Positions 1 to 64,000 of a stretch of 64,000 nucleotides of DNA are shown one piece after another. This DNA comes from a virus. The position numbers were made by a program, and so were the translations under genes. Numbering within the stretch: position 1 is the first letter of the stretch; each line of letters starts with the position of its first letter. Where the stretch lies: positions 25,261 through 89,260 of the IMG/VR virus record IMGVR_UViG_3300038465_000039; one strand, 5' to 3'. The notes beneath the pieces are model-generated. The model did no database searches and had not been told where the DNA came from. It saw only the letters and a list, made by a program, of their open reading frames with translations.

Positions 1-145
1 CCTCGTTCGGCAATGTGCAGCGTGGCGCTGCAAGTTCGGGCGTGACACCCATTCTGGCGTCAAGCGCTATGCCGCGGTGGTCGACGCCATGAGCTGACCG
101 GCGTTGCGCGCCGTCCGGTCTAAGAACCGTCGATCTGAAGACCAG

Positions 146-194
146 AAAGCCCCCGGTCCGGTTCCTCTCAGGAGGGCCGGCCGGGGGCTTTTTT
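146..194 (+). terminator. Intrinsic terminator, possibly bidirectional
   Basis: AAAGCCCCCGG...CCGGGGGCTTTTTT long GC stem with T-run, downstream of the leftward early block. Confidence 0.75.
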
Positions 195-279
195 GCGTTT
201 GTGGGGTACCGAGATAGGCCACGACCCCACAAACCGCACCGGTGACGCTCTCAGGGCCGGGAAATGGCCTTCTGGCGCC

Positions 280-810
280 CTACTTGTCCCTGATCTTCCA
301 GAGCAGATTGAGGGTCGTGCCCGGGAGATCGGGGTCGAGGTCGGCGGCGTTGATGTGCTCCAGCTGGAGCGTGCACGGAAGTTTCACGTAATCCGCCATC
401 CGTTGATCGAACGTGATGGCCTCAAGGGTGCCGGCCTTGACCGGCGCCGACGGATCTTCCGAACTTGTCCGGCGGCTCATGATGTCGAGTTGGGCTTTTC
501 GGTTTGCATCCTGTGCCTCCAATTGAATCTGTTGAAGCAGAAACAGATTGTGGCCCTGGATATCGCGGACCTTGGAGGAAAGCTTGTAGTGCAGGGCGGT
601 GACCGATTCCGAAGGTTTGCCGGCCGCCACCACGGCCGTATAGGGCTCGTCGAGCGCTTGAAGTCCGCGCGCGACACTCAGGCAGTCGCTTATCGTCATC
701 TTGTTCGGTTTCAGTGCTTCGGTAGAGTCTTGCTTGACGGGGGCTTCTGCCGCGAAAGCTGGCGCGATCAGGAACGTGGCGAATAGGATCGTGAAAAAAA
801 GGCGTCGCAT
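280..810 (-). CDS. Hypothetical protein with Sec-type signal peptide
   Basis: RBS GAGGAG before ATG at 810; MRRLFFTILFATFLIAPAFA-AE has basic, hydrophobic and AxA parts. Confidence 0.7.
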   Translation of the reverse strand: MRRLFFTILFATFLIAPAFAAEAPVKQDSTEALKPNKMTISDCLSVARGLQALDEPYTAVVAAGKPSESVTALHYKLSSKVRDIQGHNLFLLQQIQLEAQDANRKAQLDIMSRRTSSEDPSAPVKAGTLEAITFDQRMADYVKLPCTLQLEHINAADLDPDLPGTTLNLLWKIRDK

Positions 811-1016
811 CTGTAGTTCTCTCCTCTGTGGTGAAGCTGCCGCGGCAGCGGGTGGTTGGTAGTTCTTGCCCAACTGCGCTAAATGACGTGAGCCCCCAAA
901 ATACTTTGTTGATATCGTGCATCAGATGCTCCAAGGCCAAATCAAAAGCCATCCCCCGGCAGTAGCCGCAACGCCTGTACCAACGGTAAACTTCGACAGC
1001 CTCGCGCAGCATCTCG

Positions 1017-1250
1017 TCATTCTCCTTGCACGTCAGGGGAGCGGGCGCGGAGGGCGGCCTCAATTTCCTCGGCCATATCGTTGCACATGGCGTTCGCGGA
1101 TTCGTCGTCGGCCGGGCAGAGCCAGTCGTCATAAGAGCCTCCGGCCGCGACTGCTTTCCCGGTCAAATAGCTACAGATGATCCGAGCGACCTTGTTCACG
1201 ACTTGGGGCTCCGCAAGATCAAGCAAGACGCTGGTTTCAGGGGCGGTCAT
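1017..1250 (-). CDS. Hypothetical protein
   Basis: ATGA-coupled to the upstream ORF in a tightly packed operon. Confidence 0.5.
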   Translation of the reverse strand: MTAPETSVLLDLAEPQVVNKVARIICSYLTGKAVAAGGSYDDWLCPADDESANAMCNDMAEEIEAALRARSPDVQGE

Positions 1251-1540
1251 TCGATCTCCCTTCCGGTATCGACCCAGATCAAGACCGTCGGCGGAAGGCC
1301 GCGAGCGACGACGCGAGCGCAGTGCTTGCACAGGTTCGGATCATCGGTCTGAAATTCGGAGTCCATCAAAAGCCAGTCCCCCGCGTCGATGTAGCAGAGC
1401 GTAAAGAGCTTGCCGGGATGCCGCGCATGATGAACGTCCCGGCGCCAATGCTGGTTGCCCTTCGCACCCTTCTGCACGGCCGGGCGAGGTTTGTTCGAGC
1501 AAACCAGCTCCACGGTGACAGGAGAACACCGCTCAATCAT
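1247..1540 (-). CDS. Hypothetical Cys/His-containing protein
   Basis: Coupled ORF; TLC...LCKHC motif. Confidence 0.45.
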   Translation of the reverse strand: MIERCSPVTVELVCSNKPRPAVQKGAKGNQHWRRDVHHARHPGKLFTLCYIDAGDWLLMDSEFQTDDPNLCKHCARVVARGLPPTVLIWVDTGREIE

Positions 1541-1838
1541 AGCCGTACGACCTCGAAATGCGCTTCCACTCCGCATAGCCAGCGTGACGGGGGTCGTCCA
1601 AATTGTTCGGATCGCCGGGCTGCGTCGATATTTCCGAGAGAGGCGTGCCGAGCGGCCGATCTCCGCGAAACTCCTTCGCCGTCATGATTGGAACGTCGCC
1701 TTCCATCGGTTCGCGCTGGTAGTCGTCTCCGGCCGCCAGATCGCAGGCGTCGCAATACCAGCCGCCGCAGATTCCGACCGATGGATCATCAGGCTCGTAG
1801 CTGTCTCGGATATCGGCGTCGCATTTCGGGCAATTCAT
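1533..1838 (-). CDS. Zinc-ribbon protein
   Basis: CPKC...CDAC; ATGA overlap with the upstream ORF. Confidence 0.6.
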   Translation of the reverse strand: MNCPKCDADIRDSYEPDDPSVGICGGWYCDACDLAAGDDYQREPMEGDVPIMTAKEFRGDRPLGTPLSEISTQPGDPNNLDDPRHAGYAEWKRISRSYGYD

Positions 1839-2161
1839 GCGTAGACTCCCTGAATTTCGGACGCTTTCTTTTCAGTGGCTTCGCCAAGAATGAACTGCAC
1901 GTCGATCACGTCGCCGTCGCTCAGATCGTCCCAATGCTTGAGGATGTAGAGGTGCGCGTGGTGATAGGTCCGCGACCGCCAATCGAAAGCGTTGTAGGTC
2001 GCCTCGCCCTTATGGAGGTGTTGCAGGATGATGCAACGGCTTTCGCCGTAACCAGCACGCCTCAAAACGGCGGCCTGCTTGCCATTGGCTGGGGTGGCTT
2101 CCGTTGCCATCGCCGGGATGCAAGTTCCTTCGTCTCGAATTTCAAGTAGCTTAGTGAGCAT
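1835..2161 (-). CDS. Hypothetical phage protein
   Basis: Strong RBS (AGGAGGA); first gene after the promoter at 2217-2245. Confidence 0.7.
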   Translation of the reverse strand: MLTKLLEIRDEGTCIPAMATEATPANGKQAAVLRRAGYGESRCIILQHLHKGEATYNAFDWRSRTYHHAHLYILKHWDDLSDGDVIDVQFILGEATEKKASEIQGVYA

Positions 2162-2211
2162 TTCATCCTCCTGTTAATAAATTCAGCAGTTTGCAGACGG
2201 AGCCAGCGTTC

Positions 2212-2246
2212 GTAACCTTATAGGTTAGTCAGCGCGTTATATCAAG
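2212..2246 (-). promoter_or_regulatory. Sigma70-type promoter with overlapping palindromic operator
   Basis: TTGATA-N17-TATAAG on the minus strand; GTAACCT-TAT-AGGTTAG at 2212-2228. Confidence 0.7.
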
Positions 2247-2267
2247 CCCCTTTAACCCCCAATTGCT

Positions 2268-3992
2268 TCAACGCATCGTTCGCGCCTTCTTAACCGGTTT
2301 CGGCTTCTTCGCGGCGTCGAGTTCGACCGGGCCAGAATAATGGCAGGTCCGAAGCTGTTTCGGTAGCCAGCCTTTGGCTGGAATGTGGGTGGCGCAGAAC
2401 TTCGCCGCGTCACCCTTCTTCATCTTCGACACCTTAGCCGCGTGGTCGTCTCCCATGGAACAGCGTACAACCGCGACACACGCATCGAGGTTGACTGCGT
2501 CGAAGTAGCCCTTGGCGTCGAAGTTTTCCGCGAGTGCTTTGTTCAGCGCCTTCGGGTCCATTTTGGCGACGATGGCCTGTAGACCGAGACCGTCGATCGG
2601 GGATTTGGCGTCAGCGCTGTGGATCTGGATGCTGATGGCCTCGGCCGCGATTTTCGTGAGCATGACGACGCGCGCTTCCGGAGATGCCTTCAGCGCGCCA
2701 TCGAAGACCTGGACGAAATTCTTCTCGCCGTCTTTCGGGCGGTTGAATCCACCACCACCAATACCGACGTCGACCACATGACCGTCACTCGCAAAGCCGG
2801 CAATCAGGGCCGCAATCGCGACATGCGGTGATGCGCCTATCGCCGATGCAATCGCCTCCTCCAAGTCCTCGGAAAGCCGCTCAGCCAGCTTGTTCGTCAG
2901 CGAGTCCTTTTTCGGCTTGGCCTTCTTGCCCGGGTTGATGGTTAACTGCTTTCTCTCCGCTGGCTTCAATCGACCCATGTCGATCTTGAGTTGACCATCA
3001 GGCGCGATGTCGAGGATGCAGCCAGACTTTTTCTTCTGAGCGTCGGTGAAGACGCCCTTCTTGCCTTCCGGCTGCGTATGACCGTAGGCGTAATAGCTCA
3101 TATTTTCGATATCGGATCGGTTGACGACCCACGACCAGCCCTGCTCAAGCAGAACGTGGGCAGATTCAACAAGCTTGGCGTCGGCCATCTTCTTGACCGC
3201 CTTCATGTCGGTGACGATATGATTAGTCGAGAACCAATCCCGCTGTTTGATAAGCCCGGCCGCGTCGATGTGGTCGACGCCGACAAATTCGATCAACTTG
3301 CCGAGTTCGCGCTGGGAATCCGGGATGAGTCGCGAGCGGACTTCGTAGACTGTAGGCGGACCGCCTGCCTGCTTTCGTGCGGCAGCAAAGACCTTTTCTT
3401 GCTCCGCCTGATTGTCGGTCATCGTCAACGCCTGCGCGACCGCGCCGTCCATCTCGTTGGCCCGCCATTTATCGCGGAGCGACGGCGCCAGGCTCCCGAG
3501 CTTCATCGTCTGATGGTACTGGCGCTCGGTCATGCCGAACCTAAGCATCGCATCCGTGTGCGACATACCTTCGCCGACCAGAGCAGCGATGACCTCGTAT
3601 CGGTCAACAGGATGCGGCGGCAGCGCGACGTTGGTCGCCATCGCGATCTCTCTTGGATCACCTGCATAGGCATCGGAATCCACGGTGGGGACCATCACAT
3701 CAAGACTGGGATGAATGGCGCGAAGTATCTTCAGGCGCCGATTGCCCGCGGTGACGTACAGCTTGCCTTTGTGCGCCTTGGTTACCAGCGGGACGATGAC
3801 ACCATGAGCGCGGATCGACGCCTCAAGCGTCGGTAGGCCTTCCTCGTCATTGCTTTTGCGGACCTGGAGCCCGAGTTCTTTCGGTGCATCTGAGGCAAAG
3901 AGCAGATCGGATATCGGGATCATGGTAACGGTTGGCGGGGCGACGGGCGTCATCGGCGGGGCGTCTCTTTTGGCGGCAGCAGTTTTCGGCAT
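2268..3992 (-). CDS. parB: ParB/Srx N-terminal domain protein
   Basis: LEASIRAHGVIVPLV...VTAGNRRLKIL box, HPVD, then HTH-like region. Confidence 0.8.
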   Translation of the reverse strand: MPKTAAAKRDAPPMTPVAPPTVTMIPISDLLFASDAPKELGLQVRKSNDEEGLPTLEASIRAHGVIVPLVTKAHKGKLYVTAGNRRLKILRAIHPSLDVMVPTVDSDAYAGDPREIAMATNVALPPHPVDRYEVIAALVGEGMSHTDAMLRFGMTERQYHQTMKLGSLAPSLRDKWRANEMDGAVAQALTMTDNQAEQEKVFAAARKQAGGPPTVYEVRSRLIPDSQRELGKLIEFVGVDHIDAAGLIKQRDWFSTNHIVTDMKAVKKMADAKLVESAHVLLEQGWSWVVNRSDIENMSYYAYGHTQPEGKKGVFTDAQKKKSGCILDIAPDGQLKIDMGRLKPAERKQLTINPGKKAKPKKDSLTNKLAERLSEDLEEAIASAIGASPHVAIAALIAGFASDGHVVDVGIGGGGFNRPKDGEKNFVQVFDGALKASPEARVVMLTKIAAEAISIQIHSADAKSPIDGLGLQAIVAKMDPKALNKALAENFDAKGYFDAVNLDACVAVVRCSMGDDHAAKVSKMKKGDAAKFCATHIPAKGWLPKQLRTCHYSGPVELDAAKKPKPVKKARTMR

Positions 3993-4016
3993 CTGATCTT
4001 CCTCTGGTCTTTGTTT

Positions 4017-4325
4017 TCAGAATTCGGTTTCGTCGTATATTTGGTTTTCGAGCTGCAATCGAGACGGCGGCTCATAAGGCTTGTTGCGCTTCATGACCGT
4101 GGCCTCGTCGGTCAGCGAATAGGAGAAGATCGACGGGCCGCCGTAGAGGTGCGTTGTCCAGCCCTTTGCAGGATCGCCAGAGATCGGCACGTCAACGCGG
4201 ATCATCTTCGCGCCGAACTTCTCGACCTCGATACATCGACCCCAATGCGAGCGATGCCCCATAATTTCGATAAAAGCCCACTCCCATTCCGGTGCTTCGA
4301 TCGGTTGGATTGTTTCGTCGTTCAT
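4017..4325 (-). CDS. Conserved hypothetical phage protein
   Basis: RBS GGAGGA; EWAFIEIMGHR...MIRVDVP pattern. Confidence 0.65.
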   Translation of the reverse strand: MNDETIQPIEAPEWEWAFIEIMGHRSHWGRCIEVEKFGAKMIRVDVPISGDPAKGWTTHLYGGPSIFSYSLTDEATVMKRNKPYEPPSRLQLENQIYDETEF

Positions 4326-4366
4326 GTCTTCCTCCATGGGTAGAATAAAATAGGCGTGGTCGAGGT

Positions 4367-5239
4367 TCATTCCGCGTCGGTGCAATGGGTGCCGCACTCG
4401 ACATCGTAGTCAGAGTCTTCATCGGCGCCGTCGAACAGCGTCGGCGAGACGCGAACTTGCTCGATCAGTTCGGAGACGGTATCGCGCTTATCGAACCAGC
4501 CGCTTTGCTCGCGCTCTCGATCAGCCCACCACGTCGCCACTGTTGCGTCATCGCGTATAAGGCGCTTGCGGATGCCTTTGCCTTTTTGGAAACAAAAGTC
4601 GCAGTTGCCTTCCCATGGATACAGGCCAAGGTCGAAGCCCTGCGGGAGCGGCACCGTGAGTGCTTTGGGATCGATATTGTCGCCCAGCCAGAATTTGAGG
4701 ACGTTGGCTTTCCGAACCTTGGCCTTCGCCAGCATATAACGGACGGTTCTGCCGTCCTTCTCAGCGCGCTCCATTCCGTTGAGGATGCGCAGCCCCTCAT
4801 CATCGCGGAGCCCGATGATCTCAGTATATTGCCCAGGCTCTAAGCCAAGCGTCGAGCGCATGAATGCGAACATGGGCATCACCTTGAGATATTGCGTGCA
4901 CCATCGCTCGTGAGTGTTCGGAAGGCGCTGCTTCGATTTGATCAACGCCTCGAACGGCTCGCCCTTACGACTGGCGCTATTATACCCGACCTCGGCAAAG
5001 CCCTCCTTGCCAGCGCGCCACTCAACCCAATGGACGCGGACGTTCCAGCGTGTCGAACATTCATGAACGAAGCGGAGCGTTTCTTCCTTCTCCTTGCCAG
5101 TGTTCGCAAAGACGGCATAAACGTCTCTCGGCAGGCCTCCATTAACGCGCAAAATCTCGTGCAGCATATAGGCCGACGTGCGACCGCCGCTAAATGAGAT
5201 CATCGCCGGGCCGTCAAGGATGATGTAGCTCAACGTCAC
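4367..5239 (-). CDS. PAPS reductase/PP-loop family protein
   Basis: ISFSGGRTSAYML PP-loop, FANTGKE, RWCTQYLK, GNCDFCF; GTGA overlap start. Confidence 0.8.
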   Translation of the reverse strand: MTLSYIILDGPAMISFSGGRTSAYMLHEILRVNGGLPRDVYAVFANTGKEKEETLRFVHECSTRWNVRVHWVEWRAGKEGFAEVGYNSASRKGEPFEALIKSKQRLPNTHERWCTQYLKVMPMFAFMRSTLGLEPGQYTEIIGLRDDEGLRILNGMERAEKDGRTVRYMLAKAKVRKANVLKFWLGDNIDPKALTVPLPQGFDLGLYPWEGNCDFCFQKGKGIRKRLIRDDATVATWWADREREQSGWFDKRDTVSELIEQVRVSPTLFDGADEDSDYDVECGTHCTDAE

Positions 5240-5931
5240 TGTTCCTTCCGGGTGAGGTAGTATTTCGCGGTCGCGCGAATGTCGCGGTCCTTGATATCGC
5301 TCTTTTCCAAAATCCAAGAAAGATACGACTTATCGACCTGCGACCACTTCTCGCCGAAGTGCTTTCCGAACCGGACATTCGCGAGAAGTGCCGGACCGCT
5401 GCTCCATCTAATGATTTGTTCAATCGTCGTTTCCTTCAGGATGCGACGAAACAGATGCGCGGTGACATAAGAATCCGGGCCGGACCGATGCGGGGGCACT
5501 GCAAGGTCGGGATCAAAATCGACAGCGTCGTCGAGGTCCAGATAATACCGCAGGACTTGGTTTTTGTGGCTCGGGCAATCTGGCCAAATGCGAAGTGCCG
5601 CCTTGTAGGCACACAGCATCGGCTTGCCGCCTCCTCCGAAAAACTGTTCATCGAACGCCATATTGAAAGCGCCGAACATCTCGGCGCCGTCCATCATCGT
5701 CATGCAGGCGCGCTCGATCGCTGGCGCGTTTTCGACATCGCTGTTTCGTATGTGATGGATTGCCATCGCCTCTACCGGAATAGGACGATGCGGATTCACG
5801 ATCACGGCTTTCGGTTCACTGATGCGGCCCGTCGCGATATCGAAGTCGGTCCAGCCGAACTCGACAGCGGAGTGCTTCTCGGTTTCGGATGGGATGCCGG
5901 TAGATTCGGTGTCGAATACGCGAATTTTCAC
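5236..5931 (-). CDS. DEDDh 3'-5' exonuclease (ExoX-like)
   Basis: FDTESTG, AFNMAFD, HRSGPDSY; C-terminal FGKHFG...SYLSW. Confidence 0.85.
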   Translation of the reverse strand: MKIRVFDTESTGIPSETEKHSAVEFGWTDFDIATGRISEPKAVIVNPHRPIPVEAMAIHHIRNSDVENAPAIERACMTMMDGAEMFGAFNMAFDEQFFGGGGKPMLCAYKAALRIWPDCPSHKNQVLRYYLDLDDAVDFDPDLAVPPHRSGPDSYVTAHLFRRILKETTIEQIIRWSSGPALLANVRFGKHFGEKWSQVDKSYLSWILEKSDIKDRDIRATAKYYLTRKEQ

Positions 5932-6524
5932 GGGAAGTTCTTCCATGTGTGGCCCCTTATAATTGCTCTGACAACATCGCCAGACACGCCAAAATCGGCA
6001 CCAACTGCCCTCATTGATTCCAGTGATGTATCGTGCTTCCCGACGCCGACTAACGGACGATTGCCAATCCGATTCCGAATGGCGGCAACGTCCGATGCTG
6101 TAAGTTTGGCATTCCAGTTGTCGGAACCTATTGGCTTCTTCCCGTTGCGAACTGCATCACTGAGGTTCTTGGACCGTGTTCCCCATCCGAGGTTCTCCAG
6201 TCTGTTGTCGTTTGGTACGTCGTTATCATGGCAGCACTCATGCCCCTTTGGGCATGGGCTGACAAATGCCGTAAGGACTAGGATGTGGACATCGTAGCTT
6301 TTGGCCGGGTGTCCGAGCGCTACGCTGACGTGACCGCTAGCCCTTGCGCCGGGCCGCAGTATTCTTTCCTTGCAGCGGCGCTCAACGGTCAAAATATTTT
6401 TATTATCGCTGTACTGATCGACGCGTTGATAAATCTCAACTCTTGCGAGACTCTTGACGCGGCCAAGATCGCTGACCTCGTATCGGCCTTCAAATCCGAC
6501 AACTGGTTTCCAAATTTCAGACAT
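5928..6524 (-). CDS. NUMOD4-HNH homing endonuclease
   Basis: EIWKPVVGFEGRYEVSDLGRVKS; CCHDNDVPNDNRLENLGWGT. Confidence 0.9.
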   Translation of the reverse strand: MSEIWKPVVGFEGRYEVSDLGRVKSLARVEIYQRVDQYSDNKNILTVERRCKERILRPGARASGHVSVALGHPAKSYDVHILVLTAFVSPCPKGHECCHDNDVPNDNRLENLGWGTRSKNLSDAVRNGKKPIGSDNWNAKLTASDVAAIRNRIGNRPLVGVGKHDTSLESMRAVGADFGVSGDVVRAIIRGHTWKNFP

Positions 6525-6676
6525 CACAAGTCTCCCTCGCGCCTGGCCTATCAAGCCAGGAAAGCGCGAATCCGGGGTCACATTTCTGCGACACCAGGCG
6601 CAAGGAAGTTGTGGAGGGTGCCGCGCTTTTGTCGCGTTGATAGCCGCGAGTGGCACTGTCATATCTCAGTTTCTCT

Positions 6677-7471
6677 CTAAATGTCTGGAAATTCCCGCCG
6701 CATCAGATAGTCTGGTATTGGAATCTTGCCGGGCTTCTCGCCTGAAAGCTGCTTCATGAAGAAGGGGATGTGGAAGTGCTCGCAGACATATTTTATCTGA
6801 CGAGGCCAGTCTGGATTCATAGGTCGGTAGCCGCGGCCGCTCTCGCCGCCACAAATTATCCAATCAGGGTAAGGACCGATAGCACCAAGTTCTTCCAGCG
6901 GCCCAATCGCTGGCTCGTAGCTGACGAATTTTACGCAAGCAGGGATGTATCTCAGGATCGGCCATCGCTTGTTATAGGCATTCTGATCTTCAGCGGTGAT
7001 ACCCAGCCAAACATTCGGCCAAAAATCATTTCCTGATTTGCCGCCCCAACCATCAGGCAGCATCTTTTCAATATTTTCCGGTCGCTTCGTTAGCAACAAC
7101 CAATCGAGGTTTGGCGTGGAGTCGATCAGACTCCAGAGATCGTCTCGCCACTGCGGATCCCATTGATTGTCGAAGACATCGGATAACGAAGCGCAGAACA
7201 CGCGCTGGCGGTGGCCGTGCTTGGCCTGGAATGCCGCGTGGTGCTTGTTCCAAGTGAGAGGCTGTCGCCAGTAAGCGTCTGACGTGCGCGCGCGAGTGCC
7301 GACGCTCGGCACCGTCTCATCGGTCTTGCGCTGTCCCCACTTCACGCGGTGATAGCGCGTATCCATCAGAGTCTCGGCATAGCAATTATCGCAACCCGAC
7401 GAGACCTTCATGCAGCCCAAAACCGGATTGAAAGTTGAGTCGGCCCAGGAAATATTTGTCGTCTCAGCCAT
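6677..7471 (-). CDS. Phage Gp37/Gp68 (DUF5131) family protein
   Basis: ISWADSTFNPVLGCMKVSSGCDNCYA, LLTKRP, WIICGGESG, FFMKQ. Confidence 0.88.
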   Translation of the reverse strand: MAETTNISWADSTFNPVLGCMKVSSGCDNCYAETLMDTRYHRVKWGQRKTDETVPSVGTRARTSDAYWRQPLTWNKHHAAFQAKHGHRQRVFCASLSDVFDNQWDPQWRDDLWSLIDSTPNLDWLLLTKRPENIEKMLPDGWGGKSGNDFWPNVWLGITAEDQNAYNKRWPILRYIPACVKFVSYEPAIGPLEELGAIGPYPDWIICGGESGRGYRPMNPDWPRQIKYVCEHFHIPFFMKQLSGEKPGKIPIPDYLMRREFPDI

Positions 7472-7803
7472 CACGCCTCTCCCGGATAGACACCAGTCGA
7501 CCGCCAAATCCTGATCTTCACCAGCCGACGCTGGTTTCGCCGGATGCCTTCTTTCCACAAGCCAACGGCGTATTCGATGGTGCAGAGGGAAGGATCGCGA
7601 AGACGTCCGCGATTTTCCCTGATGCGGCGCAGCGCGTTGCGGGTCTCGACGCGGACTTGTTGAGCAAGCGTTAGACTGTCGTACCAGCGCTCGTATTTGG
7701 ACATCTCGCGCTCGATCTCAGCGTGTTGCTGCGCATCGGTCATACCCATCCACTCGGCCATGGCTACGTCGTCGTCTAGCATGTCGTCATCTTCGTCAGC
7801 CAC
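7471..7803 (-). CDS. Hypothetical protein
   Basis: GTG start after AAGGAG; coupled to the next gene. Confidence 0.5.
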   Translation of the reverse strand: MADEDDDMLDDDVAMAEWMGMTDAQQHAEIEREMSKYERWYDSLTLAQQVRVETRNALRRIRENRGRLRDPSLCTIEYAVGLWKEGIRRNQRRLVKIRIWRSTGVYPGEA

Positions 7804-8068
7804 AGATCGTCTCCTTAATCCAGCCGCCGGCGCCGTCGCAACGAGCGCACCGATCATATTGAATCGGCACAGGTTCATTCGGACACTCCCGCGCAAGGAC
7901 GTGCAGGACCTTCGGCGAAAGCAGCAGCGTTGCCTTCGTGAAGCCTCGACCTTTGCAGTCTGAGCACTGTTGAAACGGCAGGCGCACATTCGCCGCCGCT
8001 TGCTGAAGGCTCAGTGACGGTTTTTCGCAGCGGCGCCTTTCCTCGATCTGATCGAATGTATCAGCCAC
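7796..8068 (-). CDS. Small DnaJ-type zinc-finger protein
   Basis: CSDCKGRG...CARCDGAG. Confidence 0.55.
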   Translation of the reverse strand: MADTFDQIEERRRCEKPSLSLQQAAANVRLPFQQCSDCKGRGFTKATLLLSPKVLHVLARECPNEPVPIQYDRCARCDGAGGWIKETICG

Positions 8069-8462
8069 GGTCGCGCTCCTCTTTCTTCGGAGGATCAGTC
8101 ATCAGGACCGCGACCAACGTCTCGGCTTGTGTTCGGTCCATGAAGAACGGAGTTTCCATCCGCTTGCGGACTTCGGCTTCGTAAAGCGCTCTCGTCTCAG
8201 GTTTTGAAAAATCAGTCATGTTCAAAGTACCCCTTAAGTCGCCATTGAAATCGCGCGATGCCGTCGACGTAAAGCGTGATCGTTGAATGATCTCGGCTAT
8301 CGATGATTTGCATTCGATCAAGCGATACTCCGCATTCGTAAAAACACCGGATATGTTTTTCGAGTTCTGTGTACCGGCTTGCGAGAATTGATTTAACCCA
8401 ATCCTGATGGCTAGGGCTCAGTCGAGTCATTTGAGCCATAGCATCGACCGCAGGCCAATCGA

Positions 8463-8690
8463 TCACGTATGGTAGTTCTTGAGCCATTGCCGACTTGCCT
8501 CCATGCGCGCATCTTCGAACGTCGGGCCCGGCGCCGGCGGCGCGAACTCGTTCATGGTGTGGCGGATGTCTTCGCCTCGTTGTCGCGCGCCGAACAGATA
8601 GGCGCGGAACTGATCTTCCGACATGCAGCCCGCTCGATATTCAGCACCGCGGGCATCGATGCGCTCCTGGCGCTCTTTCCAGTCAAGCAT
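8463..8690 (-). CDS. Hypothetical protein
   Basis: Starts 3 nt after the helicase stop. Confidence 0.5.
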   Translation of the reverse strand: MLDWKERQERIDARGAEYRAGCMSEDQFRAYLFGARQRGEDIRHTMNEFAPPAPGPTFEDARMEASRQWLKNYHT

Positions 8691-8693
8691 TTT

Positions 8694-9908
8694 TCAAACC
8701 GCTATGATGAGCGCTTCAGCAGCGCGAGTGATTGCTGTGTATCTCCATCGCCTCGGAATGTCGTCGCGGTCTCCGCGACCTCCGAACACATCACCTTCGT
8801 CGATCACAACGACCTTGTCCCACTGCGATCCTTGAGCCTTGTGAACAGTCGTGCAATACGCATAATCGAACTCATCGTAGTGACTGCGCTGCATCTTCTC
8901 CGGAAGGCGAAGGTCGTTTTCCTTGTTGTTCCAGAACCAATAGGCGTGCGGAACAGCGACGAATTCGGAGAAGTTCTCCTGGTCGATTGAATCTACCTCC
9001 AGATAGCTGACGTCCGGACGGCCCTTGCGCTTGGCCGCGAAGTCGCGGTCGCGCAATTCCTTCACCGTCCACATCGCGCCGTTCAGCAGGCCGCGGTCGC
9101 GTTTGTTCTTCAGGCAAATGACGCGGTCACCGACCACTGGCAGATGGTCGCCGGCGGGAAGCTTGCCCTGTGCGCGCAGTTCGTTGCGAATACGTCGATT
9201 GATCGTGACGCGGCTGTCATTTTTGCCGCACAAGATTTGCTCGGCCGCAAGTTCGCTGGACAGCTTCAGGTCGCCGCGGCGCAGGATTGAAACGCCTTGG
9301 CCGGCGCGCAGTCCCCTATGGCTGCCGATCGACAGCGTCTTGCCGAGCCGCACGTCGGTGGCGATGCGCACGATCGGGTTGTCGGCCGCCTGCCGGTGGA
9401 TCTCGGTCAGCATGACGTCCGGAGTTTTGACCTCGGTAAAGAAACCGGCGCCGCTGATGGGTGGTAACTGTGCGGGATCGCCGAGCACCAGGATGGGTGT
9501 GCCGAACGATGTGACGTCCTTGCCCAAATCTTCCGACACCATTGACGCCTCGTCGATTATAAGGAGCGCGGCACCGCGCAGCGCGCTATCCGGGTTGATC
9601 TCCCACATCGGTATCTCGCGGTCCTTTTCCTCGTCCTCGCGATTCTTGCGGCGCGGCTTGTAGATCAGCGAGTGCAGCGTCGAGGCACCGTGGCATCCCT
9701 TCTTGCGCATGACGAGGGCGGCTTTGCCTGTGAACGAGGCGAACAGCGTATCGCCGTCGCACATGCGCGCGATCTCGATTGCCAACGTCGTCTTGCCGGA
9801 GCCGGCGTATCCGAACAGGCGGAATATCTGCGGGCGACGTTCGGCGTCCATGTCCAGCCACTTCTGGACCGATACGAGGGCTTCGTGCTGTTGCGGGGAC
9901 CACTGCAT
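8694..9908 (-). CDS. RecD/Dda-like SF1 DNA helicase
   Basis: GYAGSGKTT, IIDEASM, GDPAQLPP, LTEIHRQ, TVHKAQGSQW, YTAITRA. Confidence 0.92.
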   Translation of the reverse strand: MQWSPQQHEALVSVQKWLDMDAERRPQIFRLFGYAGSGKTTLAIEIARMCDGDTLFASFTGKAALVMRKKGCHGASTLHSLIYKPRRKNREDEEKDREIPMWEINPDSALRGAALLIIDEASMVSEDLGKDVTSFGTPILVLGDPAQLPPISGAGFFTEVKTPDVMLTEIHRQAADNPIVRIATDVRLGKTLSIGSHRGLRAGQGVSILRRGDLKLSSELAAEQILCGKNDSRVTINRRIRNELRAQGKLPAGDHLPVVGDRVICLKNKRDRGLLNGAMWTVKELRDRDFAAKRKGRPDVSYLEVDSIDQENFSEFVAVPHAYWFWNNKENDLRLPEKMQRSHYDEFDYAYCTTVHKAQGSQWDKVVVIDEGDVFGGRGDRDDIPRRWRYTAITRAAEALIIAV

Positions 9909-10048
9909 CAGACGCTGCTGTTCCCCCGCGCCACGACGCTGCTGTTCCCCCACGCCACGACGCTGCAGCCGATCACGACGGCGATATTGCCAAGATTTAT
10001 GCAGGCGTCGAATTCAGCCTGACTGCGGACTTCGGTTCTCTTCTTCAT
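9908..10048 (-). CDS. 46-aa ORF ending in SVVA(W/R)GNS octapeptide repeats, possibly truncated
   Basis: Translated by hand: MKKRTEVRSQAEFDACINLGNIAVVIGCSVVAWGNSSVVARGNSSV*; 24-nt tandem repeat; TGATG coupling to the helicase. Confidence 0.55.
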   Translation of the reverse strand: MKKRTEVRSQAEFDACINLGNIAVVIGCSVVAWGNSSVVARGNSSV

Positions 10049-10068
10049 CGCATTTCTCCGTTCTGGTT

Positions 10069-11439
10069 TTACTGGTTTTTTAGCTTGAGCGCTCTCAACT
10101 TGGCTTCCTTGTCCTTGGTCAGTTCGTCGATCTGCTGCGGGGAAAGCAACTCATTCCGGTCGGCCCTGGTCGAGCCCCAAAGGTCGGTCACGGCCGCCTT
10201 GCTGGTGGCGGCGTCGAAGCTGTCCCTCATGAAGGTCATGTAGCCGGCAGCATCGTCGTAAGGTGTCTCGTCCGTCGTTTCGGTCTTTGCCGAGCCTGGG
10301 GAGGCCGTCTGTGCGGGTTCCTTCATGGCCGGGCTGTTGCGCCCGTCGTCCGGCGAGCCCTGTTCAGTGACTTCCGCAGCGGCTCCGGAGGCCTTGTCAC
10401 TTTTTGCCCCGTCGTTTGAGGCCGTTTCGGACCTTTCTTGCGCCATAGCTTGTGCGCCTTGCGTCACCTTGTCGGCGTTTCGTGCAATGGTCTCGCTGAT
10501 CCCGGAACTGATCGGGTCCGGCCCTGGCATAGCCTTCCGGAGGAATTCCTGTTCATCAATCGCCAGATCGGCAATTTTCCCGGTAGCGGGCCTTTCGGCC
10601 GGCGGGTCGTCTTTGCCGGGTCGATTATCCGTCGCCGGGTCGTCCTTGAGCGGGTTCTTGACCACGTCATGCGCCGGGCCTGGCTTGCCGAACAGGCTGT
10701 CGATCGTCTCGGTCCCGTCCCGAAGCGCCGTCCACATGCCGATCAGCCGCGGCATGTGCTCCAGCGTGATCGCCTCCTCGCCGGCGACATCGAGCGCTGC
10801 GAACACGCGGTCCGGCTCAACTCCCATCTTCTGGAACGCCTCGACCGATGAGCGGCGCCGGGTCGCCAAGGTCTTCTGGTCGCCCTGCAGCACCGCCAGC
10901 ACGCCTTTCCAGGCAGCACCCCAAATCGACTTCGGTACGGTCTTGAGGATGGCCTCGCGGCGCGCGATCGCCGCGCCAGCCGAAAAGGCTATATTCGTCA
11001 TGTCGGCGTTGAAGATGCCCTTGCGCCCGGTAATACTGCGGCGAACGGGAACGGTCTGGCCGTTGTTCATCTGCATGTCGATGCAGACGCCCTCGATGAT
11101 GACGGCCGCGCGCGCCGGATCCTTGGTGTCGAGCTCGACGAAGCGGGCGCCAGCGCGCATGTTGCCGTAGGACGCAAACACGAGCTCGGCGAAGCGCACA
11201 CTCGGTCCCACGATATCTTTGCCGGCGCGCGGGAGGGAATAGCAGCACTCGGCGGCGGTCTCCTCGTCCAGCGTGGCCCGGCTCATGATCTCGACCGAGA
11301 TCGCCTTGTCGGTGCGGCGCGGATAGCGCTTGGCGGTCGCGACCTGTTGGCTGATCTCGGCAGCGACGGCGCCGGACATCATTTCCACAGGCTCGTAGCC
11401 GGTGACTTCGCCTGTCTCGTTATCGATGATCTCGCTCAT
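10069..11439 (-). CDS. Conserved phage protein, candidate ssDNA-annealing recombinase
   Basis: QVATAKRYPR...YSLPRAG...GPSVRFAE core plus low-complexity tail; lies near a RecE-like nuclease and a helicase. Confidence 0.5.
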   Translation of the reverse strand: MSEIIDNETGEVTGYEPVEMMSGAVAAEISQQVATAKRYPRRTDKAISVEIMSRATLDEETAAECCYSLPRAGKDIVGPSVRFAELVFASYGNMRAGARFVELDTKDPARAAVIIEGVCIDMQMNNGQTVPVRRSITGRKGIFNADMTNIAFSAGAAIARREAILKTVPKSIWGAAWKGVLAVLQGDQKTLATRRRSSVEAFQKMGVEPDRVFAALDVAGEEAITLEHMPRLIGMWTALRDGTETIDSLFGKPGPAHDVVKNPLKDDPATDNRPGKDDPPAERPATGKIADLAIDEQEFLRKAMPGPDPISSGISETIARNADKVTQGAQAMAQERSETASNDGAKSDKASGAAAEVTEQGSPDDGRNSPAMKEPAQTASPGSAKTETTDETPYDDAAGYMTFMRDSFDAATSKAAVTDLWGSTRADRNELLSPQQIDELTKDKEAKLRALKLKNQ

Positions 11440-11452
11440 GGCTTGCTCGCTT

Positions 11453-11668
11453 TCAAAAGATTTGCATCAAAAGTTCCTCGCAGCCGAACACTTGCTCGGC
11501 TCCGCATGATTCGCATTCGTAATTTTGTGCGTCCGGTTCAACGCCATCGACCTCGAGGCCGCAGATCAGACAGAACCCGGGATTGTCGAGCGAGTTACCG
11601 CGGCGCTCGCATGCGGCGACGATAGCAGCGTCAGTGAGCATCGGGTGCCAAAGCTTCCGCGCAATCAT
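11453..11668 (-). CDS. Double zinc-ribbon protein
   Basis: GFCLICG...VEPDA...CESCG. Confidence 0.55.
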   Translation of the reverse strand: MIARKLWHPMLTDAAIVAACERRGNSLDNPGFCLICGLEVDGVEPDAQNYECESCGAEQVFGCEELLMQIF

Positions 11669-11829
11669 CCTGTTTTCCTTTCGGGTGTGTCACGTCTTCG
11701 GCGCGCGCCATGCACTCGCTGACCTGCTTGTGATGTCGGCTGGCGAATTCCTTGCGTGCGGCAAGCTGCTCATGGCCTGGATGTATTCCTGCGGCACGTC
11801 GACGTGCCAGCACTGATAGGTGTATGTGC

Positions 11830-12120
11830 TCATGACGAACACCACGCGCCGATCATCCAGTGAGCGACTCCGTCCTTTAGGAAGGTGACCACTTTCGCGT
11901 CCTCCCACTTGTTGCAATTTTCGTCCAGCCACGCACGCGCGTCGGTATCACGGTCGAAGGTTTTGTCAGCAAATGAGAGGCCAGTAGCCATTCCAAAGCC
12001 GCCGGAATAGGAATGGCCATTTTCGTACCGATCCTCGTCCTGAGCTTTCGCGAAGGCTTCTTTCACCTCGTTGCGAGTCAGTGTGCCGACGAGCACCATT
12101 TCTTGAAACTCGGCTCCCAT
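11830..12120 (-). CDS. Hypothetical phage protein
   Basis: Adjacent to the upstream ORF; ENGHSYSG motif. Confidence 0.6.
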   Translation of the reverse strand: MGAEFQEMVLVGTLTRNEVKEAFAKAQDEDRYENGHSYSGGFGMATGLSFADKTFDRDTDARAWLDENCNKWEDAKVVTFLKDGVAHWMIGAWCSS

Positions 12121-12121
12121 C

Positions 12122-12568
12122 TTACTGCCCCCTCGTCAGCTTCTTGAGGTTCTTGCGAACCTGCGCGTCATGCTTCTTTGTTGGGGCCTTGATCACCTTG
12201 AGAACATCAGGATCAATAAAGTCCTCCCAAAACGGCATTGAGTTTCCGCCGCTGTATGGCGGAACCTCCTGCAGCTTCGCCATCTCGGTCCAGACCCGCA
12301 GATAGGAGTCGTGAAGCGCCTTATCCGCCACGCTGGATTTGAAATTGTCATAGGTGATCCGATCGACCTCACCGCAGAGCGCAGCCTTCACGGCCTCGCG
12401 CTTCACAGGGGCTCGATAGAGATAGTCGGACTTCGTGTAGCGAGAGACCTTGGCGCCAGGGAATATCTTTTCGATATCACCCTTTCTGCGCGCCCGGATC
12501 ATCAGTTCATCGCGAGCACAGTCCTTGCTCACCACTGATAAGAAAAAATCGTTTCCGCAGATCCACAC
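12122..12568 (-). CDS. Hypothetical phage protein
   Basis: RBS GGAGGA, GTG start; first gene after the promoter at 12596-12633. Confidence 0.7.
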   Translation of the reverse strand: MWICGNDFFLSVVSKDCARDELMIRARRKGDIEKIFPGAKVSRYTKSDYLYRAPVKREAVKAALCGEVDRITYDNFKSSVADKALHDSYLRVWTEMAKLQEVPPYSGGNSMPFWEDFIDPDVLKVIKAPTKKHDAQVRKNLKKLTRGQ

Positions 12569-12595
12569 GAGCGTCTTCCTCCGCTTTGTGTTGCA

Positions 12596-12633
12596 CTAAA
12601 CTATTAGTATAGATGATTTGCCCCGACATCAAG
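12596..12633 (-). promoter_or_regulatory. Promoter with palindromic operator
   Basis: TTGATG...TATACT (15-nt spacer, short); CTAAACT-ATT-AGTATAG at 12596-12612, identical to 38714-38730. Confidence 0.65.
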
Positions 12634-12634
12634 C

Positions 12635-12979
12635 CTAAAACGGGATCAAATCGATGTATTTTTCGGCCGCAGCCATGGCGAGGCCCAACCGTGGCGTTGC
12701 CGCGTTGAACTGGCTCAAGGTCTTGGCCCGCAGTATGTTTTCGCAGGCCCTGTATAAGTCGGTCAACGGTACGGACGATTCCTGATCTTTCCGCCTCAAT
12801 ATCTCCAGATCGTTCGTTGCCGTCGTCAGTCGCTGATTGGCTTTTCCTAACTCAAGCCGCATCTCGGCAAGAAGCCTGCCGGTCTGGGCGGCCAGGTTCT
12901 CAGCCTCAGTCGTTTTGATGTGCGCAGCCGATTCGATGGAATCAATGAGTCGCTGCAGAACAATCTTTTTCATGGACAT
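12635..12979 (-). CDS. Coiled-coil hypothetical protein
   Basis: Heptad-like composition; coupled to the upstream ORF. Confidence 0.55.
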   Translation of the reverse strand: MSMKKIVLQRLIDSIESAAHIKTTEAENLAAQTGRLLAEMRLELGKANQRLTTATNDLEILRRKDQESSVPLTDLYRACENILRAKTLSQFNAATPRLGLAMAAAEKYIDLIPF

Positions 12980-13338
12980 TATCCGTGCTCCTGGTTCTGG
13001 CGCTTCTTACGTCGGGCCAGCGCCGCCTTCCCTATCTTCGCCGCCATGTCGATACCGGCCGTCGAATGCTGTGCGAGCATCCGGATGCCGCGCGTGATCG
13101 CCTCCGCCATGTCGGCTTCCGTGCCGGCGCAGGCCGAGCACAGCGGCGGCGTCGCGCCTTCAACCTTGACCCATGAGCACGTCAGCGGCGTCTTTCGGCC
13201 GCCGTCTTTCGGCATCAGGCAGGCGTTGTGTTCCGTGCATTTGCAGACACGGCAAGCCGGGCCGTCGTTCTTCAAGGGCTTGTGGACCGGGGGCATCAGC
13301 GTTCCCCCACTGTTGCCACGGGTTGCCGTCGCAGGCAT
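12979..13338 (-). CDS. Cys-rich zinc-binding protein
   Basis: CRVCKCTEHNAC...CSWV...LCSAC. Confidence 0.6.
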   Translation of the reverse strand: MPATATRGNSGGTLMPPVHKPLKNDGPACRVCKCTEHNACLMPKDGGRKTPLTCSWVKVEGATPPLCSACAGTEADMAEAITRGIRMLAQHSTAGIDMAAKIGKAALARRKKRQNQEHG

Positions 13339-13595
13339 TCGTCGAACCTTGACAGGATAGCCCGGCGCATCTGCTTATTCAGCGGCTGGATAGCAAAAAA
13401 CGCCGCCGCCGATACCAGGACAACGTCGAACAGTTCTTCGGCGTCGGGTGCTGTTAGAGCATTGATCGCGGCATCAATTCCTTCGCTGATCTTGCTTGCC
13501 GCATGTTGGACCGCAGGACTAACCGGGCGATCGAACGTGAATTTGGTAATTGATCTATCCATTTTGCGATCTTCCTCACGATGCCAAAGGATTTC

Positions 13596-13632
13596 AAAAA
13601 AGAGCCGGGGACCCATTCGCGGCGTCCCCGGC
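13596..13632 (-). terminator. Intrinsic terminator
   Basis: GCCGGGGAC...GTCCCCGGCTCTTTTTT on the minus strand after the nuclease gene. Confidence 0.7.
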
Positions 13633-13675
13633 AGTTGCCGCCTTGGCCGTGCGGGCCTTCGACGGTCGCGGAAGT

Positions 13676-14668
13676 TCAGCGCGCCCTCGGCGACAACTTG
13701 CCGAACGCATATGGTAGTTGCGCGATATCGAGCTCGGTCACTTCGTGACCGGGCAGCCATCGATCAGTACCGTGCTTTTCCTTCGCCATTTTGTAGAGGC
13801 TGATGGCGATATCGATGTCCTGGCGCGCGCCTTCGAGAATCGGATTACCCGGTGACAGCACGCACGACCACGCATCCGGAGCGCCCTTCTTTGGAATGAA
13901 AACCAGTTGGAAGGCGAAGGTCTTTTGACCGACGCATCGAGCGAGGAAGCTGAGAAGTTGGTCGGCACCCTCAGTCTCCGGTCCAACGATTTCACCGTCG
14001 CCCATAAAAACAAAACCCGCATCAAGTAACGCCGGCATTTGGCGGCGCCCCTCCATGTAGTGCTCGGCCGGAATGTCGTAGCGATAGGTCGAGATATCGA
14101 GGAGGCATGCCTGATCGAGCGGCCGTTCCCGCTCGTTGGCGATTGTCTTGATATCTCCGATGCCTTTGATCTTCAGTTTGTCGAGCCGTGCCTTGCAGCG
14201 GACGCCATCCTTGCGCGTCCAGAAGATCGAGACTTCGGACAGGCCGTTGTCGAGACAGCCCTTGAGTTCGGGGTCGGCATCGAGAACCTGCTTGCAGCCG
14301 AGAACGAAATCATAATCTTCTTGTGCGAGGAGTTCCTGATCTTCCATCAGCTTTGCCTTCGCGGCCTTGGTAAGCTGCGCTTTTTCAGGCGGTGTTAAAT
14401 CGTCGTCCGGTCCGTAAGGACCGCGGACATATTCGGCCGAGAATAGATCAAACCCATCGAGCAAAAGTCGATGTGTCGCTTGGCCCAGGATCAGCGATGG
14501 AGTTTTCTTCTCCTTCGGCCGCTTCGGGTTCATGGCCGACTTGTGCCAGAACAGGTTCGGGCCCTTGAGCAAATCGCGGATGTTGCTCGATCCGAGCGAG
14601 TCGTCAGCATGATAGCGTTCGGAACTGAGACCGATATAGATCCCGTCTGCAAGTTGGGTCTTCGCCAT
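13676..14668 (-). CDS. PD-(D/E)XK exonuclease (DUF3799, RecE/ExoVIII-like)
   Basis: YHADDSLGSSNI, LGQATH, EVSIFW...CKARLD...DIKT. Confidence 0.85.
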   Translation of the reverse strand: MAKTQLADGIYIGLSSERYHADDSLGSSNIRDLLKGPNLFWHKSAMNPKRPKEKKTPSLILGQATHRLLLDGFDLFSAEYVRGPYGPDDDLTPPEKAQLTKAAKAKLMEDQELLAQEDYDFVLGCKQVLDADPELKGCLDNGLSEVSIFWTRKDGVRCKARLDKLKIKGIGDIKTIANERERPLDQACLLDISTYRYDIPAEHYMEGRRQMPALLDAGFVFMGDGEIVGPETEGADQLLSFLARCVGQKTFAFQLVFIPKKGAPDAWSCVLSPGNPILEGARQDIDIAISLYKMAKEKHGTDRWLPGHEVTELDIAQLPYAFGKLSPRAR

Positions 14669-14700
14669 GGCTTCCTCCATTGGGCGGTTACGATTGACGC

Positions 14701-14730
14701 AGGATATACTTATAGGTTAGTCCGTTCAAG
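14701..14730 (-). promoter_or_regulatory. Promoter with operator in the spacer
   Basis: TTGAAC-N17-TATCCT; ATATACT-TAT-AGGTTAG at 14704-14720. Confidence 0.7.
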
Positions 14731-14980
14731 CCCCGTCCGGGACAGGTTCCAACATTTCTCGGGAGGCCCAAAACTCCCGACCGTCCTCGAATCGAATCTT
14801 GCATAGAGCAACGCCGTCGCTTCGGTCTTCCGGTTGAACTGAAAAATCGGTCAACAGCCTGCATCGCTTCCCGATGTAACGATCTCCAAAGAATAAAGCC
14901 ATTTGATATGGCGCATAGATGCAAACCGCCTGATCGCCGGCGCGCGGATCGAAGTCATCTTCGGGTTTGAGTGCGGTCAT
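14726..14980 (-). CDS. Hypothetical protein
   Basis: ATGA-coupled ORF in the early operon. Confidence 0.45.
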   Translation of the reverse strand: MTALKPEDDFDPRAGDQAVCIYAPYQMALFFGDRYIGKRCRLLTDFSVQPEDRSDGVALCKIRFEDGREFWASREMLEPVPDGA

Positions 14981-15110
14981 TTTTTCTCTCGAATTTTTCT
15001 TAATCGATTTTCAAGCTTGGCCTTTTCTCGTTCCAGTCTTCGTATCTGACGAGTGACAGCAATAATTTCCTTGAGAAGGTACTGTACAAAAACCAGAGAA
15101 TTATCCGGCT

Positions 15111-15584
15111 TCATGTCAGCGGATCCCATCGGATCAGGACACCCTCGAACTTGTCGACGCCGGGATGCTCGTCGCGCCAGAACGCTTTCATCTCGTCCCA
15201 TGTCTCGAAACCATCGGCCTGCGCGAACAAGTGGAGGCGTTCGTCGTAAAAACAATTCTCGGCCACTTTGCCGCCGCCGACGATGGCGCTACCCCAAAAG
15301 ATAAACTCCAGCTTAACAGGCAGCGCAGAAGTGCACCGACCGTCCCCGATCTTGAAGCACTGCTTGGTCCGCATGCCGTGATAGAGTTGCACGGTCTCGC
15401 CGACGCGCGCATGCCGGCGTTTGCCGATCGCGCGGATGGTCTGACGCTTTGGCCAGATCTTAGGACCGATGCGATATCCTGCTGGCGCGGTTGGATCATC
15501 GACGATCTTGGGTTCGACCGGCAAGATTCCGAGGCCGACCCTGATCGGGTCGACGAAACGCTTTTTGAATGAATAAGCTGTCAT
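15111..15584 (-). CDS. ASCH/PUA-like domain protein
   Basis: YSFKKRF...KRQTIR...VQLYHGMRTK...FAQADGF. Confidence 0.7.
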   Translation of the reverse strand: MTAYSFKKRFVDPIRVGLGILPVEPKIVDDPTAPAGYRIGPKIWPKRQTIRAIGKRRHARVGETVQLYHGMRTKQCFKIGDGRCTSALPVKLEFIFWGSAIVGGGKVAENCFYDERLHLFAQADGFETWDEMKAFWRDEHPGVDKFEGVLIRWDPLT

Positions 15585-16007
15585 TTGTACGGCGGCCTCA
15601 GATGCGATGTATCCGGCTCGGCAACAACTTCCGGCTCCCACTCCATCCCAAGTGCCTTGATGATTTCGAGAAGCCGTAGGATGGTTTCGTTTCCTTCGGG
15701 GCCATTGTACACGCCGTCGCGCGCGTAGCGCTCAATCGTCGGAAGCGTATCGGGCTCGCTAGGGTTCGGCGCGTAAAACTGGTAATCGCGTATCCCGTTC
15801 AGGATTTCGTGGATATCGGTTGCCATCAGAACAATCTCCCCTGTGATTCGATCGCTCGCAATTCCTGCAGCAACTCCTCGCGGTTCCGAAGTATCTCCAG
15901 AGCCCACTTCAGCGAAGTCGGGACAAGAACGTCCAGCGCGTCGAGCGCTGACCGCAAGGTGTCCGCGGTCTCGTTGTCGGCGAGCAGTTGCTGTCGATCG
16001 CGCGGCA

Positions 16008-16499
16008 TCAAATGCCTCGCCGAGTTAGGCCGTAAAAACCGGCAAGTGTATCCAGGTCGGCACCGGTATTGGTCGCCGCGAGATCATGATGCTCGATCTT
16101 CAACTTCTCCTGCTGAAGCCGCTCGCGAAGATCCGAGTCGGGTTCCGGCGGCTCACGCACGATTTCCGGACCGACCTGCATCACGTCAACAAAGTGGTGG
16201 CCGTCCGCAGATGCGCGACCGATGAAGTCCCAGGTGTGCGCCGCTGATGCGTCTCCGCACTGGCCGGTGTATCGCGCGGGCTGCCATTCGGTCTCTGGCG
16301 TCATGGCCTCGCGCTCGGAGTCAGCCACGACGCGAACCCAATAGAAGGCGCCGGCGCGTAGCGTCGGTTTGCCGCGCACGGTATTAAATAGTTCGACGCG
16401 TTCAAGTGTTGGCAGCGGACTAACCGGAAAGCCGGCTTGCTCCTCGTCGCGCTTGACGAAAAATTCTCCGATGCTGTTGCCGTCACCATAAATTCCCAT
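16008..16499 (-). CDS. Hypothetical protein with C-terminal baseplate-J-like motif
   Basis: RBS AAGGAGG; ends TGADLDTLAGFYGLTRR. Confidence 0.55.
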   Translation of the reverse strand: MGIYGDGNSIGEFFVKRDEEQAGFPVSPLPTLERVELFNTVRGKPTLRAGAFYWVRVVADSEREAMTPETEWQPARYTGQCGDASAAHTWDFIGRASADGHHFVDVMQVGPEIVREPPEPDSDLRERLQQEKLKIEHHDLAATNTGADLDTLAGFYGLTRRGI

Positions 16500-16757
16500 G
16501 GTTGCCTCCTTTGGCGCGGCGAACGATGGAGACGGACACCGATCGCGATTGCAGATTTTGGCTAACAACCACTTCAACATCTTCGACATCTAGAATTGGG
16601 ACTTGAAGGTTGTCCAGAACGTAACCGCCGCAGGCATAGAGATCGTAGATTGTGCCCTGAATGGCTGACTTGAGCCTGAATTCGGTTACTTGGGTTAACG
16701 GCTCACAGATGAAGCTGTCTGCGATGCGGTAGACCTCTGTCCAAAATTCGTCTGTCG

Positions 16758-16976
16758 TCATGGGATCAGATCCAGCGTCTTGCACTTCAGCGCCTCGGCG
16801 ATCTTGACCAGCTTCACCAGCGTGATCGAGCTCTGACCGGATTCGTATTTCGAAACCTGCATCGGCCCGACGTCGATCACTTCGCCGAGTTCGGGCTGGC
16901 TCATGCCGATCTTCTCCCGGCGCGCGCGGATACGCGCTCCGATCGCTTCATCGGTGACGGGTTTTTTCCGGGTCAT
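16758..16976 (-). CDS. XRE-family HTH regulator
   Basis: IGARIRARREKIGMSQPELG...VSKYESG...KIAEAL. Confidence 0.9.
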   Translation of the reverse strand: MTRKKPVTDEAIGARIRARREKIGMSQPELGEVIDVGPMQVSKYESGQSSITLVKLVKIAEALKCKTLDLIP

Positions 16977-17308
16977 TCCTTCTCCTCGCATACGGCTGGC
17001 GGCAGGATAACGTATAGGTCGATACCGGCCATTTCCAAATTCAAAGCTTCTGCGATCATCGTGTCCATCACGAATCCGGCCGGCGGCCGCGGCGGCCATT
17101 TCTCATAAATCCGTTTCATGGACTCGTCTACGGTCTCGGCAGGATAGTGCACCATCGCGCGGTAGTGATCGCGATTTTGGATGATGACTTTAACAGCCGC
17201 GCACCAGCCGCGCTTGAACTCGGGAGACTCTTCTCTGAAGTAGTGCTCTTGGCAAAACGCTGCCGTCGAAACAAACAGCAGTGCTCCCGTGATGATTGCT
17301 CGCATCAT
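16973..17308 (-). CDS. Hypothetical protein with signal peptide
   Basis: MRAIITGALLFVSTAAFC N-terminus. Confidence 0.55.
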   Translation of the reverse strand: MMRAIITGALLFVSTAAFCQEHYFREESPEFKRGWCAAVKVIIQNRDHYRAMVHYPAETVDESMKRIYEKWPPRPPAGFVMDTMIAEALNLEMAGIDLYVILPPAVCEEKE

Positions 17309-17550
17309 GTCGATTTCCTTTTTTCAAGATCTTCCTTGATCTCGGTCCGCAATTTCTGCACCACGGAATTGAAAAGTCGGAGTCGATGCTCCGGTTTGAT
17401 GGCCGCCATCACCAGTGATTTGAACAGCAGGATTGAGGCTTCAAGCCTGACTTCCTCTGGGACGCCAGCCATGGTCGTGAACATCACGGAAGCTGCCTGC
17501 TTTGCCATCGCCATCTTGACGGGAACTGTTAGGGGATCAACCACTGGCAC
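17305..17550 (-). CDS. Hypothetical protein
   Basis: Coupled small ORF. Confidence 0.5.
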   Translation of the reverse strand: MPVVDPLTVPVKMAMAKQAASVMFTTMAGVPEEVRLEASILLFKSLVMAAIKPEHRLRLFNSVVQKLRTEIKEDLEKRKST

Positions 17551-17554
17551 CTCT

Positions 17555-17746
17555 TCAGTTCATTTCACCGGCCACACTCTTGCGTAGCGTGTTGCAGAAC
17601 GTCTCGACCATCTCGGCACGCTCTTCCTCGCCGATACCGGAGATCAGTGCGGTCACAAGAATGCCTACCGCGACGATCTCTGTTCGGCGTTCGGCGTCCC
17701 GCGGTAGCGCATCCGCGAGCGCCATAGCGATTTCGTTGTGGTCCAT
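17555..17746 (-). CDS. Hypothetical protein
   Basis: AAGGAAG RBS before MDHNEI; downstream of the putative promoter/operator at 17796-17819. Confidence 0.5.
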   Translation of the reverse strand: MDHNEIAMALADALPRDAERRTEIVAVGILVTALISGIGEEERAEMVETFCNTLRKSVAGEMN

Positions 17747-17833
17747 GGCAGCTTCCTTGAGAAGCCACCGCATAGGCCTGAGTCGCGAGGATCGGACAAT
17801 CTGAGAGTTTAGTTATCAACCGGATGTCCACCG

Positions 17834-18269
17834 TCATCTTGTGCGTGCCGCGCCGATGATAGCCTGCTCGATCGCGACCGCGATGGCGGGCGATCGACGC
17901 TGTGTTGCTTACCATGTCAGCGCATTTGATCGACTGTGCTTCGGCGCCGGCTTTTGCCAGCCGGTCCAAGTTCATCCGGTTGCGTTGTAGGCGGTTGGTG
18001 CGGTTCGATGTCGGCTCATCGGTCAGATCGCGAACGATGTCGGCGATGTCCTTTCCAAACTCCATAACCAACTGTTCGTGAGTAACCGGCTGGTCCTCGA
18101 CCGTGTCGTGCAGGTAGGCTGCGGCACAAGCGCGCTTGCTCAGGCCATAGCGCGCGCAAAGCTTTGCCACTTCATCGAGGTGGACAAAATACGGCTCGCC
18201 GGTGTACTTGCGCACTTGACCCCTGTGTGCACGCTCGGCGAACTTGCGGGCTTTGTCGACGATGTTCAT
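17834..18269 (-). pseudogene. HD-domain (SpoT/Mesh1-like) hydrolase with apparent frame disruption near 17885
   Basis: FAERAHRGQVRKYTGEPYFVH, LHDTVED, IKCADMVSN; after IARH the frame turns implausible while another frame gives AIAVAIEQAIIGAARTR*. Confidence 0.65.
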
Positions 18270-18503
18270 GCCTCTGTGATCCCCAGCACTTCGAGATAAA
18301 GCCGCGTCAGCTTGTCGTAAGCGCCCGCGCGCGCCCGGTTCGTCATGCGAAGCTTGCCGTCGGGGCCGTTCTCGCCGCGGGCGATGGCATCGTCGGTCAT
18401 CTTTGGCGGTGCCGGCGCCGCATTCGGCGTCCAGCTTCTTGCGGTAGATCGCCTCGGAAACGTCGCGGACCTGTTCAGGCGTATGTTTTGGTTTGTCGGC
18501 CAC
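18266..18503 (-). pseudogene. Small hypothetical gene with frameshift near 18402
   Basis: MADKPKHTPEQV...GTAK then a shifted frame MTDDAIAR...LGITEA* that ends in an ATGA overlap with the HD start. Confidence 0.5.
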
Positions 18504-18834
18504 GCGCAGCCCTCCGTTTGGCGGCATCAAGCCGCGATTGAAATTCCGCCAGCCGGTCGGCGTGAGAGTCGAAGTAGCGAAAGATGACGCCGACAGGCCG
18601 CATCTGTCGGATCAACTCGCGGCACATGAAGTCATTCACACCGATCACATCGTAGGCCATCAGCGCGCCGGGGTGTGGGACGAATTCCCCTCCGCACGCT
18701 TCGCAAAACGTCCGCAAGACGCTCTCTGATACGGAGCGATGGACGGTTTGAAGGAAAAAATCTGCATCAGATTCCTCTTCAGCAGTTAGCTTGCCGTAAC
18801 GGCCTAACACACGATCCTCAAAAGACAGGTTCAC
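18475..18834 (-). CDS. Hypothetical protein
   Basis: GGGAG RBS, GTG start. Confidence 0.45.
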   Translation of the reverse strand: MNLSFEDRVLGRYGKLTAEEESDADFFLQTVHRSVSESVLRTFCEACGGEFVPHPGALMAYDVIGVNDFMCRELIRQMRPVGVIFRYFDSHADRLAEFQSRLDAAKRRAARGRQTKTYA

Positions 18835-19167
18835 CGCAGCGCTCCCATTACGATCGCGCCGAGAAACAAGATCGACGCATAAGCAACAACAGCGCAGAAT
18901 ATCCTAAGGCAATTCTGTACGCGGCCGAGCGCCATGTCGATTTTGACTATCAAATCCAGAACCGGACTCATCGCCGCTTTCCTTTACGTGCTTTTTTCTT
19001 TGCCACCTTTGCGACCTCGTTGCGTAGTTGATCGACAGTCGGTCTCTCCGGTGTCCGTGCACGCTTGGCGCCCGGCCCTTTGGTATTGTAGCGGATCAGC
19101 TTCAGCCGCTCGATGTCGGCAAGCTTGCTAGGTTTCTTCGGTTCTTCCTTTACCACTGCGATCTCCT

Positions 19168-19404
19168 TCACAGGTCGCGGGGACGACGCTTCGGATGGCG
19201 GGGAGCGTGGTCGGCAATGATCTGGCGAACGCGTTCTCTGGTCACCCCCATGGCGTTGGCTATCTCCTCTAGGGTGTAGCCCGCGTGATGCTTTCGCCAA
19301 CTGATGGCGTAGTTCCACCGCCACCGAATACGCTCTTCTCGACCGGTCCCTTCGACAAGGGGCAAGCATACTTCGGGGATAGTCCGCGTTTTCTTCGCCG
19401 CCAT
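19168..19404 (-). CDS. Sigma70 region-4-type HTH protein, candidate repressor
   Basis: GYTLEEIANAMGVTRERVRQI; first gene of the leftward operon with an operator directly before its ATG. Confidence 0.8.
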   Translation of the reverse strand: MAAKKTRTIPEVCLPLVEGTGREERIRWRWNYAISWRKHHAGYTLEEIANAMGVTRERVRQIIADHAPRHPKRRPRDL

Positions 19405-19408
19405 CGGT

Positions 19409-19464
19409 GTATACCTAAAGGTTAGGGTCTGCCGCATATCCTCCCTCGCCGCCTGCCTGTCAAG
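19409..19464 (-). promoter_or_regulatory. Leftward promoter and operator
   Basis: TTGACA-N17-GATATG; GTATACC-TAA-AGGTTAG at 19409-19425. Confidence 0.65.
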
Positions 19465-19515
19465 CCCTTGTGGGAAATAAAAAAGGTGTGGACGAAAGAA
19501 TTTATTTTTCTTGAA

Positions 19516-19616
19516 CGGGTACGCGGCGGATACGAAAACGCAAGCCCTTGGTTCTTCGTCTATTTTTTGGCCTCCGCGTACCTGGTGACCGCTTCGCGTA
19601 CCCGGTCGCGTACCGT
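19516..19616. repeat. CGTACC(CG) iteron-like array 1
   Basis: Inverted copy at 19516, direct copies at 19577, 19597, 19609; TTGACA at 19637. Confidence 0.65.
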
Positions 19617-20009
19617 TCGGTCCTGCTTTCTCGGTCTTGACAGACGTTCTCGCAATAGCGCATATCGCTTTCGCGCGCGGCCACACATTCCGATAGACCG
19701 GGCGCTCATCAAGAGCGCCAAACGGCACGATCGCAGGTCTTGTCTCTACAGTAACCTGTCTCTAATGAATCGTATGCGCGCGCGAGGGCGCGCTTCATCA
19801 ATCATGTCGGCAAAAACGTAAACCACCGGCTTGACGGTCGAAAATATACAGCGCACAAAACACCAGCGATTGATTCTCCCTCGATAGGTTCCATTCCCCC
19901 TTTTCACAGTTGCTGCGCCGGTTCCTATCCCCGGCCTGCATCGCCCCGGTCATCTGAATCAGTCGCCTTTTTCGTGATGGCCGGGGCAACTAATTGAGGG
20001 AGCATCACG

Positions 20010-20564
20010 ATGGGTAAGCGAACGACGATCGAGAGCGAAAAGTCTGCCACCGGTAAGGAAATCCGCCTGCCGGCGAAGACCACGATCAAGACCTTCAATT
20101 CGGCATTCGACGAAGCAAAAAACATTATCGACGATGCCAACGAGGTTTTGAAAACCGCCGCCGACGAAGCCAAGGCGAAGCACCTCAACCTTTGGGCTTA
20201 CAAGACCTGCAAGAAGCTGTTCGATGACTTCCATGCGGCCGAGAACGAGGCCCTCGCCGCGGAAAAGCTGGCGGTCAAACTCGCCAATTTCGACGAGTGC
20301 CGGAAGCATTTCGGGCTGGACGAGATCGCAAATTTGCAGGGCCGGCTCACGGGCATAGGTGAGATCGGCAGCAAAACCGACGTCAACGGTGTGCCGCGCG
20401 AAGTCGACGAAGATGGCGAAGAAGATCCCCGGCCATCGCATTTGAGACGACCCGGCGCCTCCGCTGCATCGGCGGTACAGGAAATGGCCGAAAAGGCCGG
20501 AGCTACGATCCCGCCGAAAGATGATCCGATGAACTCCGTTGGGCGCGGCCCGAAGCCTCACTAA
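20010..20564 (+). CDS. Hypothetical protein, first gene of the rightward operon
   Basis: GAGGGAG RBS; helical N-terminal half. Confidence 0.7.
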   Translation: MGKRTTIESEKSATGKEIRLPAKTTIKTFNSAFDEAKNIIDDANEVLKTAADEAKAKHLNLWAYKTCKKLFDDFHAAENEALAAEKLAVKLANFDECRKHFGLDEIANLQGRLTGIGEIGSKTDVNGVPREVDEDGEEDPRPSHLRRPGASAASAVQEMAEKAGATIPPKDDPMNSVGRGPKPH

Positions 20565-20578
20565 AAGGAAATTCCATT

Positions 20579-21355
20579 ATGGGTGTGGAGCTTGGACAGA
20601 CGTTCGGGCATTGGACGGTTGTTGCCTTGGCGCGTGTGATAATCCCCTCGCAGCAGTTCTGGACTTGCGAGTGCAGCTGCGGCAATCGCAGAGATGTGAG
20701 GTCGGACAATCTTCTAAATGGTCGGTCTAGGCATTGCGGTTGTTCGAAATCTCCGCGATGGGAGGATTTGTCTGGCAAAGTTTACGGCCGGCTTACGGTA
20801 GTTGCTTTCGATCATGTCACGCCATACAGGCACGGCACGCGCACGTACTGGCGTTGCAAGTGTTCGTGCGGAACCGAAAAAATAATCCGGTCTGACGGGC
20901 TAAAGGGTGGTGATAATGTTTCGTGCGGCTGCAAAAAGGTCGAGCAGCTAACAACTCATGGTGACACGGGAACGCCAGAGCATTCTGCTTGGCTCGCGCT
21001 CTTCGACCGATGCCGCAATCCGAACAACGAATCTTTCAAGGACTATGGCGCGCGCGGCATCAACATCTGCGAACGATGGGAAAATTACGAGAATTTCTTA
21101 GCTGACATGGGTCGTAAGCCTACGCCGAAGCACTCGATTGAGCGAGTACGCAATAACGACGGTTACCAGCCAGATAATTGCGTTTGGCTCCCTATGCGAG
21201 AGCAATCCTACAATCGAAGAACAACGAAAATGACGGTCGAGAAGGCCGCTGCTGTTAGGTCGCGGGCTTGTGAATCGCAGCGTGTTCTCGCAGAGGAATT
21301 TGGCGTAAGCCAGGGCACGATATCTCGAATTTTACTGGGGCAGTCATGGCTCTGA
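20579..21355 (+). CDS. HNH-type homing endonuclease with CxCxCG repeats
   Basis: WTCECSCG, WRCKCSCG, YGARGINICERW, HSIERVRNNDGYQPDNCVW. Confidence 0.85.
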   Translation: MGVELGQTFGHWTVVALARVIIPSQQFWTCECSCGNRRDVRSDNLLNGRSRHCGCSKSPRWEDLSGKVYGRLTVVAFDHVTPYRHGTRTYWRCKCSCGTEKIIRSDGLKGGDNVSCGCKKVEQLTTHGDTGTPEHSAWLALFDRCRNPNNESFKDYGARGINICERWENYENFLADMGRKPTPKHSIERVRNNDGYQPDNCVWLPMREQSYNRRTTKMTVEKAAAVRSRACESQRVLAEEFGVSQGTISRILLGQSWL

Positions 21356-21903
21356 GATGTCTTGGCGTGGACCCCGGCGTCAACGGAAGTTGCGCGCTCT
21401 ATCTCGGTGAGGGCCTGATGCTCCCGCCCGAAGCGATCTTTGATATCCCCACTGTGGGCGACGGCAACAAGCGTGAAATCGACTATGCGCGCATGCGCGA
21501 CATGGTGTGGGCGCTGCGACCCGATGTAGCGTTTATCGAAGTGGTCAATGCTTTTCTGCCGAAGCGAGAAAACCCCGAGACAGGCGAGAAAGAAACCGTG
21601 AATTTTGGCGCAACATCCATGTTCCGGTTCGGGGGGGCGTATTATGCGGCGCGCGCCGTTATCTGCTGTCTGAACATTCCGCTTCGGTCGGTCGGGTCTC
21701 CGGAGTGGAAGGGCGGATTCGGGCTCAAAGGGGGAAAGGCAAACAAGGATGCTTCGCGCAAGCTGGTGATGCAGCGGTACCCGCAAACGGCTCCGTTCGT
21801 TTCGCTTGTGAAGCACGGAAACCGCGCTGAGGCTTGGCTGATCGCATGCTACGGCGCGCGCAAGATGCGACGGGAGAACGAAAATCTCGACATCCCCGAG
21901 TGA
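21346..21903 (+). CDS. RuvC-like Holliday junction resolvase
   Basis: LGVDPGVNG, AFIE, SMFRFG, PEWK, NRAEAWLIA. Confidence 0.8.
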   Translation: MALRCLGVDPGVNGSCALYLGEGLMLPPEAIFDIPTVGDGNKREIDYARMRDMVWALRPDVAFIEVVNAFLPKRENPETGEKETVNFGATSMFRFGGAYYAARAVICCLNIPLRSVGSPEWKGGFGLKGGKANKDASRKLVMQRYPQTAPFVSLVKHGNRAEAWLIACYGARKMRRENENLDIPE

Positions 21904-22176
21904 GAAACCGCGCGACATCGACTACGTGTTTGATTTCCTGATGGATCGAATCACGGATGGTCGGCGCCGGGCTCGTGCGGCGTGTCAGGAACCGACATGC
22001 GGTGCGCGGGAGCAGGGAGTGGTGATCAGTTGTTCGTCTGTGAATTGCGGGGAGAAACTCATGCACAGTGGATGGCGCCGGGAATTGCGGGCATGTTTGC
22101 TGCTACGCGGGATGGTGTTGGACCGGGAGCGGCAGGAAATTGAACGGGCCGCGCAAGCGGACAGGAAGGCGAAGCG

Positions 22177-23163
22177 GTGAAACCGGAAACCGACAAAGAG
22201 GAAGCGCACTGGACCCTTTTCGAGAAGTTGCTCGAAATGTGGGACAGCGACGCGCTGGTCAAGTTTTTCTACGCTGAGTATGAGCGCGGTCACGCCGCGG
22301 GCTATACCGCCGGCTACGAGGCCGCGCGCGCCGATATTCTTGCTGATCTCGAAACGGTCGCGAAGCGGACCAAGGCGCTGATGCCGCCGGCCGACCGCAA
22401 GCCTCTGGCGGTCACGGCGATGGAACCCATAGATAGGTCCGAAACGGACCAATCTGGGACAGCAGAAACGACCGTCGCGGGGGAGTGTGAAGCGCCCGAG
22501 GCTACCCAAGTAGCCCCCGAGCCCGAAAAACGCACCAGCGAGCCCCGCAGGCCCGAGGAACGGCCTCGTATTTCCCACGGAGTGGGCCGCGTGTCAGGAT
22601 ACGCAAGGCCGGAAGGCATCCCGTCGAATTTCGAAATGTGCCGGCTGGTCCTGATCGACGCCGGCCGCCCGTTGACCGCAACCGAGATCCGCGACTGCGT
22701 TAAGGTCCGATGGTGGCCCGATGTTCCGGCGGACTGGAAGTCGAGCCCGTTCGGGTTCTTGGGTTCAGGCAAGCTGAAAAAAGATGAAGACGGCAAGTTC
22801 ATCCTGCCGGATGACAAGCCTGTCGAGCGAAAGCCGACGCCGCAGGAGATCATCAACGCCGAGGTCGCCAAGCGCCAGGCACCGAAGCTTGGCCCTCCAG
22901 CCCGTCAGGACGGCGTAGATTTTTTATGGAACGGCAAGACGGTCACACTGCACCAGCGAGAGGCGACGATCGCGGTCCAGTTGCGGGCCGCGATGGGGAA
23001 GGGTCACCTCGACGCGAAGCTTTTGGCAAATTCGATCGGCATCAAGTCCGAGGCGGAATCGGTGATGCGGGATATGGTTTCGATCCTGAACCCGAAGATC
23101 GCGGAGGTCGGTTTGCGTGTGGACTACTTCAAGGGGTTCGGCTTCATCATGAAGGAAGTTTGA
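22177..23163 (+). CDS. Hypothetical protein with winged-helix-like domains
   Basis: VLIDAGRPLTATEIRD; C-terminal LNPKIAEVGL...KGFGFIM. Confidence 0.6.
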   Translation: MKPETDKEEAHWTLFEKLLEMWDSDALVKFFYAEYERGHAAGYTAGYEAARADILADLETVAKRTKALMPPADRKPLAVTAMEPIDRSETDQSGTAETTVAGECEAPEATQVAPEPEKRTSEPRRPEERPRISHGVGRVSGYARPEGIPSNFEMCRLVLIDAGRPLTATEIRDCVKVRWWPDVPADWKSSPFGFLGSGKLKKDEDGKFILPDDKPVERKPTPQEIINAEVAKRQAPKLGPPARQDGVDFLWNGKTVTLHQREATIAVQLRAAMGKGHLDAKLLANSIGIKSEAESVMRDMVSILNPKIAEVGLRVDYFKGFGFIMKEV

Positions 23164-23166
23164 ACC

Positions 23167-23703
23167 GTGGGGAAAAGAAGCTCATTCGAGCGCGTCCCTC
23201 AAGATAAGTACATGACGACGGACCCATGGCCGGTTCGCCGATTGCAGGCGCATCTTCCGTCACGAATGATCTTTGCAGAACCATGTGCAGGCAACGGCGA
23301 TATCATAAAATCAATGGAGTGGTTCGGTCACCGCTGCGCTTATGCATGCGACATCAAACCCGGCAAAAAGACAATCGAGAAGCGCGATGCACTGACGCTT
23401 GATGGGCGATGGCGCCGGGGATCAGGCGCGGCGATGTTCGTGACGAACTTGCCCTGGTCACGTGAGGTACTTCACCCGCTGATTGATCATCTGTCCGCGC
23501 TGTTGCCGCTCTGGACAATTCTTGATGCTGATTACATGCACACCAAGCAAGGTGCTCCCTACATCGATAAGTGCCGTCAGATCGTCAGCATCGGCCGCGT
23601 GAAGTGGATCGAGGGCAGCGACGGCGGCGGGATGGAAAACTCTTGCTGGTATCTGTTCGACGCCAAGCATACCGGCGGCCCTAGATTCATGGGGTTGGTC
23701 TGA
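23167..23703 (+). CDS. Small SAM-dependent DNA methyltransferase-like protein
   Basis: DKYMT, EPCAGNG motif I, VTNLPW (NPPW variant). Confidence 0.7.
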   Translation: MGKRSSFERVPQDKYMTTDPWPVRRLQAHLPSRMIFAEPCAGNGDIIKSMEWFGHRCAYACDIKPGKKTIEKRDALTLDGRWRRGSGAAMFVTNLPWSREVLHPLIDHLSALLPLWTILDADYMHTKQGAPYIDKCRQIVSIGRVKWIEGSDGGGMENSCWYLFDAKHTGGPRFMGLV

Positions 23704-25034
23704 TGGCGGTCAAGATCATCGTCGGCGATTCCCGCGAGCAATTGAAACTTCTCGCCAGCGAATCCGTGCACGAGATCGTCACCTCGCCGCCCTATTGGGG
23801 CCTGCGCGATTACGGCGTCGCCGGCCAGATCGGATTAGAGGAAACGCCGCAGGCCTTTGTCGCCGAGATGGTGGCGCTGTTTGCCGAACTGCGCCGGGTG
23901 CTGCGCGCCGACGGCACGCTGTGGCTCAATCTCGGGGACAGTTATGCCACCGGCACGACTTCGGATCGTAATCCGACGGCAACCGGAAAACACGGTTACT
24001 GGGAAAACCCGGCCATCAATAAACGAATTGACGGGCGAGCCTATGGCCTCAAACCCAAAGACCTAGTCGGCATTCCCTGGATGGTGGCCTTTGCCTTGCG
24101 CGCCGATGGCTGGTATCTGCGGCAGGACATCATCTGGCACAAGCCCAATCCGATGCCGGAAAGCGTCACCGACCGCTGCACCAAGGCGCATGAATACCTG
24201 TTCCTGCTCTCGAAAAGCGAACGGTATTTTTACGATGCGGACGCAATCGCTGAACCGGCTTCGGAGAATACGCATTCCCGCGGCACCAAGCTAGTGACGC
24301 CCAAGAGCGCGCCGGAAGATTCGATGGTGCGCGCCAAGGAAAGCTGGCACGCCTCGACCGGCGATCACGTTTCCACCCGCAACAAGCGCAGCGTCTGGAC
24401 CGTGGCCACGGCCCCCTTTGCCCAGGCCCATTTTGCCACCTTCCCGCCGGCACTGATCGAGCCCGCGATTCGGGCCGGCACATCCGAGCGCGGCTGCTGC
24501 GTGGCCTGCGGCACGCCGTGGATCAGGATCGTTGCCCGCTCGCGTTCGAATGAAAGCGGTTCGGGCCGTAGCGGCAAAAACCCGGCCGGCAAGGGCGGTC
24601 CCAACGCGCAGCACGCCGGCAGCGACGATGATATCCGAAACGGCCCCGTGATCACTACCTCGACGCTCGGCTGGTATCCGACCTGTGACCACGATGGCCT
24701 CGCTCCGCTGCCCGCCTATCCCGACAAACCCGGCCGCGGCGACGACGACGGCCTTGAGGTGGAAGCGGCCCACGATGCAGCGACAGCGCTGTGGCGCGCC
24801 CAATGCCGCGAGGTCGACGAGAAGCGGCGAGCGCTGTGCGAGATCTCCGCGCGCCTCATCACCGCGCCCTGCACCGTGCTCGACCCCTTCGGCGGCGCCG
24901 GCACCACCGCGCTCGTCGCCGATCGTAACCAGCGCCACGCCATCCTGATCGAACTCAATCCCGAATATGCCGCGATGGCCCGCCGCCGCATCGATGGCGA
25001 CGCGCCGCTATTCGCCGGTGTGGATCATCCCTGA
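23703..25034 (+). CDS. N4-C/N6-A DNA methyltransferase (beta class) with large insertion
   Basis: TSPPYW, IIWHKPNPMPESV, HFATFP, VLDPFGGAGTT, IELNPEY. Confidence 0.92.
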   Translation: MAVKIIVGDSREQLKLLASESVHEIVTSPPYWGLRDYGVAGQIGLEETPQAFVAEMVALFAELRRVLRADGTLWLNLGDSYATGTTSDRNPTATGKHGYWENPAINKRIDGRAYGLKPKDLVGIPWMVAFALRADGWYLRQDIIWHKPNPMPESVTDRCTKAHEYLFLLSKSERYFYDADAIAEPASENTHSRGTKLVTPKSAPEDSMVRAKESWHASTGDHVSTRNKRSVWTVATAPFAQAHFATFPPALIEPAIRAGTSERGCCVACGTPWIRIVARSRSNESGSGRSGKNPAGKGGPNAQHAGSDDDIRNGPVITTSTLGWYPTCDHDGLAPLPAYPDKPGRGDDDGLEVEAAHDAATALWRAQCREVDEKRRALCEISARLITAPCTVLDPFGGAGTTALVADRNQRHAILIELNPEYAAMARRRIDGDAPLFAGVDHP

Positions 25035-27520
25035 TGGCCTTCGATCCCCGCCAACTCGACGAGATACGGAGGCGCGTTCGCGTCAGCGATGTGGTCGGCT
25101 CTGTATTTCCGCTCATCAAAAAGGGGAATGAATTTGTCGTCAAAGGCAACGAGTCGTTCACGGTCAACGATGCGAAACAAGTGTGGTGCGAATTCGGATC
25201 AGGCGGCGACGGAAAGGGCCACGACGTCTTCGAATTTCTCGTCCAGAACCAAGGGCTATCGTTCCCCGAAGCGGTCGAAGAACTCGCCAGACAAGCCGGC
25301 GTCTCCCTCAAGGACGGACCTGGACGGAGTCCTGCTTCGTCTAATGGCGCTGGAACTGCATCGGCATCCCACGCTCGAATTAACGGAAGCGGAGCGGAGA
25401 GCTCGCCGACAGGTCGAGACGATAGGCCTGACAATGGTCTGGGAAAAGCTGCAGGCGGCAAGCGTGAAGTCATAGCGACATGGGATTATCTCGATCCGGA
25501 AAACACGCTGCTTTACCAAACAGTGCGCATGCAGGAACGGATGCCGGATGGCAGTTGGCGTCTTACAAAAGATCGCAAAATCTGGAAAACCTTTTTGCAG
25601 CGCCGACCGGCACCGACGCCGGGCGAATGGATTCTTGGTCTTGATGTCGTCGATCGAGAAACAGGCGAACCTCTTGAGTTTTTGAAGACGGCGACCGGTA
25701 CTGCATGGCTACGCGTAACCGATGAACGTCTGAAGTGGAACAACACTACACGGGCAACGTTCGCCGATCTCGGTAACGTCGAGCACTGGCTATACAATGC
25801 AAATGCAGTGATCGACGAACTCCAGGAACCGAGGGACGACCAGCGGACTATTTTCTGTCCCGAAGGAGAAGGAAAGGTCGATGTCCTGAAAGAGTGGGGT
25901 TTGCTTGCCGTAACCAATTCCGGCGGTGCAAAGCATTTCACCACCGCCTGCGCAGAATTCTTTAGGGGCGCAAGGCACGTCGTCATTCTACAGGACAATG
26001 ATCGCGCCGGCGCCGAGGGAGCGGCCAAGAAAGCCGCGATGCTGAAAGCTGTCGGCGTTGAACTGATACAGGCGTTGAATTTTCGCGATGTCTGGCCCAG
26101 TTGTCCGATGAAGGGCGACGTCAAGGACTGGCGCGACCATGGCGGCACAAAGGATCAGTTGCTCGAGATCGTTGACGATCTGAAGCCATGGACTCCGGAA
26201 CCCTACAAATTCAGATACGGAGCAAAGACCGCAGCCGATCTGGATGACAAACCGAAGCAGTATCCCTGGCGGATTAAATTTCTGGTGCCGCGGAATGTCG
26301 ATACGCTTATCATGGGGCCGAGCAAATCGGGGAAGACATTCGAGACGCTGAATATGTGCATGCATGTCCACTTCGGAAAGGATTACGCGGGCCGACGTGT
26401 TGAACAGGGCGGTGTTGTCTATTTGACTTATGAGGGATCTGAAGGTTTCGAAAACAGATTCCGCGCCTACATGCAGCACAACGATTTAACCAAGGCTGAT
26501 CTTCATTCGTTTGCATGGTTGACGCGACCGCCTGGCCTTTATGCGAGCGAGGATGATGCTAAGGGTGTAGCGCAGGAAATATCCGAGATCGCCAAGACCT
26601 TCCGTCTTCCGCTGTCTCATTCAGTGATCGATACTCATAACGCGGCGACCCGGGGATCGAGCGAGATCAAGAGCGAGGATTTGAACCGCATCCAGAATAA
26701 TTACGGGACCGTTCGAACCATCACGGGTTGCCCTCTCTGGATCGTCGGTCATACAAATCAGGAAGGCCGGCACCGCGGCAACGAACAGTTTTTCAACGGC
26801 ATCGATGCCGCGCTGTTGATACGCAGGCTCTACACCGATGAGAAAAAAAAGATCGAAAAGCGCGATGATGATAGGCGCGTCATTCGCCGATTGAGTTCCG
26901 ACAAACAGCGCGATGGCGACGACAACGTGAGCGTCGATTTTGTGTTGCAGCGGGTTGTAATCGGTAAGGACGAATTCGGTGACGATATCCCGTCGATGGT
27001 ATCGACTGAACCGGCGCAGAGCGTGCCGGACAGTGTTGTAGAGGAGACTACCCGGAAAGCTGAATGGCTCGACGGGGAATATCTGATGGGGAGCAATCTG
27101 GATGTCTTCCAGGCGTTGCTGCGCAGCCTTGCAAAATCCGGACAGCCGCCTCCAAAAGAACTCGGATTGTCAAATGTCCCATTGGTGGTCGAATGGTCGC
27201 ATCTCGGCAGAGAGTATAAGAAGACCGATCCGCGCGAACAGGATGAACCGATTGATAAATATCAAAATCGCATGAAGGCGAGGACGCGGCGATTCCGTGC
27301 TGACCTGCTTAGAAAAAAGGTTATAGGGGTCGCCGAGATGATCGATCCATCAGCCGTCAACGAGAATCCGGAGAAGCCGATGATGATGCATTTTATCTGG
27401 CCGACTGGACGAAGGGTTTATGGTAAAGGCCTGCAGTGGCCGCCATTGCCGAAAAAGAAAAAGGAGCAGCCGATGATTCTGGCTCCTGGCGAAACCGAAG
27501 ACGATCTTCCTCCCATATAA
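25034..27520 (+). CDS. Primase-helicase (DnaG-like N-terminus, TOPRIM, AAA_25 ATPase)
   Basis: PEGEGKVD, QDNDRAG, GDVKDW; GPSKSGKT, VIDT, IVGHT. Confidence 0.85.
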   Translation: MAFDPRQLDEIRRRVRVSDVVGSVFPLIKKGNEFVVKGNESFTVNDAKQVWCEFGSGGDGKGHDVFEFLVQNQGLSFPEAVEELARQAGVSLKDGPGRSPASSNGAGTASASHARINGSGAESSPTGRDDRPDNGLGKAAGGKREVIATWDYLDPENTLLYQTVRMQERMPDGSWRLTKDRKIWKTFLQRRPAPTPGEWILGLDVVDRETGEPLEFLKTATGTAWLRVTDERLKWNNTTRATFADLGNVEHWLYNANAVIDELQEPRDDQRTIFCPEGEGKVDVLKEWGLLAVTNSGGAKHFTTACAEFFRGARHVVILQDNDRAGAEGAAKKAAMLKAVGVELIQALNFRDVWPSCPMKGDVKDWRDHGGTKDQLLEIVDDLKPWTPEPYKFRYGAKTAADLDDKPKQYPWRIKFLVPRNVDTLIMGPSKSGKTFETLNMCMHVHFGKDYAGRRVEQGGVVYLTYEGSEGFENRFRAYMQHNDLTKADLHSFAWLTRPPGLYASEDDAKGVAQEISEIAKTFRLPLSHSVIDTHNAATRGSSEIKSEDLNRIQNNYGTVRTITGCPLWIVGHTNQEGRHRGNEQFFNGIDAALLIRRLYTDEKKKIEKRDDDRRVIRRLSSDKQRDGDDNVSVDFVLQRVVIGKDEFGDDIPSMVSTEPAQSVPDSVVEETTRKAEWLDGEYLMGSNLDVFQALLRSLAKSGQPPPKELGLSNVPLVVEWSHLGREYKKTDPREQDEPIDKYQNRMKARTRRFRADLLRKKVIGVAEMIDPSAVNENPEKPMMMHFIWPTGRRVYGKGLQWPPLPKKKKEQPMILAPGETEDDLPPI

Positions 27521-27527
27521 AATCACA

Positions 27528-28049
27528 GTGCATGCAGAACCCCAAATGATAATCAAAGAGACGGTGGCAGGCGTGGCGGCGGATGGTGACCGTCCGTCCG
27601 GTCACGGCAGGATGCTAGGCAAGGCTCTGGCGCTGATTGCTGAGATTGGCCGCCGAGATGCGCCGATGCCAATCCCTGATACTTGCCTCACCTGTGCCTT
27701 CCGCGAAGGGACGATGCCCAATCAAACGGCTGGCACGGGCGTGATGGCGCTCAATTGCGTGCTGCGGATCGACCTTGACCGATTTGCATGCCATCACGGG
27801 ATGAAGGAAGGCGAGCCGCAGAAACTCTGTGCGGGTTACATCGCCGCGATGCTTGCGCCATTTTCGCAAGTGAGGGAAATCTTGGCCGCATTTCACAATG
27901 AACTCGGCACCATTGAAGATTCGACGGACGATGAGGTGCGCACGGCCTTCGATACATGGTTGAGCCTCGCTGATCCCGAGCGTCGGCTGGACGTTTATCA
28001 GGCCGCTCGTGAGTATGCCAAAAGTCAGATGCACGGTGATGATCAGTAG
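27528..28049 (+). CDS. Cys-rich hypothetical protein
   Basis: CLTCAFR...FACHH...LCAG; start uncertain. Confidence 0.55.
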   Translation: MHAEPQMIIKETVAGVAADGDRPSGHGRMLGKALALIAEIGRRDAPMPIPDTCLTCAFREGTMPNQTAGTGVMALNCVLRIDLDRFACHHGMKEGEPQKLCAGYIAAMLAPFSQVREILAAFHNELGTIEDSTDDEVRTAFDTWLSLADPERRLDVYQAAREYAKSQMHGDDQ

Positions 28050-28066
28050 ATTGTGGACAGAGAACC

Positions 28067-28924
28067 ATGAGGGTACAAAAAATGCAGGGGTTGACCAGCA
28101 TGAAGACTGATTCCGAGGATGTCCAAAAGGCGGTCCTCGAAGACCGCAAGCGCCGGCGCCTTGGGCTCGCCGCCGAAATGAAACAACTCGGAAAACACAA
28201 AAAGCGAATCAAGTTCAGATTGGTCGAGGGACGCTCCTGGCCGATCGATGTTGCCACTGGCGAGAATGCGGATATCGATCGCGAAGACGTCATGGCGTCG
28301 TTACCGGACGATATGAAGGCGCTGGTTGGTGACGTCGATGAAAAGATGCAGGCCATGCGCGTCGAGGCCGACAAGCACCAATCGTTTACCGAGGATACCG
28401 TGCAGGTTGACGAAGGAGTGCTTTTGCGCCGGCGGGCCGAGCGTGAGGCAGAACTTGAATCGCGCTCCAAGATACGAGGCGAGAAATGGACGCCGGAACT
28501 CGTCGAGGCGAGACTGGAAGACGCCTATCGCACGCTGTTTCGATCAAGCATCGGCGGTACGGGACCGCGTCCATTCGGCAATGCGATGCCGGCAATCATT
28601 AAGGAAGTCTCCGATCTCGTGCACCAGGCCGGCAACAAATCGCTTCGTAATGCGATTGCTCACAGGTTCAAGGGAGTACCATCGACTGAAGAAGTCCGGC
28701 GAGCTAACGAGGCCTTGGCGTGGGCAACTGAATATCTATTAACCGAGCATCCCGATCTGCCTGGGTTCGTTCAGTTGTCGGCTTTATGGAAGGCATGGGG
28801 CGCCAAGATCAGTAAAAAGTGTGAGACTCACGGCATCAATCGACAGGCGTTTTATCGCGATCGAAAGATAGCGTTGCAGCTGATTGTCGATGGGTTGATA
28901 CGAAGCGGGAAGGCGCCGACGTGA
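28067..28924 (+). CDS. Putative transcriptional regulator (DUF6362-like C-terminus)
   Basis: WTPELVEARLEDAYRTL...EALAW...HTH-like end. Confidence 0.55.
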   Translation: MRVQKMQGLTSMKTDSEDVQKAVLEDRKRRRLGLAAEMKQLGKHKKRIKFRLVEGRSWPIDVATGENADIDREDVMASLPDDMKALVGDVDEKMQAMRVEADKHQSFTEDTVQVDEGVLLRRRAEREAELESRSKIRGEKWTPELVEARLEDAYRTLFRSSIGGTGPRPFGNAMPAIIKEVSDLVHQAGNKSLRNAIAHRFKGVPSTEEVRRANEALAWATEYLLTEHPDLPGFVQLSALWKAWGAKISKKCETHGINRQAFYRDRKIALQLIVDGLIRSGKAPT

Positions 28925-29760
28925 GGCTTATTCGAGTCTTCCCGCGTATCACCAAGGCAACGCCGCGAGATGATCTTGCGCGTTTCGGCCCTCCAACTTT
29001 ATTCGACGAGGCTGACGAGGTTCATGTGTCGGTAACGTTCAGCGAGGATAAGATGATCGCAGAACATCTTGCTGAGCAATGGAAGCACGTCGCGCCGGTC
29101 AAAATCGGTGGCGTTGCCTACGACGACGATTCGCTCGAATTTATTCCGGGTCGCTATATCGGCCCCGGCTATACCATCACGTCGCGCGGATGTCCGCGCA
29201 AGTGCTGGTTCTGCGGCGTCTGGAAAAAATGGCCGACCGTCAACCCCATGACGATCTACCCCGGATGGAACGTTCTGGATGACAACCTGCTCGCCGCGCC
29301 GCGCTGGCACGTGGAGGCGGTATTCGAGATGCTGCGCCAATACGACCGCAAGCAGCGCGTGACGTTCACAGGCGGCTTGGAAGCCCTCTCACTGCAGGAA
29401 TATCAAGTCGAACTACTCGCGAGCCTCCGGCCCAAGCCCGCAATGTTCTGGGCCTATGATCCCGGCGACGAATTCGAGACGCTAGAGCGCGCCGCGCGGT
29501 TGATGATCGAAGCAGGCTTTACCGCCGCATCGCATCGGCTCCGCGTCTATGTCTTGATAGGCTTTCCGAAAGACACCTTCGATCTGGCGGAAAAGCGCCT
29601 CAAGCAAATGATGAGCATCGGCCTGACACCGATGGCAATGCTGTGGTCGCCGGACAAGCCATCGCAAGAGCGATACCGACCTGCGCCGGAATGGCGTGCG
29701 TTCCAGCGCCGTTGGGCGCGACCGGCAATCATACATTCTGATCCTGAGTGCCATACATGA
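28921..29760 (+). CDS. Radical SAM protein
   Basis: TSRGCPRKCWFC (CxxxCxxC), LDDNLL, YVLIGF. Confidence 0.85.
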   Translation: MRLIRVFPRITKATPRDDLARFGPPTLFDEADEVHVSVTFSEDKMIAEHLAEQWKHVAPVKIGGVAYDDDSLEFIPGRYIGPGYTITSRGCPRKCWFCGVWKKWPTVNPMTIYPGWNVLDDNLLAAPRWHVEAVFEMLRQYDRKQRVTFTGGLEALSLQEYQVELLASLRPKPAMFWAYDPGDEFETLERAARLMIEAGFTAASHRLRVYVLIGFPKDTFDLAEKRLKQMMSIGLTPMAMLWSPDKPSQERYRPAPEWRAFQRRWARPAIIHSDPECHT

Positions 29761-29953
29761 AAAAACTCCAGAGGCTCTTGAAACTACATCAGGGCGGCGA
29801 AAAGTTTGTCCCCACTCCTATCTGCGAGTGCGTCGGCACTGCGCAGAGGATGCATGTTGACGGTCGATTTATGGGATGGACCGAAGGTAGGCGCGGTCCC
29901 AAAGGTGGTGTCTGCGGTGCTTGCGGCGGTGCGATTCCTGATGAGAGAGGCAA

Positions 29954-30691
29954 GTGAAGAAACAACCGGCATATGCTTCTGAGGTCGCGCTCTGCGCAGC
30001 ATTCCTTGCTGCCGTCGATAAGCAGAAGTGGACCGCTTATGCCGAGAGTCTAGGATGGGACATCCTACTTGTTCGAAATCGTGACGGATTCCAGATCGGT
30101 ATCCAAGCCAAACTGCGGCTCAATGTCGAAGTCATCAATCAAGCAATCGAGGAAGGTGCATGGTATAGGATCGACGAACCCGGCCCCGATTGTCGCGCAA
30201 TCCTGGTCCCTCCAGATGGCGGCCCGGCCTTCGACAAGGTTTGTGATTTCATCGGACTGACAATCATCCGGATGCGCGACATGACGCATCTCAATCCGCG
30301 CTGGAACAGTGCGTTCATGCCGTCGCTGCCTGACGATCAAATCCATGATCGGGAGTGGCACGAGATGGCGCCGACGAAACGCCACAAGCTACCGGAGTAT
30401 ATTCCTGATGTAGCCGCTGGATCATCGGCGCCGATCCAACTCACACAGTGGAAAATCAAGGCGATCAAGATCGCTATTCTTTTGGAGAGCCGCGGTTATG
30501 TTACCCGCGCCGATTTTTCCTACCTACAGATAGATCATCGTCGCTGGATAACGATGGGTTGGTTGAAGATTGAGAATGGTCGATACGTAGCCAACGCTTC
30601 CCCTGACTTCAAGGCTCAGCATCCCATCGTCTACGGCCAGATCGAATCCGATGTAGAAAAGTGGAAACCGAAACAATCGGAGATGCTATGA
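29954..30691 (+). CDS. Hypothetical protein, possible nuclease fold
   Basis: E...WDILLV...GIQAK pattern. Confidence 0.55.
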   Translation: MKKQPAYASEVALCAAFLAAVDKQKWTAYAESLGWDILLVRNRDGFQIGIQAKLRLNVEVINQAIEEGAWYRIDEPGPDCRAILVPPDGGPAFDKVCDFIGLTIIRMRDMTHLNPRWNSAFMPSLPDDQIHDREWHEMAPTKRHKLPEYIPDVAAGSSAPIQLTQWKIKAIKIAILLESRGYVTRADFSYLQIDHRRWITMGWLKIENGRYVANASPDFKAQHPIVYGQIESDVEKWKPKQSEML

Positions 30692-30948
30692 CAATCGATA
30701 TTACATTCAACGACAGCGGCCGCACAGCGACGCAGCCATCGAACCCGAAATTTCCGGACGGTATCGATGTCGATATTTCAGCACCGGGTCGTGCATCGTG
30801 TTGTTTCAACCTGAGTCATCCAGCCCCACGCGTCGGGACGTATTCGATTGTCTGCCGGACCTGTCGTTGCACCGCGGTCATCACCGTCGCCGGACGCCCC
30901 GACGATCCGCGCACCCTAACTTTACCGTGCAAGGAGATACGACATTGA
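30688..30948 (+). CDS. Small hypothetical protein
   Basis: ATGA overlap; CRTC, AGRPDDP. Confidence 0.55.
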   Translation: MTIDITFNDSGRTATQPSNPKFPDGIDVDISAPGRASCCFNLSHPAPRVGTYSIVCRTCRCTAVITVAGRPDDPRTLTLPCKEIRH

Positions 30949-31385
30949 GCGATCTTCCGTTTGTTGTCATGATCGACTATACGAACCACACTGGCATTCG
31001 TGCTATCCGTGAGATCGTACCAATGCCAACAAACGCGCTGCACTTCGGCTCGAATCAATGGCACCATGAACCGCAGTGGCTGATCGATGCGATCGACGTC
31101 GCGAAGAGCGACATCCGCACATTCGCAGTCAAGGATATCCATGCATGGTCGCCAAGAGATGCGGCTACTGGTCGGTCAATGGCATCCTACGCCAAGCAGC
31201 TGCAGGCCTCGATCGAGCGGAACGCGCGCATGAAGGTACGGCTCGCGAAGGTAATCGACGTGCTCGCCGGCGTTGACGGTAGCAAGAGCGACTCGCGCAG
31301 CGAGGTTGATGAAGCTATCCGCAGAATAATTGCCGCGCAAAATGCGATCACGGCAATCATGAAGGATGAGGAGCCGGTCTGGTGA
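30945..31385 (+). CDS. Stand-alone WYL-like domain protein
   Basis: IDYTNHTG...REIVP...QWLIDAIDVAKSDIRTFAVKDI; TTG start after AAGGAG. Confidence 0.7.
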   Translation: MSDLPFVVMIDYTNHTGIRAIREIVPMPTNALHFGSNQWHHEPQWLIDAIDVAKSDIRTFAVKDIHAWSPRDAATGRSMASYAKQLQASIERNARMKVRLAKVIDVLAGVDGSKSDSRSEVDEAIRRIIAAQNAITAIMKDEEPVW

Positions 31386-31729
31386 AGTTGGTTATCCTGG
31401 AGAGCCCGTTCGCAGCGAAAACCTTTATCGGTCGATGGCTGAATCGTCGGTACGCGCGCCGATGTGTTCGCGATTCTCTGATGCGCGGCGAGGCGCCTAT
31501 CGCTTCGCATCTGCTCTATACTCAACCGGGCATCTTGCGCGACGGCGATCCTGCCGAGCGCCAATGGGGAATCGACGCCGGACTGGCATGGGGAGACCGC
31601 GCTGACGCCACCGTTGTCTATACGGACCGCGGAACGTCGCGAGGTATGGTCTACGGCATCAACAATGCGGACCGCGCTGGCCGACCGGTCGAACTTAGGA
31701 TACTGAGGCGGCATTCGAACAACGGGTGA
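31382..31729 (+). CDS. Nucleoside deoxyribosyltransferase-like fold protein
   Basis: VILESPFA...GEAPIASHLLYTQ...VYTDRGTSRGM. Confidence 0.65.
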   Translation: MKLVILESPFAAKTFIGRWLNRRYARRCVRDSLMRGEAPIASHLLYTQPGILRDGDPAERQWGIDAGLAWGDRADATVVYTDRGTSRGMVYGINNADRAGRPVELRILRRHSNNG

Positions 31730-31738
31730 GGTACTGAG

Positions 31739-32209
31739 ATGGCGGGAAGCGTAAATAGGGTGATCTTGATCGGCAATCTCGGGAAGGATCCCGAGACGTT
31801 CGAGCGTAACGGCAATAAGACCGTCAAGTTCTCGATCGCGACCAGCGAAAGCTGGCGCGACAAAGCTACCGGAGAGCGCAAGGAGGTCACGGACTGGCAC
31901 AACATTGTCGTGTTCGACAAAACCGCAGCAGAGTTCGCGGAAAAATTCCTGAAGAAGGGAATGAAGGTCTACGTCGAGGGCAAGCAGAAGACGCGTAAGT
32001 GGACCGATAAAGACGGTGTTGATCGGTACACCACGGACACCGTTATTGCAGCGTTCGGAGGACAGTTGCAAAATCTGACGCGCAGCGACGGTGCAAGCGG
32101 TGGGGCACCGAGCGAGGACGACTATGGCACGCCGTCTGATCGAAACGGGCGCTCGGCATCGCAATCATCCAGCAGGCCCGAGGATGACGGCGGGGATATC
32201 CCCTTCTGA
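31739..32209 (+). CDS. ssb: Single-stranded DNA-binding protein
   Basis: SVNRVILIGNLGKDPE...TDWHNIV...DIPF tail. Confidence 0.97.
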   Translation: MAGSVNRVILIGNLGKDPETFERNGNKTVKFSIATSESWRDKATGERKEVTDWHNIVVFDKTAAEFAEKFLKKGMKVYVEGKQKTRKWTDKDGVDRYTTDTVIAAFGGQLQNLTRSDGASGGAPSEDDYGTPSDRNGRSASQSSSRPEDDGGDIPF

Positions 32210-32610
32210 TGGCCTCCCGCATTGTCCCAGAAGGTGGATGGTCGAATCTCAAACCGTTCAAGACGCCGCGAGTCGAGAAGCAATCACACCTGCGATTTGT
32301 GAAGTCGCTGATCTGTGTATGCTGTGCGGCCCAAGGTCTAACCGTGCAGGCTGACGACCCGCTGCACATTCGGTCGATCAGCCTCATTCACGGTAAGGAC
32401 GAAACAGGCGGATCGCGTAAGTCAGATGACAGGTGGACATTGCCAGGTTGCCGAAGACATCACGATCAGCAGCACGGCATGAACGAGCGAAACTTCTGGT
32501 CGATGTACCGCATCGACCCGTTCCTGCTTGCTTTGGTTTTGTGGGGCCTGACCGGAAACGAGCATGCTGCGGTCGAGGTTATACGGCTGCATGCGAGGGG
32601 AGGAGTTTGA
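32209..32610 (+). CDS. DUF968-like HNH-type protein
   Basis: HLRFVKSLICVCC...KSDDRWTLPGCRRHHDQQH. Confidence 0.75.
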   Translation: MASRIVPEGGWSNLKPFKTPRVEKQSHLRFVKSLICVCCAAQGLTVQADDPLHIRSISLIHGKDETGGSRKSDDRWTLPGCRRHHDQQHGMNERNFWSMYRIDPFLLALVLWGLTGNEHAAVEVIRLHARGGV

Positions 32611-32797
32611 TGCCGCCGTTCCGCGAAGATGTCAAAACCGCTTTCGGCAATCACAATCGTTTCGCCGAGGTGCTCGGTCAGATCGCTCATGGTCGGACCG
32701 ATAATGGTAGACCGCTGGCGGCTGAGAAAGTGCGCCAGATGGCGCGGGCCGTTCTTGTCGAGTGCGGCATCAATACGTGGTCACCGGACGAAACAGC

Positions 32798-33208
32798 ATG
32801 AGGCTTCTGGTATGCGGCGGCCGCGGCTACGGTGTCGTGCCGGACTGGTATCCGCAGGAACAAGCGGCTGAGGTCCGGGCGCGTGCTGCTCGTGAATCGT
32901 TCTTCCTGCGCGAGACGCTGGATTGCCTTCACATCGAAGATCCTGTCTCAGTGGTCATCCATGGCGGCGCACGCGGCGCCGATGCATTGGCCGGGCTATG
33001 GGCGGTCCGGAAGGGTATTGAGGTCTTAGTCTTCAGGGCGGACTGGCGAGGTTTAGGGAAGTCGGCCGGTCCCATCCGGAATGCGCGCATGATCTTCGAG
33101 GGGTTGCCGGCAATGGTCGTCGCCTTCCCAGGCGGCTCTGGAACAGCCGACATGGTGCGCCAGGCAACGGCCGCTGGTGTCCGCGTCTTTGAGGCCGGGC
33201 AAGGATAG
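32798..33208 (+). CDS. YspA/DUF2493 SLOG family protein
   Basis: LLVCGGR, IHGGARGAD, AGPIRN, AFPGGSGT. Confidence 0.85.
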   Translation: MRLLVCGGRGYGVVPDWYPQEQAAEVRARAARESFFLRETLDCLHIEDPVSVVIHGGARGADALAGLWAVRKGIEVLVFRADWRGLGKSAGPIRNARMIFEGLPAMVVAFPGGSGTADMVRQATAAGVRVFEAGQG

Positions 33209-33315
33209 CGGCGAGTCGGAAATAGCGCACCGGTGAGCTTCTCTGGCCCAGCGAACGGCCATCCACAGGGAAAGTTCAGGTCGTGAGACCGAAAAATAGC
33301 TACAAAAATCCTTTT

Positions 33316-33421
33316 CGGGTACGTGAAAATCACAACATACTGTTTTTCCATCATATTTTGATTGTCGGCGTACCCGTCAATGGTTTCGCGTACCCGCCAC
33401 GTACCCGTCATTTCGTACCCG
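33316..33421. repeat. CGTACCCG iteron-like array 2
   Basis: Five exact copies: 33316 (inverted), 33369, 33389, 33400, 33414, with an AT-rich spacer; TTGACG at 33449. Confidence 0.75.
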
Positions 33422-33629
33422 TTTCGACGATTGCGGCGAAAATAAATATTGACGGGCCGCGACAGATTGCGACAACCATACGCACGCGAGCCCCGAAAGG
33501 GGTATTGCGTCCATCATCCCTGCGAGCGCCAGAACGCCCCCCGACGCTCGGGTATCGACCTTCCTTCGAACGCCCGGCTGCTCACGCAGTCGGGCTTCGT
33601 TGTATCCGGGGGCAGGGGGAAATCTGGGG

Positions 33630-33971
33630 ATGGGCGACGGTCAATCGCTAGACGAGGCTTTCAAACAAATCGCTGCACTCCGGAAGACGATCGATGAGCA
33701 GCAGCGCACCATTACTCGGATGCAATCGGTCGGCGGCTTCGCCGACAGCAAACAACTATCGACGCGATCTCAGCGCCTCGAGGACCGTGTCGAGCGGCTT
33801 GAGTTCGACAGCGTGATGCACCAGGATGTCACCGCTCACACGGTCGACCTGATGTCGCGCCACCTGCACGAGCGTCATGATCTCGATCTTGATCGGGACA
33901 ATTCGCCCGACGTGATTTTCTTGCGCAAGATTCGGAAACGGTTGCGCGATTGGGCGGAAGACAAGGTCTGA
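33630..33971 (+). CDS. Coiled-coil hypothetical protein
   Basis: ORF downstream of a promoter-like sequence and structured leader. Confidence 0.5.
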   Translation: MGDGQSLDEAFKQIAALRKTIDEQQRTITRMQSVGGFADSKQLSTRSQRLEDRVERLEFDSVMHQDVTAHTVDLMSRHLHERHDLDLDRDNSPDVIFLRKIRKRLRDWAEDKV

Positions 33972-34452
33972 TGAGCAAGTGTCGGGATATCCGCGACACC
34001 CGACAAGACGAGAACCGGCTGCGGCCGGTGTCATCATGAATACTCGGCGCGCTCGCCGACAGGCGCGACCAGATCGAGAAGGAATGCTCTAGGAAGGCTG
34101 CTTACCAGCCCTCATCGCCCTGCGGCGACGCCATGAAATATAAGGCCGCAGTCTAGGCCTGTAGTATTTCTTGTTCTCTTCGCTCTTGCGCCTTTTGTAC
34201 TCCAGCGGATTCTCTTCACGTTTTCGCTTCCGATATGATCTCATGTAGATCTTGGCCTTTTCGGAATATGTCCGCATCACATCGGCTCGTCGAGTTCGGC
34301 TTCTATCATGAGATCGTCGATAGCCTGTTGCTCGGTTTCGCCGTGGCCGATGGGCGAACCGAGATCGTAGTCGTCGAATACAGCGCTCCAATCCGCATCA
34401 CGAAAAGGAACCGGCGGCGGGTCGTACTTCGTGATGATCTTGCGCGGTGGCA

Positions 34453-34905
34453 TCATCGTCTCCTCGGCTGCGGTGGTGTCGTGCACAGCACGTGATGCGC
34501 CATGCAGTAACTGGAGTTCTCAAGCTTCGGATGGCCGCAGAACGTCGGCGGATCACCTTCGGGATATCGACAGTCCCCCGGTAACAGATCGGCGAATGGT
34601 ACTGCGAGCGGCTTGACATCGACGACACGAAGCTTGGCTAAGCTCACCGGTTCGTGTGTAATGCTGAGACGTAACCCGTTGCTGTTCGTGTTCGCGGGCG
34701 TGATCCGGATTCGTGGTCTTGTGACCGGGCTTTTCGGCGGCTTCGGATCGTTTTCTTTACGAAATAATCCGAGTCTCGAAATCTTCCCGCAGACGGCGTT
34801 TCGCGTCACACGGAATTCACCCGCGATTTCGGTTGCTGATTTGCCCTCCGCGAACAGCGCCTTGAGACGCTCCACGCGGTCGTCAGTCCAAGCCATCGTT
34901 GTCAT
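34453..34905 (-). CDS. gcrA: GcrA-like cell-cycle regulator
   Basis: WTDDRVERLK...SATEIA...TRNAVCGKISRLGL; CRYPEGD...FCG...YCMAH. Confidence 0.9.
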   Translation of the reverse strand: MTTMAWTDDRVERLKALFAEGKSATEIAGEFRVTRNAVCGKISRLGLFRKENDPKPPKSPVTRPRIRITPANTNSNGLRLSITHEPVSLAKLRVVDVKPLAVPFADLLPGDCRYPEGDPPTFCGHPKLENSSYCMAHHVLCTTPPQPRRR

Positions 34906-36185
34906 CAGAATCTCCACGAGAAACCCCGGCATTCATGCCGGGGAGGGATAGCGGTTCCGGCATTGCCGGAATGCTTTTCTTGCGCGAGCAGAGATAAGTG
35001 AGTATATTGCCGGGGCGTCGCAGCGTTGGAACCGCCGCAACGCCCCTTGATTGCCCTCCGTTGGAACCGGAAAAGCAACCCGCCAACATGATCCTCACTT
35101 ACCGCTTTCGCGTCAAGGACGCATCGAACGGAACACGCAACGCTCTCAGAGCGCAGGCGCGGGCCGTCAATTTCGTTTGGAATTATTGCTGCCAGATCGA
35201 CCGCGAAGCCCATGCGCGCTGGAAAGCCGGGCGCGTCGCCAAACGGCCATCTGCGTTCGACATCGCCAATCTTTGCCGGGGCGTGACCAAGGAACTCGGC
35301 ATCCATTCCGACGCGGTTGATGCGATCTGCCGCAAGTTCGCGGACGCGCGCCAAGCATGTTTTCCGAAGACGCCGCGCTTCCGCTCCTACAAGCGCAACC
35401 TCGATTTCGTGCCGTTCTCCAACTTCAAACGTCCGGCCAAGCTCGACGGCGAGCACCTGACCGTGCTTGGTCGAACCTATCGACTGTGGCTGTCGCGCCC
35501 GATCCCGCCCGATGGGAAGCCAAAGACATTCGAGTTTTCGACCGACGCGCGCGGGCGCTGGTACGTCAATATTCAGGTCGAATTGCCGGATGCTGAGAAG
35601 CGGGTCGGCACCAGTGTCGGCATCGACCTTGGCCTTAAAGACCTCGCCACATTGAGCGACGGAAGCAAGATCGCCGCGCCTTTACCGCGCCAGCGAGCGG
35701 CAACTGGCGATGCACCAATCGCGCGGGCAGAAGGTCCGCGCCCGCGCCCTGTCGGCCAAGATCGCCAACAGGCGCAAGCATTTCCTCCACGTTGAAACGA
35801 GCAAGATCGCTCGTGACCATGCGGAGATTTACGTCGGAGATGTGAATGCGTCCGGCCTCAAACGCACCAAAATGGCGAAATCCGTTGGTGACGCAGGCTG
35901 GTCTATGTTCCGTAACATGCTGTCTTACAAAGCGATTGCGCTTGGCGGCAAATGCGAAATAGTTTCCGAACGTTGGACTACCCAAACCTGTAGCTCTTGC
36001 GGTTCTTTGCCGCAAAGCAGGCCGAAAGGTATCGCAGGACTTGGAATAAGGCATTTTGGATGTTCCGACTGCGGGGCGTTGCATGATCGCGACGTAAATG
36101 CGGCTAGAAATATTCTACGTGTCGGGGCGGAGCGTCGCCCTCTTGTTGAAGAAATCCCCGTCCTTTAGGGCGGGGAAGACGTTAA
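34906..36185 (+). mobile_element. IS200/IS605-family tnpB-only element
   Basis: Left hairpin CCCCGGCATTCATGCCGGGG, right hairpin CCCCGTCCTTTAGGGCGGGG then GACGTTAA; removing 34906-36185 restores an ATGA gene overlap. Confidence 0.85.
35088..36168 (+). pseudogene. tnpB: TnpB RNA-guided nuclease, frameshifted near 35680
   Basis: TYRFRV, VWNY, GIDLG in one frame; DAGW, TQTCSSCG, CSDCG, DRDVNAARNI in another. Confidence 0.85.
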
Positions 36186-36406
36186 CGTTGCATACCTTGT
36201 GTTGCGGTTGTGGATGCAGTGAACGCTTCGTGCATACGCTTATCCGCTGCAACCTTCAGATTGTAGGCATCGCGAAGACTATCGGGAGCATCACGAAGAA
36301 ACCAGTCCCATCGGGACTTGAATCCGGCCTTCTTGATCGCAGTTTCGAAAGCCTGGTCGGCTATACCTGCATCGCGCATGGCCTCGGAGATTATTCGATC
36401 AAACAT
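36182..36406 (-). CDS. Hypothetical protein upstream of gcrA
   Basis: GGAG RBS; its stop codon is supplied by the IS right end. Confidence 0.6.
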   Translation of the reverse strand: MFDRIISEAMRDAGIADQAFETAIKKAGFKSRWDWFLRDAPDSLRDAYNLKVAADKRMHEAFTASTTATQGMQR

Positions 36407-37176
36407 CTTGTTCTCTCCGGTCAGGCGACAAAGAGAGTGATGAAGATCAGCATGCCGGCGCCGATCGAGGCGAACGGGATGGTTATCGACAGGAACATTC
36501 GGTTTGACATCGGCTTCCTCCGTTGTCGTTGGGTTGAAGATCAGAACTTCCTCACGATACGAACCAATGTATCGGAGAGGTTTTCTTTCGGTAACGATGC
36601 TGTCTGCAATTGATCGAGCAGTCCCATCGAAATGCCGACATCGTAGCGGCCGTCAGGCCGGCTGATGCCGACGCCGACGCGCGCTGGTTTCTGGTTGCAC
36701 ATCAGGATCAAGAAAGCCTGCACCGCATCGGCTTTGAGCGTGAGGCGGTACAGCGGCGGTTTGGTCAGGGGTTTTGGCATCAGTCTTCCTCCTCGCGTTC
36801 TTCTTGTCGGATCAGTTCTTCGACCGCTATCTCCTCGCATTCCTCGCAGAGGTAGGCGTCGCAACGGCGGACGTAGCGTAGTTCGGCTCGGTGCCAGCAG
36901 TGCTCACAGACATGCATCATGATTGCACCTGATAGCCACACCGGCGCTGGTCAGCCTTGTACCGGCGTTGCCAGTACGGCGTTAACTCCATCGCTTCCGA
37001 CGGTCTGTCGGTCCATCCCCAATCGACGCCGCCCTGACCGGGAAGGCCGTTCGGTTTTCCGATGTAGTAGGTTTTGCCGTTAACGTGCTGTCTCCACCCG
37101 CGTCCGAGGGTATCGACACCTGCTGATAGTTTTGACATTTGGCTTCCTCCAATTGTCGGTTGCGGGGGGATCGAAA

Positions 37177-37491
37177 TCAGTTTTCGCCCACGTCGGCGCT
37201 GTCCATGCGCTGACCGTAGAGCGGGTCACAATTGCCGTCATCAACGGGTTGCGGCGGTTCGTCGACAAAGTTCGCAGCGTCATTGATGGCGACGACCAAT
37301 CTTCCGACCAGTGCGCGGTCGATCTCTTCAAAAAATAGATTGATCTCGACTTCGTTCGATTGGCAATCTGAGGCATCAGTATCGCCGTTGATGATGAGTT
37401 TGAGAGCAAGACCGTCATAGGAACCGGCCTTGATCTTTCGCACCCAGTGGTAGTTGGCGCTTGTCGTAATCATGAGTTTGTTGGACATCAT
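37177..37491 (-). CDS. Hypothetical protein
   Basis: GGAG RBS; MMSNKLMITTS start. Confidence 0.5.
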   Translation of the reverse strand: MMSNKLMITTSANYHWVRKIKAGSYDGLALKLIINGDTDASDCQSNEVEINLFFEEIDRALVGRLVVAINDAANFVDEPPQPVDDGNCDPLYGQRMDSADVGEN

Positions 37492-37701
37492 CGTCTCCGT
37501 GGTCTGGTTACTGGAAATATTAGCGGCGGTAGCGTTCCCGGTGGTCGATATCGTAAAGCGGCGCGGTCGGGATGGCCGCACGGACCTGTTCGAGCCAAGG
37601 CCGAAGATGTTCGGCGCCGGCCGCGACCCTGTGATCGAGTGAATCGGCGCAGGCTTCAAGAAACGCGCGGGAGCAATCCGGCAAGTCGGCCGCGGTTAGT
37701 T

Positions 37702-38145
37702 TCATCGGTCGAGCTCCCGGGCAAGAGCGTTGGCACCGGTCAGAAGCTTTTCGAGCGCGACGTGATAGTCGCTGATGACATCCACATCGTTGCCCCAGAT
37801 CAGGCGTATCCAGCAATCGTTATGGGCCGGGAAGTGGACGATCAGGTAGTCCTCGCCGGTACTACCGAGGGCGACGAATATCTCGGTCGCATCGTTTGAT
37901 CTTTTGACCGTGATATCTTCGCCGTCGTTCACGGATAGGCAAAGACCTTCGGCCAGCAAATCCTCGACGAGTTTGCCAACGATTTTCTTCTCGTTGTCCG
38001 AGGCGTCCGGGATAGGTGGCAGATCGGATTGTGCTGCAATGCGCAGCGCGTCGATCACGGTCTCGCGGCGTTTGCCGCTGATGTCGAGCGAGCGGTTCGA
38101 TGCATCGCTCTCGAATATGGCGAGTAGTTCTGTGAAGCGGTTCAT
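37702..38145 (-). CDS. Hypothetical phage protein
   Basis: ATGA-coupled; LIWGNDVDVISDY motif. Confidence 0.6.
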   Translation of the reverse strand: MNRFTELLAIFESDASNRSLDISGKRRETVIDALRIAAQSDLPPIPDASDNEKKIVGKLVEDLLAEGLCLSVNDGEDITVKRSNDATEIFVALGSTGEDYLIVHFPAHNDCWIRLIWGNDVDVISDYHVALEKLLTGANALARELDR

Positions 38146-38333
38146 CGGAATACTCCGTTCGCCATGCAGCCAGCTTCGTGGACGCGATCAAGTGCGGCAC
38201 AGAAGCGCTTTTCGTATCCAGCAATAAACCATGGTTGAGGGTTGGCCTTGCGGACGTGGGCAAGATCGTCCCGAGCCTGCAGAAGATCGGCGCGGGCGCG
38301 AAGCAGGTTCTGTTGAAGATTGTCGTTCATGGC

Positions 38334-38678
38334 TCAAGCCTCCGTACAGGTGAAAGATGCGCGGCCGTGGTTCTTGCCACCGCAGGAACATTCGCAGTTC
38401 ATGGTCTTGCCCGTTGCGTTCATGCAGCGAGCGTCGCATTCGTGGCGAGATGGGTTGGACTTGAAGTTGATAATCCGCTCGACCGGCAGCAGGGTTTTGG
38501 TCCAGCCTTGACCTTGCACATAGACGGGCTTTTCTGTGGCGACGCGGCCAACCTTCATCGAGAACCCGTCATAGCGCCGCCCCTTCACGCCGGGGAAACG
38601 CTTGGCGAACTCGGCATTGCCCATCGGCTGGAGGCTGACCAGTTCAGTATCGCCGTTGAAGTAAAGGGTTTTTGACAT
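38334..38678 (-). CDS. Cys-rich hypothetical protein
   Basis: GGAGG RBS; CDARCMNATG...CECSCGGKNHG; first gene after the promoter at 38714-38751. Confidence 0.7.
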   Translation of the reverse strand: MSKTLYFNGDTELVSLQPMGNAEFAKRFPGVKGRRYDGFSMKVGRVATEKPVYVQGQGWTKTLLPVERIINFKSNPSRHECDARCMNATGKTMNCECSCGGKNHGRASFTCTEA

Positions 38679-38713
38679 TTGAGCCCTCCGGGCTATTCCA
38701 GTGGTTTGTTCCA

Positions 38714-38751
38714 CTAAACTATTAGTATAGCATCGCGCCGCGCTCCGCAAG
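38714..38751 (-). promoter_or_regulatory. Promoter with palindromic operator
   Basis: TTGCGG...TATACT (15-nt spacer); CTAAACT-ATT-AGTATAG at 38714-38730. Confidence 0.65.
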
Positions 38752-39661
38752 GGGTATTTTGCAGAAATGTTGCGAGGGCCGCAAATGGCTTGGGACGTGA
38801 CATACGGCAAGCGTTCCGGTGCCTATCTCAGGGCCGGGCAGTCAGAGCTCTATGTCCGCCGCGAAGGGGGTGGCTGGACCTGGTTCGTCGATGGCATCCG
38901 GATGGGAGCCGCCGACGGCGAAGCCGTGGCGAAGGCTGCGAGTGAAGCGGCGCTCCGGGCTATGAGCCGGACACATACAGGCCGCATGGCAGCACCCACA
39001 TGGGAGCCGGACCGCGCCGCATAAACAGCAGTCCCGGTTCATAGCAAGTGAATTCCTCTTTTTGCCGTCCTGTGCCAAGCGCAGTCCCCTTTTTGATATC
39101 GTGACCGCGCACAAATTGGCATGAGAAGGTTACGAAGAGCTTAACGGGGGAGCCCCGGTGCGGGGGCGGAGCCCCGGGGAGTATCCCGGCCATGAACGCC
39201 AGAGCGCCTTCCCAAGCCAATACCAAGGCCGCCCATGCGGCCGTTCGGCAAAGCCCCACCGACCTGCTGGGCAATCCCGGCATGCCCATGGAGTGCTTCG
39301 CCGCCTGTTTCTCGCCGGTCTGCTTCCTGTGGGGTTGTGCCCGAACCCGCCCCGCCTATCCGAAAAGCGAGTACGTCGCTCCGGCCTCAGACCCTGCGTA
39401 ATGGCTGACATCGTCCAGTTCCCGATTGACGGGTTCCGCCCGGTAAACGACGCCAGCCTCAAGCGTGTCGTTGATGGTATGACTGCGGACCTTCGCATGG
39501 AGAGCGGGCGCGTCTACCGCGCCATTTGGATCGCCCGGGGTCGTTGCACCGCATGGTGGCCGCTCTCTGGCCCAAGAAAGCGCCCTATAGGGCTGATGGA
39601 CCCGGTGGCGTTTAGGCCCGTGCATCTCGCGTCTGTTTGATTCTTCTGAAAGTTTTTACCG

Positions 39662-40159
39662 ATGGCTGGACGCGGCGGTAGACGGCCTAACTCAGGCCGC
39701 AAGAAGGGCAAGACCGGGCCGAACAAGGCCACGATCGAGCGTGCCGCACTGGCCGAGCGCATCATCGCCGAAGCGGCGGGCAAGCCGGGCCGGAAGCTTG
39801 GGCGGGAACTGGTCGAGGAATTCGCTGTGATGTTTGCCGGGTTGGCCGCTATGTTCCAGCCGACGTCGGCCATGGGTGGCCCTCTGACTGCGACCGACGT
39901 GGAAGCGTGGGCCAAAAGCTACCGGGAACCGCTATTTGAGAAGTACGCGAAGCTGGCGGCGAGATGCGCCAATGACTTTGCTGATTTCCAAAGCCCGCGG
40001 ATGAGCCGTGTGCAAGTAGCGGCGCCGGCACCTGAGGCTCGAGGTCAGGTCAAGAAGAAGTTCACTGTGGGGATATTCGATGGCCAGGGCCGCAAGGCCC
40101 CGCGGCACATCACCGTGAAGCCGAACTCGTCGGTGACAGCACCTGCGAAGCTGAACTGA
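39662..40159 (+). CDS. Putative terminase small subunit
   Basis: GGRRPNSGRKKG...PNKAT N-terminus; directly upstream of TerL. Confidence 0.7.
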   Translation: MAGRGGRRPNSGRKKGKTGPNKATIERAALAERIIAEAAGKPGRKLGRELVEEFAVMFAGLAAMFQPTSAMGGPLTATDVEAWAKSYREPLFEKYAKLAARCANDFADFQSPRMSRVQVAAPAPEARGQVKKKFTVGIFDGQGRKAPRHITVKPNSSVTAPAKLN

Positions 40160-40163
40160 CATC

Positions 40164-41465
40164 GTGGCCGGGAAGTCTGCTGGCGCGGTCCCCAACATCG
40201 AGGAATATCTCCTCGAATACGAGCGACCGTATCTCTACCCGAAACAACTCGACGCGATCTTCGACGCGCGGCGCTATAGTTGGATCGAGGCATCGACTAA
40301 GGCCGGGAAGACATCTGCGTGTATCGTCTGGATATTTGAGCAGGCGCTGCACGGCCAAGAGGGATGGAACTACTGGTGGATTGCACCGGTGTCCGGTCAG
40401 GCCGATATCGCGTTTCGCCGCGCGCTACGTGCAATACCGCAGGAATTGAGGAACGAAAATCAGACTCTTAAGACGATCACGCTGATCAACGGCGCGGTGA
40501 TCTGGTTCAAGTCGGCCGACAAGCCGGACTCGCTTTACGGCGAAGATGTCTATGCCGCTGTGATGGATGAGGCGAGTCGCACCAAGGAAGATGCTTGGTA
40601 CGCTGTGAGATCGACTCTGACAGCAACGCGCGGACCGATACGCTTGATTGGGAATGTGCGCGGGCGCAGGAATTGGTTTTATCAAAATGCTCGGAAGGCC
40701 GAGCGCGGCGAAGATCCAAACCACGGTTACCACAAGATCACCGCAGTCGACGCGATAGCTGCGTATGTCCTTGAGCAGGAAGAGGTCGACGACGCGCGCA
40801 AAGTTCTGCCCGAGGCGGTCTTCAAAGAGCTCTACCTCGCTGAGCCATCCGACGATCAAGGCAATCCGTTTGGCCTGAAGGCGATCGCAAGGTGCGTTCA
40901 GCCGATGAGTGCCGGCGCCATCCCGGTGGTGCATGGTCTCGATTTTGCGAAATCGCAGGACTGGACCGTCGACTGCGGTCTCGATGAGCACGGCCGTCTT
41001 GCGAAATTTCTTCGCATGCAGATCGGATGGGAAGCGCAGATACCGATCTTGCGGGCATCGATCGGCACGACGCCGACGCTCGGCGACTCGACCGGTGTCG
41101 GCGACCCGATTATCGAACGCCTGCAGAAGGCTCCAGGCTCCAAGGTCGAGGGCTACATCTTCAGCCCGGGATCGAAGCAGCGGCTGATGGAAGGTCTCGC
41201 GCTCGCTATTCAGTCCGGCGACGTCTCATTTCCGGATGCGCCCGACGGCGTACTGCCGCACGATCATCCCGGCCACATACTTCGCGAACTGGAAATGTTC
41301 GAATACGAGTTTACCCGGACCGGCGTCCGCTATTCTGCGCCGGCCGGATACCATGATGACTGCGTCATGGCGCTTGCGCTGGCGGTCATGCACCGAACCC
41401 ATGCGAGGCTACCGATGAAGATCAGCAAATCGGTTCTTGCCAGAGCGCAGGGCGGTCGCCGGTGA
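40164..41465 (+). CDS. Terminase large subunit
   Basis: Walker A STKAGKT, VMDEA, GLDFAKSQD, DSTGVGDP, HDDCVMALAL. Confidence 0.93.
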   Translation: MAGKSAGAVPNIEEYLLEYERPYLYPKQLDAIFDARRYSWIEASTKAGKTSACIVWIFEQALHGQEGWNYWWIAPVSGQADIAFRRALRAIPQELRNENQTLKTITLINGAVIWFKSADKPDSLYGEDVYAAVMDEASRTKEDAWYAVRSTLTATRGPIRLIGNVRGRRNWFYQNARKAERGEDPNHGYHKITAVDAIAAYVLEQEEVDDARKVLPEAVFKELYLAEPSDDQGNPFGLKAIARCVQPMSAGAIPVVHGLDFAKSQDWTVDCGLDEHGRLAKFLRMQIGWEAQIPILRASIGTTPTLGDSTGVGDPIIERLQKAPGSKVEGYIFSPGSKQRLMEGLALAIQSGDVSFPDAPDGVLPHDHPGHILRELEMFEYEFTRTGVRYSAPAGYHDDCVMALALAVMHRTHARLPMKISKSVLARAQGGRR

Positions 41466-43978
41466 CAGTCACCCGCTACAAGCGCGACCGGTCCTCGGAT
41501 GCCATTAGGGACGCCGTGATGGGCGTCATTCGCCACAAGCGCGAAGCACAGCCGGCTGAGACCGCGAAGCCGGCGCCCCCCGCAGGCGATCTGAAGGCCC
41601 GTTCGGTGGAGGACCTGGAGAAGCACCACGCCGAAGTCGTCGCTCCGATGAAGATTAGCCCGACCACGTTGGCGCTCGCCAGGTCGAAGCGACGAGCGGG
41701 TGCCATCCAGGAGCAGGCTATCCGCAGCTCGTTCAAGGCTTATGAACCGCCACCGAATGTCCTGCCGAGTGGTGCTAAACCGGACATGGCGCTCGATAGC
41801 GGGCTCCAAGGCTGGGCTGAAACATCGGCAACGAATGCGTGGAACTTTGCTGGCGCGTTCAACAATTCCTTTGCGGAGGGAATAGGCTTTCTCGGCTACG
41901 CGTATCTTTCACAACTCACTGAACGTCCGGAGTACCGTCGAATCTCGGAACGCATCGCGATCGAGATGACGCGGAAATGGATCAGGCTCACGGTCTCAGG
42001 CGAGGCCGATCCGGAATCGGAGGGTGGCGACGACGACGCGAAAGCCAATGATGGCTTCGGTTACGATCGCCAGCCCGATGCTGATCTCGATGATGAGGAG
42101 CAAGACGACGCGGATGGTGCCGGCGGTGCCGTGGCTGATTTTGACGACGATCAAGATGATGAACCTACACCGGAAGAAAAGGCCCAGCGGAAACGCAACG
42201 AGGCCCTTCAGAAAAAGCTGAAGGAAATCGATGCGGACATGAAGCGCCTCGATGTCCGCGGCAAGTTCAAGAGCATCGCTGAGTTCGACGGCTGGATGGG
42301 CCGTTCACACCTCTACATCGATACGGGTGATGGCGACGATCCCGATGAACTGAAGAGCAACCTCGGCAACGGCAGCGATGATATCAGCAAGGGGAAGTTC
42401 AAGAAGGGTTCACTTCGGAACATAAAGAACATCGAAGCGATCTGGTGTTATCCGGTCAACTACAACGCCAACGATCCTCTTGCTGATGATTGGTACAATC
42501 CGCAGGTCTGGTTCGCGATGGCGAAGCAGATACATGTTTCCCGACTACTGACATTCGTTGGCCGGCCATTACCGGATATTCTCAAACCGTCATATGCGTT
42601 CGGCGGCTTGTCGATGTCGCAGATGGCGAAGCCTTATGTCGATAATTGGCTGAGGACACGCCAGGCCGTTACGAACCTGATTGAATCGTTCTCGACGAGT
42701 GGCGTCTACACCAATGCGCAATCCTTGCTGCAGGGTGGTGGTGAAGAGGTTCTCGACCGTATCGAGATGTTCAATGCCAATCGATCCAATCTCGGATCGA
42801 TGGTGCTCGATAAAGAGACCGAGGAGTTCTTCAATATTTCGACGCCGCTCGGGACGCTCGACCAACTGCAGGCGCAGAGTCTTGAGCAGTTGGCTGTGGT
42901 TTCCGGCATCCCGCTTATCGTGTTGCTCGGAATCTCGCCCCATGGGCTCAACGCCACATCGGAAGGGGAGCTCAGAACATTTTTTGACCTCATCCACGCG
43001 ATGCAGGAAAACCTGTTCCGGGACAAGCTGAAACGAGTCATCGACTTCATTCAGTTGCACCTCTACGGCGAAGTCGACCCAGCGATCGGCTTCGAGTTTG
43101 AACCGCTATGGTCACTCGACGAAAAGGGCGAAGCCGAGGTCCGCAAGATCAAAGCGGAAACGCACATGATCTATGTCGACGGTGGCATATTCGGTCAGGA
43201 GGAAGTCCGCAATATCGAGATCGACGACGACGACAGTCCATACAACGGTCTCGATCCCGACGACATGCCAGATCTTCAGGCCGAGGAAGATGCCGGCCTC
43301 GTGCCTGGCGGCGGTTCATCCGAGGGCGGTGAGGGTGGCAGCAGTCGCGCCGACAACAAGGAAGTCGATGGTGCGGCAGATGAACTGCCTCTGATTGCTA
43401 TCGATGCGGCTTTCAACGAAGCCGACCATCCGCGCGCCGACAACGGCGAGTTCGGCGAGGGCGGCGGTGGTAAACCCAAGAAGGCCCGGCTTACGCCAAC
43501 TGAAAAGTCCTATCTCGATAGTTACAGCGGTGATGACTTTCTCAAACTGAACGAGAAGCTGCGATCCGGGGAAGACACTGGCGCTGCGACGGCAAAGATC
43601 GATTCGGCGATCTCTAAATCGACCATTGAACCGGGCACGAAGCTATATCGAGGTATCAGCAAGGACGCGCTCAAGAAGCTTGTGGCCGGCGATAGCATCG
43701 AAGCCGGTCAGGTTTTGTCTGATGCCGGTTTCTTATCTACATCGTCCAGTCGCGATATCGCCGGCATGAATAGCATCGGTGGCGCACTCATAGAAATTGA
43801 AGTTGGTCAAGGCCAAAATGGTCTCGATATGTCAGAAATCAGCAGGAACAAGCACGAGAAAGAGGTTATCCTCCCGCGTAATTCGAAGATGAAGGTTCTC
43901 GGTCTCCGTGCTCCGAAAAAGCCCGGCGATCCAATTATCGTTCGAGTGGCGACCCATAATGAGGAGGAAGACTCATGA
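41462..43978 (+). CDS. DUF1073-type portal protein fused to a C-terminal ADP-ribosyltransferase domain
   Basis: EYRRISE...EMTRKW, IHVSRL, SGIP..LLG.SP.GLNATSEG; ART LNEKLR, LYRG, FLSTS, HEKEVILPR. Confidence 0.85.
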   Translation: MTVTRYKRDRSSDAIRDAVMGVIRHKREAQPAETAKPAPPAGDLKARSVEDLEKHHAEVVAPMKISPTTLALARSKRRAGAIQEQAIRSSFKAYEPPPNVLPSGAKPDMALDSGLQGWAETSATNAWNFAGAFNNSFAEGIGFLGYAYLSQLTERPEYRRISERIAIEMTRKWIRLTVSGEADPESEGGDDDAKANDGFGYDRQPDADLDDEEQDDADGAGGAVADFDDDQDDEPTPEEKAQRKRNEALQKKLKEIDADMKRLDVRGKFKSIAEFDGWMGRSHLYIDTGDGDDPDELKSNLGNGSDDISKGKFKKGSLRNIKNIEAIWCYPVNYNANDPLADDWYNPQVWFAMAKQIHVSRLLTFVGRPLPDILKPSYAFGGLSMSQMAKPYVDNWLRTRQAVTNLIESFSTSGVYTNAQSLLQGGGEEVLDRIEMFNANRSNLGSMVLDKETEEFFNISTPLGTLDQLQAQSLEQLAVVSGIPLIVLLGISPHGLNATSEGELRTFFDLIHAMQENLFRDKLKRVIDFIQLHLYGEVDPAIGFEFEPLWSLDEKGEAEVRKIKAETHMIYVDGGIFGQEEVRNIEIDDDDSPYNGLDPDDMPDLQAEEDAGLVPGGGSSEGGEGGSSRADNKEVDGAADELPLIAIDAAFNEADHPRADNGEFGEGGGGKPKKARLTPTEKSYLDSYSGDDFLKLNEKLRSGEDTGAATAKIDSAISKSTIEPGTKLYRGISKDALKKLVAGDSIEAGQVLSDAGFLSTSSSRDIAGMNSIGGALIEIEVGQGQNGLDMSEISRNKHEKEVILPRNSKMKVLGLRAPKKPGDPIIVRVATHNEEEDS

Positions 43979-44154
43979 TCGGAAGTTGTGACTGCTGTAA
44001 TCGAATTGACGTACCTGTGTCGCACGTCAGTGCTTGCTATGCTCATCCTGAAGCAACGGCATGCTTTCTTTGTCAGGGCGACAGTGAACCCGACCCTTAT
44101 GGCGAACTGGTCGTCGACGACGGCAACGAAGTCGAGATGGAAGACGACGACTGA
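43975..44154 (+). CDS. 59-aa Cys-rich protein
   Basis: Hand translation MIGSCDCC...ACFLCQG...DDD*; ATGA overlap with the portal stop. Confidence 0.5.
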   Translation: MIGSCDCCNRIDVPVSHVSACYAHPEATACFLCQGDSEPDPYGELVVDDGNEVEMEDDD

Positions 44155-44298
44155 TGAACCGAAGCGATCCAGTTGAAAAACGCAGGCTTGCATTGATGCG
44201 CCAGGCTTCCGGTCGTGCCAACAGCCGGTTCAGCATCGGCGGTTTGGTCAAGCAACGCGGCCACGCCCCGAAACCGATCACGCTGGCAACATGGTCCG

Positions 44299-44643
44299 AT
44301 GAACAGGACGAAGCTTCTGGCGGAACTGCTCGACCTGCATCTGTCGCGCACGATCAACCGACACGGGGCTGACCTCATGAGCTCAAAGTTGTCGATCGCC
44401 GCGGCCAAGATGCGGGAAAAGCGCAAAGCATGGGATGATCGAGCACAGTCGCTGATCGAGAATATGGACAAGCTCGATGTCCGTGCAAACGGCGCATTCG
44501 AGAAGCACGAGGATGCGCTTTCCAGCGCGGAGGCCGGCTTCCGCGAGATGGAAGACGCCATCCGGGATCTGGAAGGTGCAAACAACCCTCCGCAGGAGGG
44601 CTCCGGGCCAAGCTCGGACGAGTCGTTTCCAGAGGTCAAATAA
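44299..44643 (+). CDS. Coiled-coil hypothetical protein
   Basis: Helical ORF; start uncertain. Confidence 0.4.
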   Translation: MNRTKLLAELLDLHLSRTINRHGADLMSSKLSIAAAKMREKRKAWDDRAQSLIENMDKLDVRANGAFEKHEDALSSAEAGFREMEDAIRDLEGANNPPQEGSGPSSDESFPEVK

Positions 44644-44759
44644 ACCGCTGGCGTCCGCCTCAGATGCACTAGATCGGGCGGAAAGGCGCAATACCAGGAT
44701 TGCGCGACCGAATGTTAGACCGTATAGGTGACATCCCTTCAAGCATCGGGGAGGTCGCG

Positions 44760-45068
44760 ATGGGTCTGGCCGGGAAATTCATCTTCCACATGGGCGAGGA
44801 ATACTCCCGTCACGGCGAAATCATTGAGCAGATTTCGGATGAAATAATCCTTGTCCGCTTTGAGCATGGCTGCGCCAATTGTGAATGCAGCAACCGATCA
44901 AGCAGAATCGTACCGATCAGCATCAAGTCGCTGATGGTCGAGATCGGTGACTACGACGACGCCTGCGAGTTGTTCGAGACCCGTGCCGATCTGGACAAGT
45001 TTCTGACATGGCTGGAGACCCCTTCTGAAAAGGCTGAGCCGGCCAAGATCGTCAAGCTGGTAAATTGA
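44760..45068 (+). CDS. Hypothetical protein
   Basis: GGAGG RBS before MGLAGK. Confidence 0.55.
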   Translation: MGLAGKFIFHMGEEYSRHGEIIEQISDEIILVRFEHGCANCECSNRSSRIVPISIKSLMVEIGDYDDACELFETRADLDKFLTWLETPSEKAEPAKIVKLVN

Positions 45069-45072
45069 AGCC

Positions 45073-45693
45073 ATGAAGATTGTTACACTAGTCGAGGCTC
45101 GCAATACCCTGTCCAAACGGTATTTTACTGGAGTCCCCTGCAAGCGCGGGCACATAAGCGAGCGCAGAACGAGCACAAGGGCTTGTATCGCATGTTCCAG
45201 TTTCCATCGAGAGCAGAACGGTGATCAACACCGCTTTGCATCGCGAAGATGGGCTGCAAATAACAAGGAACGCGGAAAAGCTAACGGCATTAGGTGGCGG
45301 GCTGAGAACCGAGACTTAGTTAAACAAATAAGGCGAAATTGGTACGCTCTAAATTCCGCAAAGTGCGTGGCTGCCACCTTAGAATGGGCGAAGAAAAACC
45401 CGGAGAAGCGAAGCGCCACTGAGCGCCGACGCAAGGCGAGGAAGCGCGCCGCCGGGGGAAATCATACTGCCGACGATGTCGTTGAATTGTACAGGCTACA
45501 GCGTGGCAAGTGTGCTCATGCGTGGTGCAACGTATCCCTAAAACCTGGTTATCATGTTGACCACGTTCAGCCGCTAAAACGCGGCGGATCGAATGATCGG
45601 TCTAACATTCAGTTGCTTTGTCCTAGTTGCAATGTTCGGAAAAGCGCATCTGACCCGATTGAGTGGGCGCAGCGTCATGGACTCTTGTTGTAG
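45073..45693 (+). CDS. HNH homing endonuclease
   Basis: YFTGVPCKRGH; HVDHVQPLKRGGSNDRSNIQLLCPSCN. Confidence 0.9.
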   Translation: MKIVTLVEARNTLSKRYFTGVPCKRGHISERRTSTRACIACSSFHREQNGDQHRFASRRWAANNKERGKANGIRWRAENRDLVKQIRRNWYALNSAKCVAATLEWAKKNPEKRSATERRRKARKRAAGGNHTADDVVELYRLQRGKCAHAWCNVSLKPGYHVDHVQPLKRGGSNDRSNIQLLCPSCNVRKSASDPIEWAQRHGLLL

Positions 45694-46497
45694 ATGGCTA
45701 CGATCAGACGGACGAAGAAAACTCAACTCAGGCCAGTCCGTCCCAACGTCGGGATCATGCTGGCCTATCAAAAAAAACTTGATCGCTTGATCACTGACAT
45801 GCAAAAGTCTGTCGCTTTCCATATTCGAGCGGCTTACCGACAACATCCTCCATCAATGGCGCTTGACGATGCATTGCCAACCAATGCTCTGAAGAGGGTT
45901 ATAGAAACTCTCAAAAAACGTTGGTTAAAACAGTTCTCTGACGCCGCACCGAAGCTGGCGCAGTATTTCGCGACCGCGGTCAACAAGCGTACCGATGCTT
46001 CGCTGAAAAAGATATTGCGGGACGGCGGATTCTCAGTCCGCTTCCAGCAAACGCAGGCCATGAAAGATGTCGTCAAGGCCACGCTTGAGCAGAATGTGTC
46101 GCTCATCAAAAGCATACCTGAACAATTCTTGAAGAACGTCGAAGGCGATGTTTTCAGATCGATCCAGCGTGGTCGCGATCTCGGCGGTCTGACGAAGGCG
46201 CTCGAAAAGAACTATGGTGTCACACATCGGCGTGCGGCCTTCATCGCGCGTTCGCAGAACAATCTCGCAAGTGGTGCGATGACCGCGGTCAGATTTACCG
46301 AGCTCGGAATCGATACTGCCAAATGGCGCCATTCAGGCGGGGGCAAAACTAAAAGGCCCAGTCACGTTGCGAACAACGGAAAGACCTACAAAGTTTCTAC
46401 CGGCTGGTACGACCCCACTGTCAAGAAATTCATAGTTCCTGGAGAGCTCCCGAACTGCAGATGCGTGGCGATTCCAGTCGTCCCCGGATTCTCGTGA
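45694..46497 (+). CDS. MuF/SPP1 gp7-like head morphogenesis protein
   Basis: NVSLIKSIP, RAAFIAR.Q, RPSH...G, PGELPNCRC. Confidence 0.9.
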   Translation: MATIRRTKKTQLRPVRPNVGIMLAYQKKLDRLITDMQKSVAFHIRAAYRQHPPSMALDDALPTNALKRVIETLKKRWLKQFSDAAPKLAQYFATAVNKRTDASLKKILRDGGFSVRFQQTQAMKDVVKATLEQNVSLIKSIPEQFLKNVEGDVFRSIQRGRDLGGLTKALEKNYGVTHRRAAFIARSQNNLASGAMTAVRFTELGIDTAKWRHSGGGKTKRPSHVANNGKTYKVSTGWYDPTVKKFIVPGELPNCRCVAIPVVPGFS

Positions 46498-46620
46498 TCT
46501 GGCTTTCGTAGTTCGACCGGCGGAAACAAACCGCTGTCGACCCAAAGTGGGCGAGGGTACCGTTTCATCCACGAGCCAGCGCACATCTGTTGGCCCGATG
46601 CATGGTCAATACAGACCGAT

Positions 46621-46645
46621 GGAACAAATAAAACTCTGGCGCATT
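46621..46645 (+). promoter_or_regulatory. EcfG/sigma-T-type promoter
   Basis: GGAAC-N16-CATT upstream of a small membrane protein gene. Confidence 0.55.
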
Positions 46646-46676
46646 GCCTCGGCTTAACCCCCGGAGGATTACGTCG

Positions 46677-46838
46677 ATGGGTCTCATCATCCTGATACTG
46701 GTGCTGCTGTTCTTCTTCGGTGGTTTCGGAAACTACGGCGGTCGCGGTCAGTTTTACGGTGCCGGTGTCTACGGTGGTGGTGGTCTCGGTTTGATCGTGG
46801 TCGTTATCCTGATCCTTGTTTTGCTCGGCAGATTTTAG
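46677..46838 (+). CDS. Small Gly-rich membrane protein (DUF3309-like)
   Basis: GGAGG RBS; two hydrophobic helices, GGGGLGLIVVVILIL. Confidence 0.7.
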   Translation: MGLIILILVLLFFFGGFGNYGGRGQFYGAGVYGGGGLGLIVVVILILVLLGRF

Positions 46839-47103
46839 GAGTCGGCTATGGCAAACATCGGTCTGATCTTCCTGGCGTTCGCGTTCGTGTTCGCTTGCTT
46901 TTACACCTTCGGAATGAAGCAAATCGGCCGTGCCGACGTGCTCGGCTTGGTGCTTGCCTTCTGGATTGCAAGCGAGTTGATCGGTGCCTACCCTCGATTG
47001 TTTCATTGACGCGCCGGGATCGAGCGTTCTCAGCGATAGTCCGATATTACCTCCTGCGGAGCCGATGCCCCCTAGCATTTGCCGCGGATGCTGATATAAG
47101 GAT

Positions 47104-47367
47104 GATCTTCCGCAAGGGGTCGTAGAGCCTTCCCCTAGGTCGTAGCCAGTTTTCCGGTATCTGGCGCAACACAATACGACCGAAAACAGAAACCGGCGCG
47201 CACGTTGCCTCCATAGAGGGACAGAAGCGCGACATTTCGAGCCACCCCCGTAACGGTCGCAAGGCCAGAGGCGGGGAATGTTGGTCACCGACATGCGGAT
47301 CGAACGGTGACGGGTTTAGCGTCGATCACGTTTTGTAGAGGCCTCGACTTTACAGTCGGGGCCTTTT
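47104..47367 (+). ncRNA. Candidate structured non-coding RNA
   Basis: Extended -10 TGATATAAG (47092-47100), many nested helices, two possible pseudoknots, terminator at 47339-47367. Confidence 0.55.
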
Positions 47368-47396
47368 GCTTGTCGGGATTGCGGAGATCGCTTGTC

Positions 47397-47756
47397 ATGG
47401 CAAAGCTGGTCGTCCTGAACCGTCACTATTGGCCGAAGGGCGGCTACGGTCACTGGTGCCCGGGCTGCAACTCCGGGCACGAGATCAACGTCGACCAGCC
47501 GAATTCGTCGGGCGCGAAGTGGTCGTTCAACAACGACCCGCGCAAGCCTACCTTTTCGCCGAGCATCAACATGCGGGTGAACACGCAGGACATGGGCGAG
47601 CACTATCAGCCCGACATCGGAAGCACGGTCTGCCACTACTTCATTCGCGACGGTCACATCCAGTACCTCGGGGACTGTACGCACGAATTGAGGGGCCAAA
47701 CTGTCGATCTGCCGGACATGCCGCCCAATCAGTATCTTTCCTGTGCAAGGCTGTGA
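47397..47756 (+). CDS. DUF6527-like protein, copy 1
   Basis: WCPGC...WSFN...PTFSPSI...CHYFIRDG.I..L.DCTH. Confidence 0.75.
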   Translation: MAKLVVLNRHYWPKGGYGHWCPGCNSGHEINVDQPNSSGAKWSFNNDPRKPTFSPSINMRVNTQDMGEHYQPDIGSTVCHYFIRDGHIQYLGDCTHELRGQTVDLPDMPPNQYLSCARL

Positions 47757-48049
47757 CGTGAGTTCGCGCAAGGAATTGCTGCAAGCTGCCGGTGTCGTCG
47801 GCATCATGATCGCGGTGATGCTGATAGTGGTATTTATCGCGCGGAGATTTGTCTGATGTTGACTGTCCGGAAGAAACGCATACCAGCAAAAGGCTTTTCC
47901 GGGTTGGTCCGATACGGTCAAGCACGCCATGCGATGTATTGCGGATGGGCTTCCAATCTGCGGAAACTGGCTGCCCAATGTTCCAAGACCCATCTTGAGC
48001 AAATGCAGCAGCGTGCCTACATGCAGCGCCAATTTCGTCCTGTGCACTG

Positions 48050-48376
48050 ATGCAGGTCAGCCCGATACTCCGCAAGACTGTCACCGGACATGCGCACTGG
48101 TGTCCGGCGTGCGAGCAGGTCCACATCCTGCCGGACAGTTGGAAATTCAACGGCGATGTCGACAAGCCGACGTTCTCGCCAAGCTTCAAGCATACGCTGG
48201 TCGCACGGGCACCGCTGCACGGTCCTGATAATTTTCGGATTTGCCACTACATCCTGACCGACGGCAAAATTCAGTTCTGCCCGGACAGTTGGCATAAGCG
48301 TTCGGATATTGTATCGATGCCGCTGCTCCCTTCTCCTCACGAGGACGACGGGTTTCCGATCGAGACGCAGGACTGA
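48050..48376 (+). CDS. DUF6527-like protein, copy 2
   Basis: WCPAC...WKFNG...PTFSPS...CHYILTDG.I.FC.DSWH. Confidence 0.75.
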   Translation: MQVSPILRKTVTGHAHWCPACEQVHILPDSWKFNGDVDKPTFSPSFKHTLVARAPLHGPDNFRICHYILTDGKIQFCPDSWHKRSDIVSMPLLPSPHEDDGFPIETQD

Positions 48377-48576
48377 CCCATGAACTTAAAGTTCACCATC
48401 GAGGCTCGCGACGAGCACGGTCACGTCATTATCGACAAGACCGTGATCGAAACGAGCGGTGACGTCTCTGTCATTCCTGGAATGTATGTCGCAGCGAACG
48501 CCGTCGCCGGTGTCATCAACGAAAAGTTGGATAAGTGGACGTTCGATCAGAAAGAGATGCAGGAGAGCCAAGGCTG

Positions 48577-49056
48577 ATGCGTGAACATATTATTCCCTCG
48601 ATCGTCGCATCGGTGATCGCCTCCGGTGCCGCGATCGGCTTTGTCCATCTCGCGCACAAGCCGGTGGTGAACGTGGTCAACTCGGTTTCGACAAAACCGG
48701 TCTCAGATCAGAAGGCCGCACAACTCGCGAAGACGGTATGGCCCGAGATGGCGCAATCCGATATCGACAAGTTGACGGCGGCGGTGAAGGATCTGCCAGG
48801 CCTGCACCGCGTCACGATTTTTTGTGTCGAGGAGGGCAAGTGCGGTGATCTCGCGTTGAACCTGGACAATGCGTTCGAAAGCGCTCATTGGCAGAGCGAT
48901 GTCGTCAATTATCCGATGATCCAGCCAGGAATCATGACCGGCTCGAAAGTACTGCAGGCGGCCTTGATCGCGATTGGTATGGATGCGAAGCTTGACGAAA
49001 GCGTGCGCGCCAAGGAAGGCGATGCCATCGCTATCGGAAACCGCTATATCCCTTGA
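48577..49056 (+). CDS. Membrane-anchored hypothetical protein
   Basis: N-terminal hydrophobic helix; C-x5-C pair. Confidence 0.6.
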   Translation: MREHIIPSIVASVIASGAAIGFVHLAHKPVVNVVNSVSTKPVSDQKAAQLAKTVWPEMAQSDIDKLTAAVKDLPGLHRVTIFCVEEGKCGDLALNLDNAFESAHWQSDVVNYPMIQPGIMTGSKVLQAALIAIGMDAKLDESVRAKEGDAIAIGNRYIP

Positions 49057-49726
49057 AATAACAAGGCCCTCGCATCACGGGGTTGGAATGCAGAACTTCG
49101 GCAACTCAGTCGATTGGTGGACGACAACCAAGGCTTCTCCTGCTATCTTTCGACCATCCCATCTGACAGTTGAGATCGAGACCTATCTTCGCAGCGCGAT
49201 CGGTATTGATCCTGCAATTATCGCCGCGGAACTGAAACTTCCCGGTTTGGGTGAGAACCGTGTCCGGTCATGGCAGCGCCAACTCGGCTTGAGGCCGTGC
49301 GCGCCGAATAATGGTGCGGTCAAGCAGCGGTACGCGCTGGATCATCGTGGGCGTAATCGTGATGCCTGATATCTTCGATCCGTTACCGGTTAAGCCGAAG
49401 GCGACATCAAGCAATCTTGCCGGACCGCTCTGTATCGAGTGCGGCAAGAACCCCTCTGACGTTGTATGGGCGGCCGTTCTGATGGGGCGATGCCGAGATT
49501 GTGCTCGCGAGTGGGCGCTGCAGGTTCAGGCTGTTCATAGGGCTATGCGTTAGAGGTATAGTCATGGCTCAGCAGTGCGAGATCACGATTAGCCTTCGCT
49601 GGCGGTGGTGGGTATGGCCGCTGATGCGCGGTGCAGTGATCTGGTATTGTTGCGGCCTACCGGTCAATCCTCACAGGCTCGCTGACTGGATTGGTCGGCG
49701 CGGTGCCGTGATCGGTATCGACTGAC

Positions 49727-51652
49727 GTGCCAGTAAAATCTGCGGCGCAAAATCGGGCAATGTGGGCCGCAAGAGAAGGACGCTCGACTTTGGGAATCCC
49801 CAAGTCTGTTGCGAAGAAGTTTGTCGGTCCATCTGCCCATGACGCAGCCGGTGCCAAGATCGCTGCCGGGATCATCTTCGTTTCGCCTGATGGTGATGTT
49901 CTGCTGCTGAAGCGTGCCGGCGAGGAAGGCGTCGACAACTACGTCGGACATTGGGCGCTGCCTGGTGGTGGTGCTGAGGATGGTGAGACGCCGGAGCAAT
50001 GCGCGGACCGAGAAGCGGCCGAGGAGCTCGGCGGAGCGGCGCCGGTCGGACGCAAGCGTCTGGTCGACCGCAAGACGACACCGAACGGGATGGTGTTCCA
50101 TACCTTCGCTCAGCAGTCCGACAAGTTTACACCGAAACTGAACGAGGAGCACTCGGCCTTCGGATGGTTCCCGCTCAATGCTTTACCGGGGCCAGAAAAC
50201 GATCATGCACCGGAACCGATGCATCCCGCCGTCAAGGCGGTTCTATCGGATGGCCTCGGGATGGCTCAGGACATGTCGCCCGAGGACTGGACCGCACTGC
50301 GGGAGAACTTCGCAAAGTGGACCCGCGAGGAAGAAGCGGAACCGGAGCATGCCGGGGACGTGAATGCGGTGGTCACGACCGTCCGCAACGATGAAGGCGT
50401 GATCCTGCTCGATACTTCGGATGGCAAGACGGTGGAACTTGGCCGGGGACTCGCCGACGACAACCAGCCGCAGCTCGCCACCACGGGGAACACAGGCATC
50501 CCACTGGCGGCTTGGAACAAGAAGCGGAAGGCAAAGATCGCTCAGGATGCCATTTTCCGGGCCTGCGGAGGCCAAGGATGCGTTAAATGTGGTGGGTCCG
50601 GGGTATCGCCCCTGACCAAGGCACCAATGAAGCCCGGGCTCGGTGGGGCTTTTGATGCCTTGTCACCCGCCATCGCCGCTTGGAACCGGATGGCAGACGC
50701 CGAAGCCGCGCGCGCCCGCAAACCGAATGCCTGCCCGATCTGCGGCGGTACCGGTGAGCTCGCCGGGCCCGGCATCATCTGCGATGAATGCGGAGGCTCA
50801 GGCCTGATCGCGCAAGACAGCCGCAAGGCACCGGAACACACGCTGCTGGTGCGCTACGACGGCGATTTCAGCTTCAAGGGGCTGCTCGCACATCTGAAAC
50901 GGCTTGGTTCGATCGGGGCCTCGCGCACGATCGAGGCGCGCGACGAAGACGACAAGATCGTGCCGTTCGGTTGGGATGGCGACGGCGCCGACAAGATTTG
51001 GGATGCCGAGATAGACGGCGAGAAACTCGCGTTTGATCGCGCGGCGGTGTCTGGCGTTGAGCGCCATGGTCTAGCATTTGACCGCGCGCCGGATAGCGCG
51101 CGCAAGTTCGATGCTGACGGACGAATGCATGTCGAAGTTTCCAATATTTCGCGCGCAGCAGTTAACCCGTATTTAGGTCGAGAAATACCTTCATACAAAT
51201 CGCTCGGTCTTGATCCGGATAAAATCTATCATTTGCTTCGCGATCCCGAGGAACTTCAAAAAGCCGTTCCGACATTCAACAATCTGCCGCTGCTTGACGA
51301 GCATGTGCCGGTTTCAGCAGCAAGCCATCGACCCGAGCATGTCATCGGATCACTCGGCACGGATGCTGAATTCGACGGCGAATTCTTGAAGAATAGCCTC
51401 GTCGTCTGGACGGAACGCGGCATCAAAGCAATTGAGAGCGAGAAGAAGCGCCAAATTTCATGCGCCTATCGCTATACGCCGGTGCTCGAAACCGGCGTAT
51501 TCAAGGGGCATCCCTACTCCATAAAAATGACGGCCATAATCGGAAATCATGCCTGCATAGTGCCCGAGGGGAGGGCTGGCGACATGGTGATGGTTGCGGA
51601 TGGAGCTCTTGATCCTTGGGCTTTGGTAGAATCTGCTATTTTAGGTCTATAG
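49727..51652 (+). CDS. Polyprotein: Nudix hydrolase, small modules and DUF2213 putative prohead protease
   Basis: Nudix box GGAEDGETPEQCADREAAEELG; ISRAAVNPYLGREIP, LLRDPEEL, ISCAYRY, NHACIVPEGRAG. Confidence 0.85.
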   Translation: MPVKSAAQNRAMWAAREGRSTLGIPKSVAKKFVGPSAHDAAGAKIAAGIIFVSPDGDVLLLKRAGEEGVDNYVGHWALPGGGAEDGETPEQCADREAAEELGGAAPVGRKRLVDRKTTPNGMVFHTFAQQSDKFTPKLNEEHSAFGWFPLNALPGPENDHAPEPMHPAVKAVLSDGLGMAQDMSPEDWTALRENFAKWTREEEAEPEHAGDVNAVVTTVRNDEGVILLDTSDGKTVELGRGLADDNQPQLATTGNTGIPLAAWNKKRKAKIAQDAIFRACGGQGCVKCGGSGVSPLTKAPMKPGLGGAFDALSPAIAAWNRMADAEAARARKPNACPICGGTGELAGPGIICDECGGSGLIAQDSRKAPEHTLLVRYDGDFSFKGLLAHLKRLGSIGASRTIEARDEDDKIVPFGWDGDGADKIWDAEIDGEKLAFDRAAVSGVERHGLAFDRAPDSARKFDADGRMHVEVSNISRAAVNPYLGREIPSYKSLGLDPDKIYHLLRDPEELQKAVPTFNNLPLLDEHVPVSAASHRPEHVIGSLGTDAEFDGEFLKNSLVVWTERGIKAIESEKKRQISCAYRYTPVLETGVFKGHPYSIKMTAIIGNHACIVPEGRAGDMVMVADGALDPWALVESAILGL

Positions 51653-51733
51653 AAAGGTGATATAAAAACGGGACCGAACAGCGTTGGACGCGCTGATCGA
51701 TCCCTGACCAAGTGCGCTGGATGAGAACGCAAG

Positions 51734-52453
51734 ATGGCTAAAGAACAAATCCCATACTCTGGGCCTATTGTCACCAAGGCTGAAGCAAAGGCCGCCGGTG
51801 CCAAGAAGTATTTTACAGGCAAGCCCTGCATCCGGGGACATATCTCCGAGAGGTGGGTGAGCACGCGAACTTGTGTTGGGTGTGCGACGTCTGAGCCGAG
51901 GCTTAAGGCTGATCTAAAATACAGGTCGAGTCATAGAGAAGAAATTCGTGAGAAGACCGCAAGGTGGCGGGCAGAGAATCCTGAGCGAACGAGACAATCT
52001 TTAGCCGATTACTTTGCGGCGAATGAAGAGCAGATCAATCAGCGCAGACGCGATGATTATGCGGCAAATGCTCCGGCCAAGCGACTAGAGAAGAGAGAGC
52101 GGTACGCCGCCGATCCACTGCATTACCAGGAAATCAATCGGCGGTACGCCGAGGAAAATCCCGAAGTAATTAGAGCCATCAGGCGTAACCGTCGCGCTCG
52201 CAAGAGAGGCGCTGGCGGTAGCCATACAGCCGCAGATATCGAGTGGTTACTCAACAAACAGAAAAATAAATGCGCGCACTCATGGTGTCGCATCTCTTTG
52301 GCTGATGGTCACCACGTAGATCATATGGTGCCGTTAGCGTTAGGTGGTTCCAATGACCGCAGAAACATTCAACTGCTCTGCGAGCCATGCAATCTGAAAA
52401 AGCACGCAAAGCACCCGATAGACTTTGCGCAGGAGCATGGCTTGCTCCTATAG
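51734..52453 (+). CDS. HNH homing endonuclease (paralog of 45073)
   Basis: YFTGKPCIRGH; HVDHMVPLALGGSNDRRNIQLLCEPCN. Confidence 0.9.
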   Translation: MAKEQIPYSGPIVTKAEAKAAGAKKYFTGKPCIRGHISERWVSTRTCVGCATSEPRLKADLKYRSSHREEIREKTARWRAENPERTRQSLADYFAANEEQINQRRRDDYAANAPAKRLEKRERYAADPLHYQEINRRYAEENPEVIRAIRRNRRARKRGAGGSHTAADIEWLLNKQKNKCAHSWCRISLADGHHVDHMVPLALGGSNDRRNIQLLCEPCNLKKHAKHPIDFAQEHGLLL

Positions 52454-52463
52454 GGGCGAATCC

Positions 52464-53543
52464 ATGAGCAAGCTTCGTGATGCACTCCGCAAGAAATTCA
52501 AGACTCCTCGTGAGGCCATTCTGGCGCTCGGTCTCGACGAGTCACTCCTGACTGAGCGCGCCTATGATTCCGTGAACCCTCAACTGAAGGAGAAGACAAT
52601 GCAGAAGATCAAACTGTCCGGTCTCGGCACCGTAGCCTACGGCGCTCTGATGACCTTCCTGCGGCCGCAACTGGCGATGGATCAGACCATCGATCTCAAG
52701 CGTGGTCTGCGCAACATCAACGCCAGGAACTTCAAGGCCAAGCGTCCCGTACTGGCGGCGTGGATCAGCGAGTCCGTCAAGGACAAGCTCGATCCGCAGT
52801 TCGCGCATGATGGTGCGCTAAATACCGACGGTCTCGATGCTGTCCTCGACATGGTCGAACTCGCCCTCGACGATTTTCCCGAAGAGATGAAGGAAAAGAT
52901 GGACGAGAAAAAGGACAAGGCCAAGGACATGAAGCCCATGGCCGGCGCCAAGGACGAGGAATCCGACGAGGATTCCGACATGGATGCCGAAGACGAAGAC
53001 GAGACCGAAGAGGAGAAGGAGGCCCGCATGAAAAAGCGCGCCGCCGACAAAAAGGCCAAAGACAAGAAAATGGGCAAGGACAAGAAGGCCAAGGACAAGG
53101 CCGATGTCAACGAGGATCCCGAAGAGCACGATCCCGAGACACCCGAAGAGACCGCCAACGACGAGGACGACGACATGGAAGCGGCGATGGATGCAAAGAT
53201 CAACGCCGGTATCCAGGCCGGCATCAAGAAGGAGCGCGACCGCATGGAGGCCATCTCGGTCGCCAAGGATCATGTCCGTTCCCGCGTCGGCAATCTTTCC
53301 ATGGCGTTCGATTCTGCGGCTCAGGTCTACGCCAAGGCCATCGAAGTCGCCGCCGGCAAGAAACCGCCGAAGGATGCGAATGTCGAAATGCTGAAGTTCG
53401 CATTCGACAACCTTCCCTCGAAGGATGGTGGCCGCAACAAGCAGACCTACGCGATGGATTCGGCGCCGAGCACCGCGGCGAGTGATCTCGCCAAGCGCAA
53501 TCCTGCTCTTGCGAAGAACCTGGAGCGCATCGGGCGCCAGTAA
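52464..53543 (+). CDS. Putative scaffolding protein
   Basis: Highly charged, between protease and capsid genes; many A-x-D motifs. Confidence 0.7.
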   Translation: MSKLRDALRKKFKTPREAILALGLDESLLTERAYDSVNPQLKEKTMQKIKLSGLGTVAYGALMTFLRPQLAMDQTIDLKRGLRNINARNFKAKRPVLAAWISESVKDKLDPQFAHDGALNTDGLDAVLDMVELALDDFPEEMKEKMDEKKDKAKDMKPMAGAKDEESDEDSDMDAEDEDETEEEKEARMKKRAADKKAKDKKMGKDKKAKDKADVNEDPEEHDPETPEETANDEDDDMEAAMDAKINAGIQAGIKKERDRMEAISVAKDHVRSRVGNLSMAFDSAAQVYAKAIEVAAGKKPPKDANVEMLKFAFDNLPSKDGGRNKQTYAMDSAPSTAASDLAKRNPALAKNLERIGRQ

Positions 53544-53721
53544 CCGAGCGACGCGGCTTCCTCCGCTCGTTCGTCGCAGCCTGTCCGTTTGAGCCCACCC
53601 CTGTCCCGACGGGCAGGCTGCGTTAATTCAACAACCCTCTTTCCTTGATTGGATCGGGGGATTTTTTACATTACACTGCTCCCGTTCATTGCCTGATAGG
53701 CAGAAGGGGATCAGCCAAAAA

Positions 53722-54087
53722 ATGTCAATCACAGACGCATACTTTGCCGGATTGATCGACGGCGAAGGTCACATCACGTTAGAGAAAAGGTCTGGTAAAC
53801 AAGTCGGGACTATCCCGCTCATTCAGGTTGGCATGACTGATCGTGCGATTGTGCAGTTGCTCCAAAAAACTTACGGCGGAAGTTTTGCAGCAAAGAAGAT
53901 AAGAGAACCCTACAAGCAGATGTTCGTTTGGCGCGTGAAGCATGCACAAGCTCGCGTTACTTTGAAACGAATCCTGCCATATCTTCGCGTAAAACGTGAG
54001 GTTGCTCTTACCGTCTATAAATTCGCGTGCGAACGACGTGCATGGATTAGACAAAATACCGGTCGGACGAATTCTATCTCTGTCTGA
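53722..54087 (+). CDS. Single-motif LAGLIDADG endonuclease, free-standing
   Basis: AYFAGLIDGEGHI...ILPYLRVKR. Confidence 0.85.
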   Translation: MSITDAYFAGLIDGEGHITLEKRSGKQVGTIPLIQVGMTDRAIVQLLQKTYGGSFAAKKIREPYKQMFVWRVKHAQARVTLKRILPYLRVKREVALTVYKFACERRAWIRQNTGRTNSISV

Positions 54088-54120
54088 TCCGAACTCATCG
54101 ATTCCACCTGAAGCCAAGTG

Positions 54121-54148
54121 GCAGCACGAGTTTCGTGCTGCTTTTTTT
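54121..54148 (+). terminator. Intrinsic terminator
   Basis: GCAGCACGA-GTT-TCGTGCTGC-TTTTTTT. Confidence 0.75.
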
Positions 54149-54186
54149 GTCCCTCTTTCCGCAACATCAATCAGGAGAAAATTCCC

Positions 54187-55173
54187 ATGACGGACTTTCC
54201 AAACCAGGTCAACGCCTCGCAAGCACCCGGCGTAGCCGGTGACTTCGCATCGGCCAATCCGCGCAGTACCGTTCTGGCGGGCGAAGGTGCCCTGATTTCC
54301 GGTCTCGGTGTCATCAATGGCGCCACCGTACAAGGTGCTGTCGTCGGTCGCTTCGGTTGGTTGACCTATCAGACGATCGACAACGATAATGCTCCGGGCA
54401 CCGTCAACACCTTCGGCAGCGGAGTTCCACAGGGTCTTGTGGCCCGAAGGCAGGTCGGTCTGATCACGCAGTATCTCGGTACATCCGTTTTCTACTTCCA
54501 GTCCGGATTCCAGATCGCGCTCTACAACGAGGTGGATATGTGGGTGACGAACAACGGTGCCACCGCCGCTCAGGTCGGCCAGAAGGCGTTTGCGAGCTAT
54601 GCCGATGGTTCGGCCTCGTTCGCGGCTGCTGGCTCTACTCCGGCTGGTGGTTCCGGTTCGGCCTCGTCGATCGCAGCAGAAACCGCCAACTCGCTGACCA
54701 GCACCATCGTCGGCGACATCTTCACGGCAATCGGGACGCTTACGGGCAACTTCTATCCCGGCAGCATTCTGAGCGGTTCGGGGGTTGCCACCGGGACACA
54801 GATCGTCGCTCAGGTGCTGCCGCTGCTCCCCGGCGAGGCCCTGAACGGCCTCGGTCGATATGAAGTCAATATCCCCGAGCAGAACGTCACATCGACCACG
54901 ATTACCGGTACCTACGGTCTGTTGACCGTTGGCGGTACGGTGGTGAACGGATTCGGTCCCGGGCAGACCGTTAGCGGTTCCGGGGTCACGTCTGGCACCG
55001 TTATCTTCCAGCAACTCACCGGTACTGCGGGCGGAGCCGGAACTTACGTGGTCAGCCCTTCCCAAACCGCCAACTCGACCGCGATCACTGCCGCTGGTTC
55101 GATCGAGACGAAGTGGTACGCCAGGTCGGCGGGAGCCGTCGGCGAGATCATCAAAATCTCGAACATCCAGTAA
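54187..55173 (+). CDS. Head decoration/auxiliary capsid protein
   Basis: FPNQVN..QAPGVAGDFASANPR start; immediately upstream of the major capsid gene. Confidence 0.7.
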   Translation: MTDFPNQVNASQAPGVAGDFASANPRSTVLAGEGALISGLGVINGATVQGAVVGRFGWLTYQTIDNDNAPGTVNTFGSGVPQGLVARRQVGLITQYLGTSVFYFQSGFQIALYNEVDMWVTNNGATAAQVGQKAFASYADGSASFAAAGSTPAGGSGSASSIAAETANSLTSTIVGDIFTAIGTLTGNFYPGSILSGSGVATGTQIVAQVLPLLPGEALNGLGRYEVNIPEQNVTSTTITGTYGLLTVGGTVVNGFGPGQTVSGSGVTSGTVIFQQLTGTAGGAGTYVVSPSQTANSTAITAAGSIETKWYARSAGAVGEIIKISNIQ

Positions 55174-55227
55174 CCGCATTCTGAAAAACCGGAGTGGTCG
55201 TAAACGGCCATTCCTCCATCCTTCACC

Positions 55228-55255
55228 AAGGCGTCTCGTCATGAGCGCCTTTTTT
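55228..55255 (+). terminator. Terminator-like hairpin before the capsid gene
   Basis: AAGGCG-T-CTCG-TCA-TGAGCGCCTTTTTT. Confidence 0.5.
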
Positions 55256-55276
55256 ATTTTGGAAAGGCACTTACAG

Positions 55277-56380
55277 ATGAATCGCCATGAAGCAGCTGCC
55301 GCGTATGCGGCCGAACGCCACATCTACGAGTCCAGCGGTGCGGTATTCGAAAACGTCAAGATGTTCATCCCCGACGGATGGAAACACGACTTCAACCTCG
55401 CGATGGATCAAGGCCTCGCGATGGACGCGCAGCCTCAGTTGTCGACGACACAGAACACCGGTATTCCGGTTTGGCTGTCGACGATGATCGATCCCACGGT
55501 CTATGAGATTCTGTTCTCCCCGCTGAAGGCCGCCGAAATTCTCGGCGAAGTGAAGAAGGGCGACTGGACCTTGAATTCCGTGATGTTCCCGACCGCGGAA
55601 CACACCGGCGAAGTCTCGAGCTATGACGACTACGTCAACAACGGTTCGGTTTCCACCAACCTGAACTTCCCGTCACGCCAGCCGTACCTCTATCAGACCA
55701 TCCTTCAATACGGTGACCGCGAGCTCGATGTCGTCGGCCTCGCCAAGATCAATTGGGTATCGGAACTGAATGCGGCCGCGGCCTGGGCACTGAACCGCTA
55801 TCAGAACCAGACCTACTTCTTCGGGGTGAAAGGTCTTCAGAATTACGGCATCCTGAACGATCCGAACCTGACCGCCGCACTGACGCCCGGACCGAAGGCG
55901 TACGGCAACAATCTGTGGATTACGAACGGCATCATCACCGCAACGCCGAACGAGATCTATCTCGATATCCAGGCACTCATCCTGCAGCTGATCCTGCAGT
56001 CCGGCGGCAACATCAATCAGGAATCGCCGTTCGTGCTGGCGCTTTCACCGGCATCGAAGTTCGCGCTGACCGCAACGAACTCGTTCGACGTCAATGTCAG
56101 CGACTTGCTGAAGCAGATTCCGAACCTGAAGATTATCGATGCGATCCAGTATCAGGCTCAGACGACGGCAAACCCGCAGGGTGTTGTCGGCGGCAACTTC
56201 ATGCAGATGATCTGCACCTCAGTTCGCGGGCAGCAGGCCGGCTTCTGTGCGTTCAACGAGAAGATGCGTTCCCATCGTCTGATCCCCGACCTGTCGTCGT
56301 GGAAACAGAAGCTGAGCGGCGGCACGATGGGTGCTATTTACCGGCAGCCCTGGTGCGTCAGCAGCATGTTGGGTATCTGA
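55277..56380 (+). CDS. Major capsid protein (DUF2184-like)
   Basis: AMDAQP..., GEVKKGDW, SYDDY, YFFGV.GL.NYG.LNDPNL. Confidence 0.88.
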   Translation: MNRHEAAAAYAAERHIYESSGAVFENVKMFIPDGWKHDFNLAMDQGLAMDAQPQLSTTQNTGIPVWLSTMIDPTVYEILFSPLKAAEILGEVKKGDWTLNSVMFPTAEHTGEVSSYDDYVNNGSVSTNLNFPSRQPYLYQTILQYGDRELDVVGLAKINWVSELNAAAAWALNRYQNQTYFFGVKGLQNYGILNDPNLTAALTPGPKAYGNNLWITNGIITATPNEIYLDIQALILQLILQSGGNINQESPFVLALSPASKFALTATNSFDVNVSDLLKQIPNLKIIDAIQYQAQTTANPQGVVGGNFMQMICTSVRGQQAGFCAFNEKMRSHRLIPDLSSWKQKLSGGTMGAIYRQPWCVSSMLGI

Positions 56381-56541
56381 TCCCAATAACTTCATCCAAT
56401 AAGCTGAGCGGCCTCGCGTTTTGTTTTGAGGCTTCGACGATGGCGCGGTGGTGCGGGTAGCTGCATCGTCTGCGGTGCCATGCGTGACGCTCACGTAAGA
56501 TTTCACCCTCCCCCCTCACATGAACAGAGAGAACCGCTAAA

Positions 56542-57162
56542 ATGGCGCTGTCCAAAGCACAGAAGACTGCACGCGCGCAGAAAAAGATCGATGAAGCACG
56601 ACTGCTGCTGGCAACGGCAGAAGCCGAAGGCGCAGAAGCCGGTCTTATCACCGCTCCCTCGATCGGCGGCGAGACGCGAAAGAACACCAGCACTGTCTGG
56701 ATCGGCCTCAAACTGCCGCGAGGTCTCCAGTTGAGGCTCTGCAAGGAAGTCACGGTCGACCGTCCGACTTTCGGTGGTGGTGTCAAACCGACCAGGATGT
56801 TCATGCCTGATCCCGATCAAGGTGAAGTCCGCCTCAAGGGCTATGCCGTCCAGTTCGGCAGAATCCCCAACTATTCCATCATCGGCGATTTCGGTCTGAC
56901 CGAGGTCGATCGTGCATGGTGGGAAAAATGGAAGGCGCAGAACAGCGGCTTCGAGTTGCTGAAGACCGGTCTGCTCTTCGAGCACGGCGAGAAGGCCAGC
57001 GTTGAATCCTATGCTGTCGAGCATGCTTCCATGAAATGCGGTCTTGAACCGATGGATCCGGCCGGTGATGAACGTGGTGAAAAGGCTCCCAACGACAATC
57101 TGACCGATGTCGAGCCTGATTCCGATCGTGCAAAGCAGCGCCGCTCATCGGCAGTGGCGTAA
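56542..57162 (+). CDS. Conserved virion-associated protein
   Basis: LKLPRGL...FGLTEVDRAWWEKW; position after the capsid gene. Confidence 0.6.
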   Translation: MALSKAQKTARAQKKIDEARLLLATAEAEGAEAGLITAPSIGGETRKNTSTVWIGLKLPRGLQLRLCKEVTVDRPTFGGGVKPTRMFMPDPDQGEVRLKGYAVQFGRIPNYSIIGDFGLTEVDRAWWEKWKAQNSGFELLKTGLLFEHGEKASVESYAVEHASMKCGLEPMDPAGDERGEKAPNDNLTDVEPDSDRAKQRRSSAVA

Positions 57163-57167
57163 CGACG

Positions 57168-57659
57168 ATGGGATGGTGGGGTGGTGGTTGTCAGGGTGGA
57201 GCGATCGCTGCCCTCAACTATCCGCAATGGATACAACTGTTCCCGCAATTCGCCACCAACCCGGGCCAACCCATCGTCCAACTCTACTACGATTTGGCTG
57301 GCAGCGTCTGGCTGCGCAATGACGGTACCGGGCCGGTCACTGATCCGAACCTGCAAGCCAACTTGATGAACCTGCTGACGGCTCATGTGACGACGCTGTT
57401 CAGCGGGCCGGATGGTAACGATCCTTCTGGTCTGGTCGGTCGTATCTCGAGCGCGAACGAGGGTTCGGTAAGTGTGTCGACCGAGTATGAATCGACGATG
57501 AATAGTGCTTGGTTTGTACAAACTGGGGCTGGTAGCGCATTTTGGCAGGCCACTGCCGGGTTCCGTTCGTTTCCTGCCTATATCCCGGGCCCGACACGGT
57601 TCGGCAATGGCATCGGATATGGCGGTTTCCGCGGTGGTCGTGGCTGCAGGGCATTCTGA
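57168..57659 (+). CDS. DUF4054-like head-tail connector
   Basis: FPQF, LLTAH, GRISSANEGSVSVS, WFVQT..G..FW. Confidence 0.8.
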   Translation: MGWWGGGCQGGAIAALNYPQWIQLFPQFATNPGQPIVQLYYDLAGSVWLRNDGTGPVTDPNLQANLMNLLTAHVTTLFSGPDGNDPSGLVGRISSANEGSVSVSTEYESTMNSAWFVQTGAGSAFWQATAGFRSFPAYIPGPTRFGNGIGYGGFRGGRGCRAF

Positions 57660-57985
57660 TGGCAAAGCGCAATGCTGTTTCGTTTATCGTCGAAACAATG
57701 GAGATTCCGGGCAAGCCTGGCGCAATTCAATTCGTTAATCGCGAAGGGATTGTATGCGGTCTCAATCACTGCTGTCCCTGCGGTTGCGGTAAGTGGTCTT
57801 TCATTAGAATGAACCCTGATGCATGGGCACCGGGAACGCTCCCGATGTGGAAATGCTGCGATCCGGGTACCGACGATGGACTCTACATGACACTGACGCC
57901 ATCGATCGGTATCAAGCCGCAAGATGCCGCTGGTGCTTACCATTGGCACGGCTACTTGAAAAATGGTGTGTTTGAGGAATGCTGA
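57659..57985 (+). CDS. DUF6527-like protein, copy 3
   Basis: CPCGCG...W...TLTPSI...HWHGYLKNG. Confidence 0.7.
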   Translation: MAKRNAVSFIVETMEIPGKPGAIQFVNREGIVCGLNHCCPCGCGKWSFIRMNPDAWAPGTLPMWKCCDPGTDDGLYMTLTPSIGIKPQDAAGAYHWHGYLKNGVFEEC

Positions 57986-57987
57986 AA

Positions 57988-58266
57988 ATGGCAGATGAAG
58001 AAAAGCGCAAGACCGTGAGCGTGCGCAGCGATCTCGATCGTCCGATCTCGTTGCATCTGCATACGACGGTTGCTGATGACGGCGGCGGCCGTCCTTTTCA
58101 GGGACGCGACCTGACGACGGCGACAACGCTGAACCCCGGCAACAATCCCGGCATCGACAAGGAATTTTTTGAGAAGTGGCAGGAACAGAACAAAGGTTCG
58201 TCGCTTGCACCGCTTTTCACCGCCACCGACGAAGACAAACCCGAAAGCGCAGAGCGCAAGGAATAA
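57988..58266 (+). CDS. Hypothetical protein, partial paralog of 56542
   Basis: IDKEFFEKWQEQN versus VDRAWWEKWKAQN. Confidence 0.55.
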   Translation: MADEEKRKTVSVRSDLDRPISLHLHTTVADDGGGRPFQGRDLTTATTLNPGNNPGIDKEFFEKWQEQNKGSSLAPLFTATDEDKPESAERKE

Positions 58267-58271
58267 AGCAC

Positions 58272-58520
58272 ATGGATATCGACGCAATGCTCAAGCAATT
58301 GACCCAGCTTTTGGCATTCAAAAACCGAGTTATGGCAATTCTGCCTGATCTGGAGGCGCTCGTTGCCAGCGGCAAGGAGACTTCCGAGGATTTAGGGAAG
58401 GTTTTGGGCGAGCTTGACCCCAAAGACCCGATTGCCGGGGCTACGGGGCTCGGTGGTGCGTCAGAACCTATCCTGGGCACGGATGCCCCGGCCGATCGCA
58501 ACGCGCCAGCGGGCGCCTAA
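58272..58520 (+). CDS. Hypothetical protein
   Basis: AAGGA RBS, MDIDAMLK start. Confidence 0.5.
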   Translation: MDIDAMLKQLTQLLAFKNRVMAILPDLEALVASGKETSEDLGKVLGELDPKDPIAGATGLGGASEPILGTDAPADRNAPAGA

Positions 58521-58523
58521 TCC

Positions 58524-59060
58524 ATGGCGTCCATCAGCGGCGGCGACAAGCTTCGCGACGCTCTGAACAAGATTGCCGCCAAGCTGGACAAGGGCGGAAC
58601 TTTGAAGGTTGGATTTTTGTCCGGCGCCACCGATACCGAAGGGATGTCGATCCCGCTCAAGGCTGCTTTGAACGAGTTCGGTCATACCATGCCGAACGGC
58701 GCCGAAGTGCCGCCTCGTCCTTTTTTCAGGAACATGATTCAGGCCAAGGCCAAGAATTGGCCCGACGCCATCGCCGGGCAACTCAAGGCCACGAATTATG
58801 ATGTTAACCTAACGCTCCAGCGGGCAGGCGCGGCGATCAAGGGGCAGTTACAGGAAAGCATCCTTGATCTTTGGTCACCGGAGCTTTCCGAGGTCACAGT
58901 CAAGAAAAAAGGTTTCGAAAAACCCTTGATTGAAAAAGGTGATATGATCAATGCCGCTGCGTGGGAAGTTAACGCTTCTGGTAAAGGGTCACAGTCCGCA
59001 GCTGAGGATAACGCCAGTAGCTTTGCCGCTGGAGCGGCGAAAGCCACGAAACCGAAATAA
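58524..59060 (+). CDS. Neck/tail-completion protein
   Basis: LKVGF, NEFG, PPRPFFR, KKKGFEKPLI. Confidence 0.75.
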   Translation: MASISGGDKLRDALNKIAAKLDKGGTLKVGFLSGATDTEGMSIPLKAALNEFGHTMPNGAEVPPRPFFRNMIQAKAKNWPDAIAGQLKATNYDVNLTLQRAGAAIKGQLQESILDLWSPELSEVTVKKKGFEKPLIEKGDMINAAAWEVNASGKGSQSAAEDNASSFAAGAAKATKPK

Positions 59061-59091
59061 CGTTTCAAACGCAACACCAACGGAGTCACCG

Positions 59092-60201
59092 ATGAAAAAG
59101 CTTGCTCTCCTCGCCATCGCAGCATCGCTGTCTCTGATGGCTTTCCCGGCGATGGCCGGCAATACGAATTTCCTGACGGAACGCAACGGTGCGATTACGT
59201 TTCCGCTGTCGCCACCGAACCGGGCCAATTCGACGCCCGGTTTCATCGACAACATGATCATCGGCCAGACCACTCCGGCGCTCGGCTATTTTACGCAGGT
59301 CATCGTCTCCGGTGGGACACCGGTCCTCTGTCTCGTGACGCCATGCTATCTTCAGGGTGTTGCCGCAGCCCAAGGTGGAGTTATCCAGTTGCTCGGCGGA
59401 CCGTCCTCAACATCTGGCAATGCCGGCGGTGCTGCACAGGTTCTCGGTGGTGTTCCCGGAGCAACCGGTATCGGTGGAGCGGCTTCAGTGGCTGGTGGAG
59501 CAGGTGGTGCGACGTCAGGGGCAGGCGGGGCGGCATCTGTCACTGGTGGCGCCGGAACAGCAGGTAACGCCGCCGGCGGAGCCGCTTCTCTCATCGGCGG
59601 CGCCGGTCAAGGTTCAGCCAATGGTGGTGCAGTCACGATTACAGGCGGTGTTGCCGGGGCCACGGGGCTCGGTGGTGCGGTAAACGTGACGGCCGGAGCT
59701 CCGGTAGCCGGAAACGGTTCAAACGTCACGGTGACCGCCTCAGCGGGTGCCGGCGGAACCAATGCTGGTGGTAACGTCAACTTGGTTCCTGGAGCCGCTG
59801 TCTCAACCGGGGCACCGGGAACCATTCAGGTCAACGGGAACCCTGGTCTGATCTGTCATAACGCTACGCTGGTCCCGAATTCGAACTCACTGACGTTCTT
59901 TATCGCTACCCGCCCGATGTTGATCGAGCAGATCAGCGCGGTCTGGTCCGTGGCGGCGGGCGGGACATCCACGGTTGGCGTCACGCATGACACCGGAACC
60001 GGCGCACCGGGTTCCGGTACCGACATGCTGGCTACGGACTTCAACCTGAACACCACTGCGAATACGACAAACGTCGGGTCGCTGTCGACGACCGTCGCGA
60101 CATTGACGCTCGCGGCTGGGGATCGTGTCGCGATGAAGGCCGCGAACGGGACGCAATCCACCGCGCAGTTCAACGTTACGTTCTGCGCCGCTCCGCAGTA
60201 A
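59092..60201 (+). CDS. Gly-rich fibre-like protein with signal peptide
   Basis: MKKLALLAIAASLSLMAFPAMA; GGA-x repeats; beta-rich C-terminal domain. Confidence 0.7.
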   Translation: MKKLALLAIAASLSLMAFPAMAGNTNFLTERNGAITFPLSPPNRANSTPGFIDNMIIGQTTPALGYFTQVIVSGGTPVLCLVTPCYLQGVAAAQGGVIQLLGGPSSTSGNAGGAAQVLGGVPGATGIGGAASVAGGAGGATSGAGGAASVTGGAGTAGNAAGGAASLIGGAGQGSANGGAVTITGGVAGATGLGGAVNVTAGAPVAGNGSNVTVTASAGAGGTNAGGNVNLVPGAAVSTGAPGTIQVNGNPGLICHNATLVPNSNSLTFFIATRPMLIEQISAVWSVAAGGTSTVGVTHDTGTGAPGSGTDMLATDFNLNTTANTTNVGSLSTTVATLTLAAGDRVAMKAANGTQSTAQFNVTFCAAPQ

Positions 60202-60256
60202 AGCTCTGGTCTACCGGAAGGTGTTCGTATAAGACGGATACCTTCCGGAGGCTTCG

Positions 60257-60655
60257 ATGCCAACCAACGACGGCGGCCACGTCATTGCCCTCTTCACTGA
60301 GGGCACCGCAACTGACGAAATGAACGCGCTGGACCAACTCGGTCCACTGGCACGTCAAGTCATCTACGATTCGCCGATCCGTTACTCGGCTGGTGCTGTG
60401 CTGAAACAACTACGGGATTACGAGGAAAGCGAGCGCCAGAAGCTGCCGCCGGAAATACGGCATCTGGTACACCTCAACCCTCGCGATCCCAAGATCGACG
60501 CCGCAATCGCCAAAGGCCTCGTCGATGACAGCATCAAGACGATGCTGAAAGATCGTTCCGAACAGGATGCAATGCTCGGTGTCAAACCGCTGGTGCCGAA
60601 GATCGGCGTGAAGACGATGAGGGAGCAGCGCAGGCTGCGCAAAGTCCGATGGTGA
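60257..60655 (+). CDS. Hypothetical protein
   Basis: GGAGG RBS partly within a hairpin at about 60214-60248. Confidence 0.55.
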   Translation: MPTNDGGHVIALFTEGTATDEMNALDQLGPLARQVIYDSPIRYSAGAVLKQLRDYEESERQKLPPEIRHLVHLNPRDPKIDAAIAKGLVDDSIKTMLKDRSEQDAMLGVKPLVPKIGVKTMREQRRLRKVRW

Positions 60656-61059
60656 CGAACTTAAGGGCCACTGCAAATTCGGTAACGAAGGTCATCAATC
60701 CGAATTTTCCTGCAACCTTGTTCATATCGACGCCGCCCATCGTAGTGAATTTCGTTCCGGTCCCGCAGTACGACAAGGCATCGATCATTGCTCAGGTGCA
60801 GCCGTTGTCATCGAAGGATTTACGGCTGCTCGATGCGCTCAATATCCAGGGCGCCGAGAAAGCGATCTATCTGAACGGTCCAGCGCTCGCCATATCGCGC
60901 ATCAAAAAACTCGGTGGCGATCTAATCGTGTTCGCAAACGGTGTTTTGCCGGAAGGCAATACGTGGCTTGTTCTCGCACAGCTTGAGCTGTGGGGATCTG
61001 GCGGAACTTGGTCTAAATGCGGCGTAATTTTGCAGGATGACATTCCTGATCCGTCCTGA
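60649..61059 (+). CDS. Head-closure/head-tail joining protein
   Basis: AQVQPLS..DL..LD.LNIQG...GGDL...WLV..QLE.W. Confidence 0.7.
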   Translation: MVTNLRATANSVTKVINPNFPATLFISTPPIVVNFVPVPQYDKASIIAQVQPLSSKDLRLLDALNIQGAEKAIYLNGPALAISRIKKLGGDLIVFANGVLPEGNTWLVLAQLELWGSGGTWSKCGVILQDDIPDPS

Positions 61060-61109
61060 CTTCATTTTCGGCAGTCTAACTTAGACAGCGCAAACGGAAG
61101 TAACCCGAC

Positions 61110-61685
61110 ATGAAAAATCTGAAGCTGGCGGTCGCGCTATGCGCGTCGCTTGTCGCCTTCGTGTGTTCGGCGGCCGCTCAATCCGGACTGCGACAGATTC
61201 CACTTGGTTTCTGTTCATTGTCGTCGATGAGCGCCGCGACAGGATTCTCGTCCTGTACGATGTCGACCTTTACGGGTACCGGCAATGGAACAAGCCTGAC
61301 AATATCTTCGGTCGCCGGTTCGTTGTTCTCGGGCGAAATTCTTTCAGGGACCGGAGTGCCGAGCGGGACATTTGTCGTTTCACAATCATCCGGCCCGACA
61401 GGTGGTGCCGGTGTATATGTGACAAGCCAACCGACTACTTCGAACGCGGCCAGCATTACTGCAAGCGGGCTTCCCACCGGAATAACCTATGCCGTGATAT
61501 GCGCCTACGTTCAGGGTGTCGTCTACAAGGACGATCCCAACGGTACGGCACCAACAGGTACCCCAGGTAGCGGCGGTCAGGGTATCTCGGCCGGACAATG
61601 CATCCCGTACAACGGCACGTTCTCGGCTCTTCAGTTTATCCAGCAGACTTCCGGCGCAATCCTTGGTGCGAGCTTTTATCGATGA
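61110..61685 (+). CDS. Ser/Thr/Gly-rich protein with signal peptide
   Basis: MKNLKLAVALCASLVAFVCSAAA-Q; shares a module with the decoration protein. Confidence 0.7.
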   Translation: MKNLKLAVALCASLVAFVCSAAAQSGLRQIPLGFCSLSSMSAATGFSSCTMSTFTGTGNGTSLTISSVAGSLFSGEILSGTGVPSGTFVVSQSSGPTGGAGVYVTSQPTTSNAASITASGLPTGITYAVICAYVQGVVYKDDPNGTAPTGTPGSGGQGISAGQCIPYNGTFSALQFIQQTSGAILGASFYR

Positions 61686-64000
61686 AAACCCTGCGAACCG
61701 TACTGCTGATCTTCGGTCTCACGGGATCGATCGCGCACGCCCAGGCACCCGGTACCGGTTCTCCGATGGTGCCGAATGCGGGGGCATCGTCCGGCGGTGG
61801 AAGCGGAACGATCACCGCAGGAACCACTGTCACGTCGGGGATCACGTCGGGTAATCTGATCGGCAGCGCGTCGAACAAGGTTGTGGATAGCGGGGTCGCG
61901 TACAACAACTTGGCACTCCTCAACGCCAGCAACAATTTTACCGGCGCGCTGAATAGCTTCATCGGTCTTGGTGCCTCGACCGCGGCGATCGGCGGTTGCA
62001 CGATCGGTAGCAACGCATTCTGCGTGACCGGTTCAAGCGCGCTCGGTAATACGTCCATCGGTGCCGGTTCCGCGATCACCTCCAGCGGCCCCGGTGGTGC
62101 GCTGACGGCTGCGGCCTATACGGCGATTGGCACGAGCGGCGCGACGATTCCGCTGCTCAATGGAGCCAACACGTTTTCGGGCAATACTACCGTCTCTAGT
62201 GCATCGTTCGGCCTGTCCGGTAACATCAATGCGGCGGCGTGGACGACGAGCGGTATCCGCTACAAAAACGTCGCGGCGACCCTGACCGATACCAGTTCGA
62301 CCGGAACGGTGGCGGCGGCCTATACCGATGTGTGGGGCGGCAACACCATCGCGGCGTCGAGCGTGACGACGTTCACCAACTACTACGGGGCGTATTTCAA
62401 GGCTCCGGTGACAGGCACCAACGTCACCTTCACGAACTCTTATGCGCTCGGTGCGGACAGCATCAACGCGACGACGCTATATCAGGGCGGCACGGCGCTG
62501 GGCACGGCGGCGCTCGTGGCCACCGGCACCTCGGGCGGCACGCTCTGCCTGCTCAACACCGCATGCACATGGTCGTCAGCCCAACTCTTCCCCGCAGGCT
62601 CTGCCACCACTCCCGGCGTTGCTGTCGGTATCGCAGGGACGGGGCTGTATAGTGTTTCGACGACGGGATTGGGGCTGTCGGTTAATCAAGTTAACAAGTT
62701 GGACTACGGAATTTCGTTAGCTGCTAATTGGAACATGTCGGCCCCGCTTAATATGCTCGGTTTCAATATTGGGGCAGTAGGAAATTTGTTGTTTAATTTT
62801 GGTAGCACTCAAATTGGCACGCCTACTGCCGCCACATATCAACTCGGTCCAACCGCAGCTTCTCCCGTCGCTCAAACCCTTATTTTGTCTCCACCTGTTT
62901 CCACCGGCACCTCCAACACCGCAGGTGCCAACGCCACGATACAGGCTTCTCTCCCGACTGGAACTGGTACTGCGGGGCTGCTGAACATCCTCTCCGGCTT
63001 TTCCGGCGTCTCCGGTGCCCAGACCGTCACCTTCACCAATTCCAGCGCCAACGTCTCACTTGCCGCGCAGCCTTATGTCCCCGGCCAGTCCGGCCAGTTC
63101 TCCACCACGGGCGCGCTGCCGACGAACTTTGCCACGGCGACCACGTACTTCGTCTGCTCGACCGGGCTCGCGACCGGCGCGTTTCAGGTCTCGCTCACCT
63201 ACGCCAACGGTTCCTGCGGCAGCATCATCACGGCGGGAAGTGCTGGCAGCGGCACCCAGACATGGACGCCCAACACCACGACGCAAAATCCGGGATCGCT
63301 GGTGGCGCAGTTCGGGCCATCGGCGCTGACGGGGAGCCAGACGACGAGTGCGCTGGCGATTAGTCAGGTGTGGAATACTAGTGGGGTTGCGGATGCGGCG
63401 CTAAGGGTAAATATCACAAATATTGCTAGTGGGGCGGCGTCGATCATCGCTGATTTCCAAGTTGGCGGATCAAGCGTTTACAATGTAAGTTCGGGCGGAA
63501 CAGTAAATCTTGCAGGCGGCATTGGGGCTGCTAGTTTCTTTGGACTTGTCGGCACTCGCTCGATCTTGACGTCGCCGGGGGCTGGCGCGTGGCAATTTGG
63601 TAATAGCAATTCCGCTACTCCCGTCGCTCAAATCCTGTCCTTCCAATCCGGCGTCGGCACTCAAATCTCAGGTCAGAACGCCACTATCATCGGTTCCCTC
63701 TCCACCGGCTCAACCGGCGTCCCCGGAGACATCATATTTCAAACCGGCGTCACCGGATCAGGAACCACGGTTGCGGGTGCTGCGACCACGGCGATGACGA
63801 TCAAGGGCGTGACGCAGAACGTGAACTTCGCCGGACAGATCACGGTCGCGGCCATGTCCCAATCATCCGCCGCTCAATCGGGTACGGTCTGCTACAACAC
63901 TTCTGGCGGCGTGATAAACTATGATGCTACGCTCGGTTGCTTGACATCATCCGCCCGCTTCAAGACCGACATCAAGGACATCACAACAGCCGAAGCGCTC
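61682..64000 (+). CDS. Fibre/spike-like protein with signal peptide and start of a peptidase S74 chaperone domain (runs off the window)
   Basis: Hand translation open to 64000; MKTLRTVLLIFGLTGSIAHA-Q; ends ...TSSARFKTDIKDI. Confidence 0.8.
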   Translation, partial: MKTLRTVLLIFGLTGSIAHAQAPGTGSPMVPNAGASSGGGSGTITAGTTVTSGITSGNLIGSASNKVVDSGVAYNNLALLNASNNFTGALNSFIGLGASTAAIGGCTIGSNAFCVTGSSALGNTSIGAGSAITSSGPGGALTAAAYTAIGTSGATIPLLNGANTFSGNTTVSSASFGLSGNINAAAWTTSGIRYKNVAATLTDTSSTGTVAAAYTDVWGGNTIAASSVTTFTNYYGAYFKAPVTGTNVTFTNSYALGADSINATTLYQGGTALGTAALVATGTSGGTLCLLNTACTWSSAQLFPAGSATTPGVAVGIAGTGLYSVSTTGLGLSVNQVNKLDYGISLAANWNMSAPLNMLGFNIGAVGNLLFNFGSTQIGTPTAATYQLGPTAASPVAQTLILSPPVSTGTSNTAGANATIQASLPTGTGTAGLLNILSGFSGVSGAQTVTFTNSSANVSLAAQPYVPGQSGQFSTTGALPTNFATATTYFVCSTGLATGAFQVSLTYANGSCGSIITAGSAGSGTQTWTPNTTTQNPGSLVAQFGPSALTGSQTTSALAISQVWNTSGVADAALRVNITNIASGAASIIADFQVGGSSVYNVSSGGTVNLAGGIGAASFFGLVGTRSILTSPGAGAWQFGNSNSATPVAQILSFQSGVGTQISGQNATIIGSLSTGSTGVPGDIIFQTGVTGSGTTVAGAATTAMTIKGVTQNVNFAGQITVAAMSQSSAAQSGTVCYNTSGGVINYDATLGCLTSSARFKTDIKDITTAEAL

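Follow-up and report, generated by a model that had tools for sequence, protein, structure and literature searches.

A-x-D motifs in the head proteins of an 89-kb phage genome as likely cleavage sites of a DUF2213 maturation protease

Gene organisation of the head region

The window, a stretch of 64,000 nucleotides from the 89-kb phage genome IMGVR_UViG_3300038465_000039, contains a head gene region in which enzymes are joined to structural and processing proteins: by Pfam assignment, an ADP-ribosyltransferase (ART) lies in the portal polypeptide and a Nudix hydrolase in the polypeptide of the protease. DNA similarity to cultured phages consists only of short matches in the capsid gene, at 66-82% identity. 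The features of the region are as follows.

41462-43978, + strand: portal protein with C-terminal ART, 838 aa (Pfam Phage_portal_3 147-567, E 9e-72; ADPrib_exo_Tox 674-813, E 5e-20)
41786-41797, + strand: M-A-L-D near the portal N-terminus, residues 109-112, where a propeptide is predicted to end (conserved position in relatives)
43394-43405, + strand: I-A-I-D joint between portal linker and cargo module, residues 645-648 (motif shared with fusions of relatives)
43412-43453, + strand: tag F-N-E-A-D-H-P-R-x3-G-x-F, directly 3' of the predicted cut site ([FW]xExxHPR pattern in relatives)
43481-43900, + strand: ART domain, putative cargo (PF03496, E 5e-20; phrog_802, Alt-like ART, E 9e-6)
45073-45693, + strand: HNH endonuclease gene adjoining the MuF gene on its upstream side (Pfam HNH, E 7e-12)
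45694-46497, + strand: head morphogenesis protein of MuF type; its M-A-L-D spans residues 55-58, nt 45856-45867 (Phage_Mu_F, E 1.5e-12; phrog_324, E 3e-70)
49727-51652, + strand: 641-aa polyprotein in which a leader, a Nudix module, short and zinc-finger modules and a ~70-aa domain precede the DUF2213 protease
49727-49843, + strand: conserved leader peptide, residues 1-39, with A-H-D at its end (kept in Nudix-bearing homologues)
49844-50272, + strand: Nudix hydrolase module, residues 40-182, with M-A-Q-D at its end (Pfam NUDIX, E 5e-19)
50465-50503, + strand: copy of the capsid N-arm (QPQLATTGNTGIP), directly 3' of L-A-D-D (sequence comparison)
50657-50806, + strand: swappable cassette, residues 311-360, the second zinc-finger module, between G-A-F-D and I-A-Q-D (ends of BLASTP blocks)
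51071-51082, + strand: L-A-F-D directly 5' of the protease fold, predicted self-cleavage site (conservation in homologues)
51083-51601, + strand: DUF2213 prohead protease domain, residues 453-625, with candidate triad H526, S578, H608 (Pfam PF09979, 154 bits)
51734-52453, + strand: HNH endonuclease gene in the protease-scaffold gap (Pfam HNH, E 1e-10)
52464-53543, + strand: scaffolding protein, 359 aa from ATG (phrog_2229 positions 204-419); a 372-aa ORF starts at 52425
53689-54087, + strand: LAGLIDADG-like endonuclease gene that follows the scaffold gene and precedes the minor capsid gene (phrog_5046, E 2e-19; Pfam LAGLIDADG matches weak and below the gathering cut-off)
54118-55173, + strand: minor capsid (decoration) protein, XM1 gp53-like (PF23982, E 1.4e-13; phrog_2122, E 7e-32)
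55241-56380, + strand: major capsid protein, with tandem L-A-M-D-Q-G-L-A-M-D at residues 53-62, nt 55397-55426 (phrog_264, E 6e-62)

The R-S-E signature of the ART is complete and in order (LYRG 728-731, STS 759-761, EKE 799-801). I-A-I-D stands between the portal carrier and the ART as a candidate protease site, and the pattern HPR...G.F has a single match in the 89-kb genome, the portal tag itself.

Pfam and a motif scan confirmed the domain content that the original prediction had read in ORF 49727-51652, namely a Nudix domain (residues 45-158), CxxCxGxG modules (three motifs) and DUF2213 (459-625). The Nudix box G-x5-E-x7-R-E-x2-E-E-x-G is intact at residues 81-102, in a module modelled by AlphaFold at pLDDT 85-97. 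The GTG start of the ORF is backed by homologues with the same leader, MPxxSxxQxRxM, and pLDDT drops at residues 38-40, the border between leader and Nudix. The candidate sites A-H-D and M-A-Q-D flank the Nudix module here and likewise in relatives, and the arrangement of a Nudix domain followed by A-x-D is conserved in the homologue alignment. The capsid N-arm copy is also found in the homologues P0002, P0003 and P0004, and more loosely in P0010. Among the DUF2213 homologues, of which 943 were collected, many have other domains fused at the N-terminus, of diverse kinds that include Nudix, ART, GNAT and topoisomerase IB.

The protease ORF corresponds to positions 5-184 of phrog_2229 and the separate scaffold ORF to positions 204-419, with an HNH gene between them. 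Protease and scaffold are also split in loci L003, L024 and L025, and the one-polypeptide form is usual in the family without being a defining trait. Disruption of a once joined protease-scaffold gene by the HNH gene (51734-52453) was considered and rejected: in the closest relatives, L003 and L024, the two genes are already separate and lie adjacent with no HNH gene, so the split is older than the HNH gene that occupies the gap. When 82 related loci were scanned, the HNH gene upstream of MuF matched ORFs only in L038 and L041, and no homologue of the LAGLIDADG-like gene was found in the related loci scanned.

Frequency and position of the A-x-D motif

All the A-x-D motifs listed in the original prediction were found where it had placed them, in the portal, MuF, scaffold and capsid proteins and in ORF 49727-51652. 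The last has listed sites at AHD 37, AQD 180, AGD 209, ADD 243, AQD 272, AFD 308, AQD 362, AFD 435 and AFD 450, and five unlisted ones at 83, 404, 454, 617 and 627. The scaffold ORF (52425-53543) has AYD 46, AMD 84, AHD 127, AMD 254, AFD 294 and AMD 343, together with a further AFD at 326 that had not been listed. In its usual form the motif reads hydrophobic-Ala-[M/F/Q/L]-Asp, with Ser or Ala as the next residue.

Enrichment was assessed with composition-preserving shuffles, 5000 per protein. The protease ORF contains 14 A-x-D against 6.0 expected (p = 0.001) and the 372-aa scaffold ORF 17 against 5.7 (p = 0.0002); when the scaffold is counted without its K/D/A-rich middle, 10 remain against 3.0 (p = 0.0004). 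The count is not enriched in the portal (8 against 7.3), MuF (1 against 1.1) or capsid protein (2 against 1.4), nor is the motif over-represented in the 61 other ORFs of a rough gene call of the window (64 against 80). The proposed enrichment in head over non-head proteins was thus borne out for the protease polyprotein and the scaffold and not for the portal, MuF and capsid proteins; as to enrichment, which only the former two show, 'most head proteins' is too broad.

In the protease and scaffold together, A-x-D ranks first of 400 gapped dipeptides (31 against 11.7 expected, Poisson 2e-6), and the one-residue gap alone is enriched, gaps of 0, 2, 3 and 4 residues giving counts of 8, 6, 9 and 7 against the same expectation. 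Family-wide, when those gapped dipeptides are compared whose expected count is 20 or more, A-x-D shows the largest excess by count, and by observed/expected ratio it ranks only third in the N-terminal extensions and only sixth in the C-terminal parts. The refined motif occurs 16 times in 2,497 aa of head proteins and three times in 12,222 aa elsewhere, a comparison for which the motif was picked post hoc from the head proteins.

The idea that A-x-D marks domain borders in ORF 49727-51652 holds for most of its sites. As modelled by AlphaFold, the 641-aa ORF has ten of its 14 P1 Asp residues in low-confidence segments (pLDDT < 50, 32% of residues; binomial p = 0.003), where 3.2 sites are expected from the composition of those segments, and the well-folded parts contain four against 3.0 expected. 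Two sites are within folded domains, one in the Nudix box (83) and one in the protease fold (617), and probably remain uncut.

The position of the motif is conserved in relatives, in counts that are not independent events because the homologues share kinship. Of 51 distinct capsid homologues, 50 have A-x-D at a distance of 8-13 aa on the N-terminal side of the conserved N-arm (random 9-aa windows hold it 4% of the time). Of 50 distinct portals bearing a conserved core motif as anchor, 47 have it 12-50 aa upstream of that motif (20% for random 41-aa windows), 18 portals in which a regular expression found no anchor having been left out. When 68 distinct MuF homologues are aligned, 66 have A-x-D at the corresponding site. 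Directly before the protease, 118 database homologues have the motif and only one, with V-F-D, lacks it, and it occurs in all 61 proteases from related loci; L-A-F-D-R is retained even where only 3-10 residues precede it. Coliphage TLS gp33, a DUF2213 protein, has R-F-D at the position of A-F-D here, and the TLS capsid protein has K-N-D and A-S-D close to its N-terminus; no annotation of a capsid cut site was found in the TLS GenBank records.

Cargo also appears to be exchanged exactly at A-x-D, as the original prediction had anticipated. BLASTP blocks against P0002, P0003 and P0004 all stop exactly after G-A-F-D310, and the right-hand block against P0002 begins at I361; in place of the cassette, P0002 has ~260 aa that comprise an HPR tag and a domain without a Pfam match. 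At the joint between portal and cargo, A-x-D is found in eight of nine fusions from relatives, the ninth (L046) having G-M-D, so that with this phage included the motif adjoins the start of the cargo in nine of ten. The [FW]xExxHPR pattern comes after the joint site in the relatives.

The DUF2213 domain and related head maturation systems

The DUF2213 domain matches PF09979 over residues 459-625 with 154.3 bits (cut-off 22) and the head maturation protease profile phrog_2229 with E 3e-81. Its fold was taken from prediction, because a search of solved structures with the DUF2213 profile matched only Pa193 gp24, of which residues 286-326 alone are modelled. The predicted domain (pLDDT 86) has the fold of T4 gp21 and the herpesvirus assemblins: VIA-align gave Z 10.8 to T4 gp21 (5jbl; rmsd 2.7 A over 129 residues) and 7-9.2 to herpesvirus proteases, with unrelated MCE-domain rows clearly lower at Z ~5, and Foldseek gave a probability of 1.00 to the EBV protease. 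L-A-F-D falls in the unstructured residues 1-13 of the model. The candidate triad residues H526, S578 and H608 are invariant in 37 sequences, as are several Arg residues; the order of the three agrees with that of the gp21 triad, and the numbering is near-colinear (aligned ranges 16-173 and 16-172), so far as an alignment of ranges shows. The domain would be a serine protease of the gp21/assemblin type, and its sites as predicted from sequence and model would be cut after Asp. T4 gp21, the best structural match, cuts after Glu by the rule [L/I]-x-E.

The head module is the one also found in phages PB1, E217, Pa193 and Bcep1, with a DUF1073-type portal, MuF, a DUF2213 protease-scaffold and a DUF2184-type capsid protein, together with an XM1 gp53-like or similar decoration protein. 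These phages have A-M-D at the aligned portal and capsid sites. Whereas they encode protease and scaffold as one polypeptide with no N-terminal extension, the present phage has separate proteins with an HNH gene between them and a protease that carries a 450-aa polyprotein; the Bcep1 portal ends in a Nudix domain and the present one in an ART. L-A-M-D of the capsid protein aligns with S-A-M-D of the Pa193 capsid protein and with the E217 site, and the deposited E217 capsid chain begins at N66, immediately behind S-A-M-D64-S65 and two residues past the Asp. The wording of the E217 authors is 'cleaved or disordered'. In the portals, residues 97-528 of 765 are modelled for E217, neither the map nor LC-MS shows the first 93 aa of the Pa193 protein, and A-M-D occupies residues 74-76 in PB1. 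Missing cryo-EM density does not prove cleavage. The virion piece of Pa193 gp24 (residues 286-326) lies within a stretch of ~140 aa that is free of A-x-D, between sites at ~212 and ~356.

A comparable rule is described for the jumbo phage SPN3US. Its protease gp245, like gp175 of phiKZ, belongs to the same gp21/assemblin fold class and cuts at A-X-E, with Ala at P3, any residue at P2, an acidic P1, a preference for Ser at P1' and a hydrophobic P4, much as in the motif here (PMC10052503, excerpts). It removes N-terminal propeptides of portal, capsid and ejection proteins, cutting the long ones several times (same excerpts). The present phage differs in having Asp rather than Glu at P1 of sites predicted from sequence, in an enzyme that is Pfam DUF2213 and not of the T4 gp21 family, in an 89-kb genome that is not that of a jumbo phage, and in cargo that is fused to protease and portal rather than carried by separate ejection proteins. 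T4 likewise loads, trims and injects head-internal enzymes, an ART among them (excerpts of PMC3012670 and PMC9503650), by means of a short N-terminal targeting sequence on free-standing proteins (PMC3012670, excerpts), whereas here the cargo lies within the portal and protease polypeptides.

Enzymes fused to the portal, MuF and a capsid-processing peptidase, with inferred packaging, have already been published (Iyer et al. 2022, PMC9503650, excerpts), as has the idea that such enzymes ride on these proteins (also PMC5512222, excerpts). Effectors fused to head proteins, and polyvalent proteins, were treated by Iyer et al. 2017 (PMC5512222), in a text where 'DUF2213' is absent, and MuF toxins by Jamet et al. 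2017 (PMC5576092), where 'cleav' is absent; the available portions of these three papers give no cleavage motif for release. In the literature searched, no Asp-specific prohead protease rule was found, and DUF2213 appeared only as a domain of unknown function or a 'putative scaffolding protein'. What this locus adds is the A-x-D punctuation, the HPR tag just after it and the exchange of cassettes at the motif.

Proposed cleavage, cargo release and other explanations

A-x-D is most likely the recognition site of the DUF2213 head-maturation protease, to judge from sequences and models. This cleavage code is well supported by motif enrichment, conserved positions, the gp21-like fold, the cassette boundaries and the PB1-like capsid start, and the reading of A-x-D as a protease site in the original prediction gains further from the disordered linkers and from the gp21/assemblin-fold enzyme encoded nearby. 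We consider cleavage at A-x-D very likely, and the best explanation as a whole, in which the DUF2213 protease cuts A-x-D and frees the fused modules, reasonably probable. Release of Nudix and ART cargo is plausible; that the cargo is retained in the head and delivered is a possibility on the doubtful side of even.

The polyprotein, scaffold, portal-ART, MuF and capsid protein would co-assemble into a prohead, where the protease would trim N-terminal propeptides from the portal (~112 aa), MuF (~58 aa) and capsid protein (62 aa) and dice the scaffold, which would then exit. It would also cut its own N-terminal extension and the C-terminal extension of the portal at each linker, setting free the 39-aa leader, the Nudix hydrolase, short peptides, zinc-finger modules and the ART led by its HPR tag. 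At ~16-20 kDa, the folded modules could probably not pass the capsid pores; they would then be kept alongside the DNA and, on infection, probably reach the host in the manner of T4 Alt and the internal proteins. Against this account, proteases of the HK97 type probably degrade themselves and exit the capsid, which bears on cargo retention, and the DUF2213 protease here has no scaffold fusion, which bears on its entry into the prohead.

The N-terminal modules might instead be propeptides, assembly aids (in targeting, folding or the timing of protease activation) or enzymes of the producing cell, which after cleavage at A-x-D are degraded or expelled with the scaffold. The 39-aa leader, the capsid N-arm copy and the ~70-aa domain, none of which has an enzymatic signature, would suit such roles, mature SPN3US heads lack most propeptides (PMC10052503, excerpts), and since the protease of this clade has no fused scaffold, some modules may be its targeting device. 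The Nudix and ART catalytic signatures are nevertheless intact, and, as cargo would, the two enzymes shift as units, being found now in the portal, now in the protease and now in an ORF of their own. A packaged ART that the prohead protease processes is known in T4 Alt; ART packaging is discussed in PMC9503650 (excerpts). This reading as a whole is judged unlikely, though it is the most serious of the alternatives.

Cleavage itself would be in doubt if A-x-D were a conserved docking or structural motif that is not scissile, such as a contact of scaffold or N-arm with capsid or protease. L-A-F-D-R is kept where a cut would remove almost nothing, and the capsid N-arm copy adjoins one site. Yet the motif occurs in unstructured linkers of unrelated contexts, portal-cargo joints included, the E217 capsid chain begins two residues past it, and the related fold of SPN3US cuts at A-X-E (PMC10052503, excerpts); a docking role is given little probability. 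Least probable by far, and close to negligible, is a chance product of linkers rich in Ala and Asp: the low-confidence segments are indeed richer in Ala (16%) and Asp (10%) and the scaffold middle is rich in K/D/A, but the shuffles (p = 0.001 and 0.0002), the restriction to a one-residue gap, the ten linker sites against 3.2 expected from their own composition and the positions kept in relatives all argue against it.

Work on T4 and the jumbo phages has already made maturation proteases and packaged effectors familiar. DUF2213 proteins are used by a very large set of phages, the therapeutic PB1-like Pseudomonas phages among them. A rule for where DUF2213 proteases cut would fix the mature termini of capsid, portal and MuF proteins, would account for missing density in published cryo-EM maps and would predict release within the head of fused Nudix, ART, acetyltransferase and topoisomerase IB domains, enzymes that, once freed, may face host defences as the DNA enters. 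More tentatively, [A/G/S]-x-D with a frequent [F/W]-x-E-x-x-H-P-R-x3-G-x-F could form a portable grammar, the protease polyprotein being a magazine of injected effectors that the N-arm copy docks where the scaffold is unfused. Such a grammar, which we regard as speculative, might serve DUF2213 phages at large (PB1-like, Bcep781-like, T1-like and hundreds of uncultured ones) for bringing any enzyme into portal, MuF or protease. If it were true, sequence by itself could tell which proteins thousands of phages inject, and the heads of therapeutic phages could be designed to carry foreign proteins.

Arrangement of the head module

The window takes up 64 kb of a contig of 89,260 bp. The head module of this phage runs from the large terminase to the capsid protein, with these features in gene order (positions in the window):

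40164-56380, + strand: whole head module, large terminase first and capsid protein last
first gene of the module, + strand: large terminase
after the terminase, + strand: portal, Phage_portal_3 type (formerly DUF1073), with a C-terminal ADP-ribosyltransferase (ART)
45073-45693, + strand: HNH endonuclease gene, before MuF
after the first HNH gene, + strand: MuF, followed by several small ORFs
49727-51652, + strand: 641-aa ORF (protease polyprotein), Nudix domain at residues 45-158 and DUF2213 domain at 459-625
51734-52453, + strand: second HNH endonuclease gene, between protease and scaffold
52464-53543, + strand: scaffold-like protein with a phrog_2229 match
53689-54087, + strand: LAGLIDADG-like endonuclease gene, between scaffold and minor capsid protein
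after the LAGLIDADG-like gene, + strand: XM1 gp53-like minor capsid protein
end of the module (to 56380), + strand: capsid protein, PF09950 type

In phrog_2229 ('head maturation protease'), positions 5-184 are covered by the DUF2213 ORF and positions 204-419 by the scaffold ORF, and therefore the two genes here correspond to one protein of most relatives, a single protease-scaffold polypeptide; separate genes are also found in three related loci (L003, L024 and L025). The two HNH genes are paralogous. Because the closest relative, L003, has neither these nor the LAGLIDADG-like gene at the corresponding places, all three look like recent homing-endonuclease insertions into intergenic gaps. Two small paralogous ORFs between MuF and the protease (47307-47756 and 48050-48376) share a motif set, H-W-C-P-x-C ... 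C-H-Y; neither was assigned to a family here, and neither contains A-x-D.

Distribution of A-x-D in this phage and its relatives

The original prediction held that A-x-D punctuates the head proteins, and every motif that it listed was found in its place; enrichment by count was borne out for the protease polyprotein (14 observed versus 6.0 expected, shuffle p = 0.001) and the scaffold (17 versus 5.7, p = 0.0002; 10 versus 3.0, p = 0.0004, minus its K/D/A-rich middle), and not for the portal (8 versus 7.3), MuF (1 versus 1.1) or capsid (2 versus 1.4). No enrichment was seen in 61 other ORFs from a rough gene call by codon usage (64 versus 80 expected). In protease and scaffold combined, A-x-D ranks first among 400 gapped dipeptides (31 versus 11.7 expected, Poisson 2e-6), and Ala and Asp spaced by 0, 2, 3 or 4 residues are not enriched. 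The pattern hydrophobic-A-[MFLQIHY]-D, picked post hoc, occurs 16 times in the 2,497 aa of the five head proteins, and 12,222 aa of other sequence contain it three times. As modelled by AlphaFold, the complete 641-aa ORF averages pLDDT 68, with Nudix and DUF2213 each exceeding 85; segments with pLDDT below 50, comprising 32% of residues, hold ten of the 14 aspartates at P1, the residue before the predicted cut (3.2 expected from segment composition).

The DUF2213 part retrieved 943 proteins of 352-1122 aa at E-values up to 1e-5, the best 120 of which were kept, and whole modules, each obtained in one piece, were compared across 80 IMG/VR loci, PB1 and Bcep1, counting distinct proteins only. 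Since these proteins are mutually related, the positional counts that follow represent conservation and not independent events: A-x-D, mostly as L-A-F-D-R, directly precedes the protease fold in 118 of the 119 anchor-bearing homologues among the best 120 (P0016, with V-F-D, is the sole exception) and occurs in 61/61 proteases from the loci; it lies 8-13 residues before the conserved capsid N-arm (anchor A-Q-P-x-L-x-T-x-x-N-x-G-[IV]-P) in 50 of 51 anchored proteins, the other having G-V-D, versus 4% of random 9-aa windows of the same proteins; it lies 12-50 residues before the portal core motif in 47 of 50 anchored proteins, typically as P-P-G-V-x-P...L-A-M-D, versus 20% of random 41-aa windows; and it is at the aligned MuF site in 66 of 68. 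The portal exceptions are two S-M-D and one false anchor, and 18 portals whose anchor was not matched by the regular expression lie outside the count. The site before the protease fold is present even where that domain begins the protein; in this phage it falls within the unstructured residues 1-13 of the domain model.

Outside the protease fold, A-x-D is about twofold enriched among the best 120 homologues, both in N-terminal extensions (378 versus 165 expected; 82 sequences with at least 30 aa) and in C-terminal parts (1041 versus 529; 111 sequences). When gapped dipeptides with an expected count of 20 or more are ordered by ratio, it comes third and sixth, respectively; the others are conserved local motifs. 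The head maturation protease of coliphage TLS, gp33 (12912-14021 of its locus), also belongs to DUF2213; it reads R-F-D at the aligned A-F-D site, and its scaffold part contains numerous K/R-x-D sites. This suggests that the family keeps Asp at P1 while P3 differs clade by clade.

Exchange of cargo domains

Many DUF2213 homologues carry an N-terminal Nudix domain, and others carry ART plus Nudix, GNAT acetyltransferase or topoisomerase IB domains. Aligned Nudix-bearing relatives are built alike: first a conserved leader closed by [A/G]-x-D, then Nudix, a variable region and the protease, with a conserved A-x-D about 20 residues past Nudix and one or two between variable region and protease. 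The carrier also varies: many phages bear Nudix on their protease, Bcep1 and L053 on their portal; the portal bears ART in this phage and in at least seven of the loci, and L006 and L018 encode ART within separate large ORFs.

Cargo was expected to be swapped at A-x-D, and BLASTP alignments to the three closest relatives (P0002, P0003 and P0004) all break exactly at D310 of G-A-F-D. They restart at I361 of I-A-Q-D (P0002), at E432 just upstream of L-A-F-D (P0004) and at E370, six residues past the site (P0003); thus the 50-aa zinc-finger module of this phage occupies the place of about 260 aa in P0002. That insert starts with an HPR tag, the [F/W]-x-E-x-x-H-P-R-type pattern that directly follows portal-cargo junctions, and holds a domain with no Pfam match; P0002, P0003 and P0004 all have such a tag followed by a domain of this kind, of about 260 aa (about residues 270-530). 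In eight of nine portal-cargo fusions of relatives, A-x-D lies at or a few residues from the cargo start (L046, the remaining one, reads G-M-D), and in most x-x-[FW]-x-E..HPR comes next; this phage has I-A-I-D-A-A-F-N-E-A-D-H-P-R, the only HPR tag in the whole 89,260-bp contig.

The protease polyprotein also contains, at 50465-50503, a near-duplicate of the N-arm of the mature capsid protein at 55430-55468 (QPQLATTGNTGIP versus QPQLSTTQNTGIP). The copy directly follows A-D-D, as the original follows A-M-D, and is present in P0002, P0003 and P0004; it may serve for docking or as a decoy.

The DUF2213 protease and probable processing in the head

The DUF2213 domain model (pLDDT 86) matched herpesvirus proteases and T4 gp21 in Foldseek; VIA-align gave Z 10.8 and rmsd 2.7 Å over 129 residues for T4 gp21 (5jbl), Z 9.2-7 for herpesvirus proteases and about Z 5 for the next fold, unrelated MCE domains. 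H526, S578 and H608, invariant in 37 aligned sequences, are a candidate triad, arranged in the order of the assemblin triad. Searched by sequence, the solved structures yielded a single match, Pa193 gp24, which bears the name 'scaffolding protein' in its deposit.

PB1-like phages share this head module. The E217 capsid protein lacks density for its first 65 residues, which its authors consider maybe cleaved or disordered (PMC10329688); the deposited chain begins at N66, where PB1 and Pa193 read S-A-M-D64-S65-N66, and the L-A-M-D of this phage's capsid aligns with that A-M-D. The E217 portal model begins at residue 97; the first 93 residues of the Pa193 portal are absent from map and LC-MS alike (PMC11456595), and PB1 has A-M-D at 74-76. 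The virion-retained piece of Pa193 gp24 (286-326) lies within a stretch of about 140 residues free of A-x-D, and seven sites are found within the last 120 residues of the protein. In XM1, 30 N-terminal capsid residues lack density (PMC10457771). These hints fit cleavage after Asp and fall short of proof. The E217 portal model covers residues 97-528 of 765; past that end lie A-G-D (537-539) and A-L-D (588-590) in the PB1 portal, and the invisible C-terminal 235 or so residues of such portals (about 529-769 in PB1) may be another protease-released piece.

This kind of system is already known, since effector domains fused to MuF and portal are described as likely packaged and injected (Iyer et al. 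2017, PMC5512222; Jamet et al. 2017, PMC5576092), fusions that also involve the capsid-processing peptidase are published, their packaging being deduced (Iyer et al. 2022, PMC9503650), SPN3US gp245 cleaves after A-X-E, preferring Val at P4 (fourth before the cut) and Ser at P1' (just after it), and strips N-terminal propeptides off portal, capsid and ejection proteins (PMC10052503), and T4 internal proteins are loaded through a capsid targeting sequence (PMC3012670). Neither an Asp-specific rule for DUF2213 proteases nor A-x-D as punctuation between cargo cassettes was found in the literature searched; subscription papers and closed supplements may hold N-terminal data. A-x-D is likely the cleavage code of this phage's head protease, and such a code would entail that cargo is freed within the head; delivery to the host, the last part of the original prediction, is a tentative extension that could nearly as well be true as not. 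The cleavage rule is readily testable in cultured therapeutic phages.

What the first reader, a model, noticed from the sequence alone, without database searches (positions are those of the whole stretch)
43397..43978. ADP-ribosyltransferase fused to the portal behind an AID site and an HPR..NG.F linker
Seen: after an acidic Gly-rich linker comes IAID-AAFNEADHPRADNGEFGEGGG, then ~190 aa with the R-S-E signature (LYRG, FLSTS, HEKE). Known: this is the VIP2/T4 Alt-like ART family, and in phages such toxin domains are usually described on MuF. Here MuF is short and the ART sits on the portal. Inference: a virion-delivered enzyme for host takeover or anti-defence. No immunity gene is recognisable, though small ORFs follow at 43975-45068.
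Basis: partly seen in the sequence, partly recalled or inferred. Interest (0 to 1): 0.78.

Follow-up and report, generated by a model that had tools for sequence, protein, structure and literature searches.

The report
Phage portal carrying an ADP-ribosyltransferase cargo
The DNA-entry ring (portal) protein of an uncultured peat phage is fused to an apparently active arginine-type ADP-ribosylating enzyme, probably cut free inside the capsid and delivered to the next host; the arrangement is real but belongs to a class already described.

Summary
One uninterrupted 838-aa frame (41462-43978, +) joins a DUF1073 portal (PF06381, 8.8e-72) to a PF03496 ADP-ribosyltransferase (4.9e-20). The predicted fold matches C3/VIP2/CDTa enzymes, and the R, S-T-S and E-x-E residues are invariant. 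A contig from another study spans the joint with no differences, so it is not an assembly artefact.

The "AID" site and the "HPR..NG.F linker" are one element. It is a roughly 20-residue junction tag, D-A-x-[FW]-x-E-x-x-HPR-x-x-x-G-x-FG-x-GG, found in at least 112 viral contigs between portals and many unrelated enzyme cargoes. The tag co-occurs with a DUF2213 head protease in 35 of 45 long records. That protease has the T4 gp21 fold.

Cargo is swapped just before the tag between 83%-identical portals. Cultured, predicted-virulent Pseudomonas phages (Orionvirus) carry the same fusion.

Portal-fused ARTs and "polyvalent proteins" are in print (PMC9503650, PMC5512222). This scan had already found the same fusion and tag on other DNA. 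Verdict: new member of a known kind. One small downstream gene family (44299-44643) tracks ART-bearing portals and is a testable inhibitor candidate.

The parts
41462..43978 (+). Portal-ART fusion gene, 838 codons. The GTG start overlaps the TerL stop.
   Evidence: The N-terminal 19 residues are conserved in P0024, which favours the GTG start over the 819-aa gene call P0002.
41900..43162 (+). Portal domain, DUF1073/Phage_portal_3, aa 147-567.
   Evidence: PF06381 at 8.8e-72. phrog_146 'portal protein' at 7.5e-91.
41783..41797 (+). M-A-L-D-S (aa 108-112), a conserved A-[ML]-D site about 110 aa from the portal N-terminus. Possible N-terminal processing site.
   Evidence: The same 'AMD' column appears in the consensus of 20 relatives and in P0003, P0004, P0008, P0009, P0014 and P0025. 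That it is cut is inference only.
43247..43393 (+). Acidic, Gly-rich tail after the portal crown (aa 596-644). Close relatives without cargo end in the equivalent stretch.
   Evidence: L161, L165/166, L169, L174 and others stop 15-41 aa after the portal match. Identity to P0024 stays high up to ...DGAAD (aa 641) and is lost from there.
43397..43471 (+). Junction tag A-I-D-A-A-F-N-E-A-D-H-P-R-A-D-N-G-E-F-G-E-G-G-G-G (aa 646-670). Proposed protease cut D648/A649 (43405/43406).
   Evidence: Pattern match at 43418-43461, with 0 of 100 shuffles matching. Logo from 112 instances. Low pLDDT (47-62) in the model, so it is not packed on the ART. The cut site is inferred from conserved A-x-D|A in capsid proteins and the gp21-fold protease.
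43481..43900 (+). ADP-ribosyltransferase domain (PF03496, aa 674-813). The folded unit spans about aa 676-832.
   Evidence: AF2 pLDDT 80. Foldseek top hits C3bot1, Plx2a, Certhrax, CDTa and VIP2, probability 1.0, TM about 0.6-0.66. phmmer against PDB: ExoT 1.3e-9, ExoS 4.6e-7, Vip2 3e-6.
43649..43651 (+). Catalytic Arg, R730 (in LYRG).
   Evidence: Invariant in 18 of 18 and 20 of 20 aligned relatives. Aligned to the FRG/YR motif of ExoT and Vip2.
43736..43744 (+). S759-T760-S761 (STS motif).
   Evidence: S759 and S761 invariant, T760 at least 90%. Aligned to the STS of ExoT, ExoS and Vip2.
43856..43864 (+). E799-K-E801 (ExE, ARTT loop). This form points to arginine as acceptor.
   Evidence: Both Glu invariant. 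Aligned to EQE of ExoT and EKE of Vip2. The link between ExE and arginine specificity is established knowledge that I recalled, not a tool result.
43975..44154 (+). 59-aa Cys-rich ORF whose ATG overlaps the portal stop (ATGA). Not conserved.
   Evidence: No Pfam or PHROG match. No tblastn match in any of the 194 fetched loci.
44299..44643 (+). 'o142' family gene. The conserved part starts at M29 of the 142-aa frame that begins at 44215. Candidate ART partner or inhibitor.
   Evidence: HMM hits at E<1e-10 in W, L002, L039, L046, L069, L106 and L163/164, always just downstream of a portal gene that holds an ART. Present in 7 of 18 ART-bearing against 0 of 41 other portal clusters. No Pfam, PHROG or Atlas lead.
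45694..46497 (+). MuF head protein, 267 aa, without toxin domain.
   Evidence: PF04233 at 1.5e-12. phrog_324 at 2.9e-70.
49727..51652 (+). Nudix...DUF2213 head-protease polyprotein. The protease domain is aa 459-625.
   Evidence: PF00293 at 5e-19 and PF09979 at 3.9e-45. phrog_2229 'head maturation protease'. Invariant H, S, H. AF2 pLDDT 87. T4 gp21 Z 10.5, herpesvirus assemblins Z 7-9.
55241..56380 (+). Major capsid protein with L-A-M-D|A site(s) ahead of the conserved body.
   Evidence: phrog_264 at 5.6e-62, aligned from residue 53 on. [LMI]-A-[MC]-D-A conserved in 5 of 5 aligned relatives.

Best explanation
The gene encodes a portal protein whose C-terminus, which faces the capsid interior, carries a swappable enzyme cargo. 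In this phage the cargo is an arginine-type mono-ADP-ribosyltransferase of the Alt/VIP2/C3 (R-S-ExE) kind.

Shown:
- The fusion is real.
- The fold and catalytic residues are intact.
- The cargo begins with a widespread roughly 20-residue junction tag.
- The cargo is exchanged as a unit among related portals.
- The phage encodes a gp21/assemblin-fold DUF2213 head protease.

Inferred:
- Twelve copies enter each prohead with the portal ring.
- The head protease cuts at the A-x-D|A that opens the tag (D648|A649), as it is proposed to do in the capsid protein.
- The freed ~21-kDa enzyme, still carrying the HPR tag, leaves with the DNA and ADP-ribosylates arginines of host proteins early in the next infection, either for takeover or to blunt defence, as T4 Alt does.
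For: Identity and integrity of the enzyme:
- PF06381 and PF03496 lie in one frame.
- AF2 gives pLDDT 80. Foldseek gives probability 1.0 to C3, VIP2 and CDTa. phmmer matches ExoT, ExoS and Vip2 with R, STS and ExE aligned. R730, S759, S761, E799 and E801 are invariant in 18 of 18 relatives.

The joint is real:
- An X2 contig from another study spans it with 0 differences. X4 and X5 contigs cross it with only substitutions.

Cargo behaviour:
- The ART cassette is fused to portals in 16 of 24 protein clusters, to DUF2213 in 5 of 24, and sits with Nudix in 3 of 24.
- In 28 viral loci it is placed at a portal-type C-terminus in 14, at the N-terminus of a longer protein in 8, and in a short frame in 6, of which one is cut by a contig end.
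- P0024 is 83% identical over aa 1-670. Similarity ends at aa 641, and its own ART is only 22% identical.
- About half of the related metagenome portals have no cargo.

The tag:
- It occurs in at least 112 viral stretches, giving 112 distinct in-frame instances. Unconstrained positions are conserved: W/F in 109 of 112, N/D in 102 of 112, D at -5 or -4 in 72 of 112.
- The upstream side is a portal in 44 of 81 fragments.
- The downstream side holds Zeta-toxin kinase, LPD3, topoisomerase IB, ART, PBECR1, DUF2213, Nudix, InPase and RelA/SpoT domains.

The protease link:
- DUF2213 is present in 35 of 45 tag-bearing records of at least 30 kb, and in 19 of 23 that are at least 90% complete. By tblastn it is present in 807 of 50,697 cultured phage records.
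- The fold matches T4 gp21 at Z 10.5, with an invariant H...S...H.
- A-[MC]-D|A is conserved ahead of the capsid body in 5 of 5 aligned relatives.

No immunity needed:
- MuF follows the ART within 5-60 bp in L001, L005-9, L021, L022, L025, L026, L051, L140 and L176.
- The 92%-complete own record has no integrase, ARH or Macro match.
- The Orionvirus phages that carry the fusion are predicted virulent.

Precedent: T4 Alt is packaged (40 copies), trimmed by gp21 and ejected (PMC9026906, passages read).
Against: - No cleavage, packaging, ejection or enzyme activity has been measured for this protein or for any relative I found.
- The cut site is a motif argument. D at -5 or -4 is only slightly commoner in records with DUF2213 (28 of 38) than in those without a match (7 of 13).
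- The tag also follows lambda-type portals (6 of 81). This weakens a strict link to one protease family. The tag-DUF2213 association could simply reflect shared ancestry of the whole head module.
- Standalone ARTs keep the tag at their very N-terminus (L014), so the tag may do something other than mark a cut.
- A 21-kDa folded enzyme must unfold to pass the portal and tail channel.
- The target is unknown.
Confidence: 0.6

Rival explanations
1. The ART stays tethered to the portal and is never cut or ejected. It acts in the producer cell late in infection, or at the portal vertex. For example, it might modify host or phage proteins, or counter defence systems that sense portal or terminase.
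For: PMC9503650 raises exactly this alternative for ARTs linked to packaging genes (passage read). No cleavage data exist. The linker is long and flexible (pLDDT 47-62), so a tethered enzyme could still reach substrates. The o142 family next to ART-bearing portals would make sense as a brake on an enzyme that is active in the producer cell.
Against: The same cassette occurs free-standing and on the protease polyprotein, which argues that being in the capsid matters more than being on the portal. The conserved A-x-D|A plus tag at every module border, including several per protein (P0004, P0022, L060, L125), looks like processing.
Confidence: 0.2
2. It is a polymorphic toxin for competition between bacteria, like the MuF toxins or Bxa. 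On this reading it is released at lysis or carried by particles, and it is neutralised in the producer by a cognate immunity protein encoded downstream.
For: C-terminal toxin swapping at a conserved joint is the hallmark of polymorphic toxins (PMC3482391 and PMC5576092, passages read). Bxa is a prophage-encoded ART neutralised by a binding immunity protein and a hydrolase (PMC11699363, abstract). The o142 family is restricted to ART-bearing portals: 7 of 18 against 0 of 41 clusters, Fisher p 9e-5, not corrected for relatedness.
Against: 11 of 18 ART-bearing portal clusters lack o142, and in many of them MuF starts 5-60 bp after the ART. The 92%-complete record has no tyrosine integrase, ARH or Macro match. 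Cultured carriers are predicted virulent. The 59-aa ORF directly coupled to the portal stop has no homologue in 194 loci.
Confidence: 0.1
3. The domain is a catalytically dead or re-purposed ART fold that serves a structural role at the portal crown.
For: No activity data exist. Some polyvalent-protein ART-like domains lose catalytic residues (an earlier scan note, e1-3418848, unchecked here).
Against: R, S-T-S and E-x-E are invariant across relatives 40-75% identical. Across the X4/X5 strain variants 25 of 29 differences are third-position changes.
Confidence: 0.05
4. The fusion is an assembly or gene-calling artefact.
For: None found.
Against: Contigs from three other samples in two studies cross the joint without indels or stops. 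The same architecture occurs in 16 of 24 protein clusters, in 9 of 18 representative viral ORFs and in four cultured phage genomes.
Confidence: 0.01

Closest known systems
Portal- and MuF-fused effectors and 'polyvalent proteins' of phages (Iyer, Burroughs, Anand, de Souza, Aravind 2017, PMC5512222; Iyer et al. 2022, PMC9503650; passages read)
   Same: An enzymatic effector is fused to a head protein in a terminase-portal module, with predicted packaging and injection. [quoted passage not shown] The cargo domains found behind the tag here (LPD3, LPD13, PBECR1/2, InPase, RelA/SpoT, Nudix, ParB_N) are the domain families of those papers.
   Different: I found no mention of the junction tag in the passages I read, and no paper spells it. 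Figures and supplements, where architectures and alignments are shown, could not be seen. Those papers propose zincin metallopeptidase domains as the processing enzymes. Here the associated protease is DUF2213 with the gp21 fold.
T4 Alt, an ADP-ribosyltransferase packaged in the head and ejected (PMC9026906, passages read)
   Same: An R-S-E ART that is head-internal, processed by an assemblin/gp21-fold protease after an acidic residue, and delivered with the DNA. There are weak profile matches to phrog_802 'Alt-like' (9.4e-6 for the whole protein, 2e-7 for the domain alone).
   Different: Alt is a free ~75-kDa protein that enters through the scaffolding core at about 40 copies. Here the enzyme is a ~21-kDa domain riding on the 12-mer portal. 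Sequence similarity to Alt is marginal. By sequence ExoT, ExoS and Vip2 are nearer, and by fold C3 and VIP2 are nearest.
MuF polymorphic toxins (Jamet et al. 2017, PMC5576092) and Bxa with Bsi and BAH (PMC11699363)
   Same: A phage head-module protein with a variable C-terminal toxin. 14% of MuF toxins are ARTs. A small downstream gene may be a partner.
   Different: The carrier is the portal. MuF is a separate 267-aa gene with no toxin. MuF toxins were found only in temperate phages, whereas no integrase was found here and the cultured carriers are predicted virulent. A downstream partner is absent in most relatives.
Pseudomonas phages Orisa01-03 and Orimi01 (Orionvirus; PP179326-PP179329; PMC11256456)
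   Same: The same architecture: a 703-aa CDS at 2270-4381 with the ART 55% identical, and MuF starting at 4381.
   Different: The CDS is annotated 'hypothetical protein'. The paper's main text does not contain the words portal or ADP-ribosyl. There are no small ORFs or HNH gene between the portal-ART and MuF.

Membership tests
R-S-E ADP-ribosyltransferases, Alt/VIP2/C3 group (Pfam PF03496) | Profile match above the curated cut-off | tested here: met
   72.1 bits against a cut-off of 23.4, E 4.9e-20, aa 674-813.
R-S-E ADP-ribosyltransferases, Alt/VIP2/C3 group (Pfam PF03496) | ART fold | tested here: met
   AF2 pLDDT 80. Foldseek top hits C3bot1, Plx2a, Certhrax, CDTa and VIP2 at E 6e-11 to 2e-9, probability 1.0, TM 0.55-0.66.
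R-S-E ADP-ribosyltransferases, Alt/VIP2/C3 group (Pfam PF03496) | Catalytic Arg, Ser-Thr-Ser and Glu-x-Glu in order | tested here: met
   R730, S759-T-S761 and E799-K-E801 are aligned to ExoT, ExoS and Vip2 and are invariant in relatives.
R-S-E ADP-ribosyltransferases, Alt/VIP2/C3 group (Pfam PF03496) | NAD+-dependent ADP-ribosylation of a defined acceptor | not testable with these tools
   Needs an enzyme assay.
DUF1073 / Phage_portal_3 portal proteins (PF06381) | Profile match, and position directly after the large terminase gene | tested here: met
   242.2 bits against a cut-off of 33.8. The start overlaps the stop of the TerL-like ORF 40164-41465. It is the only gene in the window's head module that I found with a portal match.
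Phage polyvalent / portal-fused effector proteins (PMC5512222, PMC9503650) | Two or more domains of disparate activity in one polypeptide, encoded in a phage head (portal-terminase) module | tested here: met
   Portal plus ART lie in one frame between TerL and MuF. Relatives carry 2-4 modules behind the same tag.
Phage polyvalent / portal-fused effector proteins (PMC5512222, PMC9503650) | Presence in the virion and transfer to the host | not testable with these tools
   Needs virion proteomics and infection assays.
MuF polymorphic toxins (PMC5576092) | N-terminal MuF domain carrying the toxin | tested here: not met
   The carrier is PF06381. MuF is a separate 267-aa gene with PF04233 only.
MuF polymorphic toxins (PMC5576092) | Cognate small immunity ORF directly downstream | tested here: inconclusive
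   The coupled 59-aa ORF has no homologue in 194 loci. The o142 family is found only next to ART-bearing portals, but in just 7 of 18 clusters.
MuF polymorphic toxins (PMC5576092) | Temperate phage or prophage | tested here: inconclusive
   The 92%-complete record has no PF00589 match. Serine recombinases were not searched. Cultured carriers are predicted virulent.
gp21/assemblin-fold prohead serine proteases (as the proposed processing enzyme, DUF2213) | Fold, and a His...Ser...His triad in order | tested here: met
   VIA-align: T4 gp21 Z 10.5 (rmsd 2.8 A over 129 residues); VZV and PRV proteases Z 9.2. Foldseek: EBV protease 7.9e-4. H87, S139 and H169 are invariant in 24 sequences. Which of the two His residues is catalytic was not checked by superposition.
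gp21/assemblin-fold prohead serine proteases (as the proposed processing enzyme, DUF2213) | Cleavage of the portal linker at A-x-D|A | not testable with these tools
   Only motif conservation is available.

The most novel reading that the evidence does not exclude
The 20-residue tag D-A-x-[FW]-x-E-x-x-HPR-x-x-x-G-x-FG-x-GG may be an undescribed, portable 'cut here and keep in the head' signal. On this reading it co-evolved with the gp21-fold DUF2213 protease, and any enzyme placed behind it (on a portal, on the protease polyprotein, or free-standing) is trimmed and loaded as ejectable cargo. The small 44299-44643 gene family would then be a dedicated inhibitor that keeps the ART quiet in the producer cell.
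Probability: 0.3. Interest if true: 0.6.

Novelty: new member of a known kind. Interest (0 to 1): 0.32.

Why it matters
Capsid-loaded enzymes are a phage's first move in a new cell. An arginine-type ART delivered with the DNA could reprogramme transcription or disable a defence before any phage gene is expressed.

This case adds a clean, minimal example: portal, one tag, one enzyme. It has cultured relatives (Orionvirus phages of Pseudomonas syringae) in which cutting, packaging and targets could be measured.

The junction tag and its link to a gp21-fold protease would, if confirmed, give a simple rule for recognising packaged cargo in metagenomes. They would also give a handle for loading foreign proteins into phage heads in laboratory systems.

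As a discovery it is modest. The class is in print, and this scan has met the same fusion and tag on several other genomes.

Tried and rejected
- A close-relative scan of viral contigs with the single ART sequence found nothing. The alignment-based scan worked.
- phmmer of the 46-aa tag region against PDB sequences gave only a chance ribosomal hit at E 1.3, so no solved structure holds the tag.
- No paper spells the tag: searches for 'HPRxxxG', 'HPRxxxGxF', 'ESKHPR', 'KHPRxxxG', 'DHPRxxxG' and 'HPRX3G' gave one irrelevant hit. The polyvalent-protein paper has 0 occurrences of 'HPR', 'linker' or 'glycine'. Figures are not held and supplements are closed, so the tag may still appear in the alignments of PMC5512222 or PMC9503650.
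- I searched for published N-terminal sequencing or cleavage data for DUF2213-type phages (Bcep781, Pbunavirus). Searches gave nothing usable.
- I tested whether the residue before the tag tracks the protease family. D at -5 or -4 occurs in 28 of 38 instances in records with DUF2213 and in 7 of 13 in records without. The sample is too small and the split too weak to count either way.
- The ESM Atlas search for the 44299-44643 product returned only generic long-helix look-alikes, from a low-confidence model (pTM 0.27).
- The genome-contig scan with P0024 did not recover P0024's own contig. It returned one Burkholderia MAG prophage with a 505-aa cargo-less portal.
- The window holds no second HPR tag. 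The Nudix-protease polyprotein of this phage therefore lacks the tag, although relatives have it at the equivalent place.
- Rejected: a programmed stop or frameshift at the joint (the frame is open and independent contigs agree), and the 59-aa coupled ORF as a conserved immunity gene.
- Not done: a serine-recombinase search, RNA evidence, any complex prediction, and the search of protein representatives.


Full report
**What is there.** The window holds a phage head module on the + strand. In order it contains:
- a TerL-like ORF (40164-41465);
- an 838-codon ORF (41462-43978);
- three small ORFs (43975-44154, 44215-44643, 44700-45068);
- an HNH endonuclease (45073-45693);
- a 267-aa MuF protein (45694-46497);
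- further on, a Nudix...DUF2213 polyprotein (49727-51652);
- a major capsid protein (55241-56380).

The 838-aa product matches Phage_portal_3 (PF06381, aa 147-567, 8.8e-72) and ADPrib_exo_Tox (PF03496, aa 674-813, 4.9e-20). The window is part of an 89,260-bp virus record that CheckV rates 92% complete.

**Is the fusion real?** Yes. Ten public runs hold the stretch or part of it, all of them peat or permafrost metagenomes. I laid contigs of four runs on 42900-44300.
- A 1657-base contig of X2 (another sample and study) covers 43211-44300 with no difference.
- Contigs of X4 and X5 cross 43078-43510 and 43042-43517 with 27 and 28 substitutions, no indels and no stop.
- All of these substitutions lie between 43081 and 43309. 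By my count from that table, 25 of the 29 listed differences are third codon positions.
- From 43310 on, the variant strains are identical to the window across the tag. X4 differs at only 2 places over 43549-44224.

The reading frame is therefore under purifying selection. A recombination border appears to lie about 90 bases upstream of the tag.

**Is it an ART?** An AlphaFold2 model of aa 640-838, built with 19 relatives, has mean pLDDT 80. The tag region scores 47-62 and the enzyme 80-92.
- Foldseek against the PDB puts C3bot1, Plx2a, C3bot2, Certhrax, CDTa and VIP2 on top (E 6e-11 to 2e-9, probability 1.0, TM 0.55-0.66).
- By sequence the nearest solved chains are ExoT (1.3e-9), ExoS (4.6e-7) and Vip2 (3e-6). 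In these alignments Y-R-G, S-T-S and E-K-E line up with the catalytic R, STS and ExE.
- R730, S759, S761, E799 and E801 are invariant in 18 of 18 representative relatives. The corresponding columns are invariant or at least 90% conserved in a second set of 20.

The ExE form is the one that, from established knowledge (recalled), goes with arginine acceptors. Activity and target are untested.

**How common is the architecture?** A database search with aa 600-838 (candidates of 460-1467 aa only) gave 24 clusters. Sixteen carry PF06381, five carry DUF2213 (PF09979), three carry Nudix, and one has the ART only.

In IMG/VR, 28 of 37 pattern-matched stretches encode the cassette. It is placed as follows:
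- after 416 or more residues of a portal-type N-terminal part in 14 loci;
- at the N-terminus of a longer protein in 8 loci;
- in a short frame of 192-284 aa in 6 loci, of which L017 is cut by the contig end.

Of 18 representative ORFs, all have PF03496, 9 have PF06381, 5 have Nudix and 3 have DUF2213.

Four cultured phages of Pseudomonas syringae (Orisa01-03, Orimi01) encode the same fusion, with the ART 55% identical. In Orisa03 it is a 703-aa 'hypothetical protein' (CDS 2270-4381) followed at 4381 by the MuF-like head protein. The paper describing them classes the genus Orionvirus as myoviruses and predicts them virulent. Its main text does not contain 'portal' or 'ADP-ribosyl' (PMC11256456, passages read).

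**The 'AID site' and the 'HPR linker' are one widespread tag.** In the relatives, the stretch [FW]-x-E-x-x-H-P-R-x-x-x-G-x-F-G-x-G-G precedes the ART whatever the carrier. It also recurs before other modules of the same protein (P0004, P0022, P0025).

In the window it hits once, and none of 100 shuffles matched.

The hits gave 112 distinct in-frame instances, plus one match in a 36-aa frame (L072) that looks like chance. Positions the pattern left free are strongly conserved:
- W or F two residues before the Glu in 109 of 112;
- N or D before the Gly in 102 of 112;
- Asp at -5 (52) or -4 (20);
- Ala at -4 (51).

In the window, D648-A649 occupy these last two positions.

Pfam on up to 421 residues upstream (81 fragments) finds PF06381 in 37, the lambda-type portal PF05136 in 6, PF04860 in 1, Nudix in 6 and MuF in 1.

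Pfam on up to 381 residues downstream (111 fragments) finds Zeta-toxin kinase in 10, LPD3 in 8, topoisomerase IB in 5, ART in 4, PBECR1 in 4, DUF2213 in 3 and Nudix in 2. InPase, LPD13, PBECR2 and RelA/SpoT occur once each. Most fragments match nothing.

These are the domain families of the 'polyvalent proteins' of Iyer et al. 2017.

**Cargo is exchanged as a unit.** P0024 is 83% identical to the window's protein over aa 1-670, but similarity ends at ...DGAAD (aa 641). After its own A-F-D and tag it carries about 430 other residues ending in an ART that is only 22% identical. L046, with an 85%-identical portal part, has the same alternative cargo.

I examined 32 portal loci: 31 of the 35 metagenome loci fetched with the portal part, plus the Burkholderia MAG locus L159. 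About half stop 15-41 residues after the portal match. These include the 73%-identical L161 and the MAG prophage. Twelve of the 32 show the tag within the portal frame. The tails include ART, histidine phosphatase, topoisomerase IB and GNAT domains.

**The protease and the cut site.** The window's DUF2213 domain belongs to PHROG families named 'head maturation protease'.
- In 24 aligned sequences a His, a Ser and a second His are invariant.
- The AF2 model has pLDDT 87.
- VIA-align places T4 gp21 first (Z 10.5, rmsd 2.8 A, 129 residues), followed by herpesvirus assemblins (Z 7-9). Foldseek lists the EBV protease first (7.9e-4).

Of 45 tag-bearing viral records of at least 30 kb, 35 hold a DUF2213 match, and 19 of the 23 that are at least 90% complete do so. 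By tblastn with the window's domain, 807 of 50,697 cultured phage records have one. That comparison is less sensitive, so this is only a rough contrast.

T4 gp21 cuts after Glu in a short logo and trims Alt at both ends (PMC9026906). Three observations here point to A-x-D|A as the analogous site:
- [LMI]-A-[MC]-D-A is conserved about 55-60 residues into the capsid protein in 5 of 5 aligned relatives.
- A-[ML]-D is conserved about 110 residues into the portals.
- [LAI]-[AI]-[FIL]-D immediately precedes the DUF2213 domain in the window's polyprotein and in P0013, P0016 and P0020.

I therefore propose D648|A649 as the cut. This is inference.

Against a strict protease-tag pairing, the tag also follows lambda-type portals. 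In addition, D at -5 or -4 is only a little more frequent with DUF2213 (28 of 38) than without a match (7 of 13).

**Immunity.** The 59-aa ORF coupled to the portal stop has no homologue in any of 194 loci. The 122-aa ORF has one weak match, placed after MuF in L001.

In L001, L005-9, L021, L022, L025, L026, L051, L140 and L176, MuF begins 5-60 bp after the ART, leaving no room for a partner. The own record has no match to tyrosine integrase, ADP-ribosylglycohydrolase or Macro families. An obligatory immunity gene is therefore unlikely.

One lead remains. The 44215/44299-44643 product defines a small family. HMM hits at E<1e-10 occur in the window, L002, L039, L046, L069, L106 and L163/164, always just downstream of a portal gene containing an ART, even where that ART is 22-32% identical to ours.

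- Among 74 loci with both portal and MuF, 8 of 23 ART-bearing and 0 of 51 other loci have it.
- After clustering portals at 90% identity the counts are 7 of 18 against 0 of 41 (Fisher p 9e-5).
- Among portals at least 40% identical to ours they are 7 of 16 against 0 of 19 (p 0.0017).

These tests ignore relatedness and the way the loci were sampled. By analogy with Bsi, the binding inhibitor of the prophage ART Bxa (PMC11699363, abstract), the family is a testable inhibitor candidate. Nothing more can be said yet.

[quoted passage not shown] It also states that Alt/VIP2 ARTs are fused to MuF, and that Nudix domains are fused to MuF, portal and the capsid-processing serine peptidase. The authors infer packaging and injection. 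PMC5512222 describes 2H and PBECR fusions to MuF or portal.

The window's gene is a member of that class. It fails the definition of a MuF toxin because the carrier is not MuF. I found no description of the tag, but figures and supplements could not be seen.

Earlier notes of this scan report the same portal-ART fusion and the same tag on other genomes, with the same reading. They were leads, and everything cited above was recomputed here.

**Verdict.** The enzyme assignment is supported, and capsid loading is very likely because the carrier is the portal. Release by the head protease and delivery to the host are plausible but unshown. Novelty: new member of a known kind. The tag-protease link and the ART-associated small gene are the parts worth an experiment.

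Noticed in passing
window 49727-53543: The head protease-scaffold gene looks split by a free-standing HNH endonuclease gene. ORF 49727-51652 matches phrog_2229 positions 5-184. HNH lies at 51734-52453. ORF 52425-53543 matches phrog_2229 positions 204-419.
   Followed up: no
window 45073-45693: A second HNH endonuclease sits between the portal-ART and MuF. Homologues occur in L159 (43% identical, after MuF), L186 (right after the portal) and L047. Together with the small ORFs it forms a ~1.7-kb insertion that is absent from most relatives.
   Followed up: partly
window 43081-43310: Strain variants in runs X4 and X5 differ at 27-28 positions, all between 43081 and 43309. Downstream they are identical through the tag, and X4 is nearly identical through the ART. 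This is a likely recombination border just upstream of the cargo cassette.
   Followed up: partly
L024, L027, P0020, P0022: A second, different N-terminal adapter replaces the HPR tag before the same ART: W-[IV]-T-[IVM]-x-x-G-x-H-[IV]-x-I...G-x-I.
   Followed up: no
L035, L058, L061, L074, L090, L093, L096, L124, L126, L134: Small free-standing tag-bearing proteins begin with a short His-rich strand-like leader (h-L-H-I-Y-h-H-T-x-D) directly before the tag. This could be a leader removed at the same D|A.
   Followed up: no
P0009; L184:2811-6002: Some related portals are interrupted by an intein or Hint domain (PF13403 in P0009, Intein_splicing in L184).
   Followed up: no
window 55241-56380: The proposed capsid maturation site is duplicated in this phage (L-A-M-D-Q-G-L-A-M-D-A), whereas relatives have one copy.
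   Followed up: no
window 49727-51652 versus P0013: In P0013 the tag plus ART is inserted in the protease polyprotein. At the corresponding place the window's protein has only ...K-L-A-F-D-R-A-A-V-S-G-V-E-R-H-G-L-A-F-D-R.... So the same cassette moves between the portal C-terminus and the protease N-terminal region.
   Followed up: partly
phrog_30637, phrog_15528: PHROG profiles exist that join a portal C-part to DUF2213 (phrog_30637, 1119 positions) and a portal to Nudix (phrog_15528). Portal-protease and portal-Nudix fusions are therefore already represented among known phage proteins.
   Followed up: no

Follow-up and report, generated by a model that had tools for sequence, protein, structure and literature searches.

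A conserved terminator-leader block and a variable noncoding body upstream of a DUF6527 gene in a peat-metagenome phage

Among the head genes of a phage from peat metagenomes, an intergenic region of about 260 nt (47104-47367, + strand) precedes a gene of the DUF6527 family. A preliminary description of this DNA had read the region as a single structured noncoding RNA with its own promoter, its own terminator and two possible pseudoknots. We asked whether the region behaves as one such RNA when its fold is compared with chance and its sequence with relatives, and, if it does not, which of its parts is the selected element.

Gene neighbourhood of the candidate region

The window, the whole 64,000-nt stretch of DNA that was analysed, corresponds to bases 25261-89260 of an 89,260-bp IMG/VR virus record (IMGVR_UViG_3300038465_000039) that is 92% complete. 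Near-identical DNA was found in peat and freshwater metagenome runs. Twenty sequencing runs contain the stretch or a part of it, none of them recorded as RNA, and the matches have no bearing on expression. The source is a peat-metagenome phage, and it has no cultured close relative, because the best matches of its capsid protein fall below 50% identity. The candidate lies among its head genes, inside a 387-nt gap between an ORF for a 53-aa small membrane-type protein (46848-47009) and the DUF6527 gene (47397-47756; PF20137, Pfam E 2.8e-11), which confirms its placement directly upstream of a DUF6527-like gene. Neighbouring genes are all on the + strand. On the upstream side, an HNH endonuclease gene (45073-45693; Pfam E 7e-12) and a MuF-like head protein gene (45694-46497) are followed by a small membrane-protein ORF matching Pfam DUF3309 (46644 or 46677 to 46838) and by the 53-aa ORF. 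The DUF6527 gene is the first of a downstream array, and its protein has 700 homologues at E <= 0.001, the closest of which (P0001-P0010) share 69-95% identity with it. A second DUF6527 gene identified by Pfam (48050-48376), a NUDIX/DUF2213 protein gene (49727-51652) and the protease, scaffold and capsid genes all lie downstream.

Within the gap, an intergenic stretch (47041-47103) that contains a weak candidate promoter of the sigma-70 type leads into a body consisting of a 5′ part (47104-47239) and a 3′ module (47240-47336). The body is followed by an intrinsic (Rho-independent) terminator (47337-47367) and by a conserved leader (47368-47399) that carries two copies of GCTTGTC, a GGAG ribosome-binding site (47383-47386) and the ATG. 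BLAST and nhmmer searches of the 89,260-bp record with 47010-47396 returned only the region itself, which is thus single-copy.

Several other segments of this part of the genome are absent from L025, the closer of two related phage records. The block 46642-46985, which holds the DUF3309 and 53-aa ORFs, is missing as a unit from L025 and from a Logan peat contig (X4 record 1), where 46641 is joined to 46989; judged from this pattern, the two small-membrane-protein ORFs appear to be optional cargo of the head module. The HNH gene lies inside a block without alignment to L025 (44762-45762), between portal-side genes and the MuF-like gene, and is probably an optional endonuclease insertion. A further indel in this plastic region is a 188-nt stretch (47859-48046) that extends from a small transmembrane ORF to the second DUF6527 gene and is missing from L025. 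Farther downstream, a low-G+C ORF (53722-54087) has LAGLIDADG matches at E 0.007, below the Pfam cut-offs, and is followed by a clean terminator hairpin (54121-54141); the next head-module ORF begins 47 nt farther on, with its ATG at 54189. The surrounding 502 nt (53668-54169) are missing from L025 in their entirety. They resemble the insertion of a free-standing homing endonuclease, with which a second terminator may have entered the head operon.

Helices, coding potential and fold strength

Every helix named in the preliminary description could be read in the sequence, and ViennaRNA recovers most of them. The 5′ part contains a short helix (47115-47119/47132-47136), followed by GGTCGTA (47138-47144) paired with TACGACC (47175-47181), a helix that encloses GCCAG (47145-47149) and CTGGC (47161-47165). 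The loop sequence CCGGT (47154-47158) of the latter has a complement, ACCGG, at 47192-47196, as the first proposed pseudoknot requires. Immediately downstream, CGCGC and GCGCG (47197-47201/47227-47231) enclose CCTC and GAGG. ACATTTC (47232-47238) pairs with GGAATGT (47276-47282) through one G-U pair and surrounds the GGTC-GCAA-GGCC hairpin, and GTCACCG (47286-47292) pairs with CGGTGAC (47305-47311), its loop GATCGA being complementary to TCGATC (47322-47327), the partner named for the second possible pseudoknot.

The region is noncoding, because most of the six reading frames carry stops and the 7 base changes that separate the window from L025 would alter 4-6 amino acids in every frame; the earlier statement that no credible ORF is present is thereby upheld. 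Nor does the region belong to a known RNA family. A search of the whole window with Rfam 15 (4227 models) gave no match at the gathering score, and three permissive Rfam scans of the region returned chance-level matches only (E 2.2-9.1), all far below thresholds; the best of these was to the terminator-like stem ctRNA_p42d (E 2.2; it scored 15.7 bits where the gathering score is 50). ARAGORN called no tRNA or tmRNA gene.

Compared with shuffled sequences, the fold of the complete region (47104-47367) is more stable than expected on the + strand (z -3.0) and less markedly so on the - strand (z -1.56). The + strand value is due to the terminator hairpin (about 47337-47367), which by itself reaches z -6.3. 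The 233-nt body (47104-47336) gives z -0.92 on the + strand and -0.13 on the - strand, and thus does not show the folding energy expected of a new structured noncoding RNA. Its parts differ somewhat: the 5′ part (47104-47239) gives z -0.84, or -2.2 when its first helix is left out (47136-47239), and the 3′ module (47240-47336) gives -1.96 on the + strand and +0.77 on the - strand. Three 7-bp Watson-Crick stems were reached by 108 of 1000 shuffles, and one 5-bp complement between a loop and downstream sequence was reached by 81 of 400 shuffles, two by 7 of 400. Apart from the terminator, the observed structure is therefore not beyond chance.

One sequence feature of the body is mildly unusual. 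GGTCGTA occurs three times within 64 nt, directly at 47118 and 47138 (20 bp apart) and inverted at 47175, and three non-overlapping copies were reached by 178 of 5000 body shuffles. The window as a whole contains 10 copies of this heptamer against 3.8 expected, with no second cluster of this kind.

Variation among relatives

Only two related phage records were found, L025 and G003/L037. The former is a mosaic relative, 85-97% identical to the window in aligned blocks and without the HNH gene region; the latter is a record of 95 kb with 64-78% identity in the aligned genes. L025 keeps the 5′ half of the body and lacks about 100 nt (about 47240-47336), which in the window carry the second pseudoknot and two of the four helices. 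Two Logan contigs from two further runs (X4 record 2 and X6 record 8) have the same short junction, at which the loose ends are the end of the preceding helix. A further Logan contig (X5 record 5) carries the long form, spanning 47142-47352 with one difference. The 3′ module is thus a presence/absence polymorphism. Both forms are nearly unchanged in several peat and freshwater runs, from which it follows that the body is not decaying quickly. In G003/L037, the promoter-like stretch (about 78% identical) is followed by about 55 unrelated nt with one hairpin and then by the terminator and leader, so that the whole body is missing; the GGTCGTA cluster is likewise absent, and a single inverted pair, GGTCGCC/GGCGAC, is found instead. 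The body accordingly measures about 235, 135 and 55 nt in the window, L025 and G003, respectively. The proposal of one conserved RNA of about 260 nt is not supported by this comparison: its 3′ 100 nt or so are an indel, and in G003 nothing of its body is left.

The shared 5′ part differs between the window and L025 at seven positions, all within 47186-47237, and 46989-47185 is identical. We considered this 197-nt run as a sign of constraint and rejected it, because it ranks only seventh among 18 identity runs of at least 80 nt in 9534 aligned columns; the six longer runs (232-532 nt) lie elsewhere, in what we take to be genes. Four of the seven changes fall in the region of the CGCGC/GCGCG helix, where one converts a U-G to a C-G pair, another two are located in the hairpin loop and the last in an internal loop. 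All four spare or improve pairing, for which we roughly estimate a chance of about 0.03-0.06, and they offer a suggestive but weak hint of structure. L025 is the sole body homologue in the searched data, and its seven changes include no two-sided compensatory change and the one U-G to C-G conversion.

Searches for further homologues were made from both the nucleotide and the protein side. Two exact body patterns gave no match in viral contigs, and a degenerate pattern combining the hairpin loop with its pseudoknot partner returned 17 metagenome loci, only one of which (L025) was real. A covariance model of the 5′ part, run over 66 sources, matched the window and L025 alone, and 47010-47400 had no match in the "phages" collection in distant mode. 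Protein-anchored searches yielded 1, 1, 1, 15 and 45 loci, among which only L037 was similar, and that in part. L037 was the single partly similar locus among the 45 viral loci anchored on DUF6527, and the 18 other protein-anchored loci, including 15 genome loci at 41-53% identity, showed no similarity to the body. At a locus whose DUF6527 protein is 68% identical (L002), a transglycosylase-like gene abuts the DUF6527 gene with no noncoding gap, and the MuF and DUF2213/NUDIX anchors gave one distant locus each, neither similar to the region. Bacterial genomes were sampled around a Bradyrhizobium locus, a centre that reflects a guess at the host clade. Eight of 401 genomes in the order-level sample had matches, all of 23-57 nt and, with per-genome E values of 5.5e-4 to 7e-3, no better than chance, and the class and family samples had none at E <= 1e-4 in 401 genomes each. 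Within the searched data, the body is very rare.

The terminator behaves differently from the body. Our own hairpin scan placed it at 47337-47367, with a 13-bp stem, a 4-nt loop, a folding energy of -20.8 kcal/mol and the tail TTTTGCTT; the promoter/terminator scan, which applies a stricter T-run rule, did not list this hairpin. As a G+C-rich stem-loop with a U-run on the + strand and a z of -6.3, it has the features of an intrinsic terminator, and on this point the preliminary description was right. The window, L025 and L037 have the same core. Terminator and leader together are 96.7% identical over 61 nt in the window and G003, compared with 64-78% for aligned genes; at a background of 78%, a binomial estimate puts the chance of such identity at about 4e-5 per 61-nt window. 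The two GCTTGTC copies of the leader, 22 nt apart and flanking the ribosome-binding site, form a pair that is unique in the window and was matched in none of 100 shuffles. Beyond the terminator, the three sequences share no consistent leader fold. The leader and its ATG recur in L037 (block at 968-1033), where they open a different ORF, of no Pfam family, with the DUF6527 gene coming next. A terminator-like hairpin was present within 500 nt upstream in only 1 of 43 other DUF6527 loci, in a scan that began 500 nt upstream and so excluded the terminator of L037 itself; no general tie between DUF6527 genes and upstream terminators was found. The block might serve as the binding site of a regulator or mark a border of recombination.

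The promoter is less clear. CTAGCA (47072-47077) and TATAAG (47095-47100), separated by 17 nt, match 8 of 12 consensus positions, with a -10 element that lacks the final T. A promoter scan of 46500-48000 reported no promoter-like site, this candidate included. The counterpart in L037 reads TTAGCA, 17 nt and GGTAAG, so that the spacer is the same and the -10 is not kept, and 47041-47103 is about 78% identical to L037 844-919, no more than the gene background of 64-78%. The "own promoter" is a weak candidate, a pair of hexamers at a suitable distance. The terminator and translation-start block is the best-conserved piece of the locus, because in the three phages the body varies and the promoter-like stretch is kept no better than genes. 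The broader view of the region as a structured noncoding RNA of about 260 nt is accordingly right as to its noncoding nature and its genuine + strand terminator; the body itself is absent in part or in full from the relatives and folds no better than shuffles.

Readings of the locus and comparison with known systems

We tentatively favour, with a probability of about 0.45, the reading that selection acts on the terminator together with the leader of about 30 nt, its ribosome-binding site and the start codon, and that the body is filler at a mosaic junction. The selected element before the DUF6527 gene array would then be 47337-47399, and 47104-47336 (about 235 nt) would be fast-changing noncoding filler where the MuF-like head gene meets the downstream head genes. 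This filler could act as the 3′-UTR of the optional membrane-protein cargo, as a leader transcribed from the weak promoter near 47072-47100, or as both. Most of the transcription that enters or begins there would end at 47367, and the terminated RNA would be about 260 nt long in the window, compared with about 160 nt in L025 and about 75 nt in G003. Its helices would not be individually selected, and the downstream head genes would presumably be reached by read-through or by an antitermination. We prefer this reading because the relatives do not conserve the body (some 100 nt are missing in L025, the Logan contigs carry the short junction and G003 has 55 or so unrelated nt) and no further homologue of it was found beyond L025, because its z of -0.92 is ordinary and the -6.3 of the terminator is not, and because 11% of shuffles match its stem count and 20% its pseudoknot potential. 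The junction is also plastic on both sides, with optional ORFs upstream and a different first gene in G003; the 61 nt of terminator and leader stand at 96.7% against 64-78% for genes; and the 197-nt identity run with L025 is nothing special. Several observations count against the filler reading, namely the z values of -2.2 and -1.96 for sub-parts of the body on the + strand only, the pairing-sparing changes, the threefold GGTCGTA, the persistence of both forms, and the position of a terminator amid a head-gene operon, which needs explaining and for which no Q-type antiterminator family was found.

An alternative is that the unit is an independent moron-like sRNA gene, in which a weak constitutive promoter would drive a trans-acting RNA of about 260 nt with a modular body and a kept terminator end, acting by base pairing or by binding a protein. 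We regard this as possible but rather doubtful. Hexamers with a 17-nt spacer followed by a strong terminator are found in both the window and L037, and the unit stands alone in L025, where there is no ORF between it and the MuF gene. One Logan contig (X9 record 11) has different upstream DNA that meets the region precisely at 47040, the point at which the upstream ORF of L037 stops; + strand folding bias in sub-parts and substitutions that spare structure would also suit such a gene. Prophage sRNAs with conserved 3′ and variable 5′ parts at moron sites, as described in PMC4104026, provide a precedent. Presence and absence of parts are seen, together with a terminator and a putative promoter. 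That promoter, however, has only 8 of 12 positions, escaped the scan and has an unconserved -10, and the body does not fold more stably than shuffled sequence. Morons are usually explained by expression in a lysogen, which is unsupported here, since no tyrosine integrase family was found in the record, which is 92% complete. The terminator-leader block, moreover, is conserved as far as the ATG of the gene that follows, and this points to a role in cis. A related idea, which we consider improbable, takes the 5′ part common to the window and L025 (the GGTCGTA/TACGACC helix with its pseudoknot and the CGCGC/GCGCG helix), with the 3′ module of about 100 nt as an optional add-on, for a structured phage sRNA of a new class with its own promoter. 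Competition between the GGTCGTA copies could let it adopt two conformations, and its targets may be host or phage functions connected with the DUF6527 genes, whose products resemble the BubE peptidase.

A role in cis could also take the form of a leader of the DUF6527 operon, such as an attenuator, a riboswitch-like element or a put-like antitermination RNA, in which folds of the body govern the terminator at 47337. The order of a structured leader, a terminator, 30 nt, a ribosome-binding site and an ATG would suit such a device, the two direct GGTCGTA copies (47118 and 47138) could compete for the single TACGACC (47175), and the 16 nt at 47117-47132 can pair with the 5′ arm of the terminator at -15.4 kcal/mol in the window and -17.7 kcal/mol in L025. 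This pairing is nevertheless no better than that obtained after shuffling the body, with p values of 0.19 for the window, 0.05 for L025 and 0.23 for L037. An aptamer would be expected to be conserved alongside its terminator, whereas in G003 the terminator is kept with an unrelated 55-nt body; Rfam gave no riboswitch or leader match, and just 1 of 43 other DUF6527 loci has a terminator-like hairpin upstream. With no sensor conserved together with the terminator and p values of 0.05-0.23 for the pairing, the region does not classify as a riboswitch or attenuator, and we think it quite unlikely to be one. Least likely of all, and very improbable in our judgement, is a DNA-level control region in which the GGTCGTA copies are sites for a phage regulator just downstream of the promoter and the RNA helices a by-product. 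Three copies in 64 nt (178 of 5000 shuffles) and 10 against 3.8 expected in the window would fit, but the repeat is only 7 bp long, its significance is modest and was judged post hoc, the window has no similar cluster elsewhere, and G003 lacks the cluster, having only the one GGTCGCC/GGCGAC inverted pair.

If the filler reading is true, the locus is a case of phage mosaicism in which a conserved terminator and translation-start block marks a swap site for small genes and filler; this would aid the annotation of this phage group and is not surprising. DUF6527 has been described as the BubE serine peptidase of bacterial ubiquitination-like (Bub) operons, which removes ubiquitin-like conjugates (2024 preprint, 10.1101/2024.11.21.623953), and the phage copies might counter such a system. 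Should the body be an expressed structured RNA tied to DUF6527, it would offer a way into the timing or regulation of possible counter-defence genes by phages.

Transcription of the protease, scaffold and capsid genes farther downstream would have to pass the terminator. In phage lambda, the PR′-tR′ leader (the "6S" transcript) is read through under Q antitermination. The present locus is similar in that a promoter, a short noncoding transcript and a strong terminator would precede late structural genes reached by read-through. It is unlike lambda in lying inside the head module and not before lysis genes, and its promoter is putative; a Q antiterminator family protein (PF06530) was not detected in the 92%-complete record. 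A T7-like RNA polymerase family had no match in that record either, nor in any control genome, which makes the latter search uninformative.

The PeSL promoter/terminator cassettes of T4-like phages, as outlined in PMC4122927 (see also PMC2839356), occur in many copies per genome and have a composite terminator-then-promoter order. The block shares with them the character of a small conserved stem-loop regulatory sequence that borders indels and gene swaps between close relatives and may be a point of homologous exchange. It differs from them in being single-copy in the 89-kb record and in its order of promoter-like stretch, body and terminator, and we do not class it as a PeSL.

A further parallel is that with the prophage anti-sRNAs at moron sites (the AsxR/AgvB group), which PMC4104026 describes as RNAs of 51-60 nt that bind Hfq and are encoded downstream of PR′ in lambdoid prophages; the same source credits the term "moron" to Juhala et al. 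2000. Unlike these, the candidate RNA would measure 75-260 nt, lies in a head module and shares no sequence similarity with them, in a record where integrase and Q families were not found. Like them, it is a short unit with a promoter-like site and an intrinsic terminator at an insertion-tolerant spot between conserved phage genes, and its 3′ end is conserved while its 5′ part varies.
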